Shown: positions 1-64,000 of the stretch, one piece after another
Layout of the letters: each line of letters opens with the position of its first letter
How positions within the stretch are numbered: position 1 is the first letter of the stretch
Assembly (NCBI GenBank): GCA_000165345.1
Contig: CM000436.1
Coordinates: 416,001-480,000, forward strand
Length of the DNA: 64,000 bases
Direction: 5' to 3'
The notes under the pieces: generated by a model
What the model was told of the DNA's origin: nothing
Database searches by the model: none
What the model saw: the letters and a program-made list of their open reading frames with translations, nothing else
Made by a program: the position numbers and the translations under genes

Positions 1-28
1 TAAATTATTTCATGAAAATAATTGGCTA

Positions 29-2137
29 ATGCATAATGTACTTGATAAAGACTCTGGTAATTTTCAAGAGACATTTCAAATCTTTAATGGAGAATCAGGT
101 TCAATGGAAGAAATTAGCTTCTTGAAAAACCATATGGTTAGCTGGTTTAAATGGAATTTCCTCCAGGTAAAGTCTCAATCTCTTATACTTGGTGAGTTTA
201 TGATTATTTATTTGATAATAATTGCTATCGAAGTTTCAAAAAGAATTCCTAGTGGAGTTACAATATTCTTTATATTTGTTGTATTTTCATTTGCAATATC
301 TAGTGCATGTTTATGTACTAGTATTATTTCAAAGCATATTTTTGTGATATTCAATTATTGGATCCTTCCAATTATGGCACCAAAATTTGGAATTTCAGGC
401 AAAGATTCAGAGTTAAATAATCTAAAGAATAAAGAAAAAAAGAATATTAGAAGATTAAGAAAGCATAATCAAAACACAAATTTAGTTAAGGATTCGAATT
501 ATTGTGATAAATATAAAAAGATTGACAAGAATGAAAAAGAAAGAAAATTAAACAGAAGAAAAAGGGAGGAAAGATTAGTAAATATAAAGAAGAGGAAGAT
601 TCCAGTGATTTACAAGATAAAAAGCTTCTTTAAGCTAATATTTTGTATTTTATCATCATTTCTCTTACTAATAAAGTTGCAGATTTTCAAGTTTATTGGA
701 ATTTCTTATAGGAATAAACAAAATAGAAAAATTGAAAAAATGACATTTTTTGTTCAATTTTCATTTATTACACTTTTGATTATAATGGGATTATTAATCA
801 ATATAGTTTCTTCATTCATTCCAAGATTTCCAATAGATTATATAGATGAAAACAATAAAATTCTTCAAGAGCAATTGGAATTAAGTAAAACAGCTTTTTT
901 AAACTTTTCTGAGAAAAATGAATTGCTAAAACATTATAACAATGATATTTATATTGCTAAAACATTTAATATTGTTTTTGGATCTTTATTTGATATCAGA
1001 ATAATAAGCAGTTCAGTCAATTTTATGTTAGCTTTAACAGCAGGTATCGAAGTAATTATACTTACTTGGTATATGTATAGAGATATCCAGGAGGAGATAA
1101 TTGGAAAGAATGCTTTAAAATTCCAAACAATTGGGTTTGTGATTTCAACTGTTTTACTTTCTATTGGATTTTTACTTGGAATAAAATTGATTTTTATAAT
1201 ATTTATATTACTATCATTTTCAAACTATTTAATTTTTTTTATAATTTCTAGATATTTTGCAAAGAAGAATTTTATAATAAATCATGAACAAGTAATAAAA
1301 AGACAGAAATACAGTCCAATTTGGTGGTTATATGTTTCTAATATTGATATTTTAAGAAGAAAATTTAATTCACAAGAATTGGAAGATGCTGGATCATTAA
1401 CATATTATTCAGAGAAATCAATTATACAAGTAGGTAGTACGAATAGTGATAATTATGACTATTGTTTCAGTGATTTGAATAATAAGAAGATTATTCAACA
1501 TGGATATTCTTCAAAGAATGAAGAACTGATTGAAAATATTTCCAACTTTAACCTATACTGTAATGTTAGATCTCGACAACCATTATTTATCAGTTTCTGG
1601 TTTATTATGGCAAAATATTTTTCTTCTATACTTATTTTCAGTACCATACCTTTGAGTATAGCAAATACTTTAAGTTTACTCTTCTTTAGATTAGATTGTT
1701 TGGATGGTATAGTTTCTGAGATTTTATTACTGAATTACATTTCTAAAATGAAGATAAACATGATAAATATTACAAATCGTGTATCAATCTTTCAACCAAT
1801 TCAAGTTATTGTAATCAGTATGTTAATTGTATTTGGAATTAGTACAGCATTAATTATTACATTATATATAAAATTCAAGCAAAATAAGTTAAGAAAAATT
1901 TCGAATAATGGTAATAATCCTAATTGCTTAATTACTAATAATCAAAACTATTCAAGAGAAGATCAAGAAATTAACTTGAATAATATATTAGATGACGTTT
2001 ATGAGTCTTTAAAAGTTCCAGAATGTATTGAATTATATTCAAACAATAAGATTGAGAATTTGGGGAAAATGCCCCAAAAGCTTATAATTTCCTTTGCAAT
2101 GCTTGAAAATCATAAATTATTAAACAAATATAAATAG
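29..2137 (+). CDS. Hypothetical multi-pass membrane protein (702 aa). No in-frame stop between window start and the first ATG, so it may be 5'-partial
   Basis: Long ORF with many hydrophobic helices (e.g. FMIIYLIIIAIEV, IFFIFVVFSFAISSACL, VLLSIGFLLGIKLIFIIFILL) and a K/R-rich low-complexity loop. No recognisable family. Confidence 0.5.
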   Translation: MHNVLDKDSGNFQETFQIFNGESGSMEEISFLKNHMVSWFKWNFLQVKSQSLILGEFMIIYLIIIAIEVSKRIPSGVTIFFIFVVFSFAISSACLCTSIISKHIFVIFNYWILPIMAPKFGISGKDSELNNLKNKEKKNIRRLRKHNQNTNLVKDSNYCDKYKKIDKNEKERKLNRRKREERLVNIKKRKIPVIYKIKSFFKLIFCILSSFLLLIKLQIFKFIGISYRNKQNRKIEKMTFFVQFSFITLLIIMGLLINIVSSFIPRFPIDYIDENNKILQEQLELSKTAFLNFSEKNELLKHYNNDIYIAKTFNIVFGSLFDIRIISSSVNFMLALTAGIEVIILTWYMYRDIQEEIIGKNALKFQTIGFVISTVLLSIGFLLGIKLIFIIFILLSFSNYLIFFIISRYFAKKNFIINHEQVIKRQKYSPIWWLYVSNIDILRRKFNSQELEDAGSLTYYSEKSIIQVGSTNSDNYDYCFSDLNNKKIIQHGYSSKNEELIENISNFNLYCNVRSRQPLFISFWFIMAKYFSSILIFSTIPLSIANTLSLLFFRLDCLDGIVSEILLLNYISKMKINMINITNRVSIFQPIQVIVISMLIVFGISTALIITLYIKFKQNKLRKISNNGNNPNCLITNNQNYSREDQEINLNNILDDVYESLKVPECIELYSNNKIENLGKMPQKLIISFAMLENHKLLNKYK

Positions 2138-2676
2138 ATATCTCCATTTAACCTCATTGTTATAGAATAGCTATATTTTGATAAAATATAATAAAGCTTA
2201 TTAGAGATAGAGAATCAAGTAATAATCATCTTAATAAAGATACTGTTATTTCTCAGGATTAGTATTTTTCAGACTTTAAATTTTAACTTTGACATTTTTT
2301 CTTCTTATAATCTTATTAATTAATAGTGCGTGTACATAAGTGCATGTATATTACTTTTTATTTTGTATTATCCACTTAAACTATTTCATATACCGGTATT
2401 ACATGCAGATACACGTGTTTATAAAGAAAAGCCGCCCCACAGCACATGCAATAATTCATGAGAGTTCCCGCCTTCTAGGAAAGCACCACAAAATAAATTT
2501 AAAGTCAAAATATTAGGCGGATAAAGATAAAAAGGATAAGTTAAATAAGAAATTAAGGGCGTTAATTTCCGAGGTAGTGATAAACATTATTAGCGGAGAA
2601 TTAGGGGTAAGAGAAGGAATCTTGAAAAATCTTATTTGGAGCAAATGTATGAGTGTAACTGAAAGTAAGCTTATCA

Positions 2677-5600
2677 ATGTTAAAGAAGATTTTTGGTAAA
2701 AAGAATGAGGAGGGAGAAGATGGTGTAAAACCAGTAAAAGCTAATTTAGGAGAGGAAAATAAATTCTATTATAATAAGGAGTTAAAAAGTTGGGTTGTTC
2801 GTGGGGAAGAACACTTAGTCGAGCAGAAGCAAAACCTTCCACCTCCACCTCCAAAGAGGCCAACAACAACGGATTCTGGTACTAGGACAGAAAGTATGGC
2901 ATCTTTTTCCTCAGGTTCTCAGAGTACAGGAATAAGAAAGAATTTATATACTTCTACACCTGGATTGAATATTATGAAAAATTCCAAGGAGCAAATAGGA
3001 GGAATAATACCTGCTATAGGCTTTAACTCCTCCAATGCAAATGCAACTTTATTTGGTCCAGTTGGTGCGCCTAATAACAATAATGCTATAGATAACTTGG
3101 ACAATCAAAGTGGAAATTTAGAACCTGGTAAATACGATCCAAAGGATTTAAATGAAAAGCAAGGTATTCAAGAGCAAATCCAGGTTAGAAGTGATTCTAA
3201 AGAAGCAAGAAGAACATCTATTCAAGGAAAGGAACTAGAGGGCGAACATTTAGAGCTGAGTCCAAGCAACTTTGAAGGTTATTCTGCTGAAATTTCCGGG
3301 CTTGGTCGCCATTTACGAGAAGATCAGAACATATCAGTCCCGTCTTCGTCTTATACAAATTTCACTAATCAAAGCAGTGCTAATACAATATCAATAACTA
3401 ATAAAGTACTCCCTCCTATACCATCTTTACCAAATGCAGCTATTTCAAATCGTGATTTAACATATGGAGTATCTCAAAGAAGAGCATCTCTCCAGGATTC
3501 TCCTTTATCGTTTATTTCAACTCCAAATGTAATTCAGAATCCAAAGGATACTTTGGGAGAAAAAATGGAGGAGGCTTCAACATCCCAGAATCAGTACATT
3601 CACCAAGAGATTTCTGGAAAGCAAGTTTGTCAAGAATTTGATTATAATAATATTGGAATTTCAATCCAAGGTTTGAATGAACAGCAAGAAAATATGATGG
3701 AAAGTATGAGAAACCAAGTAGAGGAAAGCAAGATGAACTCAACTATTTCAAATTCAGAGAGTGACCAGACTGAAATCCTATATACTCAGAATGATATGAG
3801 ACAAAGACAAAGAATAAGACCACTGTCTCAGAGAAGTGCTGCTTCAAACGGTATTTCTGGATTAACTGAGAAAAATGAACAAATAGATGTAATTAAAGAA
3901 AAAATGGATATAAATTGGAATAAAGCCTCCTCTGGAGGTGAAGTTGTAAATCATAGAGTGAGCAATACACCAAAAATGGAGTCATCCATTCTTGAGTTGA
4001 TTTCATTTTTTGGATTCAAATATGACGAGAAATCCCAAAAGTTATTGGATAATTTGGAGTATAATGAGAATATGAATATTAGCGAACAACATTATTCTGC
4101 TCAGAAAGAAGAAAAGAGGAGTTTAACACAAGTTTGTATAGATATTAAGGAAAATAAGTTAAAACAAATGAACTTTTTGGTTGGAAAAATTTTCAAAAGT
4201 TTACAAGACTCTAGTAGTGAGTATGATAGTTTATTGGAGATGATTTTGAATATTGGTAACATTACAAATAAGACATTTCAAGAAATTTCAGGGACTATTA
4301 ACATAGTAATGTCCAATAGTGATGAGATTGAAAAGGAGCTTATTAAAACTAGGGGGTTGTATCTAGACTTAGTTAAAAAGTACAAGGCAATATATAAGCA
4401 GTACGAGACAGATATGATAACTTTGAGAAGTGAATTAGAAAATGAGAAGAATATGAACATTACAAATTCTAAAGAGTTTGAGGAGAAGTTAAAGAGGGTT
4501 CAGGATGAGTTTTCATCAAATGAAGCTTCAAATAACGAATTACTGCACCAATATTATTCATATATTCAAGATCTACAACATAGATTTGAAGAAATGCAAG
4601 AGAATATGCAAGGAAAGGATCTTGAGATTAAGATGTCAGAGGAAGAGATTCAGAAGTTAAAATCTGAAATTGAAGAATTAAGAATAAAGTTAGAAGAGAA
4701 AAAAAGAGAGTTTATGCTAGCTTCAGAAAAGTTTGAAGAGTATGAGAGAGAAAATCAGAGATTAAGAGAAAGTAATGAAGAATTGATTTCGCTTTCAAAA
4801 TTGAATGAAGAGAATAGCAAACAAGAAAGAATAGTATTAATTGAGGAGCATAAACAGGAGCTAGAGTTAATGGAGAAGTTCAGTCGCGAGCAAGATGAAC
4901 ATATTAATCAACTTCAAAAGAGTATAGGTGACTTAAGTGAGGAAAGATCTGAGCTACTGAATCAAAGTGAACAGCTAAGGAATGAGATTATGATAATTAA
5001 AGCACAAGTTGAGAACTTAGTAGAAGAGAAGTCTAAGATAGAGGAAGAAGTCTTGACCTTAAGTTCACAAAACCAAGACAAGTCCTCAAGAATTATTGAA
5101 CTAGAAAGTATGATTGGAACTGAGTCACAGAGAATGGAAACAGTTTCTAGAGAAATGGAAGAATTAAAAGGCTTGAATAGTCAGATGGAACAAAAAATAG
5201 AGGAAATTGAAAAGGAAAAGATTCAAATAGAGTCAGAATTAAGACTAGAAAAGGAAAGCTCAGTTGAAAATTTCGAGAAATTGTCAAAAGAATTAGAGGA
5301 AATGACACTAAAGAGCCAGAGTTTAATGGAAGCTTCTAAGGATGAAATGGAGTCTGAGAGAAGAAAGTTGAAGGAAGAGCTGGAATCTAAGACTGAGGAG
5401 TATAATAAGCATATTAATTGGTTAGAAAGTGAAATTTCAAGAGTTGATGAGGAGTGGAGGACAAGACAAACACATATTGAGGCAAACTATGAACAGCTTT
5501 ATGCACAGTATATGGATTTGAGCTCAAGAGAAGGCGAACTTGGAGTTTTACAGGAAAGGGTTAACGAACTTGAATCTGAAAAGGTTAATAGAAATGAGTA

Positions 5601-6294
5601 CATTTCAGAATTAGAAACGAAATTGAATGAAAGTCAAAATGACAACAGGGTTTCAGAGCTAGAAGAGAGACTGAAAGAAATTGAGATCCAGAATCAAGAC
5701 AATTCAAACAAACTCAAAGAATCTGAGGAAGAGATTCTGAGAGGCAAAATGTCCATTAGTGAGCTTGAGGCTCGTCTTGAATCTGAAACAGGTAGAAACA
5801 AGTCTCTAAATGATGAAGTTGAAAGCTTACAGACTTCAAATGGAACTTATTTGGCTAGAATCGAGGAACTGGAGAGAAGGCTTGAAAGCTCTGAGCAATA
5901 CAAAGACTACATGTGTAAACTTGAACAGAGAACATTAGAACTCGAAAGCTCCTTAGAAGTAAAGTGTAAGGAATATGACTCATTAGAAGAGCAACATAAC
6001 AAGTTGATAAATGAAAACAAAGAACTCGAAAGATTAAATAGTCATGAAAATAATCATCAAATGAAACTTGAGAACGAAAAACTTAAAGAAACTAATGAAG
6101 CAGTCTATATCAAACTGGAAGCTTTCTCCAGAGATATTGACATGCTTAATAATCAACTTGAGTGGGTCAGAAGATATTCCCCACAAGTATATGAAGCAAT
6201 GCTCGAAAATACCTATCAATATTCTGGCCCATCCTTTGATAGTAATCCCAACAACCCCGGTGCTGAACACGAAATTTCCGATATTGCTCTGTAG
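2677..6294 (+). CDS. Large coiled-coil protein (1205 aa): proline- and S/T-rich N-terminal half, about 600 aa of E/K/L-rich heptad coiled coil at the C-terminus
   Basis: ORF track. PPPPPKRP motif near the N-terminus. C-terminal half is dominated by ELE / KLE / EEL repeats typical of myosin-tail or golgin-like coiled coils. No catalytic motif seen. Confidence 0.6.
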   Translation: MLKKIFGKKNEEGEDGVKPVKANLGEENKFYYNKELKSWVVRGEEHLVEQKQNLPPPPPKRPTTTDSGTRTESMASFSSGSQSTGIRKNLYTSTPGLNIMKNSKEQIGGIIPAIGFNSSNANATLFGPVGAPNNNNAIDNLDNQSGNLEPGKYDPKDLNEKQGIQEQIQVRSDSKEARRTSIQGKELEGEHLELSPSNFEGYSAEISGLGRHLREDQNISVPSSSYTNFTNQSSANTISITNKVLPPIPSLPNAAISNRDLTYGVSQRRASLQDSPLSFISTPNVIQNPKDTLGEKMEEASTSQNQYIHQEISGKQVCQEFDYNNIGISIQGLNEQQENMMESMRNQVEESKMNSTISNSESDQTEILYTQNDMRQRQRIRPLSQRSAASNGISGLTEKNEQIDVIKEKMDINWNKASSGGEVVNHRVSNTPKMESSILELISFFGFKYDEKSQKLLDNLEYNENMNISEQHYSAQKEEKRSLTQVCIDIKENKLKQMNFLVGKIFKSLQDSSSEYDSLLEMILNIGNITNKTFQEISGTINIVMSNSDEIEKELIKTRGLYLDLVKKYKAIYKQYETDMITLRSELENEKNMNITNSKEFEEKLKRVQDEFSSNEASNNELLHQYYSYIQDLQHRFEEMQENMQGKDLEIKMSEEEIQKLKSEIEELRIKLEEKKREFMLASEKFEEYERENQRLRESNEELISLSKLNEENSKQERIVLIEEHKQELELMEKFSREQDEHINQLQKSIGDLSEERSELLNQSEQLRNEIMIIKAQVENLVEEKSKIEEEVLTLSSQNQDKSSRIIELESMIGTESQRMETVSREMEELKGLNSQMEQKIEEIEKEKIQIESELRLEKESSVENFEKLSKELEEMTLKSQSLMEASKDEMESERRKLKEELESKTEEYNKHINWLESEISRVDEEWRTRQTHIEANYEQLYAQYMDLSSREGELGVLQERVNELESEKVNRNEYISELETKLNESQNDNRVSELEERLKEIEIQNQDNSNKLKESEEEILRGKMSISELEARLESETGRNKSLNDEVESLQTSNGTYLARIEELERRLESSEQYKDYMCKLEQRTLELESSLEVKCKEYDSLEEQHNKLINENKELERLNSHENNHQMKLENEKLKETNEAVYIKLEAFSRDIDMLNNQLEWVRRYSPQVYEAMLENTYQYSGPSFDSNPNNPGAEHEISDIAL

Positions 6295-6622
6295 CTCCGC
6301 GGGGCAACCCCACAATGCCCGCCATCGACTGCATGGATTTCCCGCCATGAAGCGGGTATTGATTTTAGGTTTTTTCTTTGGAGAGGGTTCCGAGCCTTAA
6401 GTACTGTCTAAAGTAATGGCCCCTCTTGGGCTAGAGGGGGGGAGCAGGAGGGAAAAGCTGTGAGAAAAAGGAAAGAGGAGGAGAGGATAAGAAAGAACTA
6501 AAAACGGCTAGTAAAAAGAGTAACAAGACTGTGTGAAAGAAGCCTCAAGTGTGAGGAAGAGGTAAGACTTTTGGAATTGGAAGAGACTAGAAGAGTCTAA
6601 CTTCAATAGAAAGACAGTTATA

Positions 6623-6660
6623 TTTCTATATATGTATATGTATATATACATATATAGAAA
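6623..6660. repeat. AT-rich hairpin: 17-bp inverted repeat TTTCTATATATGTATAT / ATATACATATATAGAAA with a 4-bp loop
   Basis: Direct reading. Lies between the coiled-coil gene 3' end and the USP7-like gene. Confidence 0.6.
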
Positions 6661-6805
6661 TATATATATATTTACATGCAATATATATAATAGCGAGTAA
6701 ATAAATCGTCAATAGAAGGATAATCTTCAAGCCTCTAATTTTAGGAGGGATTGAAAGATTGAATGAGCCAAGCAAGGATTTTTAATTTCTAGCAAGACTG
6801 AGTAA

Positions 6806-9800
6806 ATGCATACTGGGCGTAATATAGAGAGGCCGTCCATGGAAGGCTTCTCGAGTAGAGAAAAACAGTATGACTACTCGAATATACCAGGACGGCTTCA
6901 AAATGAATTGGAGTTTAAGGTTGAGGGTTTTAGAAGAAGGATTATGGAGATGATGAACAGTACCGAGGGGGGTACGAAGAACCGACTATATTCAAATATT
7001 CACAGTTATAAAAACTTTAATTTTCGAATAATGATTCTTCCAAAGGTTAAATTGACTAGTGGAGGTTCGTTAGAAGGTCATATTTCTGCTTATTTGGAGG
7101 CAATCCCATCGCAAAATTGGCCTTCAAACTGGGTATGGTTGAATACAAGATATTCTGTGACCTTAATTAACCAAAAAGATTACAGAAAATCTCACTTTAT
7201 GAGTGATATATTCAGCTTTAAAGGAGAAAATGACCCAAAGAAGAAACTTACATTGGAGGAGAGAAATTATGACTATAGCTCTGCAGGCCCAGAAGCCGAT
7301 CGTGGTTGGAGTGATTTTTTTAGCTTAAAGACTCTCTTGGATCCAAAAACTGGTTTTATTGATTCTGAGACAGAAACAGTAATTTTCAGAGCTGGTGTAT
7401 TTCCGGTTTTATGTGATCCAGTTTCGTGTGGAAAGTCAAATTTTGACCATTTGGGAACTGATCGATCACTAACTGGATATGTTGGAATTCGAAACCTTGG
7501 AGCTACATGTTATATGAACTCCCTACTACAATCTCTATATCATATTGGAAGATTCAGAAAAGCTGTCTATACTATTCCCCTGAACCCAAATAGAGTCACA
7601 TCAGGCTCATCATGTTCTAATACTCCGATAAGTAGAGAAACAAGACCTGAATTAACTCCTTTGAGTGCTTGTATTCCTAAGATAGATGATTTCGGAGAGG
7701 TCACTCCTCAAAGTATTAGTTCTGAATCTAATAGCCTTGCCATTTCTTTATTGGGAGAAGCCTCAGAGGATGCTGTAGAATGGACCAGTAATGTTGCAAA
7801 AAGTCTTTTTGAGTATGAAAGTGATGGTATTGCTAGTCTTGAAAGTATTATGTCTTCAAATGCATGCCAAGATTATGGACAGAATACCGGTGTAGTAAGC
7901 GGTAATGTATCTGGTCCGGGATCTACAATAGGAGGAAACTGCTCAGCTTCGGATGCTGGAAATGATCAAACGAAGATTAGTTCTGCTCTCCAAACCTTAT
8001 TTTACGAGCTTCAAACCTGTTCAGAACCTGTGAATTGTCGTGAACTGATGAGATCTTTTGGCTGGGATGCTTCAGATGCATTCACCCAACATGATGCACA
8101 AGAGTTAAATAGACTACTTTGTGACCGTCTTGAGGAGGAAATGAAGAATACTGCTGTTGATGGGAGCATTAAAGCTCTTTTTGAAGGAGAGTATGAAAAT
8201 TATATCGAGTGCTTGGATGTTGATTGTACTTCTAGAAGGAGAGAAAACTTTTACGACATTCAAGTTGATGTTGAAGGAGTAAAGTCATTAGAGGAAAGTC
8301 TCCAGCGTTTTGTAGAGGAAGAAATTTTGGATGGTGAAAACCTCTATGAGGCTGAGGGCTTTGGAAAACAGAGAGCAAAGAAGGGAGTTAGATTCCAAAG
8401 ATTCCCACCTGTTGTTCAGTTCCATTTGAAGAGATTCCAATTCAATATTCAAAGTATGGATATGGTCAAGTTGAATGATTACTTTACTTTTCCAGAAAAA
8501 TTGGATCTATCTAGCTTTGTGAATCATAATAATAAAGGAGAAACAGATACTGGTAATATTGTAGAAGGTACCGAAAAGTATATATTACATACTGTTGTCA
8601 TTCATCAGGGGGATGTTCATAGTGGACATTATTATGCCTATATACGTCCAAAACCTGATTCAGACTGGTTTAGATTTGACGATGAAAAGGTTACTCTAGT
8701 TTCATCTTCTACAGCTATTGAAGATAATTTTGGAGGCCATGAGTATGAAGTTTGGGATTATTTGGGAAACCCAGAAAGTGATATTCCAAAAAGATCCAAA
8801 ACCCACTCAGCTTACATCTTGGTATATGTTAGGGAGGACCAAGCTCAAGATTTGCTTTCGGAGCCAATTCCTCAGGAGGTCAATCCTGATTTAGTTTCTA
8901 AATACAGAAAAGAGATTGAGATGATGAATCTTCGAAAGAGACTTAGACAAGATCTGAATGAGCATGTTCGAATTCAATTATTGTTATCAACAAGTTATAA
9001 TATCTCATCCTCTTGTCGTCCAAAATCCCAAGGTCTTCATCAAAGTATTTCATCCTTCCCATGGAATTACATATTCAAATGTTCAAGGGACTTTTCTTTG
9101 TCTCAGTTCCATTCTGAGCTTGAAAAAAGATTCTTGAACAAAAGGATGCTTCATAATGATGTTCCTAGTAGTAGTATTAGTTGTAATAAAGCTTTTGGAT
9201 CTCATTTATTCCTTCTGGAAACCAACCCGGAGGGAAACCACACTGCTTCAGGAGGAGCAAGAGGAATGGGTGGATTACATCATCATATTGGATACTCAAA
9301 TGGAGGCCCTACATCCTCAACCGGTCTATCCTTTTATACATGCATTTCATCTCCCCAAGGAGAGGGAATTAGCTCTGGAAACCGGATATCAGATTCTCAA
9401 AGAGGCGGAGCTGGTGGAATGCTAGGTAGAGCTATTGGATTTGGAAGTTCAACTTCTGGTACAAGATCAGGAGATGAGATCTTAATGTCGGATCTATGTA
9501 GAAGATACCATCGTGCAGGCCTTTGGGACTCATCTTGCCCAACTTTATATATGTGTTTGTATCTTGATGATGTCTCAAGCTTATTAATGGACCGAATCCC
9601 TCCAAATCTACCAATTAATGCAGATGGTTCATATTTAGAGAAGAGACAAAGGATTGAAAATAAGCTCAGAAACTTTAATGATAATGGAGGAGGAGAAGTT
9701 TTGCTTCTCTTGAGATATTTTGATATCTCAAACCCTAGGATCAATGAATTCTCCTTAAAATACTCTAGAAATCAGGAGATTCCAAATCTTTATAATCTAG

Positions 9801-11629
9801 GACTTATCATGGTTTCTCAAAGCACCACACTTAAGGATTTAAATGAATATGTAATGATGGAGATAGAAAAAGATAAAGATAACAAGTCACCAGGTAGAGG
9901 ATTGATTAGTGGCTTTGAGTTTGGACTTAGAGTATGTCTGGAAACGGCTTCAGATAGTGATAATTTGTTCCCATTATTGGATCCTCGATGTACAATTCAA
10001 CAACTTCAGCTTATCAATGGATCCAGTTTAATCTTTTCAATAAATTTGGATGATTCAGTAATTAATAGAAAGAGAGAAGAATTAAGGAAATCTCTTGAAG
10101 AGGTTGTGATCTTCCCAAATCAAAACCTTTGGTTGCAAGAAGAGAAAACTTCTCAATATAATGGAATTGAAGATGAAGGAAAATCTTCTGAATCGGAAGA
10201 TTCTAGTTTCAGGCTTCCAGTAGAACTAGAGATGGTTAAGTGCCCAGAATTTCCAGTTTTGGACTTTCATCACTGGTATGAAAATTTCCAGAATTCTCTC
10301 CATCTTTCTCTATATCTATGGGATCCTCTAGATGGTGAATATCACCCGCCTCATTTGGGAGGAGGAGGAGGAGGAGGAGGAACGCATTTGTGCCTGCCTA
10401 ATACAAATCAATATGGAATAATGGAAGCCATGCAGGCGAGCAATAATAGTATAATACGCTCGTTTTCAAGGTATCAAATTAAAGAAGTACATCAAATTCA
10501 TGTGGATCTCCGCTGGCCAGCTATTAAGACTTGGATTTATGTTTGTAATCAAATCAAAGTAGATCCTAGAAGTATTGCTTTAGCAAGAAATGCACTGAAT
10601 CCACTAGATGCTTCTTTGCTAACTTTATTCTCTCTGATTCAAGCCCAGAGACATGATGAATCTATATCTTCAGTAATCAGAAGCTTAAGTTCAGCACATT
10701 ATTATGGAAAAATACCACGTTCTTTAGCTATCCTGGCTCTAAATCTGAAAGGTCACTCCTTTGTTAGTTTAAACAGAAAAGATAAGCATATTCTAACTGT
10801 GACCAATACTGTAAATTGTTCTGAAATACCTAAAGGAAGATACATCCTTCAGGTAGAATCCTGTGATACTGTGGATTCAGTCATACGCAAGTTAATAAAG
10901 AAGGAAAATATTTTATCTCACAGGTCCTTTAATACAAATGGTAAGGATGCCATGCAAACCGGAAATGGCGCCAAAAGTCACACAGATATTTCCAAGCTTA
11001 AATTAAGATTATTCGAAGCGAGTAACCAAAATGATCATGTTGGTGTATATCGAGGAGGGGAAATGATAACAAGGATTTTAAACACAGATGGAATGCAAAA
11101 TACTTCTACTTTTGGAGGATTATCTATTGGCTCTTTTGTGGATTGCTTTAGGATTGAACAAGATTATTCACAAGAAGAGTTGGATTTACTTAAAAAAGGA
11201 GAGTTAGTAAATATTTTGGTTATTCAGGATTCAAGGAGTGGTTTTGGCGGGAACTATGGAGATCATTACCATAATGATGATCATAATTCATTGGCTGGAG
11301 GTACAAGCTATTTAGTAACAATACCAGTAAGTTCAAGATTGGTAGATTTAAAGAATAAACTACAAGAAAGGTTTGATTTGGACGAGAAGATAATATCCAA
11401 ATGGAGATTTTACCGTCTTGAGTCAAAGAGTCTTCAAGGAATTAAGGATAATGATTTAATTATGAATAGTTTTGGAAATAATGGTGTTGGTATTAATAAT
11501 CACTATAGCACAAATGCAAAGAATAACGTGGACATTAATATATATGGTTTTGAGCCTCATACAATTTTATTGGCTCAACAAGTTTTTCCAATTCTACAAA
11601 AGAGTGGCTCTAGACCTCTGAAAATTTAA
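6806..11629 (+). CDS. Ubiquitin carboxyl-terminal hydrolase, USP7/HAUSP-like (N-terminal MATH domain plus USP catalytic domain with large lineage-specific insertions)
   Basis: MATH/TRAF-like N-terminus (FRIMILPKVKLTSGG...WVWLNTRYSVTLINQKD). Cys box GIRNLGATCYMNSLLQSLYH. QHDAQELNRLLCDRLEE box. His box YILHTVVIHQGDVHSGHYYAYIRP. Low-complexity inserts including a (GGA)8 poly-Gly run. Confidence 0.85.
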   Translation: MHTGRNIERPSMEGFSSREKQYDYSNIPGRLQNELEFKVEGFRRRIMEMMNSTEGGTKNRLYSNIHSYKNFNFRIMILPKVKLTSGGSLEGHISAYLEAIPSQNWPSNWVWLNTRYSVTLINQKDYRKSHFMSDIFSFKGENDPKKKLTLEERNYDYSSAGPEADRGWSDFFSLKTLLDPKTGFIDSETETVIFRAGVFPVLCDPVSCGKSNFDHLGTDRSLTGYVGIRNLGATCYMNSLLQSLYHIGRFRKAVYTIPLNPNRVTSGSSCSNTPISRETRPELTPLSACIPKIDDFGEVTPQSISSESNSLAISLLGEASEDAVEWTSNVAKSLFEYESDGIASLESIMSSNACQDYGQNTGVVSGNVSGPGSTIGGNCSASDAGNDQTKISSALQTLFYELQTCSEPVNCRELMRSFGWDASDAFTQHDAQELNRLLCDRLEEEMKNTAVDGSIKALFEGEYENYIECLDVDCTSRRRENFYDIQVDVEGVKSLEESLQRFVEEEILDGENLYEAEGFGKQRAKKGVRFQRFPPVVQFHLKRFQFNIQSMDMVKLNDYFTFPEKLDLSSFVNHNNKGETDTGNIVEGTEKYILHTVVIHQGDVHSGHYYAYIRPKPDSDWFRFDDEKVTLVSSSTAIEDNFGGHEYEVWDYLGNPESDIPKRSKTHSAYILVYVREDQAQDLLSEPIPQEVNPDLVSKYRKEIEMMNLRKRLRQDLNEHVRIQLLLSTSYNISSSCRPKSQGLHQSISSFPWNYIFKCSRDFSLSQFHSELEKRFLNKRMLHNDVPSSSISCNKAFGSHLFLLETNPEGNHTASGGARGMGGLHHHIGYSNGGPTSSTGLSFYTCISSPQGEGISSGNRISDSQRGGAGGMLGRAIGFGSSTSGTRSGDEILMSDLCRRYHRAGLWDSSCPTLYMCLYLDDVSSLLMDRIPPNLPINADGSYLEKRQRIENKLRNFNDNGGGEVLLLLRYFDISNPRINEFSLKYSRNQEIPNLYNLGLIMVSQSTTLKDLNEYVMMEIEKDKDNKSPGRGLISGFEFGLRVCLETASDSDNLFPLLDPRCTIQQLQLINGSSLIFSINLDDSVINRKREELRKSLEEVVIFPNQNLWLQEEKTSQYNGIEDEGKSSESEDSSFRLPVELEMVKCPEFPVLDFHHWYENFQNSLHLSLYLWDPLDGEYHPPHLGGGGGGGGTHLCLPNTNQYGIMEAMQASNNSIIRSFSRYQIKEVHQIHVDLRWPAIKTWIYVCNQIKVDPRSIALARNALNPLDASLLTLFSLIQAQRHDESISSVIRSLSSAHYYGKIPRSLAILALNLKGHSFVSLNRKDKHILTVTNTVNCSEIPKGRYILQVESCDTVDSVIRKLIKKENILSHRSFNTNGKDAMQTGNGAKSHTDISKLKLRLFEASNQNDHVGVYRGGEMITRILNTDGMQNTSTFGGLSIGSFVDCFRIEQDYSQEELDLLKKGELVNILVIQDSRSGFGGNYGDHYHNDDHNSLAGGTSYLVTIPVSSRLVDLKNKLQERFDLDEKIISKWRFYRLESKSLQGIKDNDLIMNSFGNNGVGINNHYSTNAKNNVDINIYGFEPHTILLAQQVFPILQKSGSRPLKI

Positions 11630-11801
11630 AGATAGATACTCTGAGAAAGAAATAAAGGAAAAAAGAGAAGCATTTCATGTTACACCTTAAAGAATAAAGA
11701 TAGAGCAAAAGATTGAGGGTTGGGGGATGAAATGTAAAGGGATGAAAAAGGCGAGATATATATTTAATAAATAATAATGATGAATATTATAGATGGAAGA
11801 G

Positions 11802-12659
11802 TTATGTGGAGTTTAACTTTTGATTTGAGTATATATCTTCAAGTTGTTTGATTTTATTCTTGATTGACTTATACTCAAGATATTCTTTTTCTATAGGTAG
11901 TAAATCTTTGTGATATAGAACTTTTCTGTGGTTTTTTTTGAGAAATTGATCTTGAAATGTTTCCAGCAATCCTCTTAGTTGAGTTTTCTTTTTTTTCAGA
12001 GACTCTATTTCTGATATTAGATCTTGTGTGGGATGATTTTTGGTCCGATAAGTTGAATCCTTGAGATGCCTGTACAGTAAATACAAGGGTTTAAGTGGTT
12101 CTTTGTCGGATTTTGACGGTAGTTTTCCATATAACATTTGAAAGTCTGAATCGAACTTCTTTAACTCACTTTTTATGTTACTTTTAAGAGTATTCAAGAA
12201 ATTGTTATTATTGGTGGTGGTAATAAATGTTAGGGAATTAACATTATCAGAATTATTTCCTGTCTCTGTATTAACAAGTGGATTATTAGGAATATTAATG
12301 ATACCATTTTCTGTTAATTCTAGACCCAAAGTTTCTAAGATAGATAATAATCTTTCTTCTCCAGAAATATCGGAATCGTTAGTAAATTGATTAATTTGGC
12401 TATTATTTAATAGTAATTGATACCTTTCATTAACTTTTTTTTGAGTTTCAATCAACTTGTAGTTGATACTTTCTAAGCTAGAAAGATTATTATTAATATT
12501 ATTTTCTTCATATTGAGCTTTAACAACTTGAAATTGGTAGAAACTAGGGATATTTTTAATATATAAATTCACCAACCTAGATGCTTCATTGTTCATAATG
12601 TATAACTTTTGATCTATGTTTGATTTACCATCCAACTCTTCTTTTTGATATTGGAACAA
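11802..12659 (-). CDS. Hypothetical protein (285 aa), N/K-rich, partly coiled-coil
   Basis: Clean ORF on the minus strand, flanked by a 900-bp AT-rich intergenic region shared with the divergent REI1 gene. No recognisable domain. Confidence 0.45.
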   Translation of the reverse strand: MFQYQKEELDGKSNIDQKLYIMNNEASRLVNLYIKNIPSFYQFQVVKAQYEENNINNNLSSLESINYKLIETQKKVNERYQLLLNNSQINQFTNDSDISGEERLLSILETLGLELTENGIINIPNNPLVNTETGNNSDNVNSLTFITTTNNNNFLNTLKSNIKSELKKFDSDFQMLYGKLPSKSDKEPLKPLYLLYRHLKDSTYRTKNHPTQDLISEIESLKKKKTQLRGLLETFQDQFLKKNHRKVLYHKDLLPIEKEYLEYKSIKNKIKQLEDIYSNQKLNST

Positions 12660-13562
12660 ATTTCAATTCATTAAAATACTTTGAGCATAACAAAGTTTTA
12701 CTTGATGGCCTTGCATGAGAGAATTAGAGAAAGAAAAAGGGATAAAAATAGTCAAACCTATTTTTGTCTTTAATTTTCAACTCAATTCAAATTCACTTTT
12801 TGTGGGGAAAAAATAAATAAAAAGCACCTTTTATTTATTATAAATAAAAATAGTTTGGCGCCATATGTAATTTAATGATTACAAAAAATTTACATTCATA
12901 AGTAAAATTATCAAAGAACTAATTCGAAGAAGGTAAATAAAGAATAAAAAAATTATTAATTCTAAAATTTGTTTAAGATAATCAAGAAGAAGAAAGAAAG
13001 AAAAAAGAAAGATCAAGTGCTTTTTTAAAAAAAGAATAATAATCAATTCATTAATTAAAGATATAGGTAATATAGTTATAAATAAAGATGTTTAAACTTT
13101 GCTAAATAACCCATTATTTAAAATACTTCTTTATTAACTCAAATAACGAAATAAAAATGTTTTATTTGAAATAAATTCGTAAAATTATAAATTGCATGTT
13201 TTTGGCGCCTTTCCACATTTGCAAATTTGCTTTTGTGCATGACGCAGTAGTTATATACCGGTAATGTCATAAATGCAAATGGCGGGTGAGAAGAAATTAT
13301 TAAAAAAATTAGTTGAAATTATTTTATGACAAAAAAAAAGGAAAAATAAAATAAAATAAAATAATACAAAGTTTTTCCTTTAATTTTTTTGAGATTAGAA
13401 GGGAAAAAAGGAAGGGAAATAGAAGATTTGAGTATAGAAAAATTGCAGATAGTTTTATCTGAAATTAATATTAACAATAGGGGAGTGGTTTTGGTTTATG
13501 AAGTAAATATATTTATATTAATATTTTTTTTTCTAGAGAAATAATCTAAAAGTTTAGAAGAG

Positions 13563-14723
13563 ATGCAGAATGTTTCAGCATTATGTACGGTATGTGATTA
13601 CAAGTTGGATAGTACAAGTTTATTGAGAGAGCACTATAAGACAGAATGGCATAATTACAATCAAAAGAGAAAGTTAGCAAATAAAGACCCAGTGTCAGAG
13701 ATAGCATTTAAGAGAAAACTAGAACTATTAGAGTGTACAAAGGTGGTAGTGAACAAAGGTAGTTCACACATTAAGAATAAACAAAAGATAGATGGACAAG
13801 AAAATTATAAAATGAATGAAAGTGTATCGGTAGATATGAATCAAGATAAACCAAGACAATCTGATACTTATGAATTAACATATTGTTATTTTGATAATAC
13901 AATACACTCAAGTATGGAAGAATGTTTTGAGTATATGAGAATAAAGTATTCATTTGTAATACCAGATAAAGAGTATTTGGTTGACTATAAAGGTTTAGCT
14001 CAATATTTGGGTGAAAAATTGTTTGAAGGTCATATTTGTTTATATTGTGATAAAATATTTTCAAGTTTAAGAGCAGTTAGAGATCATATGATAAGTTTGG
14101 GTCATACAATGTTAGGAACTCATTTAGATATTCAAAAAGAAGAGTTGGAAAGTTTTTATAACTATTCTTTATCATACAAGGAACTAATTCCAAATTTTAA
14201 TAAATTATCAATTACTGATGATGTTCTTAAAGAGGAGAATAATGATGACTGGGAATACATTGATGAAGAAGAAGAAGAAGATGATGATGATGATGATTTT
14301 AGTGGCAATACAAATGAAATTAGGAAGTTAAATAAAAAAGAAATGACATTGGATGAAATTTTAAGTATGTATAATTTAAGTAAGCCAGAAATTACTGAAT
14401 TTGGTGATTTAAGACTTCCAAATGGAAAAGAAGTTGTACATAGAAATTTGGCATATATATATAAACAGAGAATACCAAGAAAACATCAATTTGAAATGGA
14501 GGATGGAAATAATTCAACTCTTGTTTTAAAAAATAGACATCACAATAAAAAAATTAATATTTATGGAAATAATCAATTTGGCTTAAATTTGAAATTTAAA
14601 GATAAGTCACATTTGAAGCAAAATCTACTTTTAAGTAAGAGAATTAAGAATGTTAATTTGAAGGTTGGGGTTAATAATAATAAATTACAGAAATATTTTG
14701 TAAGAAGAGATGTTGTTTGGTAA
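13563..14723 (+). CDS. REI1: Cytoplasmic pre-60S maturation factor REI1/ZNF622-type C2H2 zinc-finger protein
   Basis: First finger CTVCDYKLDSTSLLREHYKTEWHNYNQKRK matches the REI1/ZNF622 signature (C..C....HY.S.WH.YN.KRK). Second finger pair HICLYCDKIFSSLRAVRDHMISLGH. Acidic DDDDDD linker. Confidence 0.75.
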   Translation: MQNVSALCTVCDYKLDSTSLLREHYKTEWHNYNQKRKLANKDPVSEIAFKRKLELLECTKVVVNKGSSHIKNKQKIDGQENYKMNESVSVDMNQDKPRQSDTYELTYCYFDNTIHSSMEECFEYMRIKYSFVIPDKEYLVDYKGLAQYLGEKLFEGHICLYCDKIFSSLRAVRDHMISLGHTMLGTHLDIQKEELESFYNYSLSYKELIPNFNKLSITDDVLKEENNDDWEYIDEEEEEDDDDDDFSGNTNEIRKLNKKEMTLDEILSMYNLSKPEITEFGDLRLPNGKEVVHRNLAYIYKQRIPRKHQFEMEDGNNSTLVLKNRHHNKKINIYGNNQFGLNLKFKDKSHLKQNLLLSKRIKNVNLKVGVNNNKLQKYFVRRDVVW

Positions 14724-14737
14724 TTAAATAATATAAA

Positions 14738-15307
14738 TTATAATTGTCCACATTCATATATAATTATAGGTATCTTAGGTTTACTATTTGGAGGTAGAAC
14801 TGTGGCATTTTCAATCTTTTTCAAAGTTGCAAAAGAATCATGTCCTAATAATTGTCCAAAAACTACGTGTTTATTATCTAACCAAGAACATGTATTACAA
14901 GTAATAAAGAATTGGCATCCATTTGTATTTGGGCTACCATTATTTGCCATAGAAAGAAGTCCAGGTTTTGTATGCTTGATTTCAAAATTTTCATCATTAA
15001 AATAGCTTGTATTATATATAGATGTACTACCAGTACCATCTCCATTTACGAAATCACCACCTTGTATTACAAAGTCTTTGATTACTCTATGTATTGTAGA
15101 TCCTTTATATCCCACACTTTTTAAGTTTTTTTTATATTCTCCAGTACAAAATTGTCTAAAGTTTTCACTTGTTTTGGGCACAATATCTTGAAATAATTCT
15201 ATTACTAGTCTTCCAATTTTATTGTTTTCATCTAGTAAACAAATATCTAAAAAGACTACAGGATTATCTTTATGCCTTTGTGGTCTTAATTCTGGGTCTT
15301 TAATCAT
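14738..15307 (-). CDS. Peptidyl-prolyl cis-trans isomerase, cyclophilin type
   Basis: Classic cyclophilin blocks: [61 protein letters not shown]. Lies only 14 bp from the REI1 stop, convergent. Confidence 0.9.
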
Positions 15308-15392
15308 TTTGAATTTGAGTATAACTTTTCATTTATTTGTTTGATTTTATATTTAGTTTTTTTCTACTTTTTTGACTTAATTCATATTTATT

Positions 15393-15428
15393 CAAACTTT
15401 GGCGGGCCACAATTCCCGCCAAAGTTTG
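15393..15428. promoter_or_regulatory. Inverted repeat of E2F-like sites CAAACTTTGGCGGG-(8 bp)-CCCGCCAAAGTTTG in the divergent cyclophilin / nucleoporin promoter
   Basis: Perfect 14-bp arms read directly. Core TTTGGCGGG / CCCGCCAAA matches the E2F consensus TTTSSCGC. Sits 85 bp upstream of cyclophilin and 50 bp upstream of the nucleoporin start. Confidence 0.6.
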
Positions 15429-15477
15429 AAATAAATTTTTGAGTAAAAAGTAGATTATATTGTATTATATAATATAG

Positions 15478-17190
15478 ATGAGTAATAGGAGACCATGTCA
15501 ATTCTATTTGAGAGGATCATGTAGATTTGGTGATAATTGTAGAGACTACCATCCAAATGGATCTATGTTTGATCAGGGTATCAATAGTAGAGGTGGTAAT
15601 GTATTGAGTGGTACTAATACAAGTGGGTTTGGAGTGGGAGGAGGTCAGTTTAATCCATTTTCTGGCTCTATTGGTAAGCCTTTAGGTGATATGAATAGTT
15701 CATTTACTTCAGGAGGAGGAACAGGTATGGGTCCATTTGGGAATTTTGGAGGTCCATTTGGAGGTGGTAGTTCAGGAGCAATAGGAGTAGGTAATGGTTC
15801 TTTTGGTGGTGGGATAACATCAAATCCATTTGGAGGTGGGAATACATCAACTACAGGATCCATTTTTGGATCAAGTCCATTTGGAAGTTCAGTTAGTGGA
15901 TCTGGTTCTTCAACAATATCTACTACAGGGCCTACAACAGGGTCTATTTTTGGGTCAAGTCCATTTGGAGGTTCAATTAGTGGGTCTGGCTCTACATCTG
16001 CAATTGGATCCAGTCCATTTGGATCTGCAGTTGGTGGATCAGGGTCAATATCTTCTTCTTCTTCTTCTTCTTCTTCTTCTTCTTCTTCTTCTTCTTCTAC
16101 AGGAAATGTTAAGCCATCAAAATCTGATAACCCAACATTACAGATTTTGGAACTCATTGGAGTAGTTGTTAATAGTGGAGTATGGCCATTTGGAAGGATA
16201 GGATTATTAAATCAGTCTCAAGATTCATCTAATTCTCAAGTATTTCCAAGTTTGGATTTAAGTATTGAAGAATATAGATGGAAGTTTTATCAGAGTGATC
16301 CAGGTAATTGGAATAATTTACATTTGGAAACTTTAAGATTACTAACACAACAATATAATTCGTTTATTGAGCAGGGAAAAATTCAATCAAAGCTTCCAGC
16401 TACACATCAACTATATAATTTAGACTTTAGTTTATATTCTAAGATTGGAAACTGGTATTTACCTAATTTAGGTAAAGACTATGTAAATAAGCCTAATAAT
16501 ACAAATACTGGTGTTACTACTACTACTATTAATACTAATACTAATACTAATAATACTACTAATACTATTGGATCTATAGCAAATCCTTTTGGAGGTACAA
16601 CATTAGGATTTGGCCAAGGAACAGTATTACAAAGTAATAATTCTAATACAAGTCCATTTGGAGTCTTTGGATCTTCTTCTGCTTCATCTTCTTCCATTAT
16701 GTCTAATAATGCTTTGAGTCCTTTTGGAGGAACAGGAGGTGGTAATGGTATTGGAAGTGGTATAGTTAACAATTCAGTATTTGGTATTACAAACCAATCA
16801 CAAACACAGTCACAACAACAACAACAACAAACATCACCTTTTTCTGGTGGTAATATTCAAACAAATATAAATCAACCACTTTCTGTTGAAAGTAGTAATA
16901 ATAACAATAATAACTTTGGTATTTTTGGATCACAAGGTACCGGTTCAAATATATCCAACAATTTTAATAATATTTTTGGAAATATAACAAATCAACAAAA
17001 TCAAACTTCAAAGTCTGCTGGAACTAATATAAAGTATTCCTATAATAACCCAGATGTGAATGATGATAATCATTCATTTAATTCTCAAAATTTACAAGAA
17101 TGGGAATTGAATGCATTTAAAAGTTCAACTTTTGAAGAAAACAAGATTCCTGAAAAGATACCTCCAAGATACCTTAGAATGTATAGTTGA
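15478..17190 (+). CDS. FG-repeat nucleoporin with N-terminal CCCH zinc finger (Nup42/NUPL2-hCG1-like)
   Basis: N-terminus RPCQFYLRGSCRFGDNCRDYHP (C-x8-C-x5-C-x3-H). Then many FG/PFG repeats (SSPFGS, SNPFGGG, NPFGGT, SPFGVFG, NNFGIFG) in an S/G/N/T/Q-rich low-complexity background. That architecture is characteristic of Nup42/NUPL2. Confidence 0.6.
   Translation: MSNRRPCQFYLRGSCRFGDNCRDYHPNGSMFDQGINSRGGNVLSGTNTSGFGVGGGQFNPFSGSIGKPLGDMNSSFTSGGGTGMGPFGNFGGPFGGGSSGAIGVGNGSFGGGITSNPFGGGNTSTTGSIFGSSPFGSSVSGSGSSTISTTGPTTGSIFGSSPFGGSISGSGSTSAIGSSPFGSAVGGSGSISSSSSSSSSSSSSSSSTGNVKPSKSDNPTLQILELIGVVVNSGVWPFGRIGLLNQSQDSSNSQVFPSLDLSIEEYRWKFYQSDPGNWNNLHLETLRLLTQQYNSFIEQGKIQSKLPATHQLYNLDFSLYSKIGNWYLPNLGKDYVNKPNNTNTGVTTTTINTNTNTNNTTNTIGSIANPFGGTTLGFGQGTVLQSNNSNTSPFGVFGSSSASSSSIMSNNALSPFGGTGGGNGIGSGIVNNSVFGITNQSQTQSQQQQQQTSPFSGGNIQTNINQPLSVESSNNNNNNFGIFGSQGTGSNISNNFNNIFGNITNQQNQTSKSAGTNIKYSYNNPDVNDDNHSFNSQNLQEWELNAFKSSTFEENKIPEKIPPRYLRMYS
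16051..16098 (+). repeat. (TCT)16 trinucleotide microsatellite encoding a poly-Ser run inside the nucleoporin CDS
   Basis: Direct reading: tcttcttct... repeated about 16 times. Confidence 0.9.
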
Positions 17191-17424
17191 ATGGAATACC
17201 AAATATAAACTAGCCATTATATATTTAAGTAACTTTATATTAGAAATATAATACTTATAATACAATTCTAAAAATAATAATTATAATAATAAGACTATTT
17301 ACTTGTATTTATCATAATCTTTAATCTCCAATGTCTAAATTTTTAAATGTTATATAAAACTAATATTATTCTATAACAATAATGTATAAAATTTCGAGTG
17401 AATTTATTTATATATAAAAAAAAG

Positions 17425-17498
17425 CGCCGCCACTGGGGATCGAACCCAGGACCACATGGTTAAGAGCCATGCGCTCTACCTAGCTGAGCTATAGCGGC
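17425..17498 (-). tRNA. tRNA-Lys (anticodon CUU)
   Basis: Reverse complement reads GCCGCTA-TA-GCTCAGCTAGGTAGAGC-G-CATGG-CTCTTAA-CCATG-TGGTC-CTGGG-TTCGATC-CCCAG-TGGCGGC-G. 7-bp acceptor stem, D arm, 5-bp anticodon stem with loop CTCTTAA (anticodon CTT), T arm with TTCGATC loop. No encoded CCA. Confidence 0.85.
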
Positions 17499-17846
17499 TT
17501 ACGATGTACAGTACTGAGTAGAGAATAATAATAAAATAATTTTCAATAGAAATTTATAATCAATTTGACATTTTGCAGTTGGCATTTTTTTTCAGCTTGA
17601 AAAAAAAAATGTTAAAGCGGTCAAAGTTTGAAATATTTAATTAAAGTTTTTAATTTTTCTTGATCAATATTTTGAACTAATAATGCATTCAAGGAAAAGA
17701 AATTAGAAAGAAAAGAAAAGTGAGAGAAGAAGAGAGAGAATAGAAAGAAAAAAAGAATTGATGTAAATATCTTTTTTTTTAATATAACAATAGTAGCATT
17801 CAAATACAAATATAGCTATAAATTTAATTGAATAAAATAATAAAGC

Positions 17847-18835
<989 letters not shown>

Positions 18836-18839
<4 letters not shown>

Positions 18840-21800
18840 ACGTTACTCAACTGAGTATCAACATAACTCATTAACGATAGCCTGAGCTGCTCTTTTTCTT
18901 CAATATTAGCATCCACGCTCTCAAAAGATATATATGGATAATTGTGCCACTGAGACAAATCGTCATTAAGTAAATCTATTGTAGCTTTTTTTTCTCCTTG
19001 TTCATGTCCAATTCTATTCAGTCCATAGAAATCGCAGGATTCATCCCAAAATACCTTTAGTGTATCTATTAATTTCTCATTAATATATATTCCTCTATTA
19101 GGTAGAATATTCTTTTTTAAATTTGGCATGCCTTCATACTCACTCTCATCAATAAAGTCTTCAAAATTCTCTTTTTCTCCTACTCCTCCTTTTGTTCCTT
19201 CCTTTGTTCCTTCTCCTTCTATTCTTTCTCCCTCTATTTCCTCCCCTTCTTCTACTCCTACTTCTATTCCTTCTCCCCATTCTCCTACTGTTTCTAAATC
19301 CTCCTCCAAGTCTTCCATCTCAACCTCCAGCCTCTTCTCTAATTCATTTTCGTCCAAATTAGTTATATTATCGCCTCTATCATCCTCTAAATCCTCCTCC
19401 CCTTTTTTCTCCTTATCTTTCTCTTTTTCTCTTTCCCTCAAAATTTCTTCCTCACGAAATGCCTTCTTAACCTCCAATTCATTAATTATTAAATATTTCA
19501 ACAAACAACCTGGTTGCCTCATTCTAGAGCATGATTGAGAAATCTTCCATTTCTTCTTTAATATTTTCTTATCATTAAATTTACCTCCCAAATACTTATT
19601 ATACTTTAAATAATTCTCAGCCATCTTTTCAGAAACTGGAGTTAAAGGCAATTCAATTATACTATCTGATAATAACTTTAATGTATCATTCAATATATAA
19701 ACCCCGTTCCCTTTTTCTTTATCTTTCTCTCCCGTAAATTCTCTCCTTTCCTCCTTGTCTCTCTCCTCCTTTTCCTCCTCACTATCTTCTTTCACAAAAG
19801 ATAAATACTCTTCTAATGTAATATTATACTCGTAATCCTTCGCCCCTATTATATCAAAAACTGGCCTACTTTTATTTATGATTCCTTCTATACTTTCTTC
19901 TTCCAAATGTAAATGATTATAATCATTCATCATATTCTTATCCACACTATCATTTTCTTCAAAATACCTACAAGAACATAATGGGAATGGCTGAGTCTCT
20001 AAAGATGGGATATGAACACATTCATCATTAAAAATCTTAAATAACATAGATTCTTGTACCCACAATGCTCCCGGTACCTTTTTAAATTCTTTTTGATAAT
20101 CAAATCCATTTGTTATTGCTAATGGTAGTTCAACCTTTGCTGAATTCATTATCTCATTCATACTCCAATTGCTATCATCTGAATATATACCCAATTTTCT
20201 TTTATAATTATTTCTATTCCTCCTATTCTTGAAATCTTCCAAACTTTTCTTCCCCCTAACTATATAATCCTCTTCAATTACATCCAAATCTGGAGTATCT
20301 GTAAGCTGTGATGAATCCATAACAATATCTGGAGTTATATCCATTTCACTTAATATTGGAGTATTAATATCATCATTTCTTAACTCGATATTTTCATTAT
20401 CTCTTAAACCCAACTCTTCAACATTCCTTTCTTGTTCCAAATCTTTGCATTCATCCTTTTCCCAATCATCTTCACACTCCAACAACCAATCTATTAATTC
20501 CTGTCCGTTATATACTCTAGTATTATAGTATTGTCTCTTTGTTAATTGTTCATTAACCACCTCCAACTCACTATTTTTACCATCTTCTTCATCCATACCC
20601 TTATTCTCCGTTCTATTATTTTCTTTTCTTCCTCCTTTTCCTCTTATTCCTCCTCTTTTCTTTTCATGAATACAATTCCCTTCCACCATATCCTCTTGAA
20701 AATTTTGTAAGTTATCTGAACCAATAAATTTTACTCGACTTTCAATTCTTCCCATCCTATCCTCAACTTTTGGTTCCATAATCTGTGGAAACCTAACTAT
20801 TTTATTTAATTCAGACCCCAAACCATTTTCTTTCCTTAAAATGAACTGATAAAACTCTCCCAAAGATTCTTTCATTCGTTTTGTCAAATAAACTCCATTC
20901 AATTCATTCATAAATACCTGATCATACAATAACCTTCTGATCTTATCTAGCCTTTCGCTTCCTTCCATTATTTCTCCTGATACTCCTTCTCCTCTAAAGT
21001 CTATACATTCCTCTTTAACCAAATATATGTTTGTACATGATAATCTTCCACATGTACTTAAAGATAAAAATATCAAACCTTGATTTATTTTATCATCCTC
21101 ATTCTCTTCAAATCTCTCTTTATTATTTTCTGAATTATTTAATAATATATTATGACGAGAAGTACTAGGTGGAATTACCAAGTATCCTCCCATATATTCC
21201 TTCTTCAATGAAAATACTGTCAAACCTGATAATCCATGAAATATTTGAGATAAAATATTATCATCTATTGAATAACTTTCCAAAATCATATCCAATAAAT
21301 CAACATTTGATTCCAATAACTGTGTTATTTTTGGAATATAGTAATTTCTATCCTGGTTAAGATCCCATGTACCCATAGATAACTCTTTAACTCCTTTTAA
21401 ACTCATCTTATAATATTGATTTGAATTCATTTCATCATACTCTAATTCTATTAAAGAATATATTACTCTGGAATAACTTGAACAATACAGCATTAAGCCA
21501 CATTTACATATATTTATTCCTTGTTCAATCTTTACCATCTCTGGATTTACCCATTCTATATACCTAAATCTACTTGTATGATTACCTAAACTCTCTGTAA
21601 ATGGTATAGAAAACTCTCCCAACGGTATTCTTGAATTCTGATATAAATCTATTACAACAACTTTACTTGATCTTGAATCTATAAGTGCTACCAAATTTGA
21701 ATAAATCGGATGTACCGATATCCCAGTAATATTAGAATAAGAAATATTCTTTTTTCTTAATATTTGTAATTTCATTAATCTGTCTTTATATGAAACCAAG

Positions 21801-22723
21801 TTCCTCAATGTATTCTCCTCCAACTCATCTTCTTCCAAATCTATTACATTACTATCCTTACATGGAAATAACATTCTTACTTGATAATTATTTTGACTAT
21901 CCTTTTTTAATATATATAATCCTTTCCCACCCAACAAATAAGAATTTGGGTTACTTCCATATGTTATACATTGTATTACTTCATTTCCAAATTCATAAAT
22001 TGTATTCAAATTTAATTCCATCTTTTTCTCTATTATACCATACCTTAAAGATATTCTTAATATTATTCGATTTGATAATAATAATGTAAATTCTAAAAAA
22101 TCATATAAACTTGAAATTATTGAATATATGGTCACTCCAGAATTACCATTATTATTTAATAAGCCTTCAATACCTTCCATTTCTCTAAATCTATCAATTA
22201 AATCACTTATCTTACTTTTTAATAAAATTCTATACTCTAATCCCTCTTCTTGTTCACTATTTCTCAAATTCACTACAACCAATTCATCTGAAGATCTTGC
22301 AAATATGTTAATACCATTTGATTTGTCATAAAAGAAATCGCTACTTGCTTGCAACTTAATATCCATTATTGATTTCTTCATTATATTTGGTATTAACATT
22401 AATCTTTTAAAGTAAAAGTCATCCGAATCTTTAAATTTATCCAAAATGAGTACTTCTAGTCCATTATCTTCTGTACCATATCTTTGAACCAAAATAGGAC
22501 CAGATTCTATTCCTATATCCACTCCTGTACAACTCTTGACACATGATTCAATTTCATTATCTATAATCCTTGTTGAATAGACATTATAACATAAATGAGA
22601 TGGTGAATAACTGTTTTCTTTTGGTAATATTGTATTGGTTAATAAAGTTGTTATATTTGGTGCTTTATGACGCCAAACAACTCTGGAATGCCTAAGTGGA
22701 TATTGAAATATATTTTCCTTCAT
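18836..22723 (-). CDS. Large hypothetical protein (1295 aa) with acidic low-complexity C-terminal region
   Basis: Long clean ORF. One short DEP-like fragment (VYNGQELIDWLLE) is too weak to call a domain. Its stop codon overlaps the Tsr3 stop codon (convergent). Confidence 0.5.
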
Positions 22724-23745
22724 TCTTAATAATTATTAAATAACTTTTCTTAAAACTTCACATAATAAGCTTAATTCCCTCGCATTAAATACATATAAAT
22801 CAAAGAATCTTTTACTATTATTGATAACGATATTGATGATAAATTTATTACCATTCTTCTTAATGACTCATCCTGTTCCATTTTTTCCTTTGTTTGCTTC
22901 ATGGCGCCCAAAATTCCCATTGTTAAACTTGGAATATCAGGGCAATATAACTTCTAAAAACAATATTAAATTTAAATTAAATCATTTCATTTTCTTAGAT
23001 AAGATTATGGGGACAAATTTTGGAGTACTTAAAGGAAATTCTTGCTTAGAATTTGTTCTGTAGTAATCATTCATTATATATACTTTTTCTTATTACAACC
23101 AGCCACCCCTCATTGTGTTTTTCCCGAACACATTTTCCTGGTCAGAAATAGATGGGAGAAAAAAAAATTTGTAATTGTGAAAATACTCACAAACTTTTCC
23201 AAACACTTAAATAGTTTGAAATAATAAAAGTAAATCCACACATCTTTTTCTCGACCTCCCATCTAGACGCTTCCAATTGTTACCTTATCCACTTTATCTC
23301 CCTCGAAAAGCATAATTCATAAGCTTTATTTCTCCACAATTCCCCAAAAAATAACTTACCAACTTTGTGTATAAACCTTCATCTATAACTTTCATCTCCC
23401 CGTCACAATTAATACTGCAAATTAAATTGCTCTCCATTCTTTATAACTTTTTATTTGTTACTAAATTATAGTTCACACCTTAATTCTCCAGAAAAAGGCG
23501 CCAGCTCCCCCTATACCGGCAAACACTTGCAAAGAATTGGTAATACATGCATGTATGCATGTGGACAATAAATTATTAAATTATACACGTGTTAAAAAAT
23601 AATAATGTGTGCAAATAGCAGAGAAGGGGGAGAGGAAGAAAAAAGAAAGTATAAAGAAAGTAAACTCTAAAAAGAAAAAGGAAATAACCAGAGAAGGAGT
23701 AGAAACAAAATAGTAATTAAGCTAGGGAAATAATATATAATCTAG

Positions 23746-26115
23746 TTATACTAATGACTTTTGTTCTTTAGTATAAGATGCAGGAATCAAAATTAGAAAT
23801 GAAAAAGTGGAAAAAAGTAATAAACAAAGGAAAAGAGCACTCCATCCATAATATTCGCTAATATAGGCAGTAAGAGTGCCTTGAGTGACAGCACCAAATG
23901 CTCCCAACCCATTAACAATACCTGTTGCCATAGAATCAATAGATTTAGTTGTAATATTAGATTTATCAAAAACATCCTGAGCTGCAGTTGAACCCAAAAT
24001 ACTATCAGGGCCCGAAACGCAGAATCCCATAAAAGCAATACCAAATAAAATAAGTAAATTTAATCCTGTTTTTGTGATTATCATGAAATATGATATACTC
24101 AAGGAAACAAATATCGACATATAACATGCAACCAAAATTCTTTTTCCTCCAAAATATGTATCAGCTATTGCACCTGCAGAAATTGCACCTGCAATACCGC
24201 CAATATCAAATAGCATTGATGAGTATCCTGCAACTGAAGGACCATAATTTAATTCACGTATTAAATAATAAGGTAACCAAAATAGCATTGAATATCTAAT
24301 CAATTTTATGAAATAGTAACTTATTGCTATGTTTAATATATTTGGTATCTTTAATAATATTATTAATTTCTCTACAAAGCCTACATCGTCCATATTTTGA
24401 ATATCAAATGAAGAGTAGATATTATTTTCCACATTATTTTCTTTTAAATTTGGATTCTGTGTAAAATCTCCATTACTACCATTTGTTGTATCCTTATTGT
24501 TTAACTGCTTTCTATTCTTTTTTGTTGGAGAGAGCTCTGAAATATAACTTAAATGATCACTAAATTCTGATTTTTCTATGCTTAATGATGTACCAAAGCC
24601 ATCATTTATGAATTTATCTCCATCTTCCATATGTAAATCAGTCATAGAGTCGTTTTCCTTCTCTGAAAGACTTTTTTGCATTAATAATTGACTGCTACTA
24701 CCACTATTTGAACTTGAATTTGCAGACATATCTTGAATTTGATGGTTCTCAAATCCCAAATTGTCTGGTTCATTCAAATAAGCCTCTCCTTCTTCTTCTT
24801 CTTCTTCTCCATTTATCAAATGAGATGAAGAAGCCAGCAAAGGATTGCTCCTTGAATCTAATAAGTTGCTACTGTACTTGGTCATCCCATTTTCTATCTC
24901 TTCTTGATGCGTCCCTTCCGCAATACTTCCCAACTCCTCATAATCTTCTTCTTTTTCAACCCTATCTATTCTGGCAGGCTTTACTATACCAATAGCTTCT
25001 AGCTCCTCTTCTCTATTGAACTTTATCTCATTATTAACTTCTTTGTTGTTATTGGAGTCTTCCATCATTACTAAAACCATATTATTTTCGTTTAATTCCT
25101 TATTTCCTACATTATCGTAAATATATAAATTCTTTGGTTTCTTTAAATACTTTAATACTATGATTCCAAAAAGAAAAACAAAAATTGATGGAATATAAAA
25201 TACAGACCTCCATCCTAACTTTAAACAAATTGAAGCTGAAAATGCTGTGGAAGCCATTGCTCCAACTTGTTGGCTTGTTGTCCAAACACCTAAAATCCTT
25301 CCTCTTTCACTCACTCCAAAACAAGTTATTAAATATTTAACTAGCATTGGATATACGCCTGCATGGAATAAACCATTGAAAAACCAAGATAACAAAAGAG
25401 AAGTTGAGCTATAAGAAATCCCAAATATTAATGATGTAATAGCTGAACAAATAAATGATATGCATATGTACTCATTCACTTTAAAGTTTTCAAACATCGT
25501 CGGAATTATTAATTGGCCAAATGCGTAAGAACCCAAAAAAGTTGTATCTATCCATCCCAAAACAGATGTAGAAAGTGATAAATCTTCTTGTATTTGTAAC
25601 TTAACAACTGAAAATGGCTTTCTCGTTGAATACAAAACTAAATATGATAAATAAGCCAAAAAGAATTTGTTATACTCGTCTTTTGACATACTAGGGAGTA
25701 ACTTTTTCATCATTGTTAAATCCATTAACTTGCTAATGAACCATTCATACCTCAAATTTATCATTCTCTTTTTTGAACTTAAAATATTTTCGATATTAAC
25801 ATTTTCCAAATTAGACATTTTCTGGCACTCATCTCCTTGTCTTACTACTATTCCTGGCTTAATCACACCATTACTTCCATTTCCCATTAACATACATAAA
25901 TTATCTATACTATTGTAATTTCTACTTGACTTTGAGCTTCCATCACAAGAAGGAAACCCTGTCGAAGTTGAATACATTGAATCATCACAACTCTCATACT
26001 TTTCCAAATAGTTAGATCTGTCAAATAATCTCAGTTCATCATTAGCGCATAAATCGATCTCCTCCTCTTCGCAATAATTACTATTGATTGCATTATTTAG
26101 CTTTAGTTCCTCCAT
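23746..26115 (-). CDS. Major facilitator superfamily transporter, organophosphate:Pi antiporter (SLC37/GlpT/UhpC-like sugar-phosphate exchanger), with a large E-rich cytoplasmic loop insert
   Basis: 12 predicted TM helices split 6+6. N-terminal half LSYLVLYSTRKPFSVVK ... GWIDTTFLGSYAFGQLI resembles the SLC37/GlpT signature region. The central loop of about 250 aa is acidic and low-complexity. Confidence 0.7.
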   Translation of the reverse strand: MEELKLNNAINSNYCEEEEIDLCANDELRLFDRSNYLEKYESCDDSMYSTSTGFPSCDGSSKSSRNYNSIDNLCMLMGNGSNGVIKPGIVVRQGDECQKMSNLENVNIENILSSKKRMINLRYEWFISKLMDLTMMKKLLPSMSKDEYNKFFLAYLSYLVLYSTRKPFSVVKLQIQEDLSLSTSVLGWIDTTFLGSYAFGQLIIPTMFENFKVNEYICISFICSAITSLIFGISYSSTSLLLSWFFNGLFHAGVYPMLVKYLITCFGVSERGRILGVWTTSQQVGAMASTAFSASICLKLGWRSVFYIPSIFVFLFGIIVLKYLKKPKNLYIYDNVGNKELNENNMVLVMMEDSNNNKEVNNEIKFNREEELEAIGIVKPARIDRVEKEEDYEELGSIAEGTHQEEIENGMTKYSSNLLDSRSNPLLASSSHLINGEEEEEEGEAYLNEPDNLGFENHQIQDMSANSSSNSGSSSQLLMQKSLSEKENDSMTDLHMEDGDKFINDGFGTSLSIEKSEFSDHLSYISELSPTKKNRKQLNNKDTTNGSNGDFTQNPNLKENNVENNIYSSFDIQNMDDVGFVEKLIILLKIPNILNIAISYYFIKLIRYSMLFWLPYYLIRELNYGPSVAGYSSMLFDIGGIAGAISAGAIADTYFGGKRILVACYMSIFVSLSISYFMIITKTGLNLLILFGIAFMGFCVSGPDSILGSTAAQDVFDKSNITTKSIDSMATGIVNGLGAFGAVTQGTLTAYISEYYGWSALFLCLLLFSTFSFLILIPASYTKEQKSLV

Positions 26116-26631
26116 AAATTGATAAGGTATTAAACTTGGAAAATTATCAACACCTTAAAGATTAACTTTGACTTAATAATATTAACAAGAATTTTTTTCA
26201 TAGGCCAGTCCTAATTCGCCAATTTACATACTCTTTCTCGTTGCTTTATATTCAGAATGTATTATTCACAAAAATTCTGTGGTGCTTTCTTTTGCTTTTT
26301 AATCTTTCTTAATTTCCCCCCAATATCTATTTAGTAAAAAAAAAATTGAATTCCAAAAACTTACAAAATTTCAATCCCTTCAATTTCTCTTGATAATTAT
26401 TTGTAGCAAAATTATCTCAAATCAACCAATAACCAAGTCAAATAATGCTTAGCTTTATTCTCCTCCCTCCTTACACCTCAGTATTTGATATTTTATTCAA
26501 ATTATTTAAAAAAACTATATATAGGATTTTTAGTCTCCAAATCTCAATTCCATCAAAATTTATTGATTTATACTTTTTTTTATTACCTCTACTTTTTTAT
26601 ATTATTTTAATATGCTCACTCTGTGTGGAAC

Positions 26632-26651
26632 TTTCCCGCCTAGGCGGGAAA
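26632..26651. promoter_or_regulatory. Perfect 20-bp palindrome TTTCCCGCCTAGGCGGGAAA (back-to-back E2F-like half-sites)
   Basis: Direct reading; the reverse complement is identical. Located in the upstream region of the MFS transporter gene (minus strand), 13 bp past the stop of the 2120-aa gene. Confidence 0.6.
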
Positions 26652-26663
26652 CCGGGTATCAAT

Positions 26664-29600
26664 TTAATACATATTGTCCAATACACCTGAAGTATTTGAA
26701 TTAAAACCACAGAAATCACTAAAATTTGCTTCAAACACTCCATTAATTAATGTGCAACTTTCTTGAATAAATCCTCCAACGTCATCAATTAGAGCCCATT
26801 GTGGCTCACTTGAGCCTGCATCCTTAATTATCAATAGTTTAAATTTGTCTACAGCTTTTCTGGCAGATAGGAGCTCATTCCCTGAAATATTAAACTGCCA
26901 AATTGGTAGTTTAGTGGTTTTTACTTCTATTAAAGCTAGGACTTGTTGTTTGTAATTCCGGGAAACTGAAAATTCTTCTTCAGAAAAGTATTCTCTTAAT
27001 AGAATGAAGTCAAAAGGAAGAAAACTCTCATTAAGTGAATTTAACCAAATTAGTTTAATAGTTGTCGTATCTGACTCTTTAAAACACTTGATCTTGCATT
27101 TTATAAATAGGTCTCTTTGCTGATCCTGAAATATATTATTATCCTCAATTTTCATATCCTCAATTCCTGTCCAATCTTTCAAGTCTTCCATATCTATTAC
27201 TTCATTTTGAATATAATTATTTACAAACTTTCTAGATAAGTAGTCTTCAATTAAATTATGATCAATAGATTTCAAGGTCAGCTTACGTGAGATTGCATTT
27301 GGGATTATGGCTTCAAAAGAAACTTTCTCACCCCAAAACCCCACCATTTTCGTGATTTCTTCTATTGTAAGACTCTCATCTGTTGCATTTCCCAGAGAAA
27401 GAGGATTTTTCTTTATATATTCTTTGATTATTGAGTCCAAGTTACTCTCTATTACATCTGTATTTTTAGTCATTTCTTTGTAATCACCAGTATTATTATT
27501 TTTAACTTTAATATGTGGATCATTATTATCAGCTTTATTATAATCAACTCTTTTAATTGATAATTCACTTAATAAATCATTTTTTTCAACATGTAATGAT
27601 TTATTTTCAATATCTGTATCTTTTCTTAACAAACATCCGCTTCTTGAACACTTTTTAAGTAGTTCAAAACCTTCTTTAACTACATTATCCACTGTGAAAC
27701 GCTCATCTCTTTTACTACTTAGATCATCCAAAATTGGAACATGTTTTGAAAGTAGTAAAAGTCTTTGTGAGCTGGAAAGAATCAAGAGTTCGTACAAATC
27801 AATATTAATTATACTATTTAAACCTGTCAAACCTTTTAATGGATCCAATAGCAAAGTATACAAATCCTTAAGTTGGTTACTTTTATCCATACTTTTATTC
27901 ACAAGTAATATTGAAGCTGAATTCTTATTGGGAATCTGTCTAAATAATACACCAATCTTCCTTCTGCTCGTTTTTGGTAAATGTTTGTCATTAATATTAA
28001 GATCAAACTTAAGCTCAATATCGTCAACCTCAACTTCATAAGTATTTACAAATGAAATAAGCCAATTAGCTATTTGGTAAGCTATTTCTTCATTTGCATT
28101 AGAATATCTTTCAGAAACTGAAAGTGGCTCGAATTCATAAGAATTTGAAATTTGTTCAAGTATTTCACTTTCGGATACACAAAATTCACAGTCAGTAACT
28201 GAATGATTTGAATTCTTGCTCGTTAAAGATTGTTCACTATCAAAAGTTTTTTTTTCTTCTAATATTCTCATGATTGACAAATAAATATCAAGAGATTTGT
28301 GTTTAAATAAGAGTATCAAGATACCCCAAAATTCCAAAGTTAGCCATATTTTATTTTTTCCTTTATTTGCAAATTTTATATGACTTCTAATATTACGTCC
28401 ATAATTAACTTTATAAGTTACTTTGTAACATTCTGAGAGTGTTTTTACTTTTAAAATATCTTTATAAAAAAATTGAGAACTTGGGGACGATGAAATTGCC
28501 AATGGAATCTGAAAGCTATCACTTCTTAAGCTTCCAATAGGGAAATCTTCCACACAACATTGTTCACGCTTCAGAAATTTATAAATACCCTTAATTGGTA
28601 TCTTTGCGTTATCGAGAAACTCACTCCACCACGAATTCTTTTTAGATTGACTCATTTTCTGAAAAACTTTCAAAAATGTATTAATTGATACGTTAATGAA
28701 AGATTCAAATTTGATTTTTCCTTCTTTAGACTCATCTTTAAGTAAATTTGGGCATTCCCTTAGCCATAAATAAGCATAATGGTGATGTATTGGTTGTTCT
28801 GAAACTAAAGATAAAAAGAATGGTCTTAAATTACTAATTTTACTTTTATTAATAAACTTGCTGAGAACAATAAATGTTCCATGAAAGAAATCATATGGAT
28901 CTGACCAAACCATATTATTATAATCAATAGGTACCCAATTATACAAAGTACTCTTCATCAATGGAATATAAAGCAAACTTTCATTGTAAAATACCTTTTT
29001 AATGTTCATTGAAATATCAAAATCTGTCTGATGGCCTAAAATATGATAAATATCAGAAATCATTTCGATGTCCGAGGGGCGATGAAGGCTTCGGTTTAAT
29101 GAATTATCATCAAAATTTGACCATTCATCCATTAAAGAAGGCCACCAATCTGAAGCAAATAACTTTTCTTTAGTTATACCAAATCCAAAAATTGCCAATT
29201 CTATAATATGGTTTAAATCAGGGTCATATGAAGGCTTTAATTTGATCTGCCTACTTTTTTGAACCACTTCATTATCCCTAATATTCATTACCCTCTTATA
29301 ATCTCGCAAAATTCGAATTAAAGATATGGAAGAAATCTGAGTTGTGACGCCAACCTCTTCCAAAGTTTCTGATATTAGTTTTGATTCATTACCAATATCT
29401 TCCTCTGTTCTATTTAATGTATAATGAGCAGAACAAGGTTCATTATTTTCACGTGATTTTGGAATCTTATATCCATTCCTTAAAGTTACTGGTAACAAAT
29501 TCAATACAATTTGAGAGATATGCTTAATAATTCCATCCAAGTTTTTATTAATTTTGGGAATAAACAGTTCACTCGGTCTGCTTAATAGCAAATCTTCACA

Positions 29601-32600
29601 AAAATCCACCGTATCACAATCTTGTATTTGTTCATTATTAATCTGGCTCATATAATAGCTAAAATAATTATCATTATATAATGAAATTGGTATCCATGGG
29701 TAACTTGATAATATTTCATTCAAAAAAGATGAGTTATATGAACGTCTTGAATATTCATTAGCTATTTGGATGATTGCTCCAGCTCTCATTACATAAATTA
29801 AATGTTTACAATAAAAACAATGCGATGAACTAATTGGATAAATATTTCTATCAACCATCCAACTCAATGGAGATGCATCTGTTTTTGGAGGTAATCTATC
29901 AAAGTTACATCCTACATACCACTGTTCAAGAAGGTTAATAAATTTATTAGTGAATACCCTGAATGCCAAATCTTTATCATTCTCATTTAAATGATCCGAA
30001 TTTTGGACGATATAATCTGATGATATCTCCACAAAGTGAAACCTATCAGATACTTTTGGAAATACCCATTCAACCAATGGAGGCCATAAAGGAGGGACAA
30101 TCGTCAAACCTTTGTATTCAAATGATTTATCGGAATTATATATTGAAGTTTTGTCTTTAACATTTTTCCGATTGCTATTTGATGTTTTTAGTTGGTCAAA
30201 ATTTGAATATGACTTTGAACTAAACTTATTGGACCTTTCCCAGCTTGAATGAAGTAGAATTAAAGATGTCAATGACTTGCTTACCTGAGACATTCTTAAA
30301 GCTACAGAAGTAGGATACACCATAACCTCATTTTCTCTTGTTTCATTCTTGCATCTATTACACTTCAAACTAGATGTGATCATTCTAGAACACCTAGCCA
30401 GTTTGTTCTTGTTTAACAACTCTTCTTCATTTGCATAGCTTTTTGGTAGATCCTTATTGTAAAGTAAAGCCTTTAAAAATGAAGGAGAATAAGTCTGAAC
30501 TACTATTGGAAGCTTAATTAGAAAGCGATTATCATCCTCTACAATGCTTGCCTCCTCTATTGCCAAAGGAGTAATTTTGAGAAGTAGTTTCTGTATATCA
30601 CTATTAATTGCATTTTCCCATCCTTTTTCGAGTAATAAATCAACCTGTTCAGCAATTAATTTAAAAAAAATAGATGGAGTTATCTTCTCAATCTTAAAAT
30701 CTTGGTTAATCATGCTCTTTATTCTGTATGGAGCTATTTTATATACCCTATCACTAAAAAATTCAAATGGGCATACTTTTCCTATTATTTCGGAATACTT
30801 TTGCAAGCAATGTTCTTGAAAGTAACTATCAAACGATTCATCTGAAATGTAAACTTTCACAATACTCGATTTTTCTATAGAAACTCTCTTACCCTCCCTA
30901 GTAGGTATAATTGGCAAACCTGAAATTCCTTCAAATTCTTTCAAACTTTCCACATCTCCTTCTTTCTGAGGAAATAAATAGCTATATAATATTAATAATT
31001 CCTCATCAGAAATACTCTCCAAAAATTTCAAAGGTTTCAATTCTAAAAAAATCTTCAATATATCCAAATTCCTTACATTATATGATGATATTATTTGTGC
31101 TACCAAAACTTGCAACATTTGCAATGGCCTCGTGCAAAGAAAATGCATGCATGTGTGCCCGCCTATCAGTGAGGGGTGCAATACCGGTCTCATGTGGACA
31201 CTCAGCATGTAGAGAAAATTCCAATGTAAATTGCAAAAAATACAAAAACCTTCATGGAAAGTATTGTTTTTTATGCAAAGATCATTGAATTGAATATTCG
31301 TGGAAATTTTATCAAGAAAGCAAAATGAGCCATCAATGTTCATAAACACAGGCTTTTTGACTAACTCATCAATACAAATCGAAGATAATGTGCAATAGTT
31401 TTGGCATTGGTTCAGGTTGTCAAGTTTTGGCGGGAGCCAACTAAATTTAATAAATTCTGAAGTATTTAAAACGAATGGTTTTAAGTTGTAATCAAAGCTT
31501 GATTCCTGCATTGTTTGTAACGGCAAAGACTTTGAAGTGAGTAAATTACTCATAAAAAGAGAATATTTTTGGTTAATTAAGCAAGATTTTCTTGAGCATG
31601 ATAATTTTGGATTAATCATACTAGCAACAAATTGTGGGATTTGTTTCTTGAAAATAACATCAAGAATTGTAGAATTCCAGATATTGTCAGCCATGACATC
31701 CTCTCTATTTGCTGTTAAAATCAAATCTTGGATATTAACATGAAATGGAAGATAGATTCTATGGTTCAAAGGGAACGTACAAAACAACTTTCCTGTAACC
31801 CTTTTATGTTTTCCAAAAGTTGATGAACCAAACGAGAATGAAGATGAGTTTATTATCCTTTCACCTTTATCTATTTCAAGTCTCAAATTTGAATGGAACA
31901 AAGGAAGAGCAATAGACCATACTGTTGAAGATCTTGTAGCTCTATCTCTGAGAGTGGAGCTCTCAAGCTTTTGATCCTCTGAAATTGGTATTTCCCAGTC
32001 CACTATAAGGTATTTAGAAGAAATTAAACTCTCTCTTAATAGTTTTCCTTTATTCAAATCTAAATCGTCATCATCAAATTGGGCTATCTCAATTTTTGTA
32101 AATCTGAAACTTTTTATTGAAGAAAGACTATCATCTTTGAATTCATCTAGGTTGAAAGTTTCACCTAGACTTTGAGAAATATCAGGAACTGAAATCAAGT
32201 CATTTAAAGTTAATCTCCTTCTTAAAAGTGGATAAATTGTATTCTTTTCAAAGGAACAAAAATCCGAGTCTTTTCTGGGCTCAACATCTACCACTATTGA
32301 TTTAATATTTCTCAAAAAGAGAAGAATATCATGTACGAAAGTGTTACGAATTGCAGATAAAATTGATGAGAATTTCTGTTTCATGTTCTTCTCAAATGGA
32401 AGATAGTGCAATGTTCCTAAGTTGCTTGAACTTTGGACAAATTTAGGCCCAAATTCAGATCTTATATTATCAAACCTCCAAGGAGTCCCATATAAACTAA
32501 TATTTGAATGAATTGTTTTTACTACTTCTGGGAAATCTGACTCTTCTATCCATTTTGGTACAATATAACTCAATTCAATTTCTTCATCAGGTTTACTTGA

Positions 32601-33026
32601 AAACTTTATAGAGTATCCACCACTAAATATACAAGGATTATCAGTTATTTTAAATATTGACCTATATCCAATACCTTTTTCTCCTGTAAAATATCTTGAT
32701 TCTGAATTCTTTTTAGACGAATTTCCAATATCGCATACAGACTCGATATTTTCACGTGTCATCCCTTTTTCATTTATATGGAATACCAAACAATCCCATC
32801 TTAACAATATGTAAACTTGAGGGATACCCTCACCTATTTCATTAAAATTAAAGTTAGAGTCATCTGCATTCTGAAGAAGCTCCAATAATACACGTCCAAA
32901 AGATGAATAAAGTTCATTTGATAATATTCCTATTGACCTGTCTTGCCTGTCTCTTTGAGATTTATTTGAAACGAATAAGCTCTCTCTTATCTCTTGAATG
33001 TGCTTCTTTGTTTGTTCATTTTGCAT
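26664..33026 (-). CDS. Very large protein (2120 aa) with N-terminal sacsin/NOV-like GHKL (HSP90-like) ATPase domain
   Basis: N-terminal motifs RVLLELLQNADDS (N-box, cf. sacsin ELIQNADDA) and GEKGIGYRSIFKITDNP (G-box, GxGxxS). The remainder has no recognised domains. Confidence 0.55.
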   Translation of the reverse strand: MQNEQTKKHIQEIRESLFVSNKSQRDRQDRSIGILSNELYSSFGRVLLELLQNADDSNFNFNEIGEGIPQVYILLRWDCLVFHINEKGMTRENIESVCDIGNSSKKNSESRYFTGEKGIGYRSIFKITDNPCIFSGGYSIKFSSKPDEEIELSYIVPKWIEESDFPEVVKTIHSNISLYGTPWRFDNIRSEFGPKFVQSSSNLGTLHYLPFEKNMKQKFSSILSAIRNTFVHDILLFLRNIKSIVVDVEPRKDSDFCSFEKNTIYPLLRRRLTLNDLISVPDISQSLGETFNLDEFKDDSLSSIKSFRFTKIEIAQFDDDDLDLNKGKLLRESLISSKYLIVDWEIPISEDQKLESSTLRDRATRSSTVWSIALPLFHSNLRLEIDKGERIINSSSFSFGSSTFGKHKRVTGKLFCTFPLNHRIYLPFHVNIQDLILTANREDVMADNIWNSTILDVIFKKQIPQFVASMINPKLSCSRKSCLINQKYSLFMSNLLTSKSLPLQTMQESSFDYNLKPFVLNTSEFIKFSWLPPKLDNLNQCQNYCTLSSICIDELVKKPVFMNIDGSFCFLDKISTNIQFNDLCIKNNTFHEGFCIFCNLHWNFLYMLSVHMRPVLHPSLIGGHTCMHFLCTRPLQMLQVLVAQIISSYNVRNLDILKIFLELKPLKFLESISDEELLILYSYLFPQKEGDVESLKEFEGISGLPIIPTREGKRVSIEKSSIVKVYISDESFDSYFQEHCLQKYSEIIGKVCPFEFFSDRVYKIAPYRIKSMINQDFKIEKITPSIFFKLIAEQVDLLLEKGWENAINSDIQKLLLKITPLAIEEASIVEDDNRFLIKLPIVVQTYSPSFLKALLYNKDLPKSYANEEELLNKNKLARCSRMITSSLKCNRCKNETRENEVMVYPTSVALRMSQVSKSLTSLILLHSSWERSNKFSSKSYSNFDQLKTSNSNRKNVKDKTSIYNSDKSFEYKGLTIVPPLWPPLVEWVFPKVSDRFHFVEISSDYIVQNSDHLNENDKDLAFRVFTNKFINLLEQWYVGCNFDRLPPKTDASPLSWMVDRNIYPISSSHCFYCKHLIYVMRAGAIIQIANEYSRRSYNSSFLNEILSSYPWIPISLYNDNYFSYYMSQINNEQIQDCDTVDFCEDLLLSRPSELFIPKINKNLDGIIKHISQIVLNLLPVTLRNGYKIPKSRENNEPCSAHYTLNRTEEDIGNESKLISETLEEVGVTTQISSISLIRILRDYKRVMNIRDNEVVQKSRQIKLKPSYDPDLNHIIELAIFGFGITKEKLFASDWWPSLMDEWSNFDDNSLNRSLHRPSDIEMISDIYHILGHQTDFDISMNIKKVFYNESLLYIPLMKSTLYNWVPIDYNNMVWSDPYDFFHGTFIVLSKFINKSKISNLRPFFLSLVSEQPIHHHYAYLWLRECPNLLKDESKEGKIKFESFINVSINTFLKVFQKMSQSKKNSWWSEFLDNAKIPIKGIYKFLKREQCCVEDFPIGSLRSDSFQIPLAISSSPSSQFFYKDILKVKTLSECYKVTYKVNYGRNIRSHIKFANKGKNKIWLTLEFWGILILLFKHKSLDIYLSIMRILEEKKTFDSEQSLTSKNSNHSVTDCEFCVSESEILEQISNSYEFEPLSVSERYSNANEEIAYQIANWLISFVNTYEVEVDDIELKFDLNINDKHLPKTSRRKIGVLFRQIPNKNSASILLVNKSMDKSNQLKDLYTLLLDPLKGLTGLNSIINIDLYELLILSSSQRLLLLSKHVPILDDLSSKRDERFTVDNVVKEGFELLKKCSRSGCLLRKDTDIENKSLHVEKNDLLSELSIKRVDYNKADNNDPHIKVKNNNTGDYKEMTKNTDVIESNLDSIIKEYIKKNPLSLGNATDESLTIEEITKMVGFWGEKVSFEAIIPNAISRKLTLKSIDHNLIEDYLSRKFVNNYIQNEVIDMEDLKDWTGIEDMKIEDNNIFQDQQRDLFIKCKIKCFKESDTTTIKLIWLNSLNESFLPFDFILLREYFSEEEFSVSRNYKQQVLALIEVKTTKLPIWQFNISGNELLSARKAVDKFKLLIIKDAGSSEPQWALIDDVGGFIQESCTLINGVFEANFSDFCGFNSNTSGVLDNMY

Positions 33027-33554
33027 CTTATTTGGCTCCCATTATATTTTAGTAATTTCCCTATTATATTTAAGACCTATTTCAAAACTTCCAATTTTAC
33101 AGCTTATTATTTTATTTTTTTAATTAACTAATTTATAGCTAAAATATTACTACTTTATCTGATTTACTTTCCTGACAAAATTTATCTAATTATAAGAAAA
33201 TTAGTAGTTTCCACATAAAATAATATAATGCCAAATTTAAAGAAAATTTATTAAATTAAATATACAAATATATTTCCCTCCAAAATCAAGTTCAACAAAT
33301 TATTAAATTTCTCCATATTTTTTTTTCATAAACTTAATTGACTAAATACTGTACAAATCCTATTCCTTTCTTTCATAATAGCTTTATTTTTCATTCAATG
33401 TCGTCTTTCAGACTTTTATTACTATTCATGCTTTAAACCAGAAATATTCAATTAATAACAATTTACATGCAAACATTAACGTTAGAGGTTCTATTCCCAA
33501 AGGGGCAGCTTTTTTTTTAATTTAACAATAAACCTTTTAAGAAAAATCAAGGAG

Positions 33555-33576
33555 AATTTTGCATGCATGCAAAATT
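33555..33576. promoter_or_regulatory. Perfect 22-bp palindrome AATTTTGCATGCATGCAAAATT (TGCATGCA AP2-like core) upstream of the 2120-aa GHKL-protein gene
   Basis: Direct reading; the reverse complement is identical. TGCATGCA is a known over-represented apicomplexan upstream motif (ApiAP2-type). Confidence 0.55.
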
Positions 33577-33663
33577 TCAATATAAATGAGAAATAATGAA
33601 ATAAAGAAATAAAGCATTAAAGAAAAGTAGAAATTATATATGAATTAGAAAAATTGACTTGAA

Positions 33664-35091
33664 TTATATTGAAAGACTTGTTTTAAAAGATATTGTTTTG
33701 AGTTCATATGAATTTATATCTAAAAGCACCAAAGTAGGGTTATTAGAGAACTCAGGAATGGTGAAGCATAATGGTCCATTATTAGGGAATCTATATGACC
33801 CAAATTCTGATTGATTTCCTGCAAAAATGACTTGTGGAAAAGATTCATCGGTATAATCCAAAGCAAAAGGATCACGATCGAAGAATGGGTAAGTAGGTAT
33901 TACATCAGGGCATGTAGGAGCAATATTTCTTGATTCAACACAAAATTTGAGAGCATCAATAGGCTTCGAATATGAAGAAAATAGAGAAATCTTTGAAATA
34001 CATTGGCCAGAAACACCAGTTACTCTTACATTGTTAATAGAAAACAAGCAAGGATTTGTGAAAGAATTAAACGACTGATAGTTTCTTGAATTTTTGAATA
34101 TATAAGGCTGGAAAGGAGGTTGAGGAAGAGAAATTGGAACAGGATCATCCTCTCCAGGCATGATCGCAAGAGATATAGTGGAAGCCAGCTGAGAAATAAA
34201 GGAATCAACCACACCAAGCCTGCTTGAAAGCAACTCATTATTTACAACTAACTTGGTTCCAGTACCAGTAACAGTCTCTTTTGCAGTATCTAAAAGTCTA
34301 ATAATGTTTCCTGCTATAATTAAGTAAGCAATTTGTGATGATAAAAGTTTGTGTTCGCTACTATATGAAGAAACTCCCATAATGAAATCACGAAATAATT
34401 GTAAAGATAATGAATTCTCTATTTCTGATCCTATATTTAAACCGGAAACAAAAGCCAAATATACTGGCTGAGAAGACTTCCCTAATGTATATTCTTTTCC
34501 AATAATCTCTTCAGGAGGAGAGGCAAAAGTCAAATCCGAGACTAGAAAGTTGCCCCCTGAATTTTGTACTCCCCTTACTGCTAGTATGGTACCAGAAATC
34601 AAATTATTCATTGAAAATACATCTTCTTTTAGAGTCAATGGAATTCTTGATGAACTATCCTCTATATAAACCTTGTCATCATTACTAGTATAATTGCTTA
34701 ATTGACTGTTCTTTGTAGCCTCTTCGATATCTTGAAGATACTCATCCAAAATTGTTGGTCTATTTTTCATTTCCTTTGTCACAAACCCCATGATAATGCA
34801 TTCAGACTCAATTTTCATATCTTTAAGCTCATTCAAAATAGGTATCGATCTATCCTCAGGGTTACCCTGACTTGCAATCTTCTCAACTTTTTCCTGTTCT
34901 ACTGAAAGATGGCACTTCCACTTTCTCTGTACTGCTTTCAATAAAAATGGACGCAAACTCATGAACCTTGAAAAACATAAGTGGCAGTACTGGTGTGGAA
35001 AGCTGTAATCTTTTACTCTAAATCGTTCACATTCATTCTTAATATCTACTTCCGGCCGTTTCAGGCTCTTAACATCTTTTTCTAATTTCAT
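33664..35091 (-). CDS. POLD2: DNA polymerase delta small (B) subunit, POLD2/Pol31
   Basis: Phosphoesterase-domain blocks IMPGEDDP..SLPQPPF ... TNPCLFSINNVRVTGVSGQCISKI ... APTCPDVIPTYPFFDRDPFAL ... VIFAGNQSEFGS align with POLD2 (MPGEFDP..LPQQPLH ... [20 protein letters not shown] ... DPFIF ... FCGNTPSFGS). N-terminal OB region QYCHLCFSRFMSLRPFL matches QYAHIYATRLIQMRPFL. Confidence 0.85.
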   Translation of the reverse strand: MKLEKDVKSLKRPEVDIKNECERFRVKDYSFPHQYCHLCFSRFMSLRPFLLKAVQRKWKCHLSVEQEKVEKIASQGNPEDRSIPILNELKDMKIESECIIMGFVTKEMKNRPTILDEYLQDIEEATKNSQLSNYTSNDDKVYIEDSSSRIPLTLKEDVFSMNNLISGTILAVRGVQNSGGNFLVSDLTFASPPEEIIGKEYTLGKSSQPVYLAFVSGLNIGSEIENSLSLQLFRDFIMGVSSYSSEHKLLSSQIAYLIIAGNIIRLLDTAKETVTGTGTKLVVNNELLSSRLGVVDSFISQLASTISLAIMPGEDDPVPISLPQPPFQPYIFKNSRNYQSFNSFTNPCLFSINNVRVTGVSGQCISKISLFSSYSKPIDALKFCVESRNIAPTCPDVIPTYPFFDRDPFALDYTDESFPQVIFAGNQSEFGSYRFPNNGPLCFTIPEFSNNPTLVLLDINSYELKTISFKTSLSI

Positions 35092-35233
35092 TGGGAAATA
35101 CCTTGATCCTCTCTAATGCTTATAAATGAAACACACAACACCTAAGTTCTTTGCTTAATCTATTTTCCTTCTTATTTTATCGATCCCCCTTTCCCACTTT
35201 TAAAATATTCTCGACTCCCTATTAAAAAACAAT

Positions 35234-35296
35234 GGGCGGGAGCTCACTCACATTCATTACTATTACTAGTCTAAGCATGTTGGCGCCAAAACATGT
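35234..35296. promoter_or_regulatory. E2F-like cluster in the POLD2 upstream region: GGGCGGGAG and the palindromic CATGTTGGCGCCAAAACATG
   Basis: Direct reading. TTGGCGCCAA core (35280-35289) is a perfect palindrome. 140-200 bp upstream of the POLD2 start (minus strand). Confidence 0.55.
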
Positions 35297-35570
35297 ATTT
35301 CATAAACTAATAATAAATTCTTTTTGGCAACAAAAAGAATTTGTTAAGATGACATACAGATAGTTTATAAGAATTTTAACTAACTTTTATTTCTTTTCTT
35401 TCAAAATCTAATTATTTCTTTCACTATTTAACATTTAATTATTCATCTCTTGAAGTCAGAGACAAAATAACCCAATTTTTCCTCTTTTTAACAACATTCC
35501 ATTTGTCACCCTTAATTAGCACCATTTCTTTTTCTTGTTTTGTTCTAATACTCACTTTTCTTCTTTTGTG

Positions 35571-35589
35571 GGAAACTTCCCGCCAAAAC
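35571..35589. promoter_or_regulatory. E2F-like site GGAAACTTCCCGCCAAAAC between divergent POLD2 and Sld5
   Basis: Direct reading. 124 bp upstream of the predicted Sld5 ATG. Confidence 0.5.
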
Positions 35590-35712
35590 TATTTTTATTG
35601 AAATTAATCATTACTATTAAGAGTTTGATTCAAGTAGTAAAAGTAGGAAAAGTGAAAGAAAACTAAAGTAATAGGTTTGAACTTTGATAAGACTTTATAT
35701 AGACTGAAACTA

Positions 35713-35752
35713 ATGAATCATAATGAGGAGGACCGTCTTCCACTGGAAAAAG
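35713..35752 (+). CDS. SLD5: GINS subunit Sld5, predicted exon 1 (MNHNEEDRLPLEK + 1 nt), donor AAAAAG|GTAGGTTA
   Basis: ATG followed by GTAGGT donor at 35753. Needed to supply a start codon for the open exon 2. Phase 1 matches the exon-2 acceptor. Confidence 0.4.
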
Positions 35753-35931
35753 GTAGGTTAAAGGTGTAATTGACATACTAGTTTCTAAACACATGTGAGG
35801 TAACGTGTGTGTTGGCTCTAGAATTGCCAAGAGCTAATACACTTGGTACTTTAAAAAAGGCTTTGGACTGGGATATAATCTAATAATTAACTTATTTTGT
35901 TTACCTTACATTCTTTGAATCTCTAATTTAG

Positions 35932-36065
35932 AAAATTCGGGGATTAATTTAATTGATGGGAATGACTTGGAATATATTGATAATATATACAGCTCAAAGA
36001 ACTTTGGTTTATCAGATGACTCCCATATTAAGAATCTGAGAAATTCTCAAGAGACTTTGCTTATG
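35932..36065 (+). CDS. SLD5: GINS subunit Sld5, predicted exon 2 (...NLRNSQETLLM), acceptor tttag|, donor ATG|GTAAGT
   Basis: 44 stop-free codons in an AT-rich genome, bounded by a canonical acceptor (35930-31 AG) and GTAAGT donor (36066). Runs into exon 3 in frame to give ETLLM-SWINELVSPELL, matching the Sld5 N-terminal block (W.NE..aPELL). Confidence 0.6.
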
Positions 36066-36139
36066 GTAAGTTTTATTGTCCAATAATTATATCAACAAAA
36101 ATCCTAAACCACTCATTAACTTAACTTTAAATTAACAAG

Positions 36140-36826
36140 TCATGGATCAATGAGTTAGTATCTCCTGAACTATTAACATACTGTGAGTCTTCAATACAAA
36201 CTCTCTCTCACTCTATTTTCAAAGAAAAAGAAAAACAAAGAATTATGGAAGTTGATGGAGGAATTCTAGGTATCGAAGATAAAATCGAACGTGATCTAAT
36301 TAACCTCCATATTAACAGATCAACTAATATGCTCAAAATGTATCTGAAACAGAGAATAATGAAGATTTCAGAATTCCCTGATTTCTCTATTGCTAATTCA
36401 AGAACTAATAACGATCTAAACTCTGAATCAAATATCAGTCCTGAAGAAGCTATTTTCGCTTTAAAGCTTTCCAAGCTTCAATGGAAGTATTTAGATGAAA
36501 CCATCTCCAAGATGAAAAATACCCTAGCAACAGACTCCTCCGTCCCAATTCCAGCCCCATCCTTACATAGATCCGTAAGATTCAAATGCATTGACTCCAT
36601 TGGAAGAGTTCAATTACAATCTCTTGTAACCCCTGAAAATGTTTCTTTTACTCAATTTGATACTCAAAACCACTTTTCTCAAAATGATTCAGAAGGAGTC
36701 ATCAATATTGAAAAGGGAAAGATATATACATGTAAATATGAAGATGTAAGAACTCTTTTGGACCAAAATACCATCCAACTTTGGCCTTGGCCTCCCATTA
36801 CTAGCAACAAAAACTACTCTTATTAG
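36140..36826 (+). CDS. SLD5: GINS subunit Sld5, exon 3 (contains the listed ORF 36245-36826)
   Basis: SWINELVSPELLTY ... RSTNMLKMYLKQRIMKISEFPDF match Sld5 conserved blocks (WMNEKFAPELLE ... RYVLSSYLRCRLMKIEKFFP). Acceptor AG at 36138-39, in frame with the tracked ORF (35 codons upstream of its Met). Confidence 0.75.
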   Translation, partial: SWINELVSPELLTYCESSIQTLSHSIFKEKEKQRIMEVDGGILGIEDKIERDLINLHINRSTNMLKMYLKQRIMKISEFPDFSIANSRTNNDLNSESNISPEEAIFALKLSKLQWKYLDETISKMKNTLATDSSVPIPAPSLHRSVRFKCIDSIGRVQLQSLVTPENVSFTQFDTQNHFSQNDSEGVINIEKGKIYTCKYEDVRTLLDQNTIQLWPWPPITSNKNYSY

Positions 36827-37285
36827 CTATTTATTTAAAAAAAAAAAGAAAAGAAAAAAAAAAACCTCATTCTCTACCCTCCAAAAAAGCTCAAAAAAGA
36901 GCTCATATAGTCTCATTAACCATTAATATTTACCAATTCATGCTCTTCAAGCTTCCCGCCAATTATTCTATGTGTTATTACTACCTCTGTTTTGCATGTG
37001 TTTTGCCATGAGGGGTTTCGGCGCGGCCCCACAGCGCCAAACTTTGAGTAAATGCAATATGTGCCTAAAGTGTGTTGATAAAAGCCGAAATTTGAAATTA
37101 TATGTTAAACAAAGAGAATTCGTAAGTCCGAATTTATTTGCATACTCAATTATATACATATTATACGTTCTTATATTATATAATAAAAAATAAGCTTAGG
37201 ATCCTTGATATTATAGGAGAAAAAAATAGCTATATAAGGGTTAGTAAGGTCACGAGAGATCATTGATTTTGAATATTGGGAGAAA

Positions 37286-37966
37286 ATGTACAGAGAACAA
37301 TCATCAACAGTTTTGGATTCTCCTATGAATGGAGGTAGTGCTAAACTTGGAGCTTCTAGTTCATCATCTATGAGCTCAAATTTCACTAGAATGGACAGTT
37401 TTAATCGATCAGGAAGCAAAACAGGGTCAATTGCGCCAAAATCTTCAGAATATGGTCCAACAGTACAGCAGATTTTGGAAACTTATGAGAGTCTTAGATT
37501 GAAAGCTCAAGGACTTGCTAAGAGAAAATTGAGATCCTGGGATGGAGACTTCTTTTGCCTTTCATCTTTCCAAAAAGTATCACAACCAAAAGAAATTACA
37601 GATCGACTTGAAAGGAATCTTCGATACTTCTTACTAAATTATATTGTAATTATACTGGGTATGACTATGCTCTCTCTAATTTTGAATCCTATTTCTTTAA
37701 TCATTATTTTAATATCAACCTTTTCTTCAGCTTTTGTAGCATCTAGACCAACAGATATGGTAGTATTGCCAGGAGATAATGTAATTAGCAAGAAAGTGGC
37801 TTTATATGTGATAGCAGGAACATCAACTGTGATCATTCTTGTATTTTCAGGAGCTCTATTATTCACATCCTTGGCAGTATCGCTCATTCTTGTATGTATC
37901 CATGCAGTCATACACATTGGAAAGTCTAATTACGACCAGGTTGCAAACTTAGAGAGCGAAGTATAA
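37286..37966 (+). CDS. PRA1: Prenylated Rab acceptor PRA1/Yip3 family protein
   Basis: LRSWDGDFFCLSSFQKVSQPKEITDRLERNLRYFLLNYIVIIL followed by two long hydrophobic hairpin segments. Matches the PRA1 signature (R.W.eF.....kP.s..ea..Ri..Nl.YF..NY). Confidence 0.7.
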   Translation: MYREQSSTVLDSPMNGGSAKLGASSSSSMSSNFTRMDSFNRSGSKTGSIAPKSSEYGPTVQQILETYESLRLKAQGLAKRKLRSWDGDFFCLSSFQKVSQPKEITDRLERNLRYFLLNYIVIILGMTMLSLILNPISLIIILISTFSSAFVASRPTDMVVLPGDNVISKKVALYVIAGTSTVIILVFSGALLFTSLAVSLILVCIHAVIHIGKSNYDQVANLESEV

Positions 37967-38109
37967 TACCTAGAAGTTAATTACAATGAAAATAGATCCA
38001 GCTATAAAGATTAGAAACTAAAAAGATTCACAAAGTTTTAGTACTTAATAGATTAAATTATATATATCATCTAAATATAGTCTTTACACTTATCAGTACC
38101 TGCTTATAA

Positions 38110-38751
38110 TTAGAGCTTCTCCTGAACTCTTTTAGAGACTATTCTAAGGTGGTTGTAGACTTTTCCAGGAGGAGTTCCCAAAATTAAACTACATAGAGCA
38201 TCTCTTGCTAATTTAATATTATGAAAGGCTCCCATTAAATGGAGTTTCTGACCAGCTAAGACAATCCTAGTTCTGGTTGAATTTTCTATAGCATACTTTG
38301 TTTTACCATCCCTACCAGAAATACGACCAATACAACGTGACAAATGTGCTCCATTCAATCTTTTTACGTCTTTAATTTCAAAGCTTTCTATATAAAGATC
38401 ATCCAATCTCAAAAGAGCAATGGCATCTTGAAGCTCAAATCCAAGTAGAAAAGCCTTAATAAAGTCAACTCCTTTTTGAAGAGATCCAATATCAGTGCAA
38501 TCTGGCCCATATTTAAGCTCTACACATCTTCTCTTTGTATTCATTCTTACATGTAATCCCATATGTTCTACCAAAGGAGTAACAATATTAATCCATTGGT
38601 TCTTTAAAGGAGTCATTCTATTTTCAGGAACCATCACTCTTCTTATTTCATTACTTCTGTTAACTTCTGTTCCAGTTAAAGGCTTAAAAGGTCCTTCAGT
38701 CCGTCTCTCCTCCTCAACCATATCCATATCCATACTCTTTGTTTCTCCCAT
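38110..38751 (-). CDS. PNO1: KH-domain pre-40S ribosome biogenesis factor Pno1/Dim2
   Basis: Near full-length alignment to Pno1: MTPLKNQWINIVTPLVEHMGL ... GSLQKGVDFIKAFLLGFELQDAIALLRLDDLYIESFEIKDVKRLNGAHLSRCIGRISGRDGKTKYAIENSTRTRIVLAGQKLHLMGAFHNIKLARDALCSLILGTPPGKVYNHLR. Confidence 0.85.
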   Translation of the reverse strand: MGETKSMDMDMVEEERRTEGPFKPLTGTEVNRSNEIRRVMVPENRMTPLKNQWINIVTPLVEHMGLHVRMNTKRRCVELKYGPDCTDIGSLQKGVDFIKAFLLGFELQDAIALLRLDDLYIESFEIKDVKRLNGAHLSRCIGRISGRDGKTKYAIENSTRTRIVLAGQKLHLMGAFHNIKLARDALCSLILGTPPGKVYNHLRIVSKRVQEKL

Positions 38752-39308
38752 ATGTAATAAACCTAAAGAAATATACTTCTAAGATATCCAATTCTTCTTT
38801 TCCCTACAAAAATCTACTCTGGAAAAATCTTAATAATCTCCTCCTTAATTATTCTTCTTCGCTGCTTAACTCTATTTTATACCGTCAAAATTAACCATTG
38901 GGTGTGCCCGCCTAAAAGTTGGCGCCGAAGGCTTAAAAATGGGTTTTTGGAGGGGAAAGTCATCTTAAGAATAAAAGAAAGAGGAAGATGTGGAATATAT
39001 TTTATTAGAAGAAAAAGTGTTGAAATGTAATGAGAGTGCTTTAAAAGATATAGGTGTGAAAATCGGACTACATTCATGTGAGGTTAAATCTGTTACTTGG
39101 AATGTAATGTTATTTAGTGTTAATAATAGAGGTAATTTATATGAATTACTATTATAACATAAAATTTATATGGATTAAAATAAGATTAAAAGGAGAAGAA
39201 TTAGTAAGAAACAATATTCTTAGAAATAAATAAGAACTTTAGAAGCTTAAAAAAGCAAAATAACAAAATCTGTGCAACAGTAATAGCTTTAACTAAGGTT
39301 TTTAATCA

Positions 39309-40523
39309 ATGATGATTACAAAAGGAGGAGATTACTCAGAATATTCAGAAATACATACACAGGATATTGAGAAATCTAAAGATTATGACCAAGAATGTGT
39401 AGAATTAAGGAAAAGTGTGAGAGAATATCTCGAAAAAGAAAGCAAAATAAACTTATACTTTTCAGAAAAGAAGAGTTATTTGATAAACAAAGAATTTGTA
39501 GATATTCAGGTCCAATTAAACTCACAACTTTGCCCAAAAGTTAAACTTTGGAAACGAATTGAAGAACCAAACTCAAAAGAATTCTCCAAATTAAAAAATA
39601 ACCCAACTCAACATCTTTTTGCAATTAAAATCTATTCAAAACCCCAACTCATTCGGAGAAACATTGTCTATTCTTCAGACAGGAAAATCAGGACCCAAAT
39701 GCATCGTGTAATTAACGAAATCAAGATTCTACAATTCCTTGCAAAAACCGATCCCACATACTACTATATTGCTAAATTACACAAAGTTCTTGAATCTTTT
39801 CCTTCTACCTTATCTTCCGGAAAATTGTATCTCATCTTTGACTTTTTTCCGATTGGACCCACAATGGCGCCCGACACAGGGGCAAGGCGCGCGCGCGCGT
39901 GCCCGGGGTTTGAAAAGAATCTTTTAGTGTATACTCCAAGTCCTGCATTAGAGAGGACAGAGGTAAGTATAAGGAGAATGGCTTACTGTATTGGAGTAGC
40001 TCTATCTAGACTTCATGAGTTAGGGATTGTTCATAGAGATGTAAAACCTGATAATATTATGCTTACACATACTGGAGATGCATTTTTGAATGACTTTAAT
40101 TCTGCAGAATTTTTAATTCAAGGTAAATATGTTCAGGGCACTGAAGGAACATATGCATTTTTTCCTCCTGAGCATTGTAATATAAACAACAATAGCAATA
40201 AAATTGTTACTGAAAGGAACGAATCATCCGAAATCAATGAACAAGAAGAATGTTCCCAATCTACGCTCCAATTGGGATGTCCAGCAGATATGTGGGCTCT
40301 TGGAGTCACAATTTGGTGTTGGTTTTATGGTACACTACCTTTTCAAGGAAATAGTATTTTAGAGCTTTTTGACAATATTACAAAATGTAAGATTGAGTTC
40401 CCTAGACAGCCTACTTTATCAAATGAGTGTATTAATGCCATTTTGCATCTTTTAGACCCAGAACCGAATTCCCGTTGGACTGCTCGTCAGTTTCTTGAGT
40501 CCGACTGGTTTTCTAAAAACTAA
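39309..40523 (+). CDS. Divergent Ser/Thr protein kinase with a GC-rich insertion in the catalytic domain
   Basis: Kinase subdomains FAIKIYSK (VAIK), EIKILQFL (alpha-C Glu), LYLIFDFFPIG (hinge), IVHRDVKPDNIML (catalytic loop), DFN instead of DFG, GTEGTYAFFPPE (APE-like), DMWALGVTIWCWFYGTLPF. Confidence 0.75.
   Translation: MMITKGGDYSEYSEIHTQDIEKSKDYDQECVELRKSVREYLEKESKINLYFSEKKSYLINKEFVDIQVQLNSQLCPKVKLWKRIEEPNSKEFSKLKNNPTQHLFAIKIYSKPQLIRRNIVYSSDRKIRTQMHRVINEIKILQFLAKTDPTYYYIAKLHKVLESFPSTLSSGKLYLIFDFFPIGPTMAPDTGARRARACPGFEKNLLVYTPSPALERTEVSIRRMAYCIGVALSRLHELGIVHRDVKPDNIMLTHTGDAFLNDFNSAEFLIQGKYVQGTEGTYAFFPPEHCNINNNSNKIVTERNESSEINEQEECSQSTLQLGCPADMWALGVTIWCWFYGTLPFQGNSILELFDNITKCKIEFPRQPTLSNECINAILHLLDPEPNSRWTARQFLESDWFSKN
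39866..39915 (+). repeat. GC-rich island with an alternating (CG)6 tract (GGCGCCCGACACAGGGGCAAGGCGCGCGCGCGCGTGCCCGGGG) inside the kinase CDS
   Basis: About 80% GC over roughly 50 nt in a genome of about 30% GC. Encodes an in-frame insertion (MAPDTGARRARACPGF) between hinge and catalytic loop. Confidence 0.8.
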
Positions 40524-40966
40524 TTAAATTAACCTAAATTTGCTACCTTTAATTATTATTACTGACATTTTTTTCCGATACCCTTATTTTCTCTTTGCAT
40601 GCATGCATGTAGTTCATTCCTAGAACTCGAACATTTGGGTTTCACTGCCATAATTTAGAAAATAAAACTTAAATAAAATACTTAAAATACTTATTACTAA
40701 TAATAATGATAATAATAATCGAGGTCACATATCTTTTTCTACTTTTATTTAAAAAAAAATACATAGAAATATCATTACGATGTTTTTTTTTATCTGTAAA
40801 ATGTTTTTTAAAAAAAGAAAATATATCAATTCCCGATTCTATTATTGGCCCATATAATGCTTCATAGTGTATTATCATCCTCCGATTTACTCCACTTTCG
40901 ATTCTTTTATTCCCATCTAATGAGGAATTTTTCTTTTGTCCTTTCCTATTTTATTATCATCTTTTA

Positions 40967-42448
40967 TTACTTAGAATGTTGAATATAATTGTCTCTTGGA
41001 TAATACTTTTGTAATAAATCATGCTTAATCTTCTTAAGCATATCTTCAGGGAATGTTCTAAGAAGTTCCCAAGCAAGATCCAAACTCTCAAAAATATCTC
41101 TCTTCTCATATGGACCTTGAGAAAGGAACTTGGACTCGAATTTACTAGTGAACTCAAGATATAATAAATCATCAGCTGAAAGAGCTTCCTCTCCTACAAC
41201 TGCTACCATAGCTCTAGTATCCTGGCCAATAGCATAATTAGCATAAAGTTGATCAGAAACTGATGGATGATCTTCTCTAGTTAAACCAGTACCAATACCA
41301 GACTTCATAAGACGAGACAATGATGGTAAAACATTAATTGGTGGATAAATCTGTCTGTTATAGAGAGCTCTATCAACAAAGATCTGTCCTTCTGTAATGT
41401 AACCAGTAAGATCTGGAATTGGATGGGTAATATCATCATTTGGCATTGTTAAAATTGGGAATTGAGTAATTGAACCATTTCTACCCTCAATTCTTCCAGC
41501 TCTTTCATAAATAGTTGAAAGATCTGTATACATATAACCAGGATAACCTCTTCTACCAGGAACTTCCTCTCTCGCAGCAGAAACCTCTCTAAGAGCATCT
41601 GCATAAGAACTCATATCAGTCATAACAACAAATACATGTAAATCCTTCTCATAAGCCAAGTACTCTGCTGTTGTTAATGCCAATTTTGGAGTTAAAATTC
41701 TTTCAATAGTTGGATCATTAGCTAAATTCAAAAAGAGGCATACTCTTTCCATAGAACCATTTTCCTCAAAATCACGTCTAAAGAATCTTGCAGTCTCCAT
41801 ATTAACTCCCATAGCAGCAAATACTACAGCAAAATTATCATCAGAATGATCCATAACATCTTTTCCGGATACTAGAGAAGCTTGACGGCAAATTTGTGCA
41901 CCAATATCATTATGTGGAAGTCCTGCAGCAGAAAATAATGGAATCTTCTGACCTCTAACAACTGAGTTCATAACATCAATTGCAGAAATTCCTGTCTGAA
42001 TCATTTCTCTTGGATGAACTCTACAGTATGGATTAATTGGACTACCATTAATATCAATATAATCTTCAGCAAAAATTGGAGGGCCATTATCAATTGGTTT
42101 TCCGCTTCCATTAAATGTTCTACCCAACATATCTTCTGTTATTGGCATACACAATACATCCCCAGTAAATTCAACTCTACATGATTGATTGTCAATGCCT
42201 GTAGTACCCTCAAATACTTGCACAACAGCTCTACTTCCTTTGACCTCCAAAACTTGTCCTTCTCTAATAGAACCATCTCCCAAAGTAATTCTTACAATTT
42301 CATTGTATTTTGGGAACTTTACATTATCTAAAATTACTAATGGACCTTGAACTCCTGAAACTGTTCTATACTCCATTCTAGGAGCGATATTATAGTTTCG
42401 TGTAACTGCTGCTACATTTGCCTCATAAGCCTGGCCTGAAGTTACCAT
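40967..42448 (-). CDS. ATP6V1B: Vacuolar H+-ATPase subunit B (V1 B)
   Basis: Unmistakable V-ATPase B sequence throughout ([24 protein letters not shown] ... [10 protein letters not shown] ... [23 protein letters not shown] ... ). Confidence 0.95.
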
Positions 42449-42696
42449 CTTTCTGTAATTACTATCACTCTGAAAAAGACTATTATAACTTCTTCAAATT
42501 TTTTATTTATTATCCTAAATTTATAATATTTATATTTTTTTAGGACTCCAAATTTTCAGTGATATTTCCTTTTTTTTTCCTTATTCAATACAAAAAAAAA
42601 TTCTTAAATTTCTTCAATTCAAATTATATTCCCACCAATATTAATATTCCCTCTCGCCTTTTCTTTATTATTAATCAATAGCTTTGAATTTAGTAA

Positions 42697-42721
42697 ATAT
42701 ATATATATATATATATATATA
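42697..42721. repeat. (AT)12 dinucleotide microsatellite in the V-ATPase B / gene-19 divergent intergenic region
   Basis: Direct reading. Confidence 0.9.
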
Positions 42722-43250
42722 CTCTTATTTATTTATTAGACTGTAAACAATTTCCCGGTAAAAAAGTACGCAATTTATTATCTCACATAATTCTTTATTA
42801 ATTTTTTTTTTATTATTAATTTACTTTTATTTATTTTTCCTTTTGATAAATTAATCTTTGTTTCCTTCGATATTTATATCCCAAATTTTTCATTTATACT
42901 AATATTTTCAACTAGGCGCCATATGTCTCTAACATCCCGCATGTTTTTGTACCGCCATTATATAGTTTAATGCCAAGACGAATTTAGGCGGGTACTTTTA
43001 ATAAATATTTTTTCCCAATAAATAATTGGGGGAAAGAGAAAACCCATATGAAAAAAAAAGAAAAAGGTGCCATAGTAAAAGAGCACCAAGTGACGGAGCA
43101 AAGTATTTTTTTCAAGGTTAAAAATTAATATTCCATATTAATTTTTATTCTTTATATTTGAAGAGGGATCAGAATCACTTTTACTTTCGAGTGTACAATA
43201 TTACCATTAACTTGTATTGAGGTGATTATTACCAATTATAGTATAATAAG

Positions 43251-44696
43251 ATGCCACCCAAATCAAAAGGTCAGACTATCCAACTTAGGGACTTGCAAAG
43301 AATGGCATATGAGAATGGGGAAGTAATGGAAGGAATTTTGCCAACTCAAAGTCTTGGTCTTGAAAGGACTGATAGTTATAATAGTAATCGAGGCGGTAGT
43401 AGAATGTCGAGTAGATATGATAATGATGAGAAGATTGCTCAAATGCTTGAAACAGACTGGAGAAAAGGCAGAGATGGTGGTGATCTTCAAAGAACAAACT
43501 CTAAATCCGGAAGAGATAGATTTAATCGACCAGATATCGATGATGCAATTTATAATACCAATTGGAGAGATGATGCAGGTAGATCCACAGAAAAGCCAAA
43601 ACCTGAGCTGGATTTTAGAAGGGGTACATCTAAAAATTATGATAACTCTTCTGAACCCAGCTCAATCAACTTCAATTGGCGAGATAGCTCCAATTCTGCG
43701 CAAAGTGGTACAGGATCATCTTCAGGTTTTGGATCAAGATTTGGACGTGAAAACTCTGCTAAAGTGCATGTTGACGATAGACCAGACTATCTGAAGAATA
43801 GATTTAAGAAGAGGACTGATATTGAAAATACTACCCAAAGTAATGGTAGTAACAATGTTACCAATAGCTCAAATATTGATAATATTTCCTTTTCTCAAAA
43901 ACTTAATATTTCAGATCCCAAGCCATCATCTAATACGGCTAGTAACCATTCTTCATCTCTTAACGGTATTTTGAATTTGAATAATAGGCCACAGCAATCC
44001 AATAATACTCAAACAACTTCCAAGGTTGAGAAGAAACCAAAACAAGTTAAGAAGATTCAACCTGTTAAGGAAACGAAAAAAATCGACGATTCTGAAACAA
44101 ATCTTGCATTATGGGAAGTTTCTGATCCAATAATTTTGAACACATTTGAAAAAGAGTTATTTGCATTCTTAACTGGAGAAACCCCAAAAGAAAATTCTTC
44201 TCCAGCTTCCCCAATTGAACCTAACACATACTCACCCCCAAGTTCTGATAAAATACATGGATTTATTTCAAACTTTGTAGAAAAATCCATTTCTCCTGAG
44301 GATTCACAATCTCTTTCAATTATTGCCAAGCTTTCCCATGTATTTACTTTATTCTCAACTGCAATGCGCTGTATTGATGACGTTATTTTACTCTCTAAAA
44401 GTCTCTCACCAATATTTAATCACTTTATTACCAAAAACAAAGCGGGAGAAGCTACTGCAAAGCTTTACATCCTTATTGAGATTCAAAGAATGGCTTCTGT
44501 GATCGGAAATCCGAAAGTTGATAATGTTACTAGTATTCTTGAGTCTCTATGGATTTCACTTTTAAAATCCAAAATCGTTTCTAGAGATACATTCAATCTT
44601 TGGCTAAGTAAGAATGATCTTTTAGGTGAAGATAGCAAGCTTGGAAGAAAAAACGCTCTCTTTGAGGTAAGTTTATTCCTTTTTGGAGTTGATTAA
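43251..44696 (+). CDS. Hypothetical protein: RG/S/N-rich disordered N-terminal half plus alpha-helical C-terminal domain (possible W2-like). A GTAAGT donor at 44667 suggests the true gene may continue into a short downstream exon
   Basis: ORF track. N-terminal half is low complexity (NRGGSRMSSR, GSSSGFGSRFGRENS). C-terminal 200 aa are helical with conserved-looking aromatic/Leu spacing (LWEVSDPIILNTFEKELFAFL ... SLWISLLKS). Confidence 0.5.
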   Translation: MPPKSKGQTIQLRDLQRMAYENGEVMEGILPTQSLGLERTDSYNSNRGGSRMSSRYDNDEKIAQMLETDWRKGRDGGDLQRTNSKSGRDRFNRPDIDDAIYNTNWRDDAGRSTEKPKPELDFRRGTSKNYDNSSEPSSINFNWRDSSNSAQSGTGSSSGFGSRFGRENSAKVHVDDRPDYLKNRFKKRTDIENTTQSNGSNNVTNSSNIDNISFSQKLNISDPKPSSNTASNHSSSLNGILNLNNRPQQSNNTQTTSKVEKKPKQVKKIQPVKETKKIDDSETNLALWEVSDPIILNTFEKELFAFLTGETPKENSSPASPIEPNTYSPPSSDKIHGFISNFVEKSISPEDSQSLSIIAKLSHVFTLFSTAMRCIDDVILLSKSLSPIFNHFITKNKAGEATAKLYILIEIQRMASVIGNPKVDNVTSILESLWISLLKSKIVSRDTFNLWLSKNDLLGEDSKLGRKNALFEVSLFLFGVD

Positions 44697-45131
44697 TTAA
44701 AGTTGAAATATGAAAGATGGTCGATTAAGGACCAATTCTTGGGATTATGTGTGCTATTTATGGCCAAAACATCCTGTAATTTTGTTTAAGTTAATAATAT
44801 ATGTTGTAACTTGAGACTTTTACAATATGCTTTGGCCAAGATTCAATTTGAAAGATTTAGGTTATTTACAATCCATGGACTATAAATTGTCATATGATTT
44901 TGAACCAATTGTATCGCAAATTGGTCAATTTGTTCATTTTCATTTTGATATTTTGGTCTCATTTTAAGATATTGTTTATAATAAAGGCCTTTCATACATA
45001 TCCATATTACATACACAATTTCCAAGCACTTAATAGAGATCCCAAAATTTTACACATATTTTCTCATAATATTAATCAACTTATATATAATCACAATTCA
45101 ATTTTTATTATTACCTTAATGCTTTTTTTAG

Positions 45132-45212
45132 TTGACTGCATTCTTTGATTGGCTTAATCATGACGAAGTAGCTTTTTCAGAAGAGGAAAATGAAGATGAT
45201 GAAGATTTTTAA
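45132..45212 (+). CDS. Possible terminal exon of the 43251 gene, encoding an acidic/aromatic box (LTAFFDWLNHDEVAFSEEENEDDEDF*)
   Basis: Phase-0 donor GAG|GTAAGT at 44666/44667. Phase-0 acceptor ctttttttag| at 45130-31. 26 stop-free codons ending with an AA-box-like motif typical of W2 domains. The implied intron (465 nt) is long for this genome, so this is speculative. Confidence 0.3.
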   Translation: MTAFFDWLNHDEVAFSEEENEDDEDF

Positions 45213-45668
45213 TTAACTATTAATATAACCACTCCATCTTTCACTCTGTATTAACACATTTATTCCACGTTTAGTAGCTTGATATTTATAATTATACTCT
45301 GCTTCTGATACTATTTATATGTAAAATTGACTTTTATTCAGTTTAATGCTCTTGTGCATTTTTATTGTAATTATTTAAAAAAATTTAATGTGGACGGCTG
45401 ACGTAGCTAAAAAGAGAATTTCTTTTTATATATAATTTTATAAATTGTGTGTATTTTGAATATAAAATAAATTAATTCCAAAATTGGAAAACCAGAGTAA
45501 AATGCATGCAATTTTGAATTTTTAGATTATTGAAAAGTACTAGAAGATTATTAAAGCTGAGTTTGTGTGATCATTAAATTAACCATAATTAGAATCAAGA
45601 CTTAGTGAACTTTCTTTGAATATTTGTGGTAAACTTGATTTAGAATTACTTTTTAAATTAATGTAAAA

Positions 45669-45998
45669 ATGGCAGATCCAAGTGCTATGCTTAATTATAA
45701 TGCTGAACTGATGAAATGCCTGGAAGAATTGAAGGAAAAAAGGGATGAAGTCAACAGGCAAATAAAGAGGGAAGAAGAGGATAAGGCAAAGATCCAGCGT
45801 GAATTAGGGATTCTGAATGAACGTTTGAAAAGAGTATCTGAAAGTCTTCAAAGAAAAACAATCGCAAGAGCTGAATATGATAAGACCATTCAAGAGATTG
45901 AAGGAGCATACACTAAAATCTTGGAATCTTCTCAAACTCTTCTCCATGTGTTAAAGAGAGAATCTGTTAATCTATCCAATCCAAAGAAGAGGGCTTGA
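45669..45998 (+). CDS. SSNA1: SSNA1/NA14/DIP13 coiled-coil microtubule-associated protein
   Basis: Near end-to-end similarity to SSNA1: [96 protein letters not shown] versus human [22 protein letters not shown] ... [23 protein letters not shown]. Confidence 0.85.
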   Translation: [109 protein letters not shown]

Positions 45999-46347
45999 TT
46001 TGAGCATAGTATTAAAAATATATAAAAGAAGGCCAAAAACTGGTGTATCTTCTTTAAGTTTTGTCTTTAGAATCACTTGTAAGAAGGTGGAAAGCTGAAT
46101 TTCTTGTACTATTATGTTTTTCCATCATGATACAAGTATTATACTTTTATGATGAGATTACAATTAGTTGAGTCTTTCTTTTTTCTTGATAAGTCACTTA
46201 TATATAAACAAAATGCTTTTTTTTCGTAATGAAGTGCTTGTTAGATATTTGAAAATTCTAGTAAATAAACAATTGTGGCTTAAAATTAGCTCAAGTTAAG
46301 AATTGGAAAAAGTATAAAATAAAAAAGCTTACCAAAAACTCAAGCTC

Positions 46348-47787
46348 TTAACCCCATGTCTCCTTTAAAATAGTTGATAAATCCTCCTTTGTAACTGTTG
46401 CAGGATTTGTATGAATAGCTTCATCACTTAAAGCTCTAGAAATCATTCTATCCAAGTTCATTTGTAATGTATTGAAATTTAAATTATCAATTACACTCTT
46501 TTTACTAAGAATTGGTATTGTCCTCAATGCATTTTCTTCTGTAACATAGGCTCGAGTTTCTTTATCAGATATTGAAAATGATCCAGATACATGATTGATA
46601 AATTCTTGATTATCTATTTCTATACATTGCGAGAATACTGACAATTTAACACCTATTGGGTCAAACCATCCTTTAGACTTGAAATTAGATAGAGAAGAAT
46701 GAATTGAACTGAGAGAATCTGGAAGTAAGAGAGTCTTTTTTATTTCATCAATTCTGTTTAAAAGTGCCTGTATTTTATTAGAATTTGAATCTTCTGGGTT
46801 ACTTATTCCAAGTTCAACTGAAAGATTTGCAATCAAAGGCCCCACAGTCTGGCTTTTCTTTATATTAAAGTTGAGCACTTGAGTAATCACAATACTGTCA
46901 ATAAGTCCATGAGGAAGTGTAAATACTTCTGAAATACTTCTGGATAAGATTGTTCCAAGACCTACATCAGTTGCTGAAATTGCAACTCCAGATATTGAAG
47001 CAGCCTTATGGATTTCTTGCAATAAACTAATATCCTTCTCAATGACAGCTTTAGTCAAACTATTAAATAAAATTCTTAAAGACTGAATAGCCATACATGA
47101 TGAATAATGGTTTGAAGAATTACTAATGTAAGACTCTAATCCATGAAGAAGAGCTCTCATACCTGTAATAGAAGCCACAAACATTGGAATTGTTAATATG
47201 AAACTCGAGTCTATTACTGATATATCTGGTAAAAACGCCACACCTGAAACTATCATTTGTCTGCCATCATCATTCCTTAAAACCGCCGTAGATGTCACTT
47301 CTGACCCAGAACCACATGTTGTCGGAATGCATACCAACTTCTTTATTAAACTCCCTCTTCTATGTATCATTGCCTTTTTTGAACTCTTTTCCTTATCATT
47401 ATTGTTAGTTCCCATTGCAAGTGAACGCAAAGTCGTATTCGGATCCTCGTATAAAACTCTTAGTACTTTTGCTATATCCATACAATGTCCTCCACCCATC
47501 CCTATTATACAGTCAGGCTTATATGATTTCATCTGCAAAAGAATTGTGCTTAATGCATTCGCATCTGACTCACATAGCTCAGAAAACTCTATTTGAATTC
47601 CATTCTTCTTCACCATCGACTCAACTCTCATCGCCTGACATTTTACTGCTGAAGAAAATACCAATATGGCTCGCCCCACATTTGAATCCAACAAATCTGA
47701 GATTATATCTCTAAAGGAATCCATATTATAGTATATTATTGGTGTAAGAATTAACATTTTTTTTATCTTAACAACTATATTAATCAA
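46348..47787 (-). CDS. Iron-containing alcohol dehydrogenase (Fe-ADH family), monofunctional paralog of the AdhE C-terminal domain
   Basis: Fe-ADH motifs KPDCIIGMGGGHCMDIAKVLRVLYEDP and KLVCIPTTCGSGSEVTSTAVL. Collinear with the ADH half of the adjacent AdhE (KPDCLIGFGGGSPMDASKLVRLMYEHP and RFICIPTTSGTGAEMTPFAVI). Confidence 0.8.
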   Translation of the reverse strand: MINIVVKIKKMLILTPIIYYNMDSFRDIISDLLDSNVGRAILVFSSAVKCQAMRVESMVKKNGIQIEFSELCESDANALSTILLQMKSYKPDCIIGMGGGHCMDIAKVLRVLYEDPNTTLRSLAMGTNNNDKEKSSKKAMIHRRGSLIKKLVCIPTTCGSGSEVTSTAVLRNDDGRQMIVSGVAFLPDISVIDSSFILTIPMFVASITGMRALLHGLESYISNSSNHYSSCMAIQSLRILFNSLTKAVIEKDISLLQEIHKAASISGVAISATDVGLGTILSRSISEVFTLPHGLIDSIVITQVLNFNIKKSQTVGPLIANLSVELGISNPEDSNSNKIQALLNRIDEIKKTLLLPDSLSSIHSSLSNFKSKGWFDPIGVKLSVFSQCIEIDNQEFINHVSGSFSISDKETRAYVTEENALRTIPILSKKSVIDNLNFNTLQMNLDRMISRALSDEAIHTNPATVTKEDLSTILKETWG

Positions 47788-48086
47788 TATTTACCCAAAT
47801 TTTCTCAAAAAAAAAATACTCTTTAGCTCAAAAAAATACTTTAAATGACTATTTTTCACAACAAATTGTCCAACTGCCATTACTGTCAAAAGTGCATGCA
47901 AACATGCAATTTATTCTCTACATTACGTCATTCCACTTAGGCGCCAAACCTTAAGTAAAATCCTATACCGGGTAATATATTGAAAAAAAATTATATTAAT
48001 GGATCAACCAAAAATTGTACAAAAATATTAAAAGTCGTCTCAGATGGTTCCTAAAGTTAACAAATTAGTTTGATGTTTATTAATAC

Positions 48087-48496
48087 TTGGTTATTTATAC
48101 TCTAATTGGGAGTAACATTTTAATAATGACCGAGATTGAGGTAGCTTTGAGTTTTACTTCGTTTTTAATGCTTGTACTTACAAGTAGTATTCCTAATTTG
48201 TACAGATACATTGCATTGCTGTTAATTGAATTATGTTCGTGTATTATTGTTTCCATTCTACTTATTATCAAGCCCAAGTCTAATCAACGTTCTCTCTTAC
48301 CCACTATTGCATTAATTTCATATTCACTTATTAATGGTTTTATTGGAACTATTCTAACTATTTTTACTGCTTTTTTCTTGGGAGCTCACCTTGTTGACTT
48401 TGGAACCATTGTATTGTCTCTTTATTTTGGATTGGTTACTTTTAGAACATGTATATTTACTGGTTTTAAAAGTCTATTAGTTATGATTATTAAAAG
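48087..48496 (+). CDS. Small multi-pass membrane protein, exon 1. The track ORF ends at 48500 on a TAA that overlaps a GTAAGT donor
   Basis: 136 codons, almost entirely hydrophobic helices. ORF terminates ...ATT AAA AG|GTAAGT, i.e. the stop codon is part of a consensus splice donor. Confidence 0.35.
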
Positions 48497-48736
48497 GTAA
48501 GTGTATAAGTATAATGAGGAGAAATAAACAAGAAAAGTATATATTGGTCTCAAATGATTAAAACACTTAAGGGGTTTAAATGAGCTTAATATTTTATTAT
48601 TAAGTGATTTAAAAAAAAGAAATTGAATCTTTTCAATTTTATGATGAGCAAATATATCTACAAGAGAAAAATCCAAGCAAGTCAATTTTTCTCCTTTTTC
48701 TTTTATTCAATAATTTTAACTATTTAAATTATTTAG

Positions 48737-48953
48737 TCCTACTTTAAAGCCAAAAGATAGTAATATTGCTCCTATATTCTATTCTGCCTTATTAGCTTAC
48801 TTTTCTTGTTTTTCATGTATTCTTCAGTCAAACAACAACCTATTAAAATGGCCAAATTTTATACTCTTAGGAGCTGTTTTTGGAAGATTTCTAGGTACAT
48901 TATACAAGCTTTTTACTGGGAAGCCAAATGGTAAAAGCAAATCAAAAGAATAG
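48737..48953 (+). CDS. Possible exon 2 of the 48087 membrane-protein gene (S PTLKPKDSNIAPIFYSALLAYFSCFSCILQSNNNLLKWPNFILLGAVFGRFLGTLYKLFTGKPNGKSKSKE*)
   Basis: Acceptor aattatttag| at 48735-36 restores phase 2 from the donor. 72 stop-free codons encoding two further TM helices and a basic tail. Intron would be 240 nt. Confidence 0.3.
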
Positions 48954-49116
48954 ATCTTGTATGAATTAATTTAGAAGTATTTAGTATTAAGAAAATTATC
49001 AAGTATTTTAATATTTTGTTTATTATTTAGCAACTATTAGTCTTATATTATCTGTACTATTGAAATTTTCCAATTTTGACAATATTAAGTATTTTTAATG
49101 TACTTAATCTCAGTAA

Positions 49117-51714
49117 TTAATGTTCTGGATATCTGACAAATCCAGAATAAGCGTCAATATAGAGTTGTTTAATCTCATTTAAAAGAGGGAATCTTGGATT
49201 AGCTCCCACACATTGATCATCAAGAGCATGGATACTCATAGACTCAACTTTTGACATATAATGTTCTTCCTCTATTCCATGATCTTTAACACACATTGGA
49301 ACTTGTAATGTTTTCTTGAGATTTTGTATTGCTTCAACTAGAATTCTAATATTAATACTCTCTTGATCCAAATTACTATCAAAGCTCTGATTGGACTTGA
49401 AATGCAAGATATCAACAAGCTTTGCATATCTACTCTTTGCTACAGGATACTTGTACTGAGATAGAATGGACTGTTTTGTTGGTCTATTAGATGCATTGTA
49501 AGAAATAATATGTGGTAAAAGTATTGCATTTGCAATTCCATGTGGAATATGCATTTGAGCTCCCAGTTGGTGAGCTAGAGCATGGCAAATTCCAAGAAAA
49601 GCATTTGAGAATGCCATACCAGCAATAGATGAAGCATTGTGTACATATTCTCTTGCCTTGGCATCTGCATTGATAACAGAGTTTGGCAAATGATCGAATA
49701 TAAGTCTCATAGCTTGAATGCAAAGTCCATCAGTGTATTCAGAAGCATAGGTTGCAACAAAAGCTTCAAGGGCATGTGTTAGAGCATCTAAGCCAGTTGC
49801 AGCTGCAAGGAACCTTGGCATAGAAAGAACAAAGTTGGCATCAACAATGGCCATATCAGGAGTAAGCTTGTAAGAAGCAATAGGATATTTGATTCCAGTG
49901 CTGTTATCAGTAATTACAGCAAATGGAGTCATTTCTGCTCCAGTACCAGAAGTAGTAGGAATACAAATAAATCTTTGAATTTTTCCACCGCTGGGAGGTA
50001 GTTTGACAATTCTCTTTCTAATATCCATAAATCTAGTAACAACTTCATTCCATTTGACAGTTGGATGTTCATACATAAGCCTTACAAGCTTGGAAGCGTC
50101 CATAGGAGAGCCTCCTCCAAAACCAATAAGACAATCTGGTTTGCTTACATTTAATCTTTTAACAATTTCCTTGACAGTTTCAACATCAGGTTCAGGAGGG
50201 ACTTCTGCAAACATCTCAGAGGCTACTCCTACAGACTTGAGACCTTCAATAAGATTATCAACAAACCCAAGACTAACCATGACTCTATCAGTAATAATGT
50301 AGGCTTTCTTTAAATTGATTTCTTTGAGATCTTGTAAAGCTTCTTCAAGGCATCCTCTATTGAAATAAATAGAAGGTGGAACCTTAAACCAGGAGATGTG
50401 GTCCCTTCTTTGTACAACTTGCTTGTAATTAAGCAAATGTTTTACACCAATTCCCTCAGCTGTTGAAGTATGGCCCCAGGAACCACATCCCAAAGTCAAA
50501 GAAGGAGTTTGACGGAAGTTAAACATTTCACCCATTGCTCCTTGAGCAGCTGGCATGCAAACTAGAACTCTTCCAGTGGGAATGCTTCTCTGGAACTCAG
50601 TAATTCTGCGTTTTCCTTCATCAGAATTTGGGTCAGTATATATACAAGATGTGTGTCCCAAACCACCAAATTCAACTAAGGCTTTTGCCTTGGAAACACC
50701 ATCATTAAAGTCGCTAGCTCTGATGATTGACAATACAGGACACAACTTTTCGTGAGACAGTTTCTCCCCTCTTCCAATTTCGTTGATTTCAGCAAGAATC
50801 ATAACAGCATCTTTTGGGATATCAATGGATGCCATCTTTGCGATTTCAACTGCACTAATTCCAACAGATTTAGGATTCATATTTCCATTTTCGTCAATTA
50901 ATAAATTCCCAAGTCTCTGGAGCTCATCTTTTGAAGAAATGATATGTACTCCTCTATTTTTGAATCCAGAAATCAACTTATCATATACTGAATCTAGAAC
51001 CACCAAACATTGTTCGGATGCGCAAATTAAACTGTTATCAAATGTTTTGGATAAAATTACTGAGTTCACAACCATTTCCAAATCTGAGAGTTCATCAACT
51101 AATACTGGTGAATTTCCTGCTCCTCCTCCCAAGGCTGGTTTTCCACATGAATAAGCTGCCTTCACCAAAGCCACTGAACCTGTTGCTAGAATGGCACTGA
51201 CAGAGCTATGGTTCATTAAGGAATTACATAAGGAAATACTTGCAACATCGATCCAACCAATACAATCCTCTGGAGCTCCTGCTTCTATTGCTGCATCCCT
51301 GATAATTTTGGCTGCTCTTATGGAGCTTCTAGCAGTTCTTGGATGAGGAGAAAATACTATGCAGTTTCTTGTCTTAAGGGAGATGAGGGATTTGAAGATC
51401 GTTGTAGATGTTGGATTTGTACATGGAGAGATTCCTGCCAAAATTCCCAATGGTTCAGCAACAATATCAATTCCTCCAAATTCATCATGTTCAATTACTC
51501 CTACAGTCTTTGTATTTCTGTACTTATTATAAATATTCTCTGATGCAAAGTGATTCTTTATTATCTTATCCTCTAACAATCCCATTCCACCATCTTCTAT
51601 TGCTAATACTGCCAACTCATATCTTGCACAGTTTGCTGCCAAGGAAGCTCTTTGAAAAATATAATCAACTTGCTCTTGAGAAAGTTTTAAAAAAGCTTTC
51701 TGAGCTACTTCCAC
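49117..51714 (-). CDS. adhE: Bifunctional acetaldehyde-CoA / alcohol dehydrogenase AdhE
   Basis: N-terminal ALDH domain (MEVAQKAFLKLSQEQVDYIFQRASLAANCARYELAVLAIEDGGMG ... ) fused to a C-terminal Fe-ADH domain (GFGGGSPMDASK ... ICIPTTSGTGAEMTPFAV ... HALAHQLGAQMHIPHGIANAILLPHIISYN). 865 aa, the canonical AdhE length. Confidence 0.95.
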   Translation of the reverse strand: MEVAQKAFLKLSQEQVDYIFQRASLAANCARYELAVLAIEDGGMGLLEDKIIKNHFASENIYNKYRNTKTVGVIEHDEFGGIDIVAEPLGILAGISPCTNPTSTTIFKSLISLKTRNCIVFSPHPRTARSSIRAAKIIRDAAIEAGAPEDCIGWIDVASISLCNSLMNHSSVSAILATGSVALVKAAYSCGKPALGGGAGNSPVLVDELSDLEMVVNSVILSKTFDNSLICASEQCLVVLDSVYDKLISGFKNRGVHIISSKDELQRLGNLLIDENGNMNPKSVGISAVEIAKMASIDIPKDAVMILAEINEIGRGEKLSHEKLCPVLSIIRASDFNDGVSKAKALVEFGGLGHTSCIYTDPNSDEGKRRITEFQRSIPTGRVLVCMPAAQGAMGEMFNFRQTPSLTLGCGSWGHTSTAEGIGVKHLLNYKQVVQRRDHISWFKVPPSIYFNRGCLEEALQDLKEINLKKAYIITDRVMVSLGFVDNLIEGLKSVGVASEMFAEVPPEPDVETVKEIVKRLNVSKPDCLIGFGGGSPMDASKLVRLMYEHPTVKWNEVVTRFMDIRKRIVKLPPSGGKIQRFICIPTTSGTGAEMTPFAVITDNSTGIKYPIASYKLTPDMAIVDANFVLSMPRFLAAATGLDALTHALEAFVATYASEYTDGLCIQAMRLIFDHLPNSVINADAKAREYVHNASSIAGMAFSNAFLGICHALAHQLGAQMHIPHGIANAILLPHIISYNASNRPTKQSILSQYKYPVAKSRYAKLVDILHFKSNQSFDSNLDQESINIRILVEAIQNLKKTLQVPMCVKDHGIEEEHYMSKVESMSIHALDDQCVGANPRFPLLNEIKQLYIDAYSGFVRYPEH

Positions 51715-52620
51715 CTTTAATTAGAAGAAAAATATATAAATAATAATCAAATCCAAGTTAATTCATATTTTTGGAGCTAGGAACAATCTGTTCCTCAATT
51801 TTCTCTTACCTTTTTTAATAATTCATCCAAGGACTCAACAGAATCGACCAGCTTTCCAATGCTCTGTGATACCTCAGGAATGTAAGCACTCATATTTGAA
51901 AATCTGGAAAAATAATAAACAGTGTATTTATTTTCTTAATAATTATTTTCCTATAAATTATTCTCTAGCTCTGCTGATTAGTTTATTTACTCATTTTTTT
52001 TAATATCGCATGTAAACTCTACAAAAGTAGGCCGGTAAATACAAAAATTGCATGTAAACAATAAAAATGCATGCAATCCTCGAATTTCTGTCAAATTTTA
52101 AATTATTGAACTTATTTTCGATTCTTATGAATACTATTATTTTTAATGCTTTACTATTCGCCTTTTTCATTTATATACTAATTGATTCAAATACACAACA
52201 ACTTATTCCATTTCTTTAATTCTTCTGACATTGCTAGCTAAAAAAAATTTTGTAAATAACTAAATTTCAAAATAAATAAAATAGCATAATCCTGTAATTA
52301 CCTAGAATTAGTTTCATTAGAACAATACGTTGATGGAATCCTCTATTCAAATCCTTCTATTTACTTTCACATATTTTTTTTTTTACCTATTCGTCATTCA
52401 CAAAAATCCTATACCGGCATTAAATTTAGGCGCCAAAACTAATTATTTTCTCTTTTTCTATTCCATTTCAACATATAATAAGATTAACAAGTTAAAGCCA
52501 ATTTTATTTCTATAGAAATTTGGGGAGTTTTTTTTTGTAAAGTTTCTCCTTAAATTAATTGCTCCCCCTCAACTTTCTACTTTCAGTTTTATTTATACCC
52601 CACAACATGGAAAGGCAATT

Positions 52621-53556
52621 ATGAATAGTGAATGCAAGACTTTAGAAAAAGATATAGGTCTTGCTTATTGTAAAGTACTCTTGGTGGGTGTTGGAGGAAT
52701 TGGAACAGAAATCCTTAGATGTCTGATATTCTCCGGATTTAGACGAATTGATATCGTTGACTATGACTACGTTGAAGTCTCCAATATTTCCAGACAACTA
52801 TTTTTCAACCTTGGAGATGAAGGAAAGTCCAAGGTGCATGTTTTGGCGGCAAACGCAACAAACCACTTCAAGTCAGCAAAAGGATTAGAAATCAAGCCTT
52901 TTCATTCTGACATTTCCGACTTTTTCTCAAAGTTCAATGTGACCCCATCCGACTACAAAATCATTCTTTCTGGTTTGGATAATATTCATGCAAGAAGGAC
53001 ATTGAATGCTATAGTAATGACGCAATCTAGTCCTCAAGCTTATCCAATACTATTAGATAGTGGTACTGAAGGATTTAATGGCCATTCTAGAATCATTATT
53101 CCGGGAGAAACATCCTGCTATGAATGTACAATGGGACTCAACGTCCAAGATACTAACTTTCCACTCTGTGAAATCAAAGAATTCCCTAGAACACCTATTC
53201 ATTGTATAGCATATGCAAATTTTATATATGAGGAAGATGAACAAGACAATGAGGACTTTAAAAATCACAAAATTCTTAAGATTTATCAACTAGCACAAGA
53301 ACATGCAAAATCTTTTGGAATTCAGGGAGTCACTTTAGAATTAACAAAACAAATTATTGGAAATATCTTCCCAACACTTCTTTCTACAAATACAATTATT
53401 GCATCCTCTGTGGTTTCCCAGGCCATTAAGTATCTAAGAGGCTCTGGACAAGCCAAGAACCTTAAAAACTATTTTATGTATTATGGTCAAACAGGTATAT
53501 ATTCATCCTGCTTTGAAATTCACAAAGACGAAAACTGTATTTTTTGTAAGATATAA
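52621..53556 (+). CDS. UBA3: NEDD8-activating enzyme E1 catalytic subunit UBA3, lacking the C-terminal ubiquitin-fold domain
   Basis: CKVLLVGVGGIGTEILRCLIFSGFRRIDIVDYDYVEVSNISRQ ... DSGTEGFNGHSRIIIPGETSCYECTMGLNVQDTNFPLCEIKEFPRTPIHCIAYA ... FGIQGVTLELTKQIIGNIFPTLLSTNTIIASSV aligns with human UBA3 including the catalytic Cys (PMCTIAS vs PLCEIKE). ORF stops 2 residues after the ENCxxC block, where UBA3 normally continues for about 95 aa of UFD. Confidence 0.85.
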   Translation: MNSECKTLEKDIGLAYCKVLLVGVGGIGTEILRCLIFSGFRRIDIVDYDYVEVSNISRQLFFNLGDEGKSKVHVLAANATNHFKSAKGLEIKPFHSDISDFFSKFNVTPSDYKIILSGLDNIHARRTLNAIVMTQSSPQAYPILLDSGTEGFNGHSRIIIPGETSCYECTMGLNVQDTNFPLCEIKEFPRTPIHCIAYANFIYEEDEQDNEDFKNHKILKIYQLAQEHAKSFGIQGVTLELTKQIIGNIFPTLLSTNTIIASSVVSQAIKYLRGSGQAKNLKNYFMYYGQTGIYSSCFEIHKDENCIFCKI

Positions 53557-53718
53557 AATTATAGTTGGACTATCCGATCCATTCATATTTACTCATTTAT
53601 TATTCACTATTAACTTATTTATTTCTACCGGAAGTCCTTTTCTCTAAGACTCCCAATCTAGAATTAATCTCATCTTTCAAATAAAAATTAGATTACATTC
53701 TATCCGATTTATTGTCTA

Positions 53719-56700
53719 TTAATTGTTCTTTTTTGTTGTATTCACAGGCTCCCAAGATAAAAAGCTTTCAACATTAGCATCTCCACCTTTAGCTACAGAA
53801 GAGTTGAACCACGCTTCTCCAGCATTAAGTCCCCAAGTTGAACTTATATTTCCAATATACTGAGACCTCCCCATTTCTGTGTATAGTCCAGCAATACCTT
53901 TTGATCCTTCAAGCGCTTTTTGAGCTTTAGGAGGTATATATGGGGTTCTAACCTTCTCATCCAAGTAAATGAATCCAGAATACGATGAATTGATCAATTC
54001 GATCGCTAGATCTTTTGAAATACCAAGATTTGTAAGATTCCCTGAAATCCCATCCCATCTATTATTCATTGGTGGTATTGGAGCTCTTCCATCATTTCCA
54101 CTTGAATCTCCAAAATTTCCATTATCTATTTCTGTAGAGTTTATTGTTCCTATTAATGCATAAGGAGCTAATCCTTGGCATGAACATTCAATCACAAATT
54201 GCTTGCTTTCCTGTTTACTTGGAGAAATATTACTTGTACAAAGATCTTCTCTCCAAACTGAGTCACTTAACATTGAACAACCTATATTTGTCATATTTAC
54301 TGGAATCTCAAAAGAAAGAGGAAGTGAAAATGTTACTGTAGGAGTTCCATATGCATAATAATCAATTGAACAAAGATAAAGAGCTCCTCCTCCTATTGGA
54401 ATAGGTCTTGAGACTTTTCTAACAGCATTCTCTATTAACATATTCGAAATATATTTCCTTGGGTAAGTATAACTAGAAATTGTTGCTGATGTATTTGGAC
54501 AACTTCTTGAAGCAAATTCTAGCATTTCTGAATCGTATTCTTCCGGATATGCTTGGAAGTAAATAGATTCAACAGGGGAAAGTTTCTTTATCTCATTAAA
54601 TCTAAAGCCTGAAATTGCCATTCCGTTCAAACTTGTTGATCTTCTCGTAAATACTTCATCTAAAGTAATTACAGAAAGCGAAATACCACTTTCTTTTCCT
54701 TTCCAATCCAAAGAATCTTTATTATAAGTCCAAAATGAAAATCTATTACCCACAGATTCAAGCATATGCGAGATGGTTGACTCTAGATTACTATCTCCAA
54801 GTATTCTACTCCATCCATTGCTTGCAACTAATAGATCCAAAGTCTCTAGAACAAGATTTGAGACACTAGGACTACTGGTACATTCTGCATTCAAAGTAAT
54901 ATTCATCAATATTTCAAAAGGTCTTGTGACATCCAAATTAAGTTTAGGATTTTCGTAGGCAACTTTGTAAATCTTCTTAAGAATATACAGAGACATAAGC
55001 TTGAAAGAAGCAAAGTCATAGCCTTGAGGAATATTCTGGAGTTCAAATGCTGTGGAATAGATCGACTCAAAATAGTTTTTCCATATTAACAAGTTATCTT
55101 TGTTTTCCTCAAAAAGAGCACTCACCAATTGAATTGTTTCTATTGGTGTTGTATAAGCCAATGGATGTGTAACCACAGCTATTGCATCTTCAATCTCTGA
55201 TTGAGAATCTTTAGTCTTCATCAAAACTTTGGAAAATGGACAAGGGAAAGAATTCAACAGACTCAAGTCATTGGAACACCAATGAGAGTAGAAAGAGTCT
55301 TTGAATGGAGGTTGGCAAGGAATATAACAACCAGAAAATGTTACTGTTTGGGCTCTAATGTATACAAACCATTCTTTGCTGGTAGCTGGGAGCCTTAAAG
55401 AGGGTGGAAGCTGAGTCAAAGAATCTCCAAGGAAAATGACTGTGGAATTCTGTCCAATAATTTGCGATGATGATGCGATAATTCCAAAACTTGCAAAACC
55501 TTCATCTTGCTCTGTGTTTGAAAATGCAAGATTGCTAAGAGTGAGGAAAATTGAGTCCCCAATAGAAGCTCCTTTTTCCTCTGGTTGATATAGAGAAAGC
55601 TTTCCAACAGTTGGAGGAAAGTCAACAGCTCCAAATTCTATAGATACAAATTCATTTGTATTGGGTTGTGGATTACTTTGTATTAAGGTTTCATACGAAA
55701 TAAAGGTTGTTCTAGGAGAACTGGATTCTGAAATGATTAATTCATGAATACAATTTGAGAATTTTGAGTTTTGTAGAACTGGATACTTAGTAGTTATGAT
55801 CATAGATCCTCCTAGATTTGAAAAATCAGCAATTGAAATCTTGGAAACACTTGGAGTCCCTGAAACTCTTCTTATTGATTCACAATAAAGATATGCTGAG
55901 ACATAGAATTCTTTGTTAATACTAATTCCAGAAGTTTTCCCTAGAACTACTTTGTGTCTGATCTGTAGAACTTTGTTAAAAGGGATTAAAAATGAATACT
56001 TTGTATTATGAAGATGATCCCAAGCCTTTACTGTTGGGTAAATAATGAAGATCTGTTGAACAGTTGTGGGAATCATTGGTATCATTGGAATTTTGGAACA
56101 ATATTCTGGTGATAGAAAGCCTGAAATTGGAGGAGAAAAGAGCTTAACTGAAATACCCTTTGAAGGACTTGTATAAGAAATAGTATCAGTGAAAATTGTT
56201 ACTGTTATAGCAAGATAGTCAGTAGTCTTAAAAGATGAAGCTTTCAGAGTGGTTACATGTTCTTCTGGAGCAGTATTCACCATTCCAATAAACTGATTCT
56301 GGCTATCTGGAGTGTTTAAGCATGTAACAAATTCATTGTTTAGCTTACATGATGTAATCTCGTCTCTAGGTACTTCAATCATATCTTGCCAAGTATTTGT
56401 GGATGTAGTCTTTTTGGTTTTACACTGCCAAGCTGTTTTGAGTGAGTACATATCTCTTTTCATAGGTACGAATCTAGCGGCTCTACAAGTCATTCCTGAT
56501 CCAGGAGTTGCATAGTTTCCAAAGTTTCTGTTAATATACCTTTCGCTAAACTGATAGAATTCACTTCCAAGAGTAATTGAAGTATCATGATTCACAAAAG
56601 ATGGTAAATTATAGAAGATAAAAGGTTGGTTTGAAGCAGTTGCAATCAAAAGAGAGTGAAGAAGACCGTTTCCAGGGTATATCTTCTTAAATTTTCGTGT

Positions 56701-58239
56701 CTCATCATTTATATCTGATCTAAAGGTTCCTTTGTGAGTATAGCTGACATATTGGATTAGGGATGACAATACAAAAAAGTAACTTATAGGAGATGGAGCT
56801 GAAAGATATTTGATCGGAGGGAGGTAGAACGGGGATTTAAATTGGGTATTTGAATTTCTGAGATGGGTTCCACATAACCCCACACCTGCATGCACACCGG
56901 TATAGGAAGATTTGGGAGAATATGGGAAGGTACCATTATAATAGCATCCTCCAAGAAAATTATTTGAAAATGTGAGATATGTTGAAATAGTGTTTTGGAG
57001 TTGTCCAGGGTAGTTTTTTCCATTTAAGAATGGTCTTTTAGAGAAGTACATGCTAGAGAGTACAGTGTTTCTGGATATAGTAGAGTCATTTTTTGAGTAT
57101 TTTGAAATAAACCTTTTTGGGGGTAAATCTTTAAGGTAATTGATATTGAATGGATTGGAAGAATTATTAGCATAATTCCAAAAAGGGTCCATAGGGTAAT
57201 AGAATAAATAGTTATTTACACAGTTTGTACTACTGTTGGATGGAAGATTAGATGGCATAACCACTCTAATAGGTGAGACACCTAAGGGAATGTTTGTCCA
57301 ACCAAAAGGTACTGCAGAATTATATTCGTTGGTAGTAACATTATTTTGGATTGCAATGAAAGCTCCTTGAGCAGAGTTTATAATAGGGGGTTGGAAACCT
57401 GCAAACCTTTCTTTAGGCTTCCAAATCCCAGATGTTAGGTCAGAATCATATCTTCCATATGAAAAGGTCATGTTAAAGAGATCAACATATGAGTGATCTG
57501 GAGGATCAGATTCTTGGATTGAGCTTCCAGGAAGGACCTCTGGAGGAAGGTCTATTTTATATTTAAATGGTAGAACAACCATATCTGAGAAAGAATTAGC
57601 CAAATTTAGGACACTTGCAACATTAACCCAATTTTCACTATAATAATGTTGCTGGAGCCAGGTAAGGACTGGATCAGGAGAAGGAGTAGTTGAGACACCT
57701 TCTTCCACAATACTCGCAAGTGCATCTCCAATTATAGTTCCTGGTATGAGGAAAGTGAAGTTAGTAGCTGAGGTAGATTGGATCATGGTTGGCTCAAAAT
57801 TATTCAAGTAATCTACAACCATGTTGCAGGCAACATAGTAGCTTGAGGTTTGGTTAACAGAGATGGATCCAAAAGCTGTAGAGATCCAGATTGGGTCAGT
57901 TAAGCCTGCATGATTACATGAGAATGAGATTGGATTACTTTCAAAAACATAGTTAATATTCTTGAGGCTGATTACAATTGGGTACATATAAGAGCAAGGA
58001 GTTAAAATAGCTGGGAATCCGATAGTAGACCATAAAGAAAGGTCGTATCTAGGCTGGTTTGCTAAATCATCAATTTTGATATCCATTCCCCATGCACCTT
58101 GGGCTATTGTACTATTTGGAAACATGGGATTGACAGTGTAGCTTTCTGGCATAAGCTGGGAGAGGACTAGGCTATTTTTTAGCCAGGAAATTTGAATAAG
58201 AAAAATAAGGAGTAGGCATGGGATTCTCCTTAATAGCAT
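53719..58239 (-). CDS. Large secreted protein (1506 aa) with cleavable signal peptide, Cys-containing and rich in N-glycosylation sequons. Lineage-specific extracellular protein
   Basis: N-terminus MLLRRIPCLLLIFLIQISWLKNSLVLSQ is a textbook signal peptide. No internal TM helices. Dozens of NxS/T sequons. No recognised domain. Confidence 0.6.
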   Translation of the reverse strand: MLLRRIPCLLLIFLIQISWLKNSLVLSQLMPESYTVNPMFPNSTIAQGAWGMDIKIDDLANQPRYDLSLWSTIGFPAILTPCSYMYPIVISLKNINYVFESNPISFSCNHAGLTDPIWISTAFGSISVNQTSSYYVACNMVVDYLNNFEPTMIQSTSATNFTFLIPGTIIGDALASIVEEGVSTTPSPDPVLTWLQQHYYSENWVNVASVLNLANSFSDMVVLPFKYKIDLPPEVLPGSSIQESDPPDHSYVDLFNMTFSYGRYDSDLTSGIWKPKERFAGFQPPIINSAQGAFIAIQNNVTTNEYNSAVPFGWTNIPLGVSPIRVVMPSNLPSNSSTNCVNNYLFYYPMDPFWNYANNSSNPFNINYLKDLPPKRFISKYSKNDSTISRNTVLSSMYFSKRPFLNGKNYPGQLQNTISTYLTFSNNFLGGCYYNGTFPYSPKSSYTGVHAGVGLCGTHLRNSNTQFKSPFYLPPIKYLSAPSPISYFFVLSSLIQYVSYTHKGTFRSDINDETRKFKKIYPGNGLLHSLLIATASNQPFIFYNLPSFVNHDTSITLGSEFYQFSERYINRNFGNYATPGSGMTCRAARFVPMKRDMYSLKTAWQCKTKKTTSTNTWQDMIEVPRDEITSCKLNNEFVTCLNTPDSQNQFIGMVNTAPEEHVTTLKASSFKTTDYLAITVTIFTDTISYTSPSKGISVKLFSPPISGFLSPEYCSKIPMIPMIPTTVQQIFIIYPTVKAWDHLHNTKYSFLIPFNKVLQIRHKVVLGKTSGISINKEFYVSAYLYCESIRRVSGTPSVSKISIADFSNLGGSMIITTKYPVLQNSKFSNCIHELIISESSSPRTTFISYETLIQSNPQPNTNEFVSIEFGAVDFPPTVGKLSLYQPEEKGASIGDSIFLTLSNLAFSNTEQDEGFASFGIIASSSQIIGQNSTVIFLGDSLTQLPPSLRLPATSKEWFVYIRAQTVTFSGCYIPCQPPFKDSFYSHWCSNDLSLLNSFPCPFSKVLMKTKDSQSEIEDAIAVVTHPLAYTTPIETIQLVSALFEENKDNLLIWKNYFESIYSTAFELQNIPQGYDFASFKLMSLYILKKIYKVAYENPKLNLDVTRPFEILMNITLNAECTSSPSVSNLVLETLDLLVASNGWSRILGDSNLESTISHMLESVGNRFSFWTYNKDSLDWKGKESGISLSVITLDEVFTRRSTSLNGMAISGFRFNEIKKLSPVESIYFQAYPEEYDSEMLEFASRSCPNTSATISSYTYPRKYISNMLIENAVRKVSRPIPIGGGALYLCSIDYYAYGTPTVTFSLPLSFEIPVNMTNIGCSMLSDSVWREDLCTSNISPSKQESKQFVIECSCQGLAPYALIGTINSTEIDNGNFGDSSGNDGRAPIPPMNNRWDGISGNLTNLGISKDLAIELINSSYSGFIYLDEKVRTPYIPPKAQKALEGSKGIAGLYTEMGRSQYIGNISSTWGLNAGEAWFNSSVAKGGDANVESFLSWEPVNTTKKNN

Positions 58240-58815
58240 TGTGACTCTGTTATAATAAGTAATTTTTTAGGTTTAAATTTTCAGAGATTTCAATGCTTTC
58301 CACTGTTTCATCAGGTTTAATTCTTTTTTTGAATTTTGCAGAGTGGGTTTTTTCATTTTTGATTTACCACACTTTTTTCCTTTTTCAAAAAAAAAAAAAA
58401 AAAACAACTAATTTGTTATAAACACTAATTTACAATACTTTTCTAGGAGAATTCATAGTATTAATTTTCTTTAAAATAGCTTAGATTTTTAGTATTATCT
58501 ATTCTAAGACTTTTAATAGTAAAGAATGTTAGCTTCAATTGAGCTCAATATTTAGAAATGAACATAATAACCTCCTCGACCCTTTTAAAATAAAGTTTAC
58601 CACTCATTATCAAACATCTTATAGGTGGATTTTCAAATTTAAGATGAAAATATTCTCAATATAAATTTCAGATTAATTCTAATAATTTTTACTTCAATAT
58701 ATTAGGTCATATATGTGGAATGCATGTTTTTGGCGCCAATTCGAAGTTTAATACCGGTAAATATTAAGTAGAAAAAAATGAACCGGGAAAATATTGTGCC
58801 TTTAAAAAGTGGGGA

Positions 58816-59911
58816 TTGCAAAAATGCAGTATCGTCTGTGAGGATATTTTATCCAAAAGATATTGTGAATTAGGAAATAGGTATTTAAGGTTAGATTGGT
58901 TAGTTTTATTAATTTTTGAGAAGGAAACAAGGATGAATTTCCCTTACTTTTTCTGGATTATATTTTCAATATTGATTTGCAAAGTTAGATTAGAGGTTGT
59001 CATAGAGAATGAAGACCCAAAAGCGGATATGAGTGCACTGGAACATTTAGATTCAAGCTTCATGCAAGACAGAGGGAGTGTGGGGATTGAGAATTTGAGT
59101 TCTAATATTGATTTATCTGCAGGTTTTGCAGATAATGAAGCACAGGATAATTCGAATTTAAGCATGGATAAACCAATTGAGGGGATTGATAATGAGAAGT
59201 TTTCTATCGAAGGTTTGGATACAAATGATGGTTTTGAAGAAGTAAAAGATTCAAGTTTCCAAAATCAGCTTGATATTGAGGAAAATAAAAATAGTGATCA
59301 TTCAGTAGGAAATGGTATATATTCAGAAGATAGTATTTTGAATGGAAGCTTTGAGAGTAAGTCAGTTGATTTGAACGATGTAGATAAAGTTTCAGCAGAA
59401 AACAATTTAAATGATAAATTTGAAAATTTGAGCTTTTCAGATAAAAGTGTTGGAGGTTTTGATGAGCAGGGCAAAAATAATGATTTTCCTGAAATAGAAG
59501 AGAACCAGAAAGATTTTTCCAGCGTTGGAAAAGATTTTTCATTAGCAAATAAAGAATCAGGTGAAGAAAATTTACCCGGGGAATACACCTCAACAACAGT
59601 AGTGGAAAGAATGGACTCAGATCAACAAGATTCTCGGTCTAGCATGTTTCGAGAAAGCACTCTTCCAACTCCGCCTCCACAAACAACTGAATCCACAGAA
59701 GTGACTGGTGGTGGTGGTGGTGGGGGAAATGGCAATGGAGGAGGATTCCCAAACACTTCAACATCTGTACCAACAGAAACAACAACAGGTTCCGGAGGTA
59801 GTGGAGGGGGTAGTGGAGGAGGTAGTGGAGGAGGTAATGGAGGAGGTAGTGGAGGAGGTAATGGAGGAGGTAGTGGAGGCAGTGGAGGCGATGGCGATCA
59901 AAACCAAGTGG
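58816..59911 (+). CDS. Mucin-like type-I membrane glycoprotein, exon 1 (signal peptide most likely from the Met at 58933; acidic S/N-rich ectodomain; Thr/Pro then Gly/Ser-rich stalk)
   Basis: MNFPYFFWIIFSILICKVRLE signal-like segment. Ectodomain ends TLPTPPPQTTESTEVTGGGGGGGNGNGG ... TSTSVPTETTTGSGGSGGGSGGG ..., a mucin-like O-glycosylation stalk. Donor G|GTAGGTTA at 59912 (the same GTAGGTTA donor as Sld5 exon 1). Confidence 0.6.
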
Positions 59912-59964
59912 GTAGGTTAAATTTTTATGATATTCTATACGAACTCTGACTTTTATTTTTTTAG

Positions 59965-64000: not shown

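Follow-up and report, generated by a model that had tools for sequence, protein, structure and literature searches.

Gene regulation in Cryptosporidium, a major cause of childhood diarrhoea, is poorly understood. The known regulatory words are limited to E2F/DP sites, a small number of ApiAP2 motifs and some that are unassigned, and most predicted DNA-binding proteins are without a known target. GGCGCC is a documented Cryptosporidium E2F-like (E2F/DP) motif (PMC3734150; bioRxiv 10.1101/2025.01.17.633476). In C. parvum, the E2F-like upstream motifs include motif 3 (DTTGSCGCCH) and motif 4 (TTTGGCGGGAAV) (Oberstaller et al. 2013, PMC3734150), and the E2F-like motif dominates the ATAC-seq peaks of sporozoites (bioRxiv 10.1101/2025.01.17.633476). 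The ApiAP2 motifs of C. parvum include TGCAT, CACACA, the G-box G[T/C]GGGG and GGTGCACC (Oberstaller et al. 2014, PMC4117751). Here we describe a further promoter word, ATACCGG, found in a 64-kb window of C. parvum chromosome 8 (GCA_000165345.1, contig CM000436.1, positions 416,001-480,000 of the forward strand), and compare the window with its syntenic counterparts in other Cryptosporidium species.

A match in sequence comes from oomycetes, where the promoter motif M94 TACCGGTA was described in Phytophthora infestans (PMC3597505) and was also reported, as streme-5 (ATACCGGTAT), in Plasmopara halstedii (PMC10031896). The M94 sequence is that of the exact palindrome present in three of the six intergenic sites of the window (2390, as ATACCGGTAT, 13256 and 58752). 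M94 is likewise a predicted promoter motif without an assigned factor, conserved between related species, and it belongs to another lineage of the SAR supergroup. It is palindromic, whereas the palindrome is dispensable in Cryptosporidium, since in the other three intergenic sites ATACCGG is followed by C or G and the eighth base varies between orthologs. M94 was also linked to stage-induced and effector genes, and the identity of the 8-mers may be a coincidence.

Two factors of other eukaryotes offer functional analogies. Yeast Reb1 is a general regulatory factor of the Myb family with the site TTACCCG. Its sites are likewise short, asymmetric, CG-containing words found in many unrelated promoters, in the nucleosome-free region, and TTACCCGG resembles TTACCGG and ATACCGG. 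Reb1 offers a plausible analogy to the way in which ATACCGG might act. The Reb1 core has three C's, while the conserved Cryptosporidium core has two. In Drosophila, the DRE (TATCGATA) and its factor DREF act with E2F sites in the promoters of replication genes. As with ATACCGG, this 8-mer is in part palindromic and is found with E2F sites at variable spacing in compact promoters; the likeness can be taken as an analogy only.

Occurrence of ATACCGG in the window

The octamer TATACCGG has six exact matches in the window, at 2389, 13254, 23512, 47964 and 52410 on the + strand and at 56897 on the - strand, compared with 0.19 expected from dinucleotide shuffles of the window, and a count of six was reached in none of 100 shuffles. 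Its 7-mer core ATACCGG has 10 matches at nine loci (0.91 expected), and GGCGCC has 12 matches (0.35 expected), bearing out the claim of the sequence-only reading that the 8-mer recurs far above chance. Intergenic DNA makes up 17.5% of the window and holds six of the nine ATACCGG loci (2390, 13255, 23513, 47965, 52411 and 58751). These fall in six separate intergenic regions, each with at least one promoter, so that one third of the 18 promoter-bearing intergenic regions (6/18) carry the motif. The other three loci (7884, 31181 and 56897, the last on the - strand) lie inside coding sequence and are missing from the list of the sequence-only reading. Eight of the nine carry ATACCGG on the + strand.

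The intergenic copies lie about 75-310 nt upstream of a start codon, often in divergent promoters. Five of the six begin with TATA, and the extended consensus is T-Y-M-T-ATACCGG-Y-A. When k-mers were scored across the 18 promoter-bearing intergenic regions, without guidance from the finding and against a second-order Markov background, ATACCGG/CCGGTA ranked third (7 observed, 0.5 expected), below only the TGCATGCA and E2F families. The genes served by promoters with ATACCGG are functionally mixed, with no obvious common function. All of these counts describe one 64-kb region with six intergenic sites.

Individual sites and their orthologs

Site 1 (2387-2399, + strand; CATATACCGGTAT, including the full palindrome) lies 287 nt upstream of the ATG (2677) of a gene of 1205 aa, at the 5' edge of a conserved promoter block. 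The run ATACCGGTATTACATGCA is unchanged in C. meleagridis and C. ubiquitum, and in C. ubiquitum the sequence upstream of it is unalignable; conservation runs from the motif down to the ATG. At a distance of 41 nt is the box GCCGCCCC (2431-2438, + strand), an E2F-like variant and not canonical GGCGCC, which overlaps a G-box of the opposite strand (GTGGGGCGGC) and is unchanged in three species.

Site 2 (13254-13264, + strand; TATACCGGTAA) is located 308 nt upstream of the ATG (13563) of a zf-C2H2_2 gene, with the E2F-like box TTTTGGCGCCTT (13204-13209) 51 nt upstream and a GGCGGG box after it at 13281. The site is identical in C. ubiquitum and reads GTACCGGTAAT in C. meleagridis and AATACCGGC in the orthologous divergent promoter of C. 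ryanae, while C. ubiquitum retains the box at 13204 and C. meleagridis has lost it. Site 3 (23511-23520, + strand; CTATACCGGC) has a single gene start beside it, the ATG at 23437 (- strand) of a small gene with an intron; the motif is 75 nt away from this ATG and antisense to it, and the E2F-like box AAAAGGCGCCAG (23497-23502) stands 9 nt before the site. At the orthologous site, C. meleagridis and C. felis have TATACCGGC and C. ryanae has GATACCGGC.

Site 4 (47962-47972, + strand; CCTATACCGGG) accompanies the E2F-like box TTAGGCGCCAAA (47940-47945) of the divergent Fe-ADH/PIG-F-like promoter, which spans 367 bp at 47758-48124. In C. felis, GGCGCC is followed after 17 nt by CATACCGGC; in C. 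ryanae, TTACCGG directly precedes GGCGCC, so that the order is flipped and the boxes are still adjacent (10 nt). Site 5 (52408-52418, + strand; CCTATACCGGC) lies 211 nt upstream of the ATG (52621) of a ThiF-family gene, where the ACCGG box precedes the E2F-like box TTTAGGCGCCAAAA (52429-52434). This copy was not found in the orthologs from C. felis and Cryptosporidium species L018 and is the least conserved of the six. Site 7 (58749-58762, + strand; TAATACCGGTAAAT) is 186 nt upstream of the ATG (58937) of a gene of 491 aa. Its E2F-like box TTTTTGGCGCCAAT (58732-58737) is unchanged in four species, and AATACCGG is unchanged in C. parvum, species L018, C. felis and C. ryanae, followed by T, C, T and A, respectively.

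A related variant, AGGCCGGTAAATAC (52029-52042, + strand), possibly a weak or degenerate copy of the motif, has TGCATG boxes next to it and precedes the AdhE ATG by about 140 nt; its counterpart in species L018 reads TTTACCGGC. The sequence-only reading had noticed this variant and placed it at 52021 instead of 52029. Its other coordinates were right to within 0-11 nt, apart from the last site, where GGCGCC is at 58732 and TAATACCGGTAAAT at 58749 rather than at 58716 and 58739.

Conservation across Cryptosporidium

Orthologous promoters retain the ATACCGG core in C. meleagridis, C. ubiquitum, C. felis, C. ryanae and species L018. In C. felis, C. ryanae and species L018, the promoter flanks no longer align to C. 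parvum. In these three species, 7 of 12 orthologous promoter regions contain ATACCGG (0.44 expected from shuffles, P about 4e-8), compared with none of 13 other promoter regions from the same loci (Fisher P = 0.0016). The word is also enriched in the intergenic DNA of the loci of these species, at GC contents from 32% to 55%. Conservation at these promoters thus spans intestinal Cryptosporidium species, and on this comparative record ATACCGG is a real, selected promoter element. In C. andersoni, ATACCGG is absent from the three orthologous promoters examined; these are almost devoid of all three motif families, and the species is therefore uninformative on deep conservation.

Within the motif, ACCGG is unchanged in the orthologs, where AATACCGG, CATACCGG, GATACCGG and TTACCGG are seen, giving a conserved core of (A/T)TACCGG. 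The base that follows varies (T, C, G or A) both between sites and between orthologs. The near-palindrome noted earlier is therefore not what has been selected, and the asymmetry of the conserved core makes the palindrome optional.

Relation to the E2F-like boxes

Five boxes, at 13204, 23497, 47940, 52429 and 58732, fit the E2F consensus (TTTSSCGC core or DTTGSCGCCH; Table 1 of PMC3734150), and by this match these boxes are predicted E2F/DP sites, in line with the E2F-like label of the sequence-only reading. The published C. parvum E2F-like motifs share their consensus with TTTTGGCGCCTT, TTAGGCGCCAAA, TTTAGGCGCCAAAA and TTTTTGGCGCCAAT and likewise occur in promoter regions. This motif family covers one half of the finding, which is already known and nothing new; it does not include the ACCGG word.

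A stronger proposal is a true bipartite composite, in which E2F/DP binds in cooperation with a factor specific to ACCGG and function resides in the pair. Six intergenic regions had been reported to carry paired boxes. In five of them GGCGCC is indeed close to ATACCGG, at 51, 16, 25, 18 and 19 nt, and the distance from ATACCGG to the E2F boxes has a median of 22 nt (P about 0.001 versus uniform placement); the first has only GCCGCCCC, with canonical GGCGCC absent nearby. A distance of 15-25 nt is retained at sites 3, 4 and 7 in C. meleagridis, species L018 and C. felis, where the spacer sequence has changed. These retained short distances, and the adjacency of the boxes after rearrangement at site 4 of C. 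ryanae, are some evidence in favour of a functional link.

Against a composite, the boxes stand 10-51 nt apart and in either order, the reversed one at 52410 and in the C. ryanae ortholog of site 4, so that constant spacing and order were found neither at the window sites nor in their orthologs. No E2F box lies within about 240 nt of site 2 in C. ryanae. Contrary to the claim that the two words always stand side by side, three of the eight intergenic regions that bear GGCGCC are without ATACCGG, and co-occurrence by whole region is marginal (hypergeometric P = 0.03-0.07). Moreover, TGCATG/CATGCA, at a median of 30-45 nt, clusters about as tightly around E2F as the six ATACCGG sites do (P about 0.001 versus random placement), suggesting that proximity to E2F is a general property of promoter motifs here and not peculiar to the pair. 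What survives of the cooperative pair is two separate, non-random promoter elements, and we regard a composite acting as one unit as rather unlikely.

Proposed role and alternative explanations

The proximity of ATACCGG to E2F boxes and its retention at corresponding promoters of distantly related Cryptosporidium species suggest that it is probably the site of a gene regulator. We consider it likely that a sequence-specific DNA-binding protein recognizes ATACCGG, as one site in a promoter core of several motifs that has no rigid composite structure. The asymmetric conserved core would be recognized by one DNA-binding domain, and the palindromic copies would simply present the site on both strands. 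ATACCGG would form one part of a compact promoter core of ~100 bp that also holds putative E2F/DP sites (GGCGCC, GGCGGG) and ApiAP2-type TGCATGCA boxes, and the putative factor might, alongside E2F/DP, help in activating or opening a defined subset of promoters, roughly every third one of the window. The binding of a protein, its identity and an activating effect are what we infer. Candidate binders may include an ApiAP2 domain without an assigned motif, such as D3 or D4 of cgd6_5320, a DNA-binding Myb protein, such as cgd6_4510, cgd3_2510, cgd3_1120 or cgd5_110, or a C2H2 zinc finger.

An extension of this proposal is that ATACCGG(TA) is the site of an ancient, general-use promoter factor, shared with oomycetes through M94 and working with E2F/DP. 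Sharing with oomycetes would make the factor older than the ApiAP2 expansion. In intestinal Cryptosporidium, such a factor would open, together with E2F/DP, a large class of often bidirectional promoters in a very compact genome, and if true it would rank with E2F and ApiAP2 as a third pillar of transcription in the genus. We judge this reading improbable.

Other explanations dispense with a dedicated regulator. The TATA start of five of the six intergenic copies, and the mixed functions of the genes they serve, would suit a core-promoter element for the general machinery, either a TATA-like box (TATA-CCGG) or an initiator fixing the start site. The TATA part is not conserved, being replaced by AATA, CATA, GATA or TTA in orthologs that keep ACCGG, and this also speaks against a plain TATA box (TATAWA at a fixed distance from the start site). 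With the motif present in only one third of promoters, at distances from the ATG of 75 to 310 nt, and, at site 3, antisense to the one gene start beside it, a core-promoter element is very unlikely. An element acting at the level of RNA, such as a protein-binding word in the 5' UTR, might account for the predominance of the + strand (8/9 loci) and for the unbroken conservation from motif to ATG at site 1. It sits poorly with the palindromic form of half of the copies and the antisense orientation at site 3, and most copies lie among E2F and TGCATGCA boxes in divergent promoters, with the + strand ATG 160-310 nt away. No structured RNA was detected at the sites, the sole Rfam or tRNA match in the window being a tRNA-Lys (17424-17498), and we hold an RNA-level role to be extremely unlikely. 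The small sample (nine loci in one 64-kb window) is the argument for a chance or compositional origin, or for an origin in dispersed-repeat remnants. None of the 100 shuffles reached the observed counts, no repeat family covers the ATACCGG sites, in agreement with the earlier view of a promoter element rather than a dispersed repeat, and the flanks are mutually unrelated. The repeat search and the conservation specific to orthologous promoters effectively refute this explanation. The proposal of a DNA-binding protein acting within a multi-motif promoter core is the one that we prefer.

Comparison with published motifs

ATACCGG resembles no entry in the C. parvum catalogue of 25 motifs in 11 families (Table 1 of PMC3734150), and the strings ACCGG and CCGGT are absent from the main text and the accessible part of the supplement of that study. 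They are likewise absent from the text, figure logos aside, of PMC1779779, PMC4117751, PMC7840661, PMC11078545 and a 2025 review (PMC12246861). The full-text matches found for Cryptosporidium with TACCGG or ACCGGT are primer sequences only, the oomycete paper aside. The ApiAP2 motifs occur in the same promoter neighbourhoods as ATACCGG and are short words of similar length, and some AP2 domains are without an assigned motif; among the motifs that PMC4117751 names in its text, as distinct from its figure logos, there is none like ATACCGG. The comparison supports the ACCGG word as a separate, non-random element absent from the published motif sets compared, and the earlier remark that the partner of the E2F box fits no known family stands with respect to these lists. 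It is odd that a motif present in one third of promoters was missed by three published surveys, and the region may therefore be atypical.

Several sites known from other eukaryotes were also compared with the motif. The conserved core (A/T)TACCGG differs from the TTACCCG of a Reb1-type site. TACCCGG has two intergenic copies in the window, of which one is the reverse reading of site 4 and the other (26652-26658), by a double E2F site (26631-26660), has no conserved counterpart in C. meleagridis or C. felis. The DREF site differs in sequence and has zero copies of TATCGATA in the window. The Grainyhead/CP2 site AACCGGTT also has zero copies there, and the flanking bases of the motif are T/A, not A/T. 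For plant DREB-type AP2 proteins (DRE, TACCGAC), the window has zero copies of TACCGAC and a single RCCGAC, in coding sequence. The consensus words of ETS and c-Myb are absent from, or not enriched in, the intergenic DNA of the window.

Cross-species promoter comparison thus recovers elements that surveys based on co-expression clusters missed. A motif held where intergenic DNA has diverged past alignment offers a probe (TCCTATACCGGTAAT) for DNA-affinity capture or DAP-seq, by which a new regulator might be found, and ATACCGG could be useful for designing or dissecting promoters in transgenic parasites.

Copies within coding sequence

Two of the coding copies have promoter-like surroundings. 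The ATACCGG at 31181-31187 (+ strand), inside a CDS of 2120 aa, lies in a promoter-like cluster of TGCATGCATG, CCCGCCTA and CATGTGGACA and is retained in C. meleagridis and C. ryanae; it may mark an internal or antisense promoter, with coding constraint as an alternative. The TATACCGG match at 56897-56904 (- strand), inside a CDS of 1506 aa, adjoins GCATGCA and a G-box and is retained in species L018, a retention for which coding constraint may account.

Recurrence and structure of the ATACCGG element

The window has a G+C content of ∼32% and is densely packed with genes largely lacking introns. Three window proteins have residue-identical matches in three NCBI assemblies, including GCA_015245375.1 (CP044415.1), and annotation transferred from these records yields 27 genes with 26 gaps between them, 18 of which face at least one gene start (promoter gaps). 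The closest relatives of three window proteins are from Cryptosporidium meleagridis, C. ubiquitum, C. felis, C. canis, C. bovis, C. ryanae and C. andersoni. One locus tag, cmbei_8001581, indicates chromosome 8, and the window is accordingly taken to be C. parvum chromosome 8, which its composition fits. A GC-rich island, GGCGCCCGACACAGGGGCAAGGCGCGCGCGCGCGTGCCCGGGG, lies at 39866-39915 within a kinase coding sequence (CDS), the rest of which has ∼33% G+C.

Relative to dinucleotide-preserving shuffles of the window, TATACCGG has 6 matches (0.19 expected), its shorter form, the core ATACCGG, occurs at nine loci (0.91 expected), and GGCGCC has 12 matches (0.35 expected). An unguided scan of the 18 promoter gaps for every word of 6-8 nt, with a second-order Markov background, returned as top families, in order, TGCATGCA, the E2F words GGCGCCAA and GGCGGGAA, and ATACCGG/CCGGTA. 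The excess is real and far from chance: the sequence-only reading had put the recurrence of the 8-mer far above chance, and both the shuffle counts and the scan bear this out. The main weakness is that all of the evidence comes from a single chromosomal region and the loci syntenic with it.

Six ATACCGG loci lie in six separate promoter gaps (2390, 13255, 23513, 47965, 52411 and 58751), and the positions given in the sequence-only reading were correct to within 0-11 nt; its list lacked the three loci in coding sequence (7884, 31181 and, on the minus strand, 56897). The word is on the plus strand at eight of the nine loci, with neighbouring genes in both directions, which may be chance. No direct-repeat family covers any of the sites, and the six intergenic copies have mutually unrelated flanks, so that the element is not derived from a dispersed repeat. 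Non-coding RNA at the sites was likewise rejected, the only Rfam and ARAGORN match in the window being an intergenic tRNA-Lys (CTT) gene at 17424-17498 (minus strand), flanked by the 570-aa and 330-aa genes.

None of the seven core bases, A-T-A-C-C-G-G, varies among the six intergenic copies; T-(C/T)-(C/A)-T is preferred before them, and T, C or G follows, the next base usually being A. Orthologs of the site at 58751 differ at the base after the core (T, C, T and A) but share an unchanged AATACCGG. Since the core is fixed but the following base variable, the selected unit is an asymmetric 7-8-mer, which suggests that one DNA-binding domain reads the site and that symmetric dimerisation is not obligatory. 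The palindromic form TACCGGTA, present at three sites, provides one site per strand.

Conservation across Cryptosporidium

Syntenic loci were compared from C. meleagridis, C. ubiquitum, C. felis, C. ryanae, C. andersoni and a Cryptosporidium sp. from a public sequencing run. In the close species C. meleagridis and C. ubiquitum the motif sits within invariant blocks; at 2390, the C. ubiquitum sequence is unalignable upstream of the motif, exactly at which the invariant run ATACCGGTATTACATGCA begins. A stronger test is provided by C. felis, C. ryanae and Cryptosporidium sp., whose intergenic DNA is unalignable to that of C. parvum. Among the 12 orthologous promoter gaps in the three divergent species, 7 contain ATACCGG (0.44 expected from shuffled gaps, Poisson-binomial P ∼4e-8) and 11 contain the 6-mer TACCGG (1.64 expected). 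Other promoter gaps of the same loci contain them in 0/13 and 2/13 cases, respectively (Fisher P = 0.0016 and 0.0002). Retention at orthologous gaps and not at others ties the element to particular promoters and indicates that it is held there by selection. On this evidence of sequence conservation, we regard ATACCGG as a genuine, conserved cis-element.

At 23513, the C. felis counterpart reads GGCGCC, 12 nt, TATACCGGC and, further on, ATACATGCATG, within otherwise unrelated sequence. At 47965, C. felis has GGCGCC, 17 nt and CATACCGGC, and C. ryanae has TTACCGG immediately before GGCGCC. At 58751, GGCGCC and AATACCGG are retained in four of four species. Neither C. felis nor Cryptosporidium sp. 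has an equivalent of the 52410 copy, and ATACCGG is absent from the three orthologous promoters examined in C. andersoni (L017). These have 15-24% G+C and are nearly devoid of GGCGCC, GCATGC and ACCGG words; this gastric species seems to organise its promoters very differently from the intestinal species. The C. felis syntenic loci (L013, L015) have 44-55% G+C, compared with ∼32% in C. parvum, and short promoter motifs survive this shift.

Relation to E2F boxes and the promoter core

The GGCGCC box was described in the sequence-only reading as E2F-like, which agrees with what is already known: it matches motifs 3 and 4 upstream of C. parvum genes (PMC3734150), and an E2F-like motif dominates sporozoite open chromatin (bioRxiv 10.1101/2025.01.17.633476). 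The further proposal that ATACCGG always accompanies this box, as a bipartite cooperative pair, holds in part. The nearest GGCGCC is 51, 16, 25, 18 and 19 nt away at five sites, but at 2390 the sole E2F-like word nearby is GCCGCCCC, 41 nt off, and three of eight GGCGCC-containing intergenic regions lack ATACCGG. ATACCGG lies nearer to E2F boxes than expected from uniform placement within the same gaps (P ∼0.001-0.007), and C. felis retains the 15-25 nt distance despite changes in spacer sequence and a length change of a few bases; in C. ryanae the boxes at 47965 are rearranged and still adjacent. The kept distance and the kept adjacency both favour some functional link with E2F. However, TGCATG/CATGCA boxes are as concentrated around E2F boxes (median distance 30-45 nt, with P values similar to those of ATACCGG, whose median is 22 nt), E2F-ATACCGG spacing ranges over 10-51 nt in both orders, and co-occurrence by region is marginal (P = 0.03-0.07). 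True cooperation between the two is unlikely, and the arrangement is most simply described as a ∼100-bp promoter core packing several short sites, including E2F, TGCATGCA, ATACCGG, TGTGGA, G-box and ACGT-core words.

ACGT-/CGTCA-core words (TACGTCATT, TTCGTCATTC and TGACGCA at 47924-47932, 52390-52399 and 13240-13246) occur 20-40 nt from ATACCGG, with TACGT retained at 47965 in C. felis and C. ryanae. The word looks like a bZIP/CRE-type site and has no match among the published C. parvum motifs compared. Motif clusters are also accompanied by (CA)TGTGGA(CA) boxes (23555-23565, 58709-58719 and 31195-31204), resembling the unassigned word A[T/A]G[T/A]GGA.A reported upstream of oocyst wall protein genes (PMC3734150).

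Immediately beyond the stop codon of the 2120-aa gene is a double E2F site, TTTCCCGCCTAGGCGGGAAA (26633-26652), which forms a perfect palindrome of 20 nt; C. meleagridis conserves it, as does C. felis with one change. The Reb1-like variant TACCCGG next to it (both within 26631-26660) is retained in neither species and was rejected.

Candidate binding factors

Reb1, Grainyhead, DREB, DREF, ETS and c-Myb sites were rejected, their defining words being absent or unenriched between genes of the window. Yeast Reb1 sites and the Drosophila DRE/DREF plus E2F arrangement are what we take to be mechanistic analogies, neither the Reb1 nor the DRE sequence definition being matched in the window. ATACCGG resembles none of 25 published C. 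parvum upstream motifs (PMC3734150), and it is mentioned in none of the searchable Cryptosporidium texts. The nearest published relatives are from oomycetes: the high-confidence palindromic promoter motif M94 of Phytophthora infestans (TACCGGTA, PMC3597505) and ATACCGGTAT, upstream of 206 genes in Plasmopara halstedii (PMC10031896), both with no assigned factor. What the two SAR lineages share is the word itself, which is no evidence of common descent. ATACCGG is an apparently uncatalogued element of a familiar kind.

Many ATACCGG promoters are divergent, and they serve a zf-C2H2_2 protein, a ThiF-family enzyme, an Fe-ADH and its PIG-F-like neighbour, a small intron-containing gene and two proteins without recognised domains. 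Such variety is more in keeping with a factor in broad use than with a narrow regulon. Most likely, ATACCGG is recognised by a sequence-specific factor at the promoter core of a gene subset, and this factor would contribute to promoter opening or activation alongside E2F/DP. Candidate binders are an ApiAP2 domain without a protein-binding-microarray motif, a Myb annotated as DNA-binding, or a C2H2 protein.

Motif clusters within coding sequence

Dense promoter-type words (TGCATGCATG, CCCGCCTA, AATACCGGT and CATGTGGACA) occupy 31135-31205 within the 2120-aa CDS (26664-33026, minus strand), the ATACCGG of this cluster being retained in C. meleagridis (L012, ∼1575) and C. ryanae (L014, ∼1171). 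An internal or antisense promoter is one possible reading of the cluster, and PMC7840661 describes antisense lncRNAs as common in C. parvum. Within the 1506-aa CDS (minus strand), a G-box CCCCACACC, GCATGCA and ACCGGTATAGG are grouped at 56870-56910, and this cluster is retained in Cryptosporidium sp. (L018, ∼9256). Left of the window edge, a conserved GTATACCGGTAATTC with neighbouring CCACAT, CGTCATT and GCATGCA is present in C. meleagridis and C. ubiquitum (L010 ∼1057-1065 and L011 ∼878-886), ∼500 nt downstream of the annotated start of the 1603/1624-aa gene; either the true start lies further downstream than annotated, or this is another internal promoter.

Follow-up and report, generated by a model that had tools for sequence, protein, structure and literature searches.

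An inverted repeat between two divergent genes

The DNA analysed here (the window) is a stretch of 64,000 nucleotides from chromosome 8 of Cryptosporidium parvum IOWA. Two divergent genes in this window are separated by 170 bp, and the short region between them carries an inverted repeat with an E2F-type site in each arm. The features of the locus are as follows.

14738..15307, minus strand: cyclophilin gene of the PPIH / U-snRNP cyclophilin type (PF00160), with its ATG 84 nt from the palindrome
15308..15477, no strand: divergent intergenic region of 170 bp, putative bidirectional promoter, defined by the ORFs and by gene calls in five NCBI assemblies
15478..17190, plus strand: CCCH zinc-finger FG-repeat nucleoporin gene (Nup42-like), with its ATG 48 nt from the palindrome
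15391..15406, plus strand: left arm TTCAAACTTTGGCGGG, with the E2F-type site TTTGGCGGG at 15398-15406
15407..15414, no strand: 8-nt spacer ccacaatt, hypervariable, present as the exact reverse complement in some C. parvum isolates
15415..15430, minus strand: right arm CCCGCCAAAGTTTGAA, with the second TTTGGCGGG on the minus strand at 15415-15423
15386..15436, no strand: extended quasi-palindrome from folds, with 22/23-nt arms and one bulged A

A previous sequence-only reading had placed a cyclophilin gene (minus strand, start 15307) and a CCCH/FG nucleoporin gene (plus strand, start 15478) on the two sides of the element, and both the ORFs and the NCBI names agree with this assignment. The best named matches of the cyclophilin are peptidyl-prolyl isomerase H and the U-snRNP-associated cyclophilin. 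NCBI records list the gene at 15478-17190 as "CCCH like finger domain nucleoporin", and its C. felis orthologue gives weak matches to PF18044 and PF27899 (NUP42_C). Since the gene calls hold and the two ATGs are divergent at a distance of 170 bp, the description of the region as a bidirectional promoter is sound. An identical cyclophilin protein is encoded on megabase-scale records in five NCBI assemblies, and in a comparison over 1.7 kb GCA_015245375.1, GCA_035232765.1, and GCA_031892065.1 agree with the window at every position (100% identity). The first of these is C. parvum IOWA-ATCC and the second is the IOWA II-BGF T2T genome (PMC12179316); UTR boundaries were curated in the CpBGF annotation (PMC12179316).

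Two minor observations concern the neighbourhood. The upstream neighbour gene is Cgd8_1550, and C. tyzzeri has approximately 268 extra bases in the intergenic sequence upstream of cgd8_1550 relative to C. parvum (13199/13200 of the window against L004 1221-1489). A tRNA-Lys gene (CTT) is located at 17424-17498 on the minus strand in the intergenic region after the nucleoporin gene, which explains the GC-core match GCCGCC at 17426.

The sequence CAAACTTTGGCGGG ccacaatt CCCGCCAAAGTTTG, previously described as a pair of perfect 14-bp inverted arms, was found at 15393-15428. The arms are perfect as claimed, and they extend to 16 nt rather than 14. When the window was shuffled 100 times (first-order Markov), perfect inverted repeats with a spacer of at most 20 nt reached an arm length of no more than 13 nt, and inverted repeats with arms of at least 10 nt and at least six G/C per arm occurred at a mean of 0.07 per shuffle. 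The predicted folds of the palindrome region have energies of -20.1 kcal/mol as single-stranded DNA (z = -9.0 against shuffles) and -27.6 kcal/mol as RNA (z of about -9). The inverted repeat at 15391-15430 is non-random.

No second close copy of the 16-nt arm exists in the window, and a dispersed repeat or a transposon end was therefore ruled out. The arm-N8-arm pattern had no match in JGI metagenome contigs. An Rfam scan of the whole window matched a tRNA alone, with nothing at 15391-15430 or at a second palindrome at 26632-26651, which is described below.

E2F-type sites in both arms

The two arms had been called E2F-like, and each of them contains TTTGGCGGG, which is one of two canonical E2F/DP sites, together with TTTCCCGCC, quoted by Oberstaller et al. 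(2013; PMC3734150). On both strands, TTTGGCGGG agrees with the E2F-motif consensus, i.e., TTTSSCGC or a GGCGGG or [C/G]GCGC[G/C] core flanked by T/A. The sites face inward with their T-runs pointing outward, their cores are 14 nt apart from start to start, and they lie upstream of both divergent ATGs, at 48 and 84 nt. The locus thus presents two inverted E2F-type sites within one promoter. The arms had further been described as two facing half-sites; they do face each other, but each arm holds a full site. As an E2F/DP heterodimer occupies one site, the pair would therefore take two heterodimers and not "a dimeric factor", as had been suggested.

E2F-type motifs are strongly over-represented in the window. 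Against an expectation of 0.27, TTTSGCGSS is found 13 times; GGCGGGAAA and TGGCGCCA, each with 0.08 expected, are found three and four times, respectively. Intergenic sequence makes up 27% of the window and holds 27 of its 36 GC-core clusters, mostly upstream of ATGs. The E2F-like GGCGGG / [C/G]GCGC[G/C] motif exceeds all other upstream motifs of C. parvum in abundance (Oberstaller et al., 2013; PMC3734150). Sporozoite ATAC-seq peaks, the majority of them annotated as bidirectional promoters, have E2F as their top motif (bioRxiv 10.1101/2025.01.17.633476), and the organism is reported to have both E2F and DP proteins (PMC3734150; PMC12246861; bioRxiv 10.1101/2025.01.17.633476). In reviews, functional validation is described as lacking for any Cryptosporidium E2F site or factor.

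By their sequence, the sites of the palindrome belong to this published E2F-like motif family, with which they share the GGCGGG core with a T-run, the upstream location, and the strong non-coding enrichment. A difference is that the literature, in the portions available, treats single sites, whereas here two sites face each other within a perfect palindrome with arms of 16 to 23 nt; palindromic or doubled sites are not mentioned in those portions of the Cryptosporidium E2F-motif literature. From the published motif alone, we infer E2F/DP as the probable binding factor.

The paired cores and their spacing are conserved in seven species

To compare the element between species, the orthologous intergenic regions were recovered via orthologues of the neighbouring genes from C. 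hominis (three assemblies), C. tyzzeri, C. meleagridis (two), chipmunk genotype I, C. ubiquitum, C. canis (two), C. felis, C. ryanae, and C. andersoni. Seven intestinal species (C. parvum, C. hominis, C. tyzzeri, C. meleagridis, chipmunk genotype I, C. ubiquitum, and C. canis) share the arrangement GGCGGG-N7/8-CCCGCC at the orthologous position. The left core GGCGGG is invariant in all 12 aligned genomes of these seven species, while C. ubiquitum has the variant GGCGCC and chipmunk genotype I the variant CCCGCT as the right core. The core-to-core spacing of 7-8 nt is kept throughout, although the sequence between the cores varies freely, which is indirect evidence that the two sites might be occupied jointly. 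Elsewhere in the intergenic region, divergence amounts to 15% (C. meleagridis), 22% (chipmunk genotype I), 41% (C. ubiquitum), and 51% (C. canis).

Outside these species, the C. ryanae region, which was not alignable, contains a 9-nt perfect repeat, CGTGTGGCG ccaac CGCCACACG, at a corresponding location approximately 35-55 nt from the nucleoporin ATG, and C. felis has facing GGCGG / CCGCC cores without the extended repeat. No GGCGGG pair was found in the orthologous region of C. andersoni, where the palindrome ATATCGCGATAT alone is present.

Non-conservation in related species had been named beforehand as grounds for refuting the proposal; with an E2F-type core at the orthologous position, and the paired cores and 7-8-nt spacing kept in seven species, the proposal stands on this point. 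The persistence of cores and spacing in a region whose remaining sequence differs by up to about 50% supports the view that they behave as a constrained functional pair of sites. The E2F-type identity, putative as it is, is likewise supported by both the motif family and this conservation. In chipmunk genotype I the T-runs are gone on both arms and one core reads CCCGCT, which indicates that the full E2F consensus is not strictly maintained.

Two inverted E2F sites are also found in the adenovirus E2 early and human E2F1 promoters, in which co-operative loading, as a point of difference, needs the viral E4orf6/7 (PMC4863625). The present element resembles them in having an inverted E2F-type pair in a short promoter with kept spacing (here 7-8 nt in seven species); it differs from them in that their flanks lie outside any long perfect palindrome and in that the promoter here is putatively bidirectional. 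We know of no E4orf6/7-like partner in Cryptosporidium, and the inter-site spacing in the adenovirus E2 promoter is larger.

The arms change in pairs

Perfect or near-perfect arms with a short spacer are found in C. parvum (16/16 positions paired, 8-nt spacer) and in C. meleagridis, where the arm AATTAATTGAAGTTTTGGCGGGA is perfect over 23/23 positions around a 5-nt spacer. The arm bases outside the cores, which number 7-10 in C. parvum and up to 17 in C. meleagridis, are not conserved in sequence while their symmetry is conserved. As MAFFT put the right arm of C. meleagridis out of register and failed to place its 1-nt length difference inside the spacer, paired arm changes were counted outward from the cores.

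Between C. parvum and C. meleagridis three arm positions have changed, each with the complementary change in the opposite arm (C-G to T-A, A-T to G-C, and C-G to G-C), and there is no unpaired change. Under independent substitution at a flank divergence of 15-17%, at least three paired changes among ten positions are expected with a probability of about 1e-4, and of about 1e-5 if the absence of any unpaired change is also required. Chipmunk genotype I shows two further paired changes, which abolish the T-run on both arms together and bring the matched pairs in these two species to five. Homogenisation of the arms is not instantaneous: C. tyzzeri has one unpaired change and chipmunk genotype I has three, with 22 of 25 positions paired. 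As arms, the paired positions are reduced to the 6-nt cores in C. canis and to 5 nt in C. ubiquitum.

The outer arm sequences bear on the idea that a homodimeric factor other than E2F/DP reads the whole 16-nt arm, each monomer recognising CAAACTTTGGCGGG. Perfect dyad symmetry with a fixed centre of 7-8 nt is typical of homodimer operators. However, the outer arm reads CAAAC, GAAGT, or CAAGC/CAATC in closely related species, and the factor would have had to change its specificity repeatedly; invariance is confined to the GGCGGG cores, which agree with the E2F-like motif found genome-wide (PMC3734150). Because the outer arm sequence changes between close species, we consider this reading highly improbable.

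Paired arm changes are expected under selection on an RNA or cruciform hairpin as well as under template switching. It is conceivable, although rather unlikely, that selection on secondary structure keeps the palindrome perfect, acting either on a promoter cruciform, which could aid factor loading or nucleosome exclusion, or on a stable hairpin in the 5'-UTR RNA of one or both of the divergent transcripts, in either of which a palindromic sequence would form it. The five arm changes of C. meleagridis and chipmunk genotype I that are fully compensated fit such selection, as do the very stable predicted hairpins and a loop that is free to vary and flip, as if it were unimportant. However, a structured RNA would be expected to keep its helix in every species with the element, and here the helix is absent in C. 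canis and C. ubiquitum, where five to six paired positions remain and the element persists, and one mismatch is tolerated in C. tyzzeri and three in chipmunk genotype I. Furthermore, no Rfam family was matched in the scan of the window, and a hairpin of -27 kcal/mol approximately 50 nt before an ATG would be costly, as it is expected to hinder scanning. The exact inversion of the spacer, described below, is a mutational signature and not a product of selection on the stem.

The spacer is inverted between close relatives

The following spacers, given in the cyclophilin sense, were found between the arms (L numbers are our labels).

aattgtgg: C. parvum; window, L002, L003, L005, and one Logan contig
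aattgggg (ccccaatt in the orientation of the window): C. parvum; GCA_048859185.1 (L001)
ccccaatt (aattgggg in the orientation of the window): C. parvum; L008, Logan contig from DRR729234
cctcaatt: close relative; ERR14760746
aattgcgg: C. tyzzeri
gtctggag (ctccagac in the orientation of the window): C. hominis, three assemblies
aacatct: C. meleagridis; GCA_039657295.1
agatgtt: C. meleagridis; GCA_001593445.1

The spacer of L008 is the exact reverse complement of that of L001. The L008 form is common to 14 samples, and outside the spacer it is 100% identical to the window over 1811 nt. Likewise, the spacers of the two C. meleagridis assemblies GCA_039657295.1 and GCA_001593445.1 are exact reverse complements of each other (L009 against L010/L024). 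Inversion of the spacer between unchanged arms of close relatives is therefore seen in assemblies of both C. parvum and C. meleagridis. At the same loci, no spacer flips were seen for eight further inverted repeats (arms of 9-12 nt) in the genomes compared, and spacer flipping is thus not a general property of inverted repeats at these loci.

The spacer also varies in ways other than inversion. Once the flips are undone, all four bases occur at position 15409 among C. parvum, ERR14760746, and C. tyzzeri, in genomes that are otherwise 97-100% identical. The C. hominis spacer matches any C. parvum form at no more than 3 of 8 positions, while the surrounding 115 columns differ at 1-2 positions, and it looks replaced. 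A search for its donor as a local reverse complement gave no match of at least 9 nt in the 22-kb locus or in the window.

Palindromes are known trouble spots for polymerases and give rise to amplification chimeras, and the flips are known from assemblies only. The flips and spacer variants could on these grounds be artefacts of assembly or whole-genome amplification at a hairpin, in which case the locus would consist of two conserved sites with chance symmetry in their flanks; we regard this combination as very improbable. Arm and spacer together measure 24 nt, and if the Logan contigs were built with 31-mers, single k-mers would join the asymmetric flank, the arm, and the whole spacer, and the orientation would be resolved. 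Moreover, the flipped contig recurs in 14 samples with the flip in mid-contig, the flipped and unflipped forms bear different point alleles, and an independent flip separates the two C. meleagridis assemblies. An assembly artefact is thus an unlikely source of the flips. As to chance symmetry, perfect arms of 16-23 nt were absent from the 100 shuffles, and the paired changes have a probability of about 1e-4 or less.

A probable template-switching origin of the symmetry

The co-variation of the arms and the flipping of the spacer point to a mutational process at the DNA level as the reason for the perfect palindrome. Template switching between short inverted repeats is known to homogenise arms and to invert spacers; it recurs, and it prefers longer arms and short spacers (PMC8604942). 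An intramolecular switch copies one arm from the other, while an intermolecular switch inverts the spacer (PMC8604942). The same group reported that template switching expands inverted repeats at transcription-factor sites in yeast promoters, which can alter expression (PMC13100816).

From this published signature, we infer template switching as the probable mechanism, and with a probability of about 0.6 we read the element as two inward-facing E2F/DP-type sites whose symmetry arose by replication template switching between the arms. According to this model, the paired GC cores and their spacing would be the functionally constrained part of a promoter shared by the cyclophilin and nucleoporin genes, and the cores would most likely recruit two E2F/DP heterodimers that open or activate it in both directions. 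The perfect symmetry beyond the cores would most likely be a product of template switching and not a feature for protein recognition. Because the starting state, an inverted pair of 9-mers 8 nt apart, would already be hairpin-capable, template switching could extend the symmetry, maintain its perfection, and sometimes flip the centre. An intramolecular switch, in which one arm is copied from the other, would homogenise and lengthen the arms, and an intermolecular switch across the fork would copy the spacer in reverse; hairpin or cruciform intermediates would presumably form in vivo. A dimeric factor or a cruciform, as invoked in the sequence-only reading, is not needed for explaining the symmetry. 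Template switching explains neither the four alleles at 15409 nor the unrelated C. hominis spacer.

The element shares several properties with inverted repeats of the Ripley model, which are known from yeast coding sequences (PMC8604942), transcription-factor sites in yeast promoters (PMC13100816), and human mutation clusters (PMC5453318). These are the exact reversal of the spacer between close relatives with unchanged arms, arm differences that arise or vanish in pairs, occurrence in separate lineages, and the favouring of longer arms and short spacers. Unlike those repeats, it is anchored on two conserved E2F-type sites and shows a hypervariability of the spacer beyond what template switching alone would give. 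Hairpin inversions in plastid non-coding DNA, in which a loop of a few bases between short inverted repeats flips recurrently and homoplasiously between close taxa (PMC6824564), are similar in this behaviour. They differ in that the present element lies in a nuclear promoter rather than an organellar spacer and has its stem built on regulatory sites. While the E2F-like motif family and template-switched inverted repeats were already known, a Cryptosporidium locus with co-varying arms and recurrent spacer inversion is new here, and our literature search found no report of template-switch inverted repeats in Cryptosporidium or any apicomplexan.

Since the arms are identical, the spacer is the sole asymmetric part of the 40-bp element. 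Its inversion would move the better full-consensus site (TTTGGCGGGAA...) from the nucleoporin-proximal position, as in the window, to the cyclophilin-proximal one. That the flip is a recurrent reversible switch and not mere mutational noise is a long shot. If true, i.e., if both orientations coexist in populations and shift the balance of the divergent transcripts, the locus would represent a eukaryotic promoter element that inverts without a recombinase. In a related scenario, extrusion of a cruciform between two bound E2F/DP complexes might contribute to the working of these very short bidirectional promoters.

In Cryptosporidium, E2F/DP is regarded as the main activator during early asexual development, and its sites await validation. 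The locus offers a compact, genus-conserved test case: its two sites have a fixed spacing, natural variants exist, and both genes are ready for use with reporters. If the template-switching reading is correct, perfect promoter palindromes can arise and persist here by this process, and a perfect dyad need not mean a dimer-binding site or a selected structure. Clustered differences such as the 8-nt difference between C. parvum and C. hominis would then be single events rather than independent SNPs, which bears on typing and divergence estimates. The flipping four-allele spacer is a possible small, fast-evolving marker within C. parvum and C. meleagridis.

Other doubled sites and palindromes in the window

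Two further inverted pairs of E2F-type cores are found in the window.

26632..26651, no strand: second doubled E2F-type element TTTCCCGCCTAGGCGGGAAA, 20-bp perfect palindrome
38907..38926, no strand: third inverted core pair CCCGCC taaaagtt GGCGCC, with 14-nt start-to-start spacing

The first of these had been reported before and is present as a perfect palindrome at these coordinates. It lies 12 nt past the stop of a SACS-like gene (26664-33026, minus strand) and 516 nt upstream of the ATG of an MFS transporter (26115), and the perfect form is shared by C. parvum, C. hominis, and C. meleagridis; chipmunk genotype I departs from it by one change and C. ubiquitum by two. The pair at 38907-38926 is located between divergent genes with ATGs at 38751 (minus strand) and 39309 (plus strand). 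The more general claim that the lineage uses symmetric doubled sites is suggestive, but the cases are too few to carry it: the 28 intergenic cores of the window include three close inverted pairs.

The 26632-26651 palindrome is directly adjoined, at 26612-26631, by a non-coding block of 20 nt, atgctcactctgtgtggaac. It is invariant in six genomes of five species except for one change in C. meleagridis, and it is kept in C. ubiquitum, though the intergenic region at 15.4 kb has diverged there by about 40%. In the sense of the MFS gene the block reads ...CACAGA followed directly by GTGAGC..., which could represent a transcription start and the 5' splice site of a 5'-UTR intron.

Another palindrome, AATTTTGCATGCATGCAAAATT at 33555-33576, is perfect over 22 bp around the ApiAP2 motif TGCATGCA; C. 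hominis and C. meleagridis retain its core TTTTGCATGCATGCAAAA, and C. ubiquitum has it almost unchanged. The longest inverted repeat of the window, at 6619-6664, has perfect AT-rich arms of 21 nt with a 4-nt spacer and lies 142 nt upstream of a ubiquitin-hydrolase-type gene at 6806. Finally, a (GC)n run, GGCGCGCGCGCGCG, is found at 39886-39899 within the ORF 39309-40523, in a genome with 31% G+C.

Follow-up and report, generated by a model that had tools for sequence, protein, structure and literature searches.

A probable orthologue of the FG nucleoporin Nup42 in Cryptosporidium

An FG-repeat gene with isolate-variable tracts

The gene at 15478..17190 (+ strand) of the window, i.e., the whole 64,000-nucleotide stretch of DNA analysed here, very probably encodes the Cryptosporidium orthologue of Nup42 (NUP42/NUPL2/hCG1, Amo1, Nup42/Rip1), an FG nucleoporin of the cytoplasmic filaments. 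This Nup42/NUPL2-type identity, put forward in an initial annotation, is supported by a profile of the C-terminal tail, by a central domain and by the order of finger, central domain and tail, which is collinear with that in primate NUP42. The reading frame was also delimited correctly, as both the list of open reading frames and the translation return exactly these bounds on the + strand: a complete, single-exon coding sequence running from ATG to TGA (570 aa plus the TGA stop). The encoded protein is collinear end to end with 12 Cryptosporidium orthologues, and its nearest named match is a C. hominis 'CCCH like finger domain nucleoporin' (95% identity). The gene is an ordinary and already annotated orthologue; the Nup42 call was right, but its freshness as a useful assignment was overstated, because public records already give orthologues the name of a CCCH-like finger domain nucleoporin.

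The 570-aa translation contains 22 FG dipeptides, including 10 PFG and 5 SPFG, i.e., four times the number expected from composition (5.5 ± 2.1), a count that was reached in none of 20,000 residue shuffles, and Gly directly follows 22 of its 36 Phe. The repeats are low in charge, as expected of the Nup42 family. Such an excess argues against a generic CCCH RNA-binding protein working away from the pore, with a low-complexity Ser/Gly/Asn region in which FG would be a by-product of composition. The premise of this reading is that low-complexity Ser/Gly/Asn-rich regions are common in AT-rich apicomplexan genomes, and it draws some support from the composition of the protein (45% Ser+Gly+Asn) and from several orthologues that carry only the name 'zinc finger protein'. 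However, two more NUP42-specific modules are present in collinear order and the Toxoplasma orthologue resides at the nuclear pore (PMC12407827), and we consider a generic CCCH protein very improbable.

The FG repeats assigned to the Nup42 orthologue in the initial annotation are real, but the single stretch of about 500 aa described there is not, and we find two FG blocks, a central domain and a separate tail instead. FG block 1 (aa 31-207; 15568..16098, + strand) holds 11 FG, mostly as PFG/SPFG, is 71% S/T/G/N and only 2.3% charged, and ends in a poly-Ser run; its length and sequence differ widely by species, with much shorter versions in C. muris, C. felis, C. bovis and C. ryanae. FG block 2 (aa 366-505; 16573..16992, + strand) holds nine FG, is 0.7% charged and contains poly-Gln and poly-Asn tracts. 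It is preceded by a low-complexity linker rich in Thr/Asn (aa 339-365; 16492..16572, + strand) with a (TACTAA)n-type repeat (16515..16567; period 6, 8.8 copies according to TRF), the length of which varies by isolate. The poly-Ser run, Ser192-207, is encoded by a (TCT)16 microsatellite (16051..16098, + strand), and TRF shows this array to be perfect (period 3, 16.0 copies, 100% matches). It had also been predicted to be length-polymorphic, and a comparison of repeat lengths agrees with that prediction, with runs of 5 to 16 Ser among related isolates and species: 16 in the window protein, 7 in a near-identical assembly, 6, 7, 8 and 9 in four C. hominis isolates, and 5 in both C. tyzzeri and C. 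meleagridis. The CAA-encoded poly-Gln tract (16812..16830) ranges from 4 to 8 residues among isolates. Both the (TCT)16 array and the other homopolymer tracts of the gene vary by isolate, and they might be of minor use for typing.

Upstream of the gene, a perfect 14-bp inverted repeat (CAAACTTTGGCGGG-N8-CCCGCCAAAGTTTG; 15393..15428) sits in a 170-bp divergent intergenic region, 50-85 bp before the ATG. The sequence TTGGCGGG occurs six times in the window against 0.18 occurrences expected, a number that none of 100 shuffles reached. We tentatively regard the inverted repeat as a candidate promoter element, possibly shared by the Nup42 gene and a divergent cyclophilin gene.

Finger, central domain and tail

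The protein begins with a CCCH zinc finger (aa 4-26; 15487..15555, + strand; ligands C7, C15, C21 and H25). A regular-expression search of the translation returned this finger only (aa 7-25, CQFYLRGSCRFGDNCRDYH); the N-terminal CCCH finger of the initial annotation is thus present, with the spacing C-x7-C-x5-C-x3-H and not with the C-x8 given there. It scores above the gathering cut-offs of Pfam zf-CCCH_4 (24.9 bits, cut-off 24.6) and zf-CCCH (23.0 bits, cut-off 20.5), and its sequence is nearly invariant across the genus Cryptosporidium. Compared with the finger of primate NUP42, it is identical at 13 of 20 residues (pairwise BLASTP, E 2e-8), has the same C-x7-C-x5-C-x3-H spacing and lies at nearly the same position (aa 7-25 here, aa 4-22 in primates). 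A single finger at the extreme N-terminus is found in vertebrate members of the Nup42 family, albeit not universally in that family. Full-length phmmer against PDB retrieved only unrelated CCCH-finger proteins (ZGPAT, ZMAT5, M2-1 and MBNL1), which would also be expected of a generic CCCH protein, and the fingers of ZGPAT and ZMAT5 are about equally similar to that of the window protein. Taken alone, the finger is not diagnostic, because the ZGPAT finger resembles it about as closely. A protein of the Tristetraprolin/ZFP36 type was rejected, as that type requires two tandem C-x8-C-x5-C-x3-H fingers joined by a fixed linker of 18 residues, and here there is one finger with x7.

The C-terminal tail that follows FG block 2 is 50 aa long, charged and devoid of FG. 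It contains a putative Gle1-binding motif (aa 535-567; 17080..17178, + strand), L-x2-WE-x2-AF-x4-F-x3-KIPEK-x-PP, in which F547 and F552 are invariant. As the full-length search had returned only unrelated CCCH fingers, the tail was searched apart, as a profile. When the C-terminal ~60 aa were compared in this way with the Nup42 Gle1-binding motif, the outcome favoured the type named in the initial annotation: using Cryptosporidium sequences only, the top three matches among 177,635 PDB sequences were the Gle1-binding peptides of human NUP42 (7tbl_f, 6b4j_C and 6b4f_C, E 0.0046-0.006), and the fourth was far weaker (E 0.8). These E-values (0.005) are modest because the motif is short. A profile-profile comparison (hhalign) of Cryptosporidium and vertebrate NUP42 tails gave P 1.6e-5 (probability 79%). 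The segment F-x4-F-x3-K-[IV]-P-x3-PP, with residues F547, F552, K556, P558, P562 and P563, is invariant in Cryptosporidium, coccidia and vertebrates, and aligns with yeast 'KIFRANKFELGLVPDIPPPP'. F547 and F552, which never vary among the apicomplexan sequences, correspond in the alignment to yeast F409 and F414, of which F414 is critical for Gle1 binding, F414D abolishing it (PMC5998080). The yeast peptide was not reached by a tail profile built from apicomplexan sequences only; it was reached by one that included vertebrate sequences. Precomputed Pfam records place NUP42_C (PF27899) on C. felis P0009 and on the T. gondii orthologue; within Cryptosporidium it is recorded for C. felis alone, and the record of C. 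hominis P0001 (the closest cluster) lists the finger only. With its two core Phe and the KIP...PP segment, the tail of the window protein itself nevertheless appears, as judged from its sequence, to belong to the NUP42_C type.

The FG blocks are separated by a domain of a different kind, and this 123-aa helical domain was overlooked in the initial annotation. It is a non-FG domain of the Amo1_N/NUP42 central type (aa 216-338, core aa 229-296; 16123..16491, + strand), with the motifs SGVWPFG and LDLSIEEYRW, and it constitutes the best conserved region of the protein. Its AF2 model is helical (pLDDT ~68). A profile of the domain, run against 1.84 billion proteins, retrieved Cryptosporidium, coccidian Nup43 (E 8e-6 and 2e-5) and a short fragment (E 3e-6) and nothing else; at E ≤ 0.001 it found no Plasmodium orthologue. 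By hhalign, the Cryptosporidium and coccidian domains match with E 2e-14 (probability 98%), and the coccidian and vertebrate NUP42 domains with P 3.2e-5 (probability 72.5%). The direct comparison of Cryptosporidium with vertebrates is weak (P 0.004, probability 8.5%), albeit in the same register, so the link between the two needs the coccidian intermediates. MAFFT independently lines up the G-x-W-x-F and EE motifs of Cryptosporidium and vertebrate NUP42. Through this transitive link, the central domain qualifies as being of the Amo1_N type (PF27634). T. gondii P0018 (a partial protein from VEG) carries both PF27634 Amo1_N and PF27899 NUP42_C, and the two families also occur together on the majority of the 120 NUP42 proteins in a listing from vertebrates. 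The Pfam assignments of orthologues are precomputed records, and the window protein was judged by profile comparison; which region each of the two families covers was deduced from vertebrate isoforms missing one of them. The vertebrate set was collected with a human query that shares 97% identity with the Pongo NUP42 record, and only the retrieved sequences entered the comparisons. A concatenated profile of central domain and tail retrieved one T. gondii protein only and did not reach metazoan NUP42.

These modules also bear on the possibility that the gene encodes an FG nucleoporin of another class, for example one of the central channel (Nup62/Nsp1-like) or a Nup98-like one, with a fortuitously Nup42-like tail. 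FG blocks are indeed common to all FG nucleoporins, and the match of the tail is short with modest E-values. Yet neither GLFG nor FxFG motifs were found in the 570-aa translation, no Nsp1_C, nucleoporin autopeptidase or other nucleoporin Pfam domain appears at E ≤ 1, all three modules have their counterparts in NUP42 in the corresponding order, and orthologues carry Pfam NUP42_C and Amo1_N. We would give such a coincidence hardly any credence. Membership in Nup62/Nsp1 and in Nup98/Nup116 was likewise rejected, the protein being without GLFG repeats and showing no Pfam match at E ≤ 1 to the Nsp1_C coiled coil or the C-terminal autoproteolytic domain.

Relatives, Gle1 and the nuclear pore

Human NUP42 (NUPL2, hCG1, NLP1) is a cytoplasmic-filament FG nucleoporin with the same three non-FG modules in identical order. 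Both proteins combine the finger at the extreme N-terminus with the central SG-x-W-x-F ... D-[IL]-S-x-EE-x-R, the tail F-x4-F-x3-KIP-x3-PP and FG repeats of low charge. In Cryptosporidium, however, finger and central domain are separated by an additional FG block (~175 aa), where the human linker is FG-poor; Ser16, Gln6, Asn6 and Thr/Asn tracts are present, the repeats are mostly PFG/SPFG, and the two central domains show only weak similarity when compared directly. The coccidian orthologues (TgNup43, Hammondia HHA_310610 and Besnoitia BESB_072110) share the FG repeats, the central domain and the NUP42_C tail AAFAAPQFEPGKIPDVPPP with the Cryptosporidium protein; unlike it, they have FG repeats at the start and lack the CCCH finger. 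Within the 15.5-kb T. gondii locus, translated in six frames, neither a CCCH finger nor an upstream finger exon was found (searched as an unsplit finger). S. cerevisiae Nup42/Rip1 and S. pombe Amo1 resemble the window protein in their FG repeats and C-terminal Gle1-binding motif. The finger and the central domain are not known from S. cerevisiae Nup42. The Pfam family of the central domain (PF27634 Amo1_N) is named after Amo1, a recognised homologue of Nup42/hCG1 (PMC4049921).

A putative partner for the tail is encoded in Cryptosporidium. One publication lists Chro.70044 of C. hominis as Gle1, and the part of this protein contained in the published alignment matches Pfam GLE1 (E 3.6e-22) and has as its best PDB matches the human GLE1 chains 6b4f_B and 7tbl_e, crystallised with NUP42. 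One comparative study scored Gle1 as absent from chromalveolates (PMC3032688), which is contradicted by this evidence and by TgGle1 (PMC12407827). In Toxoplasma, TgNup43 (TGGT1_310610) has been localised by experiment to the nuclear pore, and losing it costs fitness without being lethal; TgGle1 is present at the pore and required for mRNA export (PMC12407827). The window protein is connected to TGGT1_310610 via Hammondia HHA_310610, the number of which matches that of the Toxoplasma gene, and via the partial T. gondii VEG protein P0018. By proxy of TgNup43, the Cryptosporidium protein may be expected at the pore as well. Publications on TgNup43 assign it to no subcomplex and do not mention Nup42, and Nup42/hCG1 is not treated by Neumann et al. 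2010. We hypothesize that TgNup43 is the Nup42 orthologue and sits with TgGle1 on a cytoplasmic mRNA-export platform.

A possible role in mRNA export

Nup42/NUPL2 tethers the mRNA-export factor Gle1 to the nuclear pore. [quoted passage not shown] Its final ~33 residues are predicted to pack against the C-terminal domain of Gle1 in such a way that F547 and F552 become buried, a docking that would stabilise Gle1 and keep Nup42 next to it at the nuclear pore. Both FG blocks, almost devoid of charged residues, would then adjoin Gle1 and the DEAD-box ATPase Dbp5/DDX19, where they could capture export receptors carrying mRNPs for the last remodelling step of mRNA export. Finger and central domain are both conserved modules of the family; RNA contact is a candidate role for the finger, as is protein docking for the central domain.

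One point against this explanation is that apicomplexans have no recognisable Mex67/NXF1 export receptor (PMC10777651, PMC3032688). The same observation fits a variant in which the protein is indeed homologous to Nup42 but serves in this lineage mainly for something other than anchoring Gle1, either as a CRM1 cofactor, like human NLP1/hCG1, or by acting directly on RNA through finger and central domain and so partly compensating for the missing receptor. The non-FG regions of hCG1 bind both CRM1 and Gle1 (PMC9132428), finger and central domain are the best conserved parts across the genus, and the finger has been kept in Cryptosporidium, while the search of the T. gondii locus found none. Against this, the key positions of the Gle1-binding motif do not vary and a Gle1 gene is present, and binding of CRM1 or RNA would here be a conjecture. 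We regard a main job apart from Gle1 as unlikely, though it could coexist with the Gle1-bound role that we favour. Slightly less likely still, the finger and the Amo1_N domain could touch mRNA or an alternative export receptor directly, in a divergent terminal step of apicomplexan export.

The assignment of the gene to Nup42 does not overturn current understanding, given its existing label as a CCCH-finger nucleoporin. With it, a Nup42-Gle1 module can be recognised in Cryptosporidium and, through homology, in Toxoplasma as well, and the cytoplasmic side of the apicomplexan pore, which is poorly defined, gains one firmly assigned part. For a validated but unassigned Toxoplasma pore protein, the assignment also supplies a concrete hypothesis, namely that TgNup43 is Nup42 and binds TgGle1. 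That all three non-FG modules of vertebrate NUP42 have been kept in Cryptosporidium is compatible with an ancient tripartite architecture of this nucleoporin.

Gene layout, repeat tracts and neighbors

The window is AT-rich (32% G+C), and its proteins find their matches in Cryptosporidium. The ORF that the initial annotation placed at 15478..17190 was confirmed on the forward strand; it runs uninterrupted from ATG to TGA, and its 570 aa product could be aligned over its full length with orthologues of twelve Cryptosporidium species or isolates. No identical copy of the protein was found in a collection of 15 billion sequences. Of the nearest records, one, from a near-identical assembly, differs by 3 substitutions and homopolymer-tract indels, and the other (95% identity) is a C. 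hominis "CCCH like finger domain nucleoporin". Given that public records already call the orthologues nucleoporins, what had been presented as a useful assignment is of low novelty.

The protein contains 22 FG dipeptides (including 10 PFG) against 5.5 ± 2.1 predicted from its composition, a number reached in 0 of 20,000 residue shuffles, and 22 of its 36 Phe residues are followed by Gly. The FG repeats described initially are thus real, but not as a single stretch of about 500 aa, as they form two blocks with a non-FG domain between them. From the N- to the C-terminus, FG block 1 (aa 31-207, 15568..16098, forward strand; 11 FG, 2.3% charged residues) is followed by the central non-FG domain, in which 16% of the residues are charged (aa 216-338), and by a linker rich in Thr and Asn (aa 339-365); then come FG block 2 (aa 366-505; 9 FG, 0.7% charged) and a charged C-terminal tail of 50 aa. 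The FG blocks differ strongly in length and sequence between species of the genus (7 to 22 FG per protein); the finger, central domain and tail are almost invariant. In the orthologue alignment, FG block 1 spans ca. 175 aa in the parvum/hominis/meleagridis/ubiquitum/canis group; C. muris, C. serpentis, C. felis, C. ryanae and C. bovis have just a few dozen residues there. With respect to known Nup42 members, this block, which comes after the finger and before the central domain, is an addition in Cryptosporidium, larger in the parvum/hominis clade than in C. muris, C. felis, C. bovis and C. ryanae, and the Cryptosporidium protein is rich in homopolymer tracts.

The (TCT)16 microsatellite encoding a poly-Ser run, as originally noted, is a perfect array at 16051..16098. 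The comparison of isolates proposed at that time gave poly-Ser lengths of 5 to 16 residues over isolates and species, i.e., 16 in the window, 7 in the near-identical assembly, 6, 7, 8 and 9 in four C. hominis isolates, and 5 in C. tyzzeri and C. meleagridis. Three further tracts within the ORF, a Thr/Asn-rich (TACTAA)n (16515..16567), a CAA poly-Gln (16812..16830) and an AAT/AAC poly-Asn (16897..16914), also have different lengths when C. hominis, C. tyzzeri and the near-identical assembly are compared. Part of these repeat-length differences could reflect assembly error.

Upstream, Pfam places a zf-C2H2_2/zf-C2H2_jaz protein (13563..14723, forward), which resembles the Rei1/ZNF622 type, and a cyclophilin-type peptidyl-prolyl isomerase (14738..15307, reverse). 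Both are housekeeping genes that nothing evident connects with the nucleoporin. The 170-bp gap between the divergent cyclophilin and Nup42 genes holds a 14-bp perfect inverted repeat, CAAACTTTGGCGGG-N8-CCCGCCAAAGTTTG (15393..15428). Its core TTGGCGGG, present in 6 copies in the window (0.18 expected), resembles GGCGGG motifs of E2F type, which have been reported from the upstream regions of Cryptosporidium genes. Downstream, a tRNA-Lys(CTT) (17424..17498) lies on the opposite strand, 234 bp past the Nup42 stop codon, followed by an ORF with Ribo_biogen_C and RLI-type Fer4-like domains (17847..18839, forward), presumably a Tsr3-type ribosome biogenesis protein, in which a GAA/GAG-rich repeat encodes a Glu/Asp run of more than 60 residues. 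The 1295 aa ORF at 18836..22723 (reverse) matched no Pfam family at E <= 0.001.

Three modules shared with NUP42

A single CCCH finger at aa 7-25 scores above the Pfam gathering thresholds of zf-CCCH_4 and zf-CCCH, so the N-terminal finger stands, with its spacing corrected from C-x8 to C-x7-C-x5-C-x3-H. It shares 13 of 20 residues with the primate NUP42 finger, as well as spacing and extreme N-terminal position. As the ZGPAT finger is about as similar, the finger counts for NUP42 membership only jointly with the other modules. A single pairwise BLASTP with NUP42 aligns finger, central domain and tail, all collinear. Overall, the Nup42/NUPL2 reading is supported and gains in precision, and the protein is an ordinary orthologue of the known nucleoporin Nup42.

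We made the comparison of the C-terminal tail with the Nup42 Gle1-binding motif that had been suggested initially as a check. A profile of Cryptosporidium tails only, searched against all PDB chain sequences, retrieved as its best three matches the human NUP42/NUPL2 Gle1-binding peptides crystallized with GLE1 (7tbl_f, 6b4j_C and 6b4f_C; E 0.0046-0.006), the fourth falling to E 0.8, and profile-profile comparison with vertebrate NUP42 tails gave P 1.6e-5. Across Cryptosporidium, coccidian and vertebrate tails, the F, F, K, P, P and P of F-x4-F-x3-K-[IV]-P-x3-PP are invariant, and with the combined tail profile the peptide of yeast Nup42, "KIFRANKFELGLVPDIPPPP" (6b4e_C), can be aligned as well. 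The yeast motif is a small hydrophobic unit folded onto the Gle1 C-terminal domain, and F414D or F409D/F414D abolishes Gle1 binding (PMC5998080); the counterparts of F409 and F414 in the window protein are F547 and F552.

An exhaustive search of 1.84 billion representative proteins with a profile of the central domain (aa 212-338) recovered the Cryptosporidium proteins and four weak matches. Hammondia HHA_310610 (E 8e-6), Besnoitia BESB_072110 (E 2e-5) and a 99-aa fragment (E 3e-6) look genuine; the fourth (184 aa, E 8.7e-4) is repetitive and looks spurious. Both coccidian matches are FG proteins that have the same central motif, in the form GVWPFS ... GLD-x-SPEEHR-x-LF, and end in a plainly Nup42-like tail, AAFAAPQFEPGKIPDVPPP. 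With hhalign, the central domain of Cryptosporidium matched that of coccidia (E 2e-14, probability 98%) and the coccidian one matched vertebrate NUP42 (P 3.2e-5, probability 72.5%); Cryptosporidium against vertebrates directly reached only P 0.004, in an unchanged register. BLASTP and MAFFT independently gave this same register, aligning SG-x-W-x-F and D-[IL]-S-x-EE-x-R. In precomputed Pfam annotations, PF27899 (NUP42_C) and PF27634 (Amo1_N) occur together on the T. gondii orthologue and on most of 120 vertebrate NUP42 among the matches listed, and PF27899 on the C. felis orthologue. Vertebrate isoforms without the tail or without the N-terminal half of the central region identify PF27634 as the central domain and PF27899 as the tail. 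Amo1 is the homologue of Nup42/hCG1 in S. pombe (PMC4049921).

Gle1 and the Toxoplasma orthologue

Gle1 was reported absent from chromalveolates in a comparative study (PMC3032688), and Chro.70044 was given as C. hominis Gle1 by Neumann et al. (PMC2951903). The ca. 295 residues of Chro.70044 taken from the alignment printed in the latter match Pfam GLE1 at E 3.6e-22, with human GLE1 chains solved with NUP42 as top PDB matches; the reported absence thus appears to be a sensitivity artefact. TgGle1 was validated in a 2025 preprint (PMC12407827) as located at the pore and needed for mRNA export. Apicomplexans are described as having no recognizable Mex67/NXF1 (PMC10777651; PMC3032688). From homology, we infer that in Cryptosporidium the tail would likewise bind and stabilize the Gle1 C-terminal domain; the homology itself, the Gle1 partner gene and the pore location of the Toxoplasma orthologue are established.

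The window protein is linked to Toxoplasma TGGT1_310610 (TgNup43) through the Hammondia orthologue HHA_310610, whose gene number matches, and through a partial protein of T. gondii VEG that is nearly identical to HHA_310610. TgNup43 was predicted to be an FG nucleoporin in 2018 (PMC6062611); its pore location was validated in 2025, its loss bringing a fitness cost without being lethal, and the same preprint placed it in no subcomplex and did not mention Nup42 (PMC12407827). In VEG contig KI544494.1 (gene about 5357..9554), it has both the central domain and a NUP42_C tail; the public model is partial, and the ORF apparently begins further upstream, at MAAWP. The CCCH finger is kept in Cryptosporidium, whereas a six-frame search of the 15.5-kb T. 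gondii locus yielded none; coccidia may have lost it, or an intron may interrupt it. We propose that TgNup43 is the Toxoplasma Nup42, a by-product of use alongside the corrected anatomy of the Cryptosporidium protein and the confirmed variation in its repeat lengths.

Follow-up and report, generated by a model that had tools for sequence, protein, structure and literature searches.

The window analysed here, a stretch of DNA of 64,000 nt, is part of chromosome 8 of Cryptosporidium parvum, three neighbouring proteins of the locus being identical to C. parvum Iowa II EAK89371-EAK89373. The original prediction spoke of poly-A sites and so implied a eukaryote, which is correct as the host is Cryptosporidium. 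The feature under study is a palindrome in the 548 nt spacer that separates the gene for a sacsin-like protein, cgd8_1610, from the transporter gene cgd8_1600 in a tail-to-head arrangement (Table 1). The cgd8_1600 protein is 98% identical to a C. hominis protein annotated as 'sugar phosphate permease'. The two genes fall into different expression clusters, cgd8_1600 into cluster 38 and cgd8_1610 into cluster 7 (Oberstaller 2013), and the transporter therefore needs its own control. An antisense ORF of 81 aa that runs across the palindrome (26445-26690, plus strand) was considered and rejected as non-coding because C. hominis carries a 2 nt indel within it. The sole RNA gene that ARAGORN and Rfam find in the window is a tRNA-Lys(CTT) at 17424-17498 on the minus strand.

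Table 1. Position of the palindrome, its sub-elements and the adjoining genes in the window.
Feature	Position	Strand	Remarks
cgd8_1600, 789-aa MFS sugar-phosphate permease	23746..26115	-	Pfam MFS_1; presumed target gene
ATTAAA	26606..26611	-	52 nt past the cgd8_1610 stop; kept in most species
GAGTGAGCA, 9-mer	26613..26621	-	10 nt downstream (gene sense) of the palindrome end; invariant in 10 species (alignment columns G60-A68)
GTTCCACACA, spacer	26622..26631	-	kept in at least 90% of species; similar to the flank of another E2F-like site, at 35584-35567 (GGCGGGAAGTTTCCCACA)
Palindrome TTTCCCGCCTAGGCGGGAAA	26632..26651	.	two inverted E2F-type sites; 8-bp cores flank the 4-bp centre CTAG
E2F site 2, TTTCCCGC on plus, GCGGGAAA in gene sense	26632..26639	+	arm toward the transporter; TTTSSCGC match
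E2F site 1, TTTCCCGC	26644..26651	- (gene sense)	arm adjoining the cgd8_1610 stop codon; TTTSSCGC match
ATTGATACCCGG, 12 nt from stop to palindrome	26652..26663	-	CC of TACC (26656-26655) invariant in 10/10 species
cgd8_1610, 2120 aa, sacsin-like / NO VEIN-like	26664..33026	-	SACS and NOV_C domains; 3' end adjoins the palindrome
DNA polymerase delta subunit 2 (pol delta2), cgd8_1620	33664-35091	-	gene next after cgd8_1610

Read on the plus strand, TTTCCCGCCTAGGCGGGAAA is a 20 nt palindrome without a single imperfect position, exactly as had been claimed. The TAA stop codon of the 2120 aa ORF occupies 26666-26664 and 12 nt (26652-26663) intervene, so that the palindrome starts on the 13th base past the stop, in agreement with the original prediction. 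Its bases lie 517-536 nt upstream of the transporter ATG, the value of 517 nt referring to the nearest base and matching the predicted distance of about 520 bp. With up to three mismatches allowed, the sequence has no other match in the window (none is expected from 100 shuffles). The length of the palindrome is by itself unremarkable, because perfect palindromes of any composition with arms of at least 10 nt arise 0.215 times per mononucleotide shuffle of the window in such AT-rich DNA (about 30% G+C), and AT-rich examples with arms of this length are also present in the window. Its composition sets it apart: 200 shuffles yielded no palindrome with arms of at least 10 nt and at least 50% G+C, and when arms of at least 8 nt are admitted at the same G+C content the shuffle mean is 0.095 and TTTCCCGCCTAGGCGGGAAA is the sole such palindrome in the window.

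Both arms match the E2F/DP consensus TTTSSCGC exactly, as TTTCCCGC is read on each strand. The 9-mer of each arm, TTTCCCGCC, is the same as an E2F/DP site quoted in PMC3734150, and the arms also fit the core of the E2F-like motif 4 of C. parvum, TTTGGCGGGAAV. The most over-represented upstream motifs of C. parvum are the E2F-like motifs 3 (DTTGSCGCCH) and 4, with the core GGCGGG, and motif 4 is over-represented upstream of genes in 47 expression clusters (Oberstaller 2013, PMC3734150). For Arabidopsis, TTTCCCGCC and TTTGGCGGG have been established as E2F/DP sites (Ramirez-Parra et al. 2003, as cited in PMC3734150). In sporozoites, E2F1-type motifs followed by E2F6-type motifs are the leading motifs of ATAC-seq peaks and polycistron spacers (Xiao et al. 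2025, bioRxiv 10.1101/2025.01.17.633476). A palindromic E2F motif has been described upstream of many C. parvum lncRNAs, with two copies in 22.6% of those that have E2F motifs only (Li et al. 2021). According to the literature, E2F/DP is the one classical transcription factor family that Cryptosporidium has kept and other apicomplexans have lost, and C. parvum has two E2F and two DP genes, none of them within the window. A fungal-type Zn2Cys6 site (CCG-N6-CGG) was considered for the palindrome and dropped since the organism is Cryptosporidium.

E2F-like sites are abundant around the palindrome. TTTSSCGC occurs 13 times in the window against an expectation of 0.93, an enrichment that was computed on these 64 kb, the genome-wide enrichment being taken from the literature; 10 of the 13 matches lie outside ORFs of at least 200 aa, that is in 28% of the window. 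GGCGGGAA is found 29 times at up to one mismatch (10.3 expected). Most of the other E2F-like sites are located 87-362 nt from an ATG, one of them 192 nt upstream of pol delta2. A second inverted E2F-like pair forms a 40 nt inverted repeat at 15391-15430, TTCAAACTTTGGCGGG-CCACAATT-CCCGCCAAAGTTTGAA, with perfect arms of 16 nt and an 8 nt loop (CCACAATT), located 48 nt ahead of the start codon of a CCCH zinc-finger ORF (15478-17190, plus strand). Because of this second pair, E2F sites placed head to head can be regarded as a recurring design in the genome.

An imperfect inverted E2F-like pair, TTTCCCGCCATGAAGCGGGTATT, is seen at 6329-6365 (site at 6338), 44 nt past the stop of the ORF at 2677-6294 (plus strand) and 468 nt before the UCH/MATH ORF that begins at 6806. 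The flank of this pair on the minus strand (AATACCCGC...GGCGGGAAATCCA) bears a loose likeness to the block around the palindrome, and a separate G+C-rich hairpin, CCCCTCTTGGGCTAGAGGGG, follows the pair at 6420-6439.

The orthologous locus was taken from 12 other Cryptosporidium genomes via the transporter protein, and the synteny, with the sacsin-like gene followed by the transporter gene on the same strand, is kept in all of them. Conservation in sister species had been suggested as a check, and the palindrome is found at the orthologous position in 10 Cryptosporidium species. The perfect 20-mer is present in C. parvum, C. hominis, C. tyzzeri, C. meleagridis and two Logan assemblies (L012 and L011). 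In C. felis the centre of the palindrome is altered to CTGG, and Chipmunk genotype I carries one substitution (position 9). The variants in C. ubiquitum, GGCGGTAAA, and C. canis, GGCGGGGAA, both have a degenerate E2F site 2. C. ryanae, C. xiaoi and C. muris lack the palindrome, which counts against the E2F reading.

In the ten-species alignment TTTCCCGC of site 1 (columns T30-C37), GGCGG of site 2 and GAGTGAGCA are invariant. The stronger constraint falls on site 1, the arm adjoining the stop codon. Protein-DNA recognition predicts that the base sequence of the core is conserved, and such conservation is found across the ten species. The transporter proteins of C. felis, C. canis and L011 share 59-72% identity with that of C. 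parvum. When the 548 nt spacer is compared with C. canis by blastn the sole significant HSP covers nt 1-104 (E 1e-20), and with C. felis nt 9-96 (E 1.5e-8), and both span the palindrome. Since the palindrome has been kept out to C. felis and C. canis while the remaining spacer cannot be aligned, it is under purifying selection. In most of the orthologous loci of about 8 kb the matches to TTTSSCGC are confined to the palindrome, and its distance from the transporter ATG stays between 366 and 552 nt in all species that have it, those with a diverged sequence included. The suggestion that the palindrome could be a promoter element for the transporter is thus supported in substance, as the arms fit the E2F/DP consensus, the dominant promoter motif of the genus, and are part of the sole deeply conserved portion of the spacer; the E2F identity of the arms had been missed.

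The relation of the palindrome to the stop codon is not fixed, because in C. felis (locus L007, 2495-2634) the called stop of the sacsin-like gene lies 120 nt upstream of the palindrome, and in L011 (SRR31860986, 2400-2510) a 3 nt difference deletes this stop so that the called ORF crosses the palindrome and continues for another 80 nt. The DNA between stop and palindrome in C. felis looks like decayed C-terminal coding sequence.

C. ryanae (locus L008, about 2440-2500) and C. xiaoi (locus L009, about 2430-2500) have another block in common just past the stop, TTTTCCCACATAAAAGAT...CCGCAAA. The TTCCCACA within it is similar to sequence flanking the E2F-like site at 35584 in C. parvum, and this may point to turnover of the regulatory element.

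The conserved sequence extends beyond the two E2F cores and comprises a block of about 50 nt in the order RTACC-N3-4, palindrome, GTTCCACACA and GAGTGAGCA. Apart from the invariant CC, the remainder of ATTGATACCCGG is at least 90% conserved, C. felis included. The 9-mer GAGTGAGCA could be a site for a partner or co-factor, a TSS-proximal element, a splice donor (GTGAG) or a 3' UTR signal. The ATTAAA that follows is a possible variant poly(A) signal of cgd8_1610, and if it is used the palindrome is located within the cgd8_1610 3' UTR. A search of metagenomes with the pattern of invariant columns of the block returned no matches. Paralogous copies of the block were sought in the window and rejected, as the likenesses at 6329-6365 and 35567-35584 are weak and non-significant (E 6.9).

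The palindrome starts 13 nt past the stop and is very probably transcribed for that reason as part of the cgd8_1610 3' UTR, which raises the question of a function in RNA. As RNA the 20-mer folds into an 8 bp stem with a CUAG loop (-12.5 kcal/mol, z = -3.97), and it is conceivable, if unlikely, that this hairpin together with the downstream GAGUGAGCA constitutes an RNA-level element in the cgd8_1610 3' UTR or in the spacer of a dicistron. Such an element would act as a signal, for protein binding or for processing, in 3' end formation, in stability or in cutting into monocistrons, and the likeness to E2F sites would be coincidental or secondary. The extent of conservation agrees with this, as about 100 nt in C. 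canis and about 90 nt in C. felis, from the stop to just beyond ATTAAA, are conserved, the size of a short 3' UTR. The block, which reaches past the E2F cores with RTACC upstream and GAGTGAGCA downstream, approximately fits the putative 3' UTR of cgd8_1610, and part of the conservation may therefore be RNA-level. Polycistronic transcripts have furthermore been reported for C. parvum, and the UTRs of its neighbouring genes overlap extensively (Xiao et al. 2025).

Over eight species six of the eight base pairs of the stem are invariant, one is a U-G wobble in C. canis and one is a C-U mismatch in the middle of the stem in C. ubiquitum. The wobble is due to an A-to-G change, the sole informative substitution in the arms, which retains a G-U pair on the sense RNA and on that strand only, and is thus weakly compatible with an RNA stem; the C-U mismatch speaks against one. 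Compensatory changes on both sides of the stem were not found in the eight species and none are visible in the ten-species alignment, and the arms are conserved base by base as far as C. felis. As a test of covariation this is uninformative, as invariant pairs would be compatible with an RNA role as well as with its absence. Rfam was scanned by E-value over 26000-27000 and at the gathering threshold over the window; no family match was detected at the palindrome, and the hits returned were the tRNA-Lys and two sub-threshold chance hits only. By a rough estimate, an arbitrary conserved stem would match TTTSSCGC on both arms at about 1e-3 to 1e-4, and the variable position of the stop codon likewise disfavours a 3' UTR signal. 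A DNA-level E2F site is accordingly ranked first as the probable explanation and an RNA-level role second, because of the lack of covariation, the match to the dominant motif on both strands, the stop codon that is not fixed, the missing T-tract and the missing Rfam match.

The original prediction had also proposed a hairpin terminator for the upstream gene, and this part is not supported. A G+C-rich stem immediately past a stop codon is what the palindrome has in common with a bacterial Rho-independent terminator; the genome, however, is eukaryotic, no T/U tract comes after the stem in either direction (sense strand GTTCCACA, opposite strand CCGGGTAT), a terminator scan recovered no terminator-like sites, and the stem shows no covariation. 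The palindrome is neither a member nor a functional analogue of this class. A palindrome that arose by chance and has no function is excluded by the composition statistics and the conservation in ten species, and an intrinsic-type terminator or a chance palindrome would together be very improbable explanations. An architectural parallel on the RNA side is the 3' end of metazoan histone mRNAs, which carries a stem-loop (GGYYYUUYUNARRRCC) and a downstream purine-rich element. Both arrangements have a short conserved stem-loop some tens of nucleotides past the stop with a purine-rich element about 10-20 nt further on, and in both it is the sequence rather than the pairing that is conserved. The gene at hand is not a histone gene, however, and the stem and loop sequences are unrelated, so that the likeness is architectural only.

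The palindrome is thus probably a paired inverted E2F/DP cis-regulatory site for cgd8_1600 that is located inside the cgd8_1610 3' UTR, a reading that draws on motif content and conservation. The element would act at the DNA level and consist of TTTCCCGC, the 4 bp centre and GCGGGAAA in the spacer between the two genes, the two sites being spaced 12 bp from centre to centre. Winged-helix dimers of E2F/DP would bind to one or both of the sites, maintain accessible chromatin and activate or tune the transcription of the downstream sugar-phosphate permease gene; in view of the symmetry of the site, it could also give rise to an antisense or internal transcript. The palindromic shape would arise because two copies of a pseudo-symmetric site are placed head to head, and the RNA hairpin in the cgd8_1610 3' UTR would therefore be a by-product.

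The chief weakness of the promoter interpretation is the distance to the ATG, as the palindrome is situated at the far edge of the spacer, 517-536 nt away, as opposed to 87-362 nt for most other sites. The mean 5' UTR of C. parvum measures 137 +/- 116 nt according to oligo-capped cDNAs, and introns in the 5' UTR are found in only 3% of genes (PMC2722674). Set against this mean leader, the distance of 517 nt means that the palindrome is a distal element, some 380 nt ahead of a typical TSS, unless the leader is as long as about 480 nt. The same geometry, just past the stop of the upstream gene and about 520 nt before the next ATG, recurs at 33555-33576 and counters this objection. This perfect 22 nt palindrome, AATTTTGCATGCATGCAAAATT, is built on the ApiAP2 motif 'AP2_1' (TGCATGCA); it follows the pol delta2 stop by 88 nt and precedes the cgd8_1610 ATG by 529 nt. 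The imperfect pair at 6338 is likewise cited against the objection, since 44 nt separate it from the preceding stop and 468 nt from the following ATG. The AP2_1 type is also represented by a smaller palindrome, GTGCATGCATGCAC, at 60762-60775.

In another reading the E2F pair, GTTCCACACA and GAGTGAGCA would form a single composite module, a promoter or a boundary, at which transcription starts or a 5' splice donor (GTGAGC) is located. Such a module would give cgd8_1600 a long or spliced leader or start an unannotated non-coding transcript. We regard this as rather doubtful, and as somewhat less likely than the RNA-level role. The invariance of GAGTGAGCA in ten species and the range of 366-552 nt within which the distance between palindrome and ATG stays across species argue for it, as do two sites upstream of pol delta2. 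The first, at 35584 on the minus strand, 486 nt upstream of pol delta2, reads TTTTGGCGGGAAG (within 35584-35551); it shares the flank GGCGGGAAGTTTCCCACA, so that GGCGGGAA-GTTYCCMACA is common to this site and the palindrome, and then continues with AAGTGAGTA. The second, at 35287 on the minus strand, reads TTTTGGCGCCAA (within 35291-35241) and is followed by GAGTGAGCT. In three of the five intergenic occurrences of RAGTGAG in the window, at the palindrome and at these two sites, the motif lies 10-45 nt downstream of an E2F-like site. This association is suggestive, but it is post hoc, rests on three cases and was seen in 64 kb; the combination may represent a composite promoter grammar or a splice-donor-like element. 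Against the module stand the non-significant similarity of the block to the rest of the window, the rarity of 5' UTR introns and the short average leader already cited, and the want of a convincing conserved acceptor (YAG) beside the transporter ATG for an intron that begins at GTGAGC.

No ORF in the 2.2 kb stretch at 35092-37285 reaches 200 aa (the longest, at 36245-36826 on the plus strand, has 193 aa), and several E2F-like sites are present there (35577, 36953, 37034). The stretch may contain a small or spliced gene or give rise to non-coding transcripts.

A further possibility, which we consider improbable and more so than the composite module, is that the module of about 50 nt formed by RTACC, the palindrome, GTTCCACACA and GAGTGAGCA is a bifunctional gene-boundary element of a compact genome. 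On DNA, the E2F-bound site would stop or insulate the upstream transcription unit of 6.4 kb and launch the downstream unit. On RNA, the hairpin and the downstream element in the read-through spacer between cgd8_1610 and cgd8_1600 would set the cut point or the start of an internal monocistron.

By sequence criteria the palindrome belongs to the known family of E2F/DP sites in Cryptosporidium. It shares with the E2F-like motifs described earlier (PMC3734150; Xiao 2025) the organism, the GGCGGG / CCCGCC core with a run of T or A, the location in upstream non-coding DNA and the strong over-representation, and these motifs, too, are frequently palindromic or twofold. It differs in that two full sites are fused into a perfect 20 bp palindrome, and in its position: it is not 90-360 nt from the ATG but at the far end of the spacer, where it probably falls within the 3' UTR of the preceding gene. 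This instance, with its perfect symmetry and its conservation in ten species, is not described in the Cryptosporidium papers cited here. The plant E2F sites TTTCCCGCC and TTTGGCGGG (as cited in PMC3734150) contain a 9-mer identical to each arm; they stem from another kingdom, however, and typically occur singly in S-phase gene promoters. The pRB-family partners of E2F are largely missing in Cryptosporidium (PMC3734150).

Inverted pairs of E2F sites have precedents outside of the parasite. The adenovirus E2 early promoter and the mammalian E2F1 and DHFR promoters contain closely spaced inverted E2F sites near the TSS that are bound by E2F/DP. As would be the case for the palindrome, the symmetry of these pairs derives from protein binding and not from nucleic acid folding; the spacing and the core sequences differ, and so does the proximity of the viral and mammalian pairs to the TSS.

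The palindrome leaves current views unchanged, as it adds one more case of the most abundant motif known from the parasite. Gene regulation in Cryptosporidium is poorly understood, and to our knowledge almost no cis-element of the genus has been validated experimentally. A perfectly symmetrical double site that is conserved from C. parvum to C. felis would offer a clean and compact test substrate for the binding of CpE2F/DP and for promoter dissection. It also illustrates how promoter and 3' UTR can overlap in a genome of 9 Mb. We know of no core-promoter or boundary grammar for Cryptosporidium, and one would emerge if the arrangement of an E2F-like site followed by RAGTGAG proved to be common genome-wide.

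Closer to the transporter gene, at 26195-26215 and about 85-95 nt upstream of its ATG, lies a block, GGAYTGNNYTATG(R), that includes an upstream ATG. The block can be traced from C. parvum as far as C. canis and L011 (loci L001-L006, L011 and L012, about 2905-2925) and in C. parvum it starts a uORF of 23 codons. It may represent a conserved uORF or a TSS-proximal element of the transporter mRNA.

What the first reader, a model, noticed from the sequence alone, without database searches (positions are those of the whole stretch)
35091..36826. Divergent DNA-replication gene pair (Pol delta B-subunit and GINS Sld5) sharing an intergenic region studded with E2F-like sites
POLD2 (minus strand, start 35091) and Sld5 (plus strand, start about 35713) are head-to-head, about 620 bp apart. 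Between them lie GGGCGGGAG (35234), the palindromic CATGTTGGCGCCAAAACATG (35277-35296) and GGAAACTTCCCGCCAAAAC (35571-35589). TTTGGCGC / TTTCCCGCC are canonical E2F/DP recognition sequences, and E2F classically drives S-phase genes. Two replisome subunits sharing a bidirectional E2F-type promoter is a compact cell-cycle regulatory module.
Basis: partly seen in the sequence, partly recalled or inferred. Interest (0 to 1): 0.6.

Follow-up and report, generated by a model that had tools for sequence, protein, structure and literature searches.

The report
Known E2F promoter sites, Cryptosporidium replication genes
Two DNA-replication genes of the parasite Cryptosporidium parvum sit back to back with three real, evolutionarily conserved E2F-type sites between them, but such sites are already published as the commonest promoter motif in this organism and mark almost every promoter nearby, so this is an ordinary example of a known feature.

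Summary
The window is Cryptosporidium parvum chromosome 8. POLD2 (cgd8_1620, minus strand, ATG at 35091) and GINS Sld5 (cgd8_1630, plus strand, ATG at 35713, two introns, 286 aa) are head to head across 621 bp. That spacer carries three E2F-type GC cores, where 0.03 are expected by chance. In a four-lineage Cryptosporidium alignment of the spacer, two of them are the only near-invariant 10-mers, and their distances to each ATG are conserved.

The same cores occur in 13 of 15 promoter-containing intergenic regions of this window and in 0 of 7 convergent ones. The genes they precede include cyclophilin, PNO1, PRA1, V-ATPase B and AdhE. [quoted passage not shown] Both genes sit in published clusters already flagged for the motif.

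The sites form two gene-proximal groups rather than one shared element. In C. serpentis an F-box gene separates the pair, and each gene keeps its own site. The best reading is two back-to-back E2F/DP-type promoters. The motif alone cannot confer S-phase specificity. Already known; low interest.

The parts
33664..35091 (-). POLD2 (DNA polymerase delta B-subunit, cgd8_1620), single exon, 475 aa
   Evidence: Pfam PF18018 at 1.4e-34 and PF04042 at 1.7e-30. Exact match to C. parvum 'DNA polymerase delta2'. Orthologues in 9 other Cryptosporidium species or genotypes.
35092..35712 (.). 621-bp divergent intergenic spacer, 29% G+C, holding both promoters
   Evidence: Only 24% of columns are invariant across four lineages.
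35234..35242 (-). Site A: GGGCGGGAG (minus strand CTCCCGCCC), core 35235-35240, 144 nt from the POLD2 ATG. Partial E2F match, because the flank is C rather than T in C. parvum.
   Evidence: TTCCCGCC is kept at -146 to -149 in C. hominis, chipmunk genotype I and C. ubiquitum, and as GCCGCC in C. canis. It is absent in C. felis, C. xiaoi and C. ryanae.
35276..35295 (.). Site B: CATG-TTGGCGCCAA-AACATG. The core is a perfect 10-bp palindrome at 35280-35289. It reads TTTTGGCGCC on the POLD2 sense strand, 191 nt from the POLD2 ATG.
   Evidence: TGTTGGCGCC is 10/10 invariant in four lineages. GGCGCC lies at -187 to -243 from the POLD2 ATG in eight species or genotypes. Flanking ACATGY matches published motif 7, which is flagged for POLD2's cluster 88.
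35567..35572 (+). G-box-like TGTGGG next to site C, a possible ApiAP2 site
   Evidence: TGTGGG is kept in C. hominis and chipmunk genotype I, and is TGTGGGG in C. canis. G-box motif 2 is flagged for the Sld5 cluster 45. Reported C. parvum AP2 domains bind G[T/C]GGGG.
35577..35588 (+). Site C: TTCCCGCCAAAA (minus strand TTTTGGCGGGAA), core 35579-35584, 134 nt upstream of the Sld5 ATG
   Evidence: CGCCAAAACT is 9/10 invariant in four lineages. TTTTGGCGGGAA is kept about 107-130 nt from the Sld5 ATG in C. hominis, chipmunk genotype I, C. ubiquitum and C. felis. C. canis has GGCGCC at 116 nt and C. xiaoi has the site at 199 nt.
35713..36826 (+). GINS Sld5 (cgd8_1630), three exons (35713-35752, 35932-36065, 36140-36826), 286 aa
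   Evidence: The splice model has canonical GTAGGT and GTAAGT donors and AG acceptors. Exact match to the annotated C. parvum Sld5. PDB hits are all SLD5, E=1.2e-5. Pfam hits to SLD5_C and Sld5 are weak.

Best explanation
The 621-bp spacer between C. parvum POLD2 and Sld5 holds two back-to-back promoters. Each has its own proximal E2F/DP-type site or sites, about 130-190 bp upstream of its start codon. Sites A and B serve POLD2, and site C, with an adjacent G-box-like element, serves Sld5.

The sites are most likely bound by the parasite's E2F/DP heterodimers and are needed for promoter activity. That step is inferred, not shown. In Cryptosporidium this motif is a near-universal promoter element rather than an S-phase-specific switch. 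Any replication-specific timing of these two genes must therefore come from something else: the number, quality or context of the sites, neighbouring motifs such as ACATG and the G-box, or which E2F/DP pair is active.

Shown here: the presence of the sites, their enrichment, their restriction to promoter regions, and their conservation. Inferred: E2F/DP binding, and the assignment of each site to a gene.
For: - Enrichment: three cores against 0.033 expected in the spacer; 19 against 0.56 expected for TTSSCGCC in the window.
- Promoter restriction: 13 of 15 promoter-containing intergenic regions carry a core, against 0 of 7 convergent ones, Fisher p=2e-4.
- Footprinting: the only 10-mers that are at least 9/10 invariant across C. 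parvum, chipmunk genotype I, C. ubiquitum and C. canis are sites B and C. They persist although the C. canis spacer is 50% G+C against 29% here.
- Distances to each gene's ATG are conserved. This holds even in C. felis, where the spacer is only 341 bp.
- In C. serpentis an F-box gene lies between the two genes, and each gene still has a proximal GC core.
- Literature: C. parvum has two E2F and two DP genes. The E2F motif dominates upstream regions and sporozoite ATAC-seq peaks, and more than half of those peaks are annotated as bidirectional promoters.
- Both genes lie in published expression clusters flagged for E2F-like motif 3.
- The C. parvum AP2 domain specificities reported (TGCAT, CACACA, G-box) do not include this motif.
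Against: - No direct binding data (ChIP, EMSA) exist for any Cryptosporidium E2F/DP.
- The transcription start sites of the two genes were not available here, so 'proximal' is measured from the ATG.
- Assigning a site to a gene by distance is an inference. Site B is palindromic and could act in both directions.
- Site A is not kept in C. felis, C. xiaoi or C. ryanae.
Confidence: 0.7

Rival explanations
1. One reading: the three sites form one shared bidirectional E2F promoter, a dedicated S-phase module that co-regulates two replisome subunits.
For: - The sites are canonical and conserved.
- Earlier work found E2F-like motifs over-represented upstream of C. parvum DNA-replication genes (citing PMC1779779).
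- POLD2 clusters with PSF2 and CDC45, and Sld5 clusters with the Pol delta catalytic subunit.
- E2F and DP transcripts are enriched in asexual, replicating stages.
- In C. felis sites B and C are only about 47 bp apart.
Against: - The motif marks 13 of 15 promoter regions in the window whatever the gene function. Genome-wide it is upstream of 2,379 genes with no characteristic expression pattern.
- No pRb orthologue is reported.
- The two genes are in different published clusters.
- The sites sit in two groups about 300 bp apart.
- The pair is split in C. serpentis, with sites retained on each side.
Confidence: 0.2
2. The conserved GC cores work without E2F/DP. They might be bound by another factor, or act as a general GC-rich element that defines promoters or excludes nucleosomes in an AT-rich genome.
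For: - The sites are nearly universal at promoters and absent from 3'-3' spacers.
- They dominate open-chromatin peaks.
- No binding experiment links them to E2F/DP.
Against: - The flanks follow the E2F consensus (a T-run 5' and an A-run 3' of an SSCGSS core), not merely GC richness.
- E2F and DP genes are retained only in this apicomplexan genus, the one where the motif is abundant.
- None of the reported C. parvum AP2 specificities is this motif.
Confidence: 0.1
3. The three motifs are chance matches in an intergenic region.
For: Short degenerate motifs often occur by chance.
Against: The mean is 0.033 per shuffle, and none of 5000 shuffles reached 3. The sites are the most conserved blocks of the spacer across species.
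Confidence: 0.01

Closest known systems
E2F-like upstream motifs of Cryptosporidium parvum (motif 3 DTTGSCGCCH and motif 4 TTTGGCGGGAAV; Oberstaller et al. 2013, PMC3734150; first seen on chromosome 6 by Bankier et al. 2003; ATAC-seq peaks in bioRxiv 10.1101/2025.01.17.633476)
   Same: Same organism and same sequences: site B fits motif 3 and site C fits motif 4. The location upstream of genes is the same. Both genes, cgd8_1620 and cgd8_1630, are in clusters (88 and 45) already flagged for motif 3.
   Different: Nothing essential differs. This particular gene pair is not named in the main text of any paper in the searched library. The cross-species footprint of this spacer was not in the papers read here.
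Animal and plant E2F/DP-pRb control of S-phase genes (TTTSSCGC sites upstream of MCM, PCNA, polymerase and GINS genes)
   Same: The consensus sequence is the same and the target genes are replisome subunits. E2F and DP proteins are encoded by the organism (literature).
   Different: No pRb orthologue and few partner proteins are reported in Cryptosporidium. The motif lies upstream of roughly 70% of genes, with no common expression pattern. Cell-cycle gating by the classical switch therefore cannot be assumed.
Bidirectional promoters of compact genomes (reported for C. parvum from ATAC-seq and lncRNA studies, PMC7840661; also Giardia)
   Same: Head-to-head genes, a short spacer, and a palindromic site (B) that could work in both directions.
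   Different: Here the sites form two gene-proximal groups, and the gene pair is separable in evolution (C. serpentis). The layout looks like two adjacent promoters rather than one shared core.

Membership tests
E2F/DP binding site | Sequence fits TTTSSCGC: a 6-bp SSCGSS core flanked by a T-run and an A-run | tested here: met
   Site B reads TTTTGGCGCCAA and site C reads TTTTGGCGGGAA on the minus strand. Site A is only partial in C. parvum (CTCCCGCC); C. hominis has TTCCCGCC.
E2F/DP binding site | The organism encodes E2F and DP DNA-binding proteins | not tested
   Taken from the literature only: cgd1_1560 and cgd6_1430 (E2F), cgd7_3650 and cgd8_1850 (DP). None of these genes lies in the window.
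E2F/DP binding site | Located in promoter regions upstream of genes, not in 3' spacers | tested here: met
   13 of 15 promoter-containing regions against 0 of 7 convergent regions, p=2e-4. The sites are 134-191 nt from the ATGs. Transcription start sites are unknown.
E2F/DP binding site | Under purifying selection (phylogenetic footprint) | tested here: met
   Sites B and C are the only near-invariant 10-mers in the four-lineage alignment. Their positions are kept in up to eight species or genotypes.
E2F/DP binding site | Occupied by E2F/DP in vitro or in vivo | not testable with these tools
   No ChIP or EMSA data for Cryptosporidium E2F/DP were found.
Cell-cycle (S-phase) E2F regulon | The motif is preferentially associated with replication or S-phase genes | tested here: not met
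   In the window the motif precedes cyclophilin, PNO1, PRA1, V-ATPase B, AdhE, MFS, a kinase and others. Published work reports 163 of 200 clusters with no particular expression pattern.
Cell-cycle (S-phase) E2F regulon | A pocket protein (pRb) partner that gates E2F activity | not tested
Cell-cycle (S-phase) E2F regulon | The two genes are co-expressed with each other and with other replisome genes | tested here: inconclusive
   Published clustering puts POLD2 in cluster 88 with PSF2 and CDC45, and Sld5 in cluster 45 with the Pol delta catalytic subunit. The clusters differ, but both are rich in replisome genes. The expression profiles themselves were not available.
Shared bidirectional promoter | One common element or open region that serves both genes, with the pairing kept in evolution | tested here: inconclusive
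   The head-to-head pairing is kept in eight intestinal-type species or genotypes. In C. serpentis a 660-aa F-box gene splits the pair. The sites form two groups about 300 bp apart in C. parvum but only about 47 bp apart in C. felis.
GINS Sld5 | Homology over both the helical A-domain and the C-terminal B-domain of SLD5 | tested here: met
   phmmer against the PDB: the seven significant hits are all SLD5, with the best at E=1.2e-5 over residues 49-272. Pfam Sld5 and SLD5_C hits are below the curated cut-offs. The protein is annotated as Sld5 in C. parvum, C. hominis, C. tyzzeri and C. meleagridis.
DNA polymerase delta B-subunit (POLD2) | An N-terminal OB-fold domain plus a calcineurin-like phosphodiesterase domain | tested here: met
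   PF18018 at 1.4e-34 and PF04042 at 1.7e-30, both well above the curated cut-offs.

The most novel reading that the evidence does not exclude
In Cryptosporidium, E2F/DP may have been repurposed from a cell-cycle switch into a general promoter-defining factor. Replication-gene timing would then be set by conserved composite elements such as those seen here: an ACATG-flanked palindromic site before POLD2, and a G-box plus E2F site before Sld5. This spacer, with its clean cross-species footprint, would be a convenient test case for that combinatorial code.
Probability: 0.2. Interest if true: 0.45.

Novelty: already known. Interest (0 to 1): 0.15.

Why it matters
The finding adds little that is new. 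It is one well-behaved instance of the published observation that E2F-like motifs dominate Cryptosporidium promoters.

Its practical value is as a compact test locus. The spacer is 621 bp and has three discrete sites, two of them deeply conserved in position, flanking two essential replisome genes. That layout suits reporter or CRISPR mutagenesis aimed at an open question in the field: do E2F/DP proteins really bind these motifs, and do they confer any stage or cell-cycle specificity when no pRb is present?

Tried and rejected
- Rfam scan of the whole window, to ask whether the GC-rich blocks are RNA genes. It found only a tRNA at 17425-17498. That removed one apparent 'site' (17426) from the promoter count.
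- First motif scan with a 7-base S-rich core. It was too strict and missed sites B and C, so it was replaced by SSCGSS.
- Seven-species MAFFT alignment including C. felis and C. xiaoi. The short C. felis spacer misaligned. I used motif-and-distance tables and a four-lineage alignment instead.
- Full-text literature search for the gene IDs cgd8_1620 and cgd8_1630 found nothing.
- Search for ChIP or functional data on Cryptosporidium E2F found none.
- tblastn of the C. serpentis F-box gene against the window gave no hit, so there is no remnant of that gene in the C. parvum spacer.
- A consistent CATG flank at the other GGCGCC sites of the window was looked for and not seen.
- A genome-wide comparison of replication genes against other genes was not possible. 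Only this window and eight orthologous loci were accessible.
Full report
**What the window is.** The sequence is about 30% G+C with tightly packed genes. The minus-strand ORF 33664-35091 is 98% identical to C. hominis POLD2. [quoted passage not shown] The gene lies near 440 kb on contigs of 1.34 Mb. Gene order and the published gene IDs place the window at roughly cgd8_1530 to cgd8_1720 on chromosome 8. POLD2 is cgd8_1620 and its divergent neighbour is cgd8_1630.

**Checking the observation.**
- POLD2 has both diagnostic Pfam domains, at 1.4e-34 and 1.7e-30.
- The plus-strand neighbour starts at 35713 and needs two introns. Exons 35713-35752, 35932-36065 and 36140-36826, with GTAGGT and GTAAGT donors, give 286 aa.
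- That protein is identical to the one annotated 'GINS complex subunit Sld5 [C. parvum]'. All seven significant PDB hits are SLD5, with the best at E=1.2e-5 across both domains. Its Pfam hits are weak.
- The spacer is 621 bp.
- GGGCGGGAG is at 35234-35242 and GGAAACTTCCCGCCAAAAC at 35571-35589, as stated. The 20-mer is at 35276-35295, one base off. Only its 10-bp core TTGGCGCCAA is a true palindrome.
- Three SSCGSS cores in this 29% G+C spacer compare with 0.033 expected. None of 5000 dinucleotide shuffles reached three.
- Across the window, TTGGCGCC occurs 10 times against 0.16 expected, TTCCCGCC 8 times against 0.26, and TTSSCGCC 19 times against 0.56.

**Conservation.** I fetched the orthologous locus from C. 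hominis, chipmunk genotype I, C. ubiquitum, C. canis, C. felis, C. xiaoi, C. ryanae and C. serpentis.
- The head-to-head arrangement, with PRA1 and PNO1 beyond Sld5 and the sacsin/NOV gene beyond POLD2, is kept in all of them except C. serpentis.
- GGCGCC lies 187-243 nt upstream of the POLD2 ATG in every intestinal-type species.
- TTCCCGCC lies at -146 to -149 in the four closest lineages.
- TTTTGGCGGGAA (GGCGCC in C. canis) lies about 107-130 nt upstream of the Sld5 ATG in six lineages and at 199 nt in C. xiaoi.
- In a MAFFT alignment of C. parvum, chipmunk genotype I, C. ubiquitum and C. canis, only 24% of columns are invariant. The only two 10-mers with at least 9 of 10 invariant columns are TGTTGGCGCC (35278-35287) and CGCCAAAACT (35581-35590), which are sites B and C.
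- They persist although the C. canis spacer is 50% G+C.

These are therefore functional elements, not chance matches.

**Specificity.** I mapped 23 ORF-level genes with Pfam and classified the 22 intergenic regions.
- SSCGSS cores occur in 13 of 15 regions that contain at least one promoter and in 0 of 7 convergent 3'-3' regions, Fisher p=2e-4. One apparent site was removed because it lies inside a tRNA gene.
- The genes served include cyclophilin, a CCCH zinc-finger protein, an MFS transporter, PRA1, PNO1, a kinase, V-ATPase B, Fe-ADH, a ThiF-like enzyme and several unknowns.
- Only the sacsin/NOV and Tsr3 upstream regions lack a core.
- Three sites per region is also seen at two other spacers.

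Within this window the motif marks promoters in general and says nothing specific about replication.

**What is already published.**
- Oberstaller et al. 2013 (PMC3734150) report E2F-like motif 3 (DTTGSCGCCH) and motif 4 (TTTGGCGGGAAV) as the most abundant upstream motifs in C. parvum. They are over-represented in 163 of 200 expression clusters (2,379 genes) with 'no particular expression patterns'. The paper also notes that no pRb orthologue exists.
- The same paper cites Mullapudi et al. 2007 for over-representation upstream of DNA-replication and glycolysis genes.
- Its supplement places cgd8_1620 in cluster 88, with GINS PSF2 and CDC45. It places cgd8_1630, then a 'hypothetical protein', in cluster 45, with the Pol delta catalytic subunit.
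- Both clusters are flagged for motif 3. Cluster 88 is also flagged for ACATGY and cluster 45 for a G-box.
- Fittingly, site B is flanked by ACATG on both sides and site C is preceded by TGTGGG.
- A 2025 preprint finds E2F motifs to be the dominant motif in sporozoite ATAC-seq peaks, more than half of which are annotated as bidirectional promoters.
- A 2021 study finds the motif upstream of lncRNAs and proposes bidirectional promoters.
- A 2025 review confirms that no Cryptosporidium E2F/DP has been functionally validated.
- The C. parvum AP2 domain specificities reported are TGCAT, CACACA and the G-box, and the authors treat the E2F motif as a non-AP2 site.

**Mechanism.** The sites fall into two gene-proximal groups. 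Sites A and B are 144 and 191 nt from the POLD2 ATG, and site C is 134 nt from the Sld5 ATG. These distances are typical for the window, where most sites lie 60-400 nt from the nearest ATG they face and a few lie at about 465-540 nt.
- Distances to each ATG are conserved even where the spacer length changes. It is 341 bp in C. felis and 789 bp in C. xiaoi.
- In C. serpentis a 660-aa F-box gene, absent from this window, lies between the two genes. Sld5 and POLD2 each still have a proximal GC core.

I therefore read the spacer as two adjacent E2F/DP-type promoters rather than one shared module. Binding by E2F/DP and any role in S-phase timing remain inferred.

**Verdict.** The E2F-site reading is supported, and the 'dedicated cell-cycle module' reading is not. 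The feature is an ordinary instance of a motif class already described genome-wide for this organism, in clusters that already include both genes. Novelty: already known. Interest: low.

Noticed in passing
window 17425-17498 (-): A tRNA gene (Rfam RF00005, 67.8 bits) lies in the spacer between the CCCH zinc-finger gene and Tsr3. Its GCCGCC would otherwise be miscounted as an E2F-like core.
   Followed up: partly
window 39866-39910: A very GC-rich stretch with a (CG)n run (GGCGCGCGCGCGCGTGCCCGGGG) lies inside the protein-kinase ORF 39309-40523. The Pfam kinase match is split into two stretches in this protein. This is odd for a 30% G+C genome.
   Followed up: no
window 10967, 11246 (USP7-like CDS) and 31158, 31429 (sacsin/NOV CDS): Well-formed E2F-type sites, such as TTTTGGCGGGAA, lie inside coding sequence. 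Both USP7-like sites are in the 3' part of that gene. They may be promoters of antisense lncRNAs, which are reported to carry E2F motifs and to overlap 3' ends (PMC7840661).
   Followed up: no
window 37010-37045: A GC-rich block (GGGGTTTCGGCGCGGCCCCACAGCGCC) lies between Sld5 and PRA1. The corresponding position is GC-rich in most of the other species examined (none seen in C. xiaoi or C. serpentis). It has no Rfam match.
   Followed up: partly
window 11802-12596 (-): A 264-aa protein (cgd8_1540, annotated 'coiled coil, low complexity' or 'FAM13A-like') gives a weak Pfam hit to the N-terminus of Drc1-Sld2 (E=7.5e-4, below the cut-off). It has TTTGGCGCC about 260 nt upstream of its ATG. It might be a third replication-initiation gene, but the evidence is thin.
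   Followed up: partly
L010 1847-3829 (C. serpentis): A 660-aa F-box gene sits between Sld5 and POLD2 in this species. It has no counterpart in the C. parvum window by tblastn, so the head-to-head pairing is not universal in the genus.
   Followed up: partly
L011 3872 (C. canis): The deposited C. canis POLD2 model (425 aa) appears truncated at the N-terminus. An in-frame ATGAAGTCCGAGAAG 129 nt upstream aligns with the start in the other species. The C. canis spacer is 50% G+C against 29% in C. parvum, yet it keeps the E2F-type sites.
   Followed up: partly
window 33027-33663 and 17191-17846: The upstream regions of sacsin/NOV (cgd8_1610) and Tsr3 are the only two promoter-containing spacers in the window without an E2F-type core.
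   Followed up: no
window 35243-35246: Compared with C. hominis, C. parvum has about four extra bases next to site A (GGGCGGGAGCTCAC against GGGCGGGAAC). This changes the flank from TTCCCGCC to CTCCCGCC.
   Followed up: no

Follow-up and report, generated by a model that had tools for sequence, protein, structure and literature searches.

The stretch of DNA analysed here, which is 64,000 nucleotides long and is called the window below, comes from chromosome 8 of Cryptosporidium parvum and has a G+C content of 32%; its part from 32713 to 39826 (7,114 nt) is identical to CP141125.1:440552-447665 of the assembly GCA_035232765.1. The gene treated in the following is predicted to encode Sld5, a subunit of the GINS complex. 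It shares a divergent intergenic region of 621 nt with the gene for DNA polymerase subunit B, and genes for PRA1, PNO1 and a protein kinase follow on its downstream side (Table 1). Its locus name is presumably cgd8_1630, because the locus tags CPHLJ_8g1630 and CHM_8g1630 are in use. As to the neighbour, two C. parvum assemblies annotate the 3′ end of the polymerase gene differently, giving 475 versus 471 residues (952-2379 of piece L001 versus 967-2379 of piece L002), and the ORF found in the window has 475 aa.

Table 1. Positions, in window coordinates, of the predicted Sld5 gene, its neighbour, the E2F-like motif and an intron with the same donor in a second gene
Feature	Position	Strand	Remarks
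DNA polymerase subunit B gene	33664-35091	minus	upstream neighbour of Sld5, divergent
E2F-like promoter motif TTCCCGCC	35577-35584	.	136 nt 5′ of the Sld5 ATG, in the divergent intergenic region
Other copies of TTCCCGCC	36953-36960; 2465, 6339, 11246, 15413, 26633, 26643		from a count over the window
Sld5 exon 1	35713-35752	+	40 nt; MNHNEEDRLPLEK and the first base of codon 14; phase-1 end
Sld5 intron 1	35753-35931	+	179 nt, phase 1; GTAGGTTA...TTTAG; stops in all three frames
Sld5 exon 2	35932-36065	+	134 nt; ENSGINLIDGNDLEYIDNIYSSKNFGLSDDSHIKNLRNSQETLLM; ends ...CTTATG/GTAAGT
Sld5 intron 2	36066-36139	+	74 nt, phase 0; GTAAGT...ACAAG; stops in all frames
Sld5 exon 3	36140-36826	+	687 nt including the TAG stop at 36824-36826; residues 59-286; starts SWINELVSPELL
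193-aa ORF	36245-36826	+	internal Met 94 to stop; from the ORF list
Intron of the second gene	59912-59964		53 nt, phase 1, plausible; starts with GTAGGTTA

How much of this gene can be seen by a mechanical search for open reading frames? At the usual length cut-offs, the ORF list holds from Sld5 the 193-aa ORF alone, just as had been said when the ORF track was described as showing the last exon only. Upstream of the ATG of this ORF, the same frame stays open for another 35 codons (105 nt) back to 36140, where it reads SWINELVSPELLTY, and these open codons, which the original prediction had traced to the acceptor AG at 36138-36139, are indeed in frame with the listed ORF. The frame of exon 3 is shut by a TAA at 36128-36130, and a single AG, that at 36138-36139, stands between this TAA and the codons for SWINE, so that the acceptor reads ...AATTAACAAG/TCATGG at 36139/36140 (here and below the slash marks an exon-intron junction). 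The frame of exon 2 is closed in its turn by a TGA five codons 5′ of its acceptor (...CTCTAATTTAG/AAAA at 35931/35932, with the AG at 35930-35931). The sole ATG in exon 2 is its last codon; therefore an upstream exon is required. It is to be noted that the ATG at 35713 is the first in-frame ATG after a stop and at the same time the start of the deposited gene range. From this ATG, exon 1 runs to ...GAAAAAG/GTAGGTTA at 35752/35753, and the one at 35753 is the only one of the four GT dinucleotides before the next in-frame stop that has the required phase. Since stops bound each open stretch, there is one phase-compatible donor and one acceptor for each intron. Both introns are of the GT-AG type with a GTRAGT-like donor (GTAGGT...TTTAG and GTAAGT...ACAAG), and the spliced coding sequence of 861 nt gives 286 aa and a stop. 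Thus, all the exon coordinates and both intron lengths listed in Table 1, which had been proposed from the sequence beforehand, are present in the window.

Upstream of both acceptors there are TTAAC/CTAAY-like sequences, candidate branch-point regions that are kept among close species. In the case of intron 2, CCACTCATTAAC (36108-36120, 20-30 nt 5′ of the acceptor) is common to C. parvum, to Cryptosporidium chipmunk genotype I and to the distant C. andersoni, and may be an extended branch-point region.

The conceptual product of 286 aa is an exact look-up match to four C. parvum entries, QOY39917.1, WKS79414.1, WRK33914.1 and KAL5366895.1, which bear the names "GINS complex subunit Sld5" or "DNA replication complex GINS protein SLD5". 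The gene as deposited is exactly as long as 35713-36826 (1,114 nt), and an exhaustive search of GT-AG combinations left a single splice solution that gives the deposited protein, the same one as in the original prediction. In a comparison with the deposited C. parvum Sld5 (CPHLJ_8g1630), the 286-aa sequence, the gene span and the exon/intron boundaries are all identical, and no difference was found. The three-exon gene model is therefore already public, and our analysis is a re-derivation and not a discovery. It carries little biological weight, since GenBank already contains the correct model with three exons for C. parvum, C. hominis, C. tyzzeri, C. meleagridis and others. Its value is rather one of calibration: an exact eukaryotic gene model was recoverable from the raw sequence by a first-stage reader, and an ORF track of the bacterial style under-reports spliced genes in the C. 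parvum genome.

Was the gene always annotated in this manner? The same 90% cluster holds 286-aa models of C. hominis, C. tyzzeri and C. meleagridis together with two shorter ones, namely XP_666889.1 of C. hominis TU502, whose 193 aa equal the length of the ORF in the ORF track, and XP_627070.1 of C. parvum Iowa II, partial, whose 231 aa correspond in length to the frame that stays open as far back as 36128, where a stop closes it. Both of these are of the single-exon type, and a gene consisting only of the 193-aa ORF at 36245-36826 or of the 231-aa open stretch, without any splicing, is what the annotations of 2004 proposed; such a gene would also agree with the fact that about 90% of C. parvum genes have no intron (PMC4637869). 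A single-exon product, however, lacks the invariant WINE.VSPELL block, which aligns with residues 33-44 of human SLD5, and the 193-aa ORF alone would be devoid of the first helices of the A domain. Moreover, the 35 codons 5′ of the internal Met are open and conserved, with no ATG among them as far back as the stop at 36128-36130, and the 193- and 231-aa models were replaced by the 286-aa model in the later annotations of all four species, C. parvum, C. hominis, C. tyzzeri and C. meleagridis. An unspliced gene is accordingly next to impossible in our judgement.

The literature on splicing in this parasite gives a background to this change of models. With the work of Isaza et al. (2015), the proportion of C. 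parvum genes that contain introns rose from 4.3% to 10.8% (PMC4637869), and the introns have a mean length of 99 nt and a G+C content of 22% (PMC4637869). Like those of other intron-containing C. parvum genes (PMC4637869), the Sld5 introns are short, AT-rich (23-32% G+C) and provided with GTAAGT-like donors, and their sizes of 74 and 179 nt are within the ordinary range of the species. A re-annotation of C. parvum IOWA-ATCC, C. hominis 30976 and C. tyzzeri was published by Baptista et al. (2022; PMC8744675), who stated for the IOWA-ATCC genome as a whole that introns are 100% supported by RNA-seq (PMC8744675). Because the product name is common to exactly these three species, the entries suggest that the 286-aa model comes from this annotation. 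A full-text search for 'cgd8_1630' found no paper with this name in its main text; in the supplement of PMC4637869 the gene appears as a dN/dS row only, with an identity of 0.99 to C. hominis and an omega of 0.079.

If the three-exon architecture is real, it is expected to be seen in other species of the genus. Orthologous DNA was compared from C. meleagridis, chipmunk genotype I, C. ubiquitum, C. felis, C. bovis, C. andersoni and C. ryanae, and the exon structure was solved for each species so as to reproduce its deposited protein; several of the annotated models are not independent and may have been copied from one species to the next. In six of these seven annotated species, all but C. ryanae, there are three exons and introns of phases 1 and 0 at homologous positions. 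Exon 1 in the six species is 31-43 nt long, always 1 mod 3, and exons 1 and 2 together are 150-174 nt long, always 0 mod 3, while the introns (65-247 nt for intron 1 and 71-103 nt for intron 2) show no multiple-of-three constraint. When all the sequences are taken together, the three-exon layout with the same intron positions and phases is found in nine other Cryptosporidium sequences; phases are 1 and 0 in every sequence that contains the junction, with intron 1 of 65-247 nt and intron 2 of 54-103 nt. The donor of intron 2 is GTAAGT in 10 of 10 sequences. As for intron 1, exon 1 is included in nine sequences; eight of them keep the ATG, phase 1 and the AAAG/GT junction, and in the other one, from C. 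andersoni, the ATG and the phase are kept and the junction is GAAG/GTTTGT. The fourth position of this donor is G (GTAGGT) in C. parvum, C. meleagridis and C. ryanae, and A in most other species.

C. ryanae and two contigs from Logan, L010 and L011, deserve separate attention, since the upstream exons have never been annotated there and these sequences thus provide independent evidence. The C. ryanae DNA reads ATG...GAGAAAG/GTAGGTTC, then ...CTTAG/AAAAC...TTCTCA/GTAAGT, and then ...TGTTAG/GGATGGATAAATGAA. On its contig VHLK02000046.1 (piece L008), exon 1 lies at 1070-1106 and exon 2 at 1298-1431, both with good splice sites, and joining them to exon 3 leads to a product of 317 aa. Judging from this reconstruction, FG386_002710, the single-exon model of 255 aa deposited for C. 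ryanae, is truncated, with exons 1 and 2 missing; this is a minor by-product of practical use. Contig L011, for which there are ORF calls only, shows three exons at 886-931, 1152-1285 and 1381-2064, and contig L010, likewise with ORF calls only, contains exon 2, intron 2 and exon 3. The three-exon pattern is far more than what chance would give. Conservation of intron position and phase across the genus, together with the reproduction of the deposited protein and of its gene span, bears out the three-exon model as it had been put forward.

The three exons differ in how they diverge. Between C. parvum and chipmunk genotype I, 77 of the 106 differences in exon 3 fall on the third codon position, and a weaker bias is seen in exon 2 (9 of 16). 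Exon 1 by itself gives little sign of being coding: its differences at the first, second and third codon positions number 5, 3 and 3, and 7 of its 13 residues are changed. As there is no third-position bias, the extreme N-terminus is a fast-evolving tail. Then, can translation start downstream of it? Exon 2 ends with an ATG (36063-36065) which is in frame and immediately 5′ of a perfect GTAAGT donor, and the original prediction itself had cautioned that a start there could take the place of exon 1, which would leave a gene of two coding exons with exon 1 and most of exon 2 being 5′ UTR or untranscribed. The rapid change of exon 1 fits such a gene, as does the fact that residues 1-53 have no counterpart in the alignment with human SLD5. 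This codon is, however, GTG in C. meleagridis, ACG in chipmunk genotype I, and TCA in C. felis and C. bovis, as it is in the reconstruction of C. ryanae, and because it is not conserved the ATG is ruled out as the start. The exon 2 peptide before it (..DLEYIDNIYSSKNFG..) is open and conserved in 10 of 10 sequences with indels in multiples of three only, and the alignment with human SLD5 begins five residues 5′ of this Met. With the codon unconserved and the peptide upstream of it conserved, the caution can be dropped, and a start at the end of exon 2 is scarcely credible.

Another way to depart from the three-exon gene is to accept exons 2 and 3 and to suppose that the first exon is a different one that has escaped recognition, or that 5′ exons are used alternatively. 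It is true that exon 1, a short one of 13 codons under weak constraint, leaves room for this idea. Against it, the ATG, the phase-1 end, the ..GAAAAAG/GTRRGT donor and the AG/AAAA acceptor, which together encode E-K-E-N over the junction, are kept in eight of the nine sequences with exon 1, just one GT of four before the in-frame stop (that at 35753) has the required phase, and a conserved E2F-like motif stands about 136 nt 5′ of the ATG at 35713. A different first exon is thus most improbable in our view, and exon 1 as predicted appears to be supported by its conserved ATG, phase, donor and E-K/E-N junction, along with the fact that exon 2 requires a start codon from elsewhere.

To which protein family does the product belong? 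Sld5 is one of the four GINS subunits, and GINS forms together with Cdc45 and Mcm2-7 the replicative CMG helicase. The A domain precedes the B domain in Sld5 and Psf1, and this order is reversed in Psf2 and Psf3. A profile made of eight orthologues was searched against all PDB chains with E-values up to 1, and all 10 matches were SLD5 chains, headed by human 2e9x_D (E = 1.1e-10) and followed by those of frog, fly, yeast and worm; no chain of Psf1, Psf2 or Psf3 was listed in this search. Comparison of the 286-aa product with Sld5 orthologues, which had been recommended as a check, therefore turned out in favour of the assignment. The alignment extends over profile positions 54-272 and residues 28-222 of the 223 residues of human SLD5, and no gap interrupts it at the junction of exons 2 and 3, ETLLM/SWINELVSPELL being paired with ERLEQ AWMNEKFAPELL, so that the final five residues of exon 2 align with human residues 28-32 and exon 3 with 33-222. 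Within this region a W-x-N-E-x-x-[AS]-P-E-L-L motif is found: SWINELVSPELL (residues 59-70), whose human counterpart is AWMNEKFAPELL, is invariant at 10 of 12 positions among eight species.

In a Pfam search with the single sequence, Sld5 (PF05916) was matched at residues 116-177 with 16.1 bits, under the cut-off of 22.3, and SLD5_C (PF16922) at residues 241-272 with 19.8 bits, under the cut-off of 27. They are the top two families and come in the right order, both below the curated cut-offs, and the low scores are a matter of sequence divergence and not a contrary result. An AlphaFold model, of low confidence with a mean pLDDT of 54, has helices in residues 24-187 and then strands in 203-272. 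Foldseek placed nine SLD5 chains of the PDB first and PSF1 chains next, with TM-scores of 0.3-0.48; owing to the low confidence of the prediction (pLDDT 54), this fold search served as a ranking check only. Since the profile search, the ranking of folds and the established domain order of GINS subunits all point in the same direction, we infer that the 286-aa protein is the Sld5 subunit of Cryptosporidium.

Compared with SLD5 of human and yeast (GINS4; 2e9x_D, 2q9q, 6xtx and 3jc5_D), the C. parvum protein shows profile homology over nearly the whole human chain, and shares with them the N-terminal block W(I/M)NE..(S/A)PELL and a helical A domain followed by a small beta B domain, with about 20% identity in the Foldseek alignments. 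It differs from them at both ends. Its N-terminal tail (about 53 residues) bears no sequence relationship to human SLD5, and at the C-terminus the Cryptosporidium protein continues with QLWPWPP and a few residues past the human end (..VQLI). The QLWPWPP motif is invariant in the genus and is followed by a short variable tail (residues 271-286, window positions 36782-36826).

Taking these results together, we hold it as very probable that the locus is the three-exon Sld5 gene of C. parvum, with introns of 179 nt (phase 1) and 74 nt (phase 0) and a product of 286 aa. The exons at 35713-35752, 35932-36065 and 36140-36826 would be joined after removal of two ordinary GT-AG spliceosomal introns. 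Exons 1 and 2 would encode the N-terminal tail, which evolves fast, and the beginning of the A domain's first conserved helix, and exon 3 the remaining A domain and a small, beta-rich B domain at the C-terminus; an ORF finder sees only the part of exon 3 that lies 3′ of the internal Met. With gene structure and family read directly from the data, the splicing itself and the biochemical role of the product would follow from conservation, from the literature and from the established knowledge of GINS, and by homology C. parvum Sld5 is expected to enter the GINS tetramer and to take part in CMG assembly.

Besides the coding parts, some sequences in and around the gene are conserved as well. The 5′ part of intron 1 (35790-35845; ATGTGAGGTAAYGTGTGTGTTGGCTC...) is well conserved among C. 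parvum, C. meleagridis, chipmunk genotype I and C. ubiquitum. In C. parvum this part forms a hairpin of 13 bp, and folding of intron 1 gave a z of -1.9, with 5 of 200 shuffled sequences folding as well. A scan of 35500-36300 with Rfam at permissive E-values gave nothing credible, the best matches being far under the gathering scores. In chipmunk genotype I, a deletion of 46 nt in intron 1 removes most of the 3′ arm of the hairpin, and a functional intron 1 RNA was set aside, as the hairpin is not retained there. The conservation of this 5′ part is probably neutral, being observed among close relatives. It might still be imagined that 35790-35845 has a function in the C. parvum group, as a regulatory element or as a small RNA, and that the QLWPWPP tail is a lineage-specific replisome contact in Cryptosporidium, and we regard these two ideas as quite unlikely.

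Another element is the E2F-like motif TTCCCGCC, of which the window contains 8 copies versus 0.26 expected. Upstream of Sld5 it is found at -135 to -137 in C. parvum, C. meleagridis, chipmunk genotype I and C. ubiquitum, at -115 in C. felis and at -230 in C. ryanae. E2F-like motifs are over-represented upstream of C. parvum genes, replication genes included (PMC3734150), and the copy in the divergent intergenic region may well have a regulatory role. The copy at 36953-36960, which is 3′ of the Sld5 stop and 5′ of PRA1, is kept in C. parvum, C. meleagridis, chipmunk genotype I and C. ubiquitum, and C. ryanae has a further copy inside the coding region (+873).

The donor of Sld5 intron 1 seems to be used a second time in the window. 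GGTAGGTTA occurs twice (at 35752 and at 59911-59919) versus 0.29 expected, and the second occurrence belongs to a gene at 58933-60461 for a predicted secreted or membrane protein with a high content of Gly, Ser and Thr, a signal peptide and GGSGGG repeats. Its predicted intron at 59912-59964 links the ORF for the signal peptide and the Gly/Thr-rich region to one transmembrane segment and a basic tail. The 491-aa conceptual product of 58933-60461 has no exact match in the protein collection; because it is absent there, the deposited C. parvum model may differ in its start or in other details. The junction at 59912-59964 is aligned without a gap by the C. ubiquitum orthologue cubi_03403, and the claim that a mucin-like gene uses the same GTAGGTTA donor at 59912 is consistent with both this orthologue and the sequence of the window.
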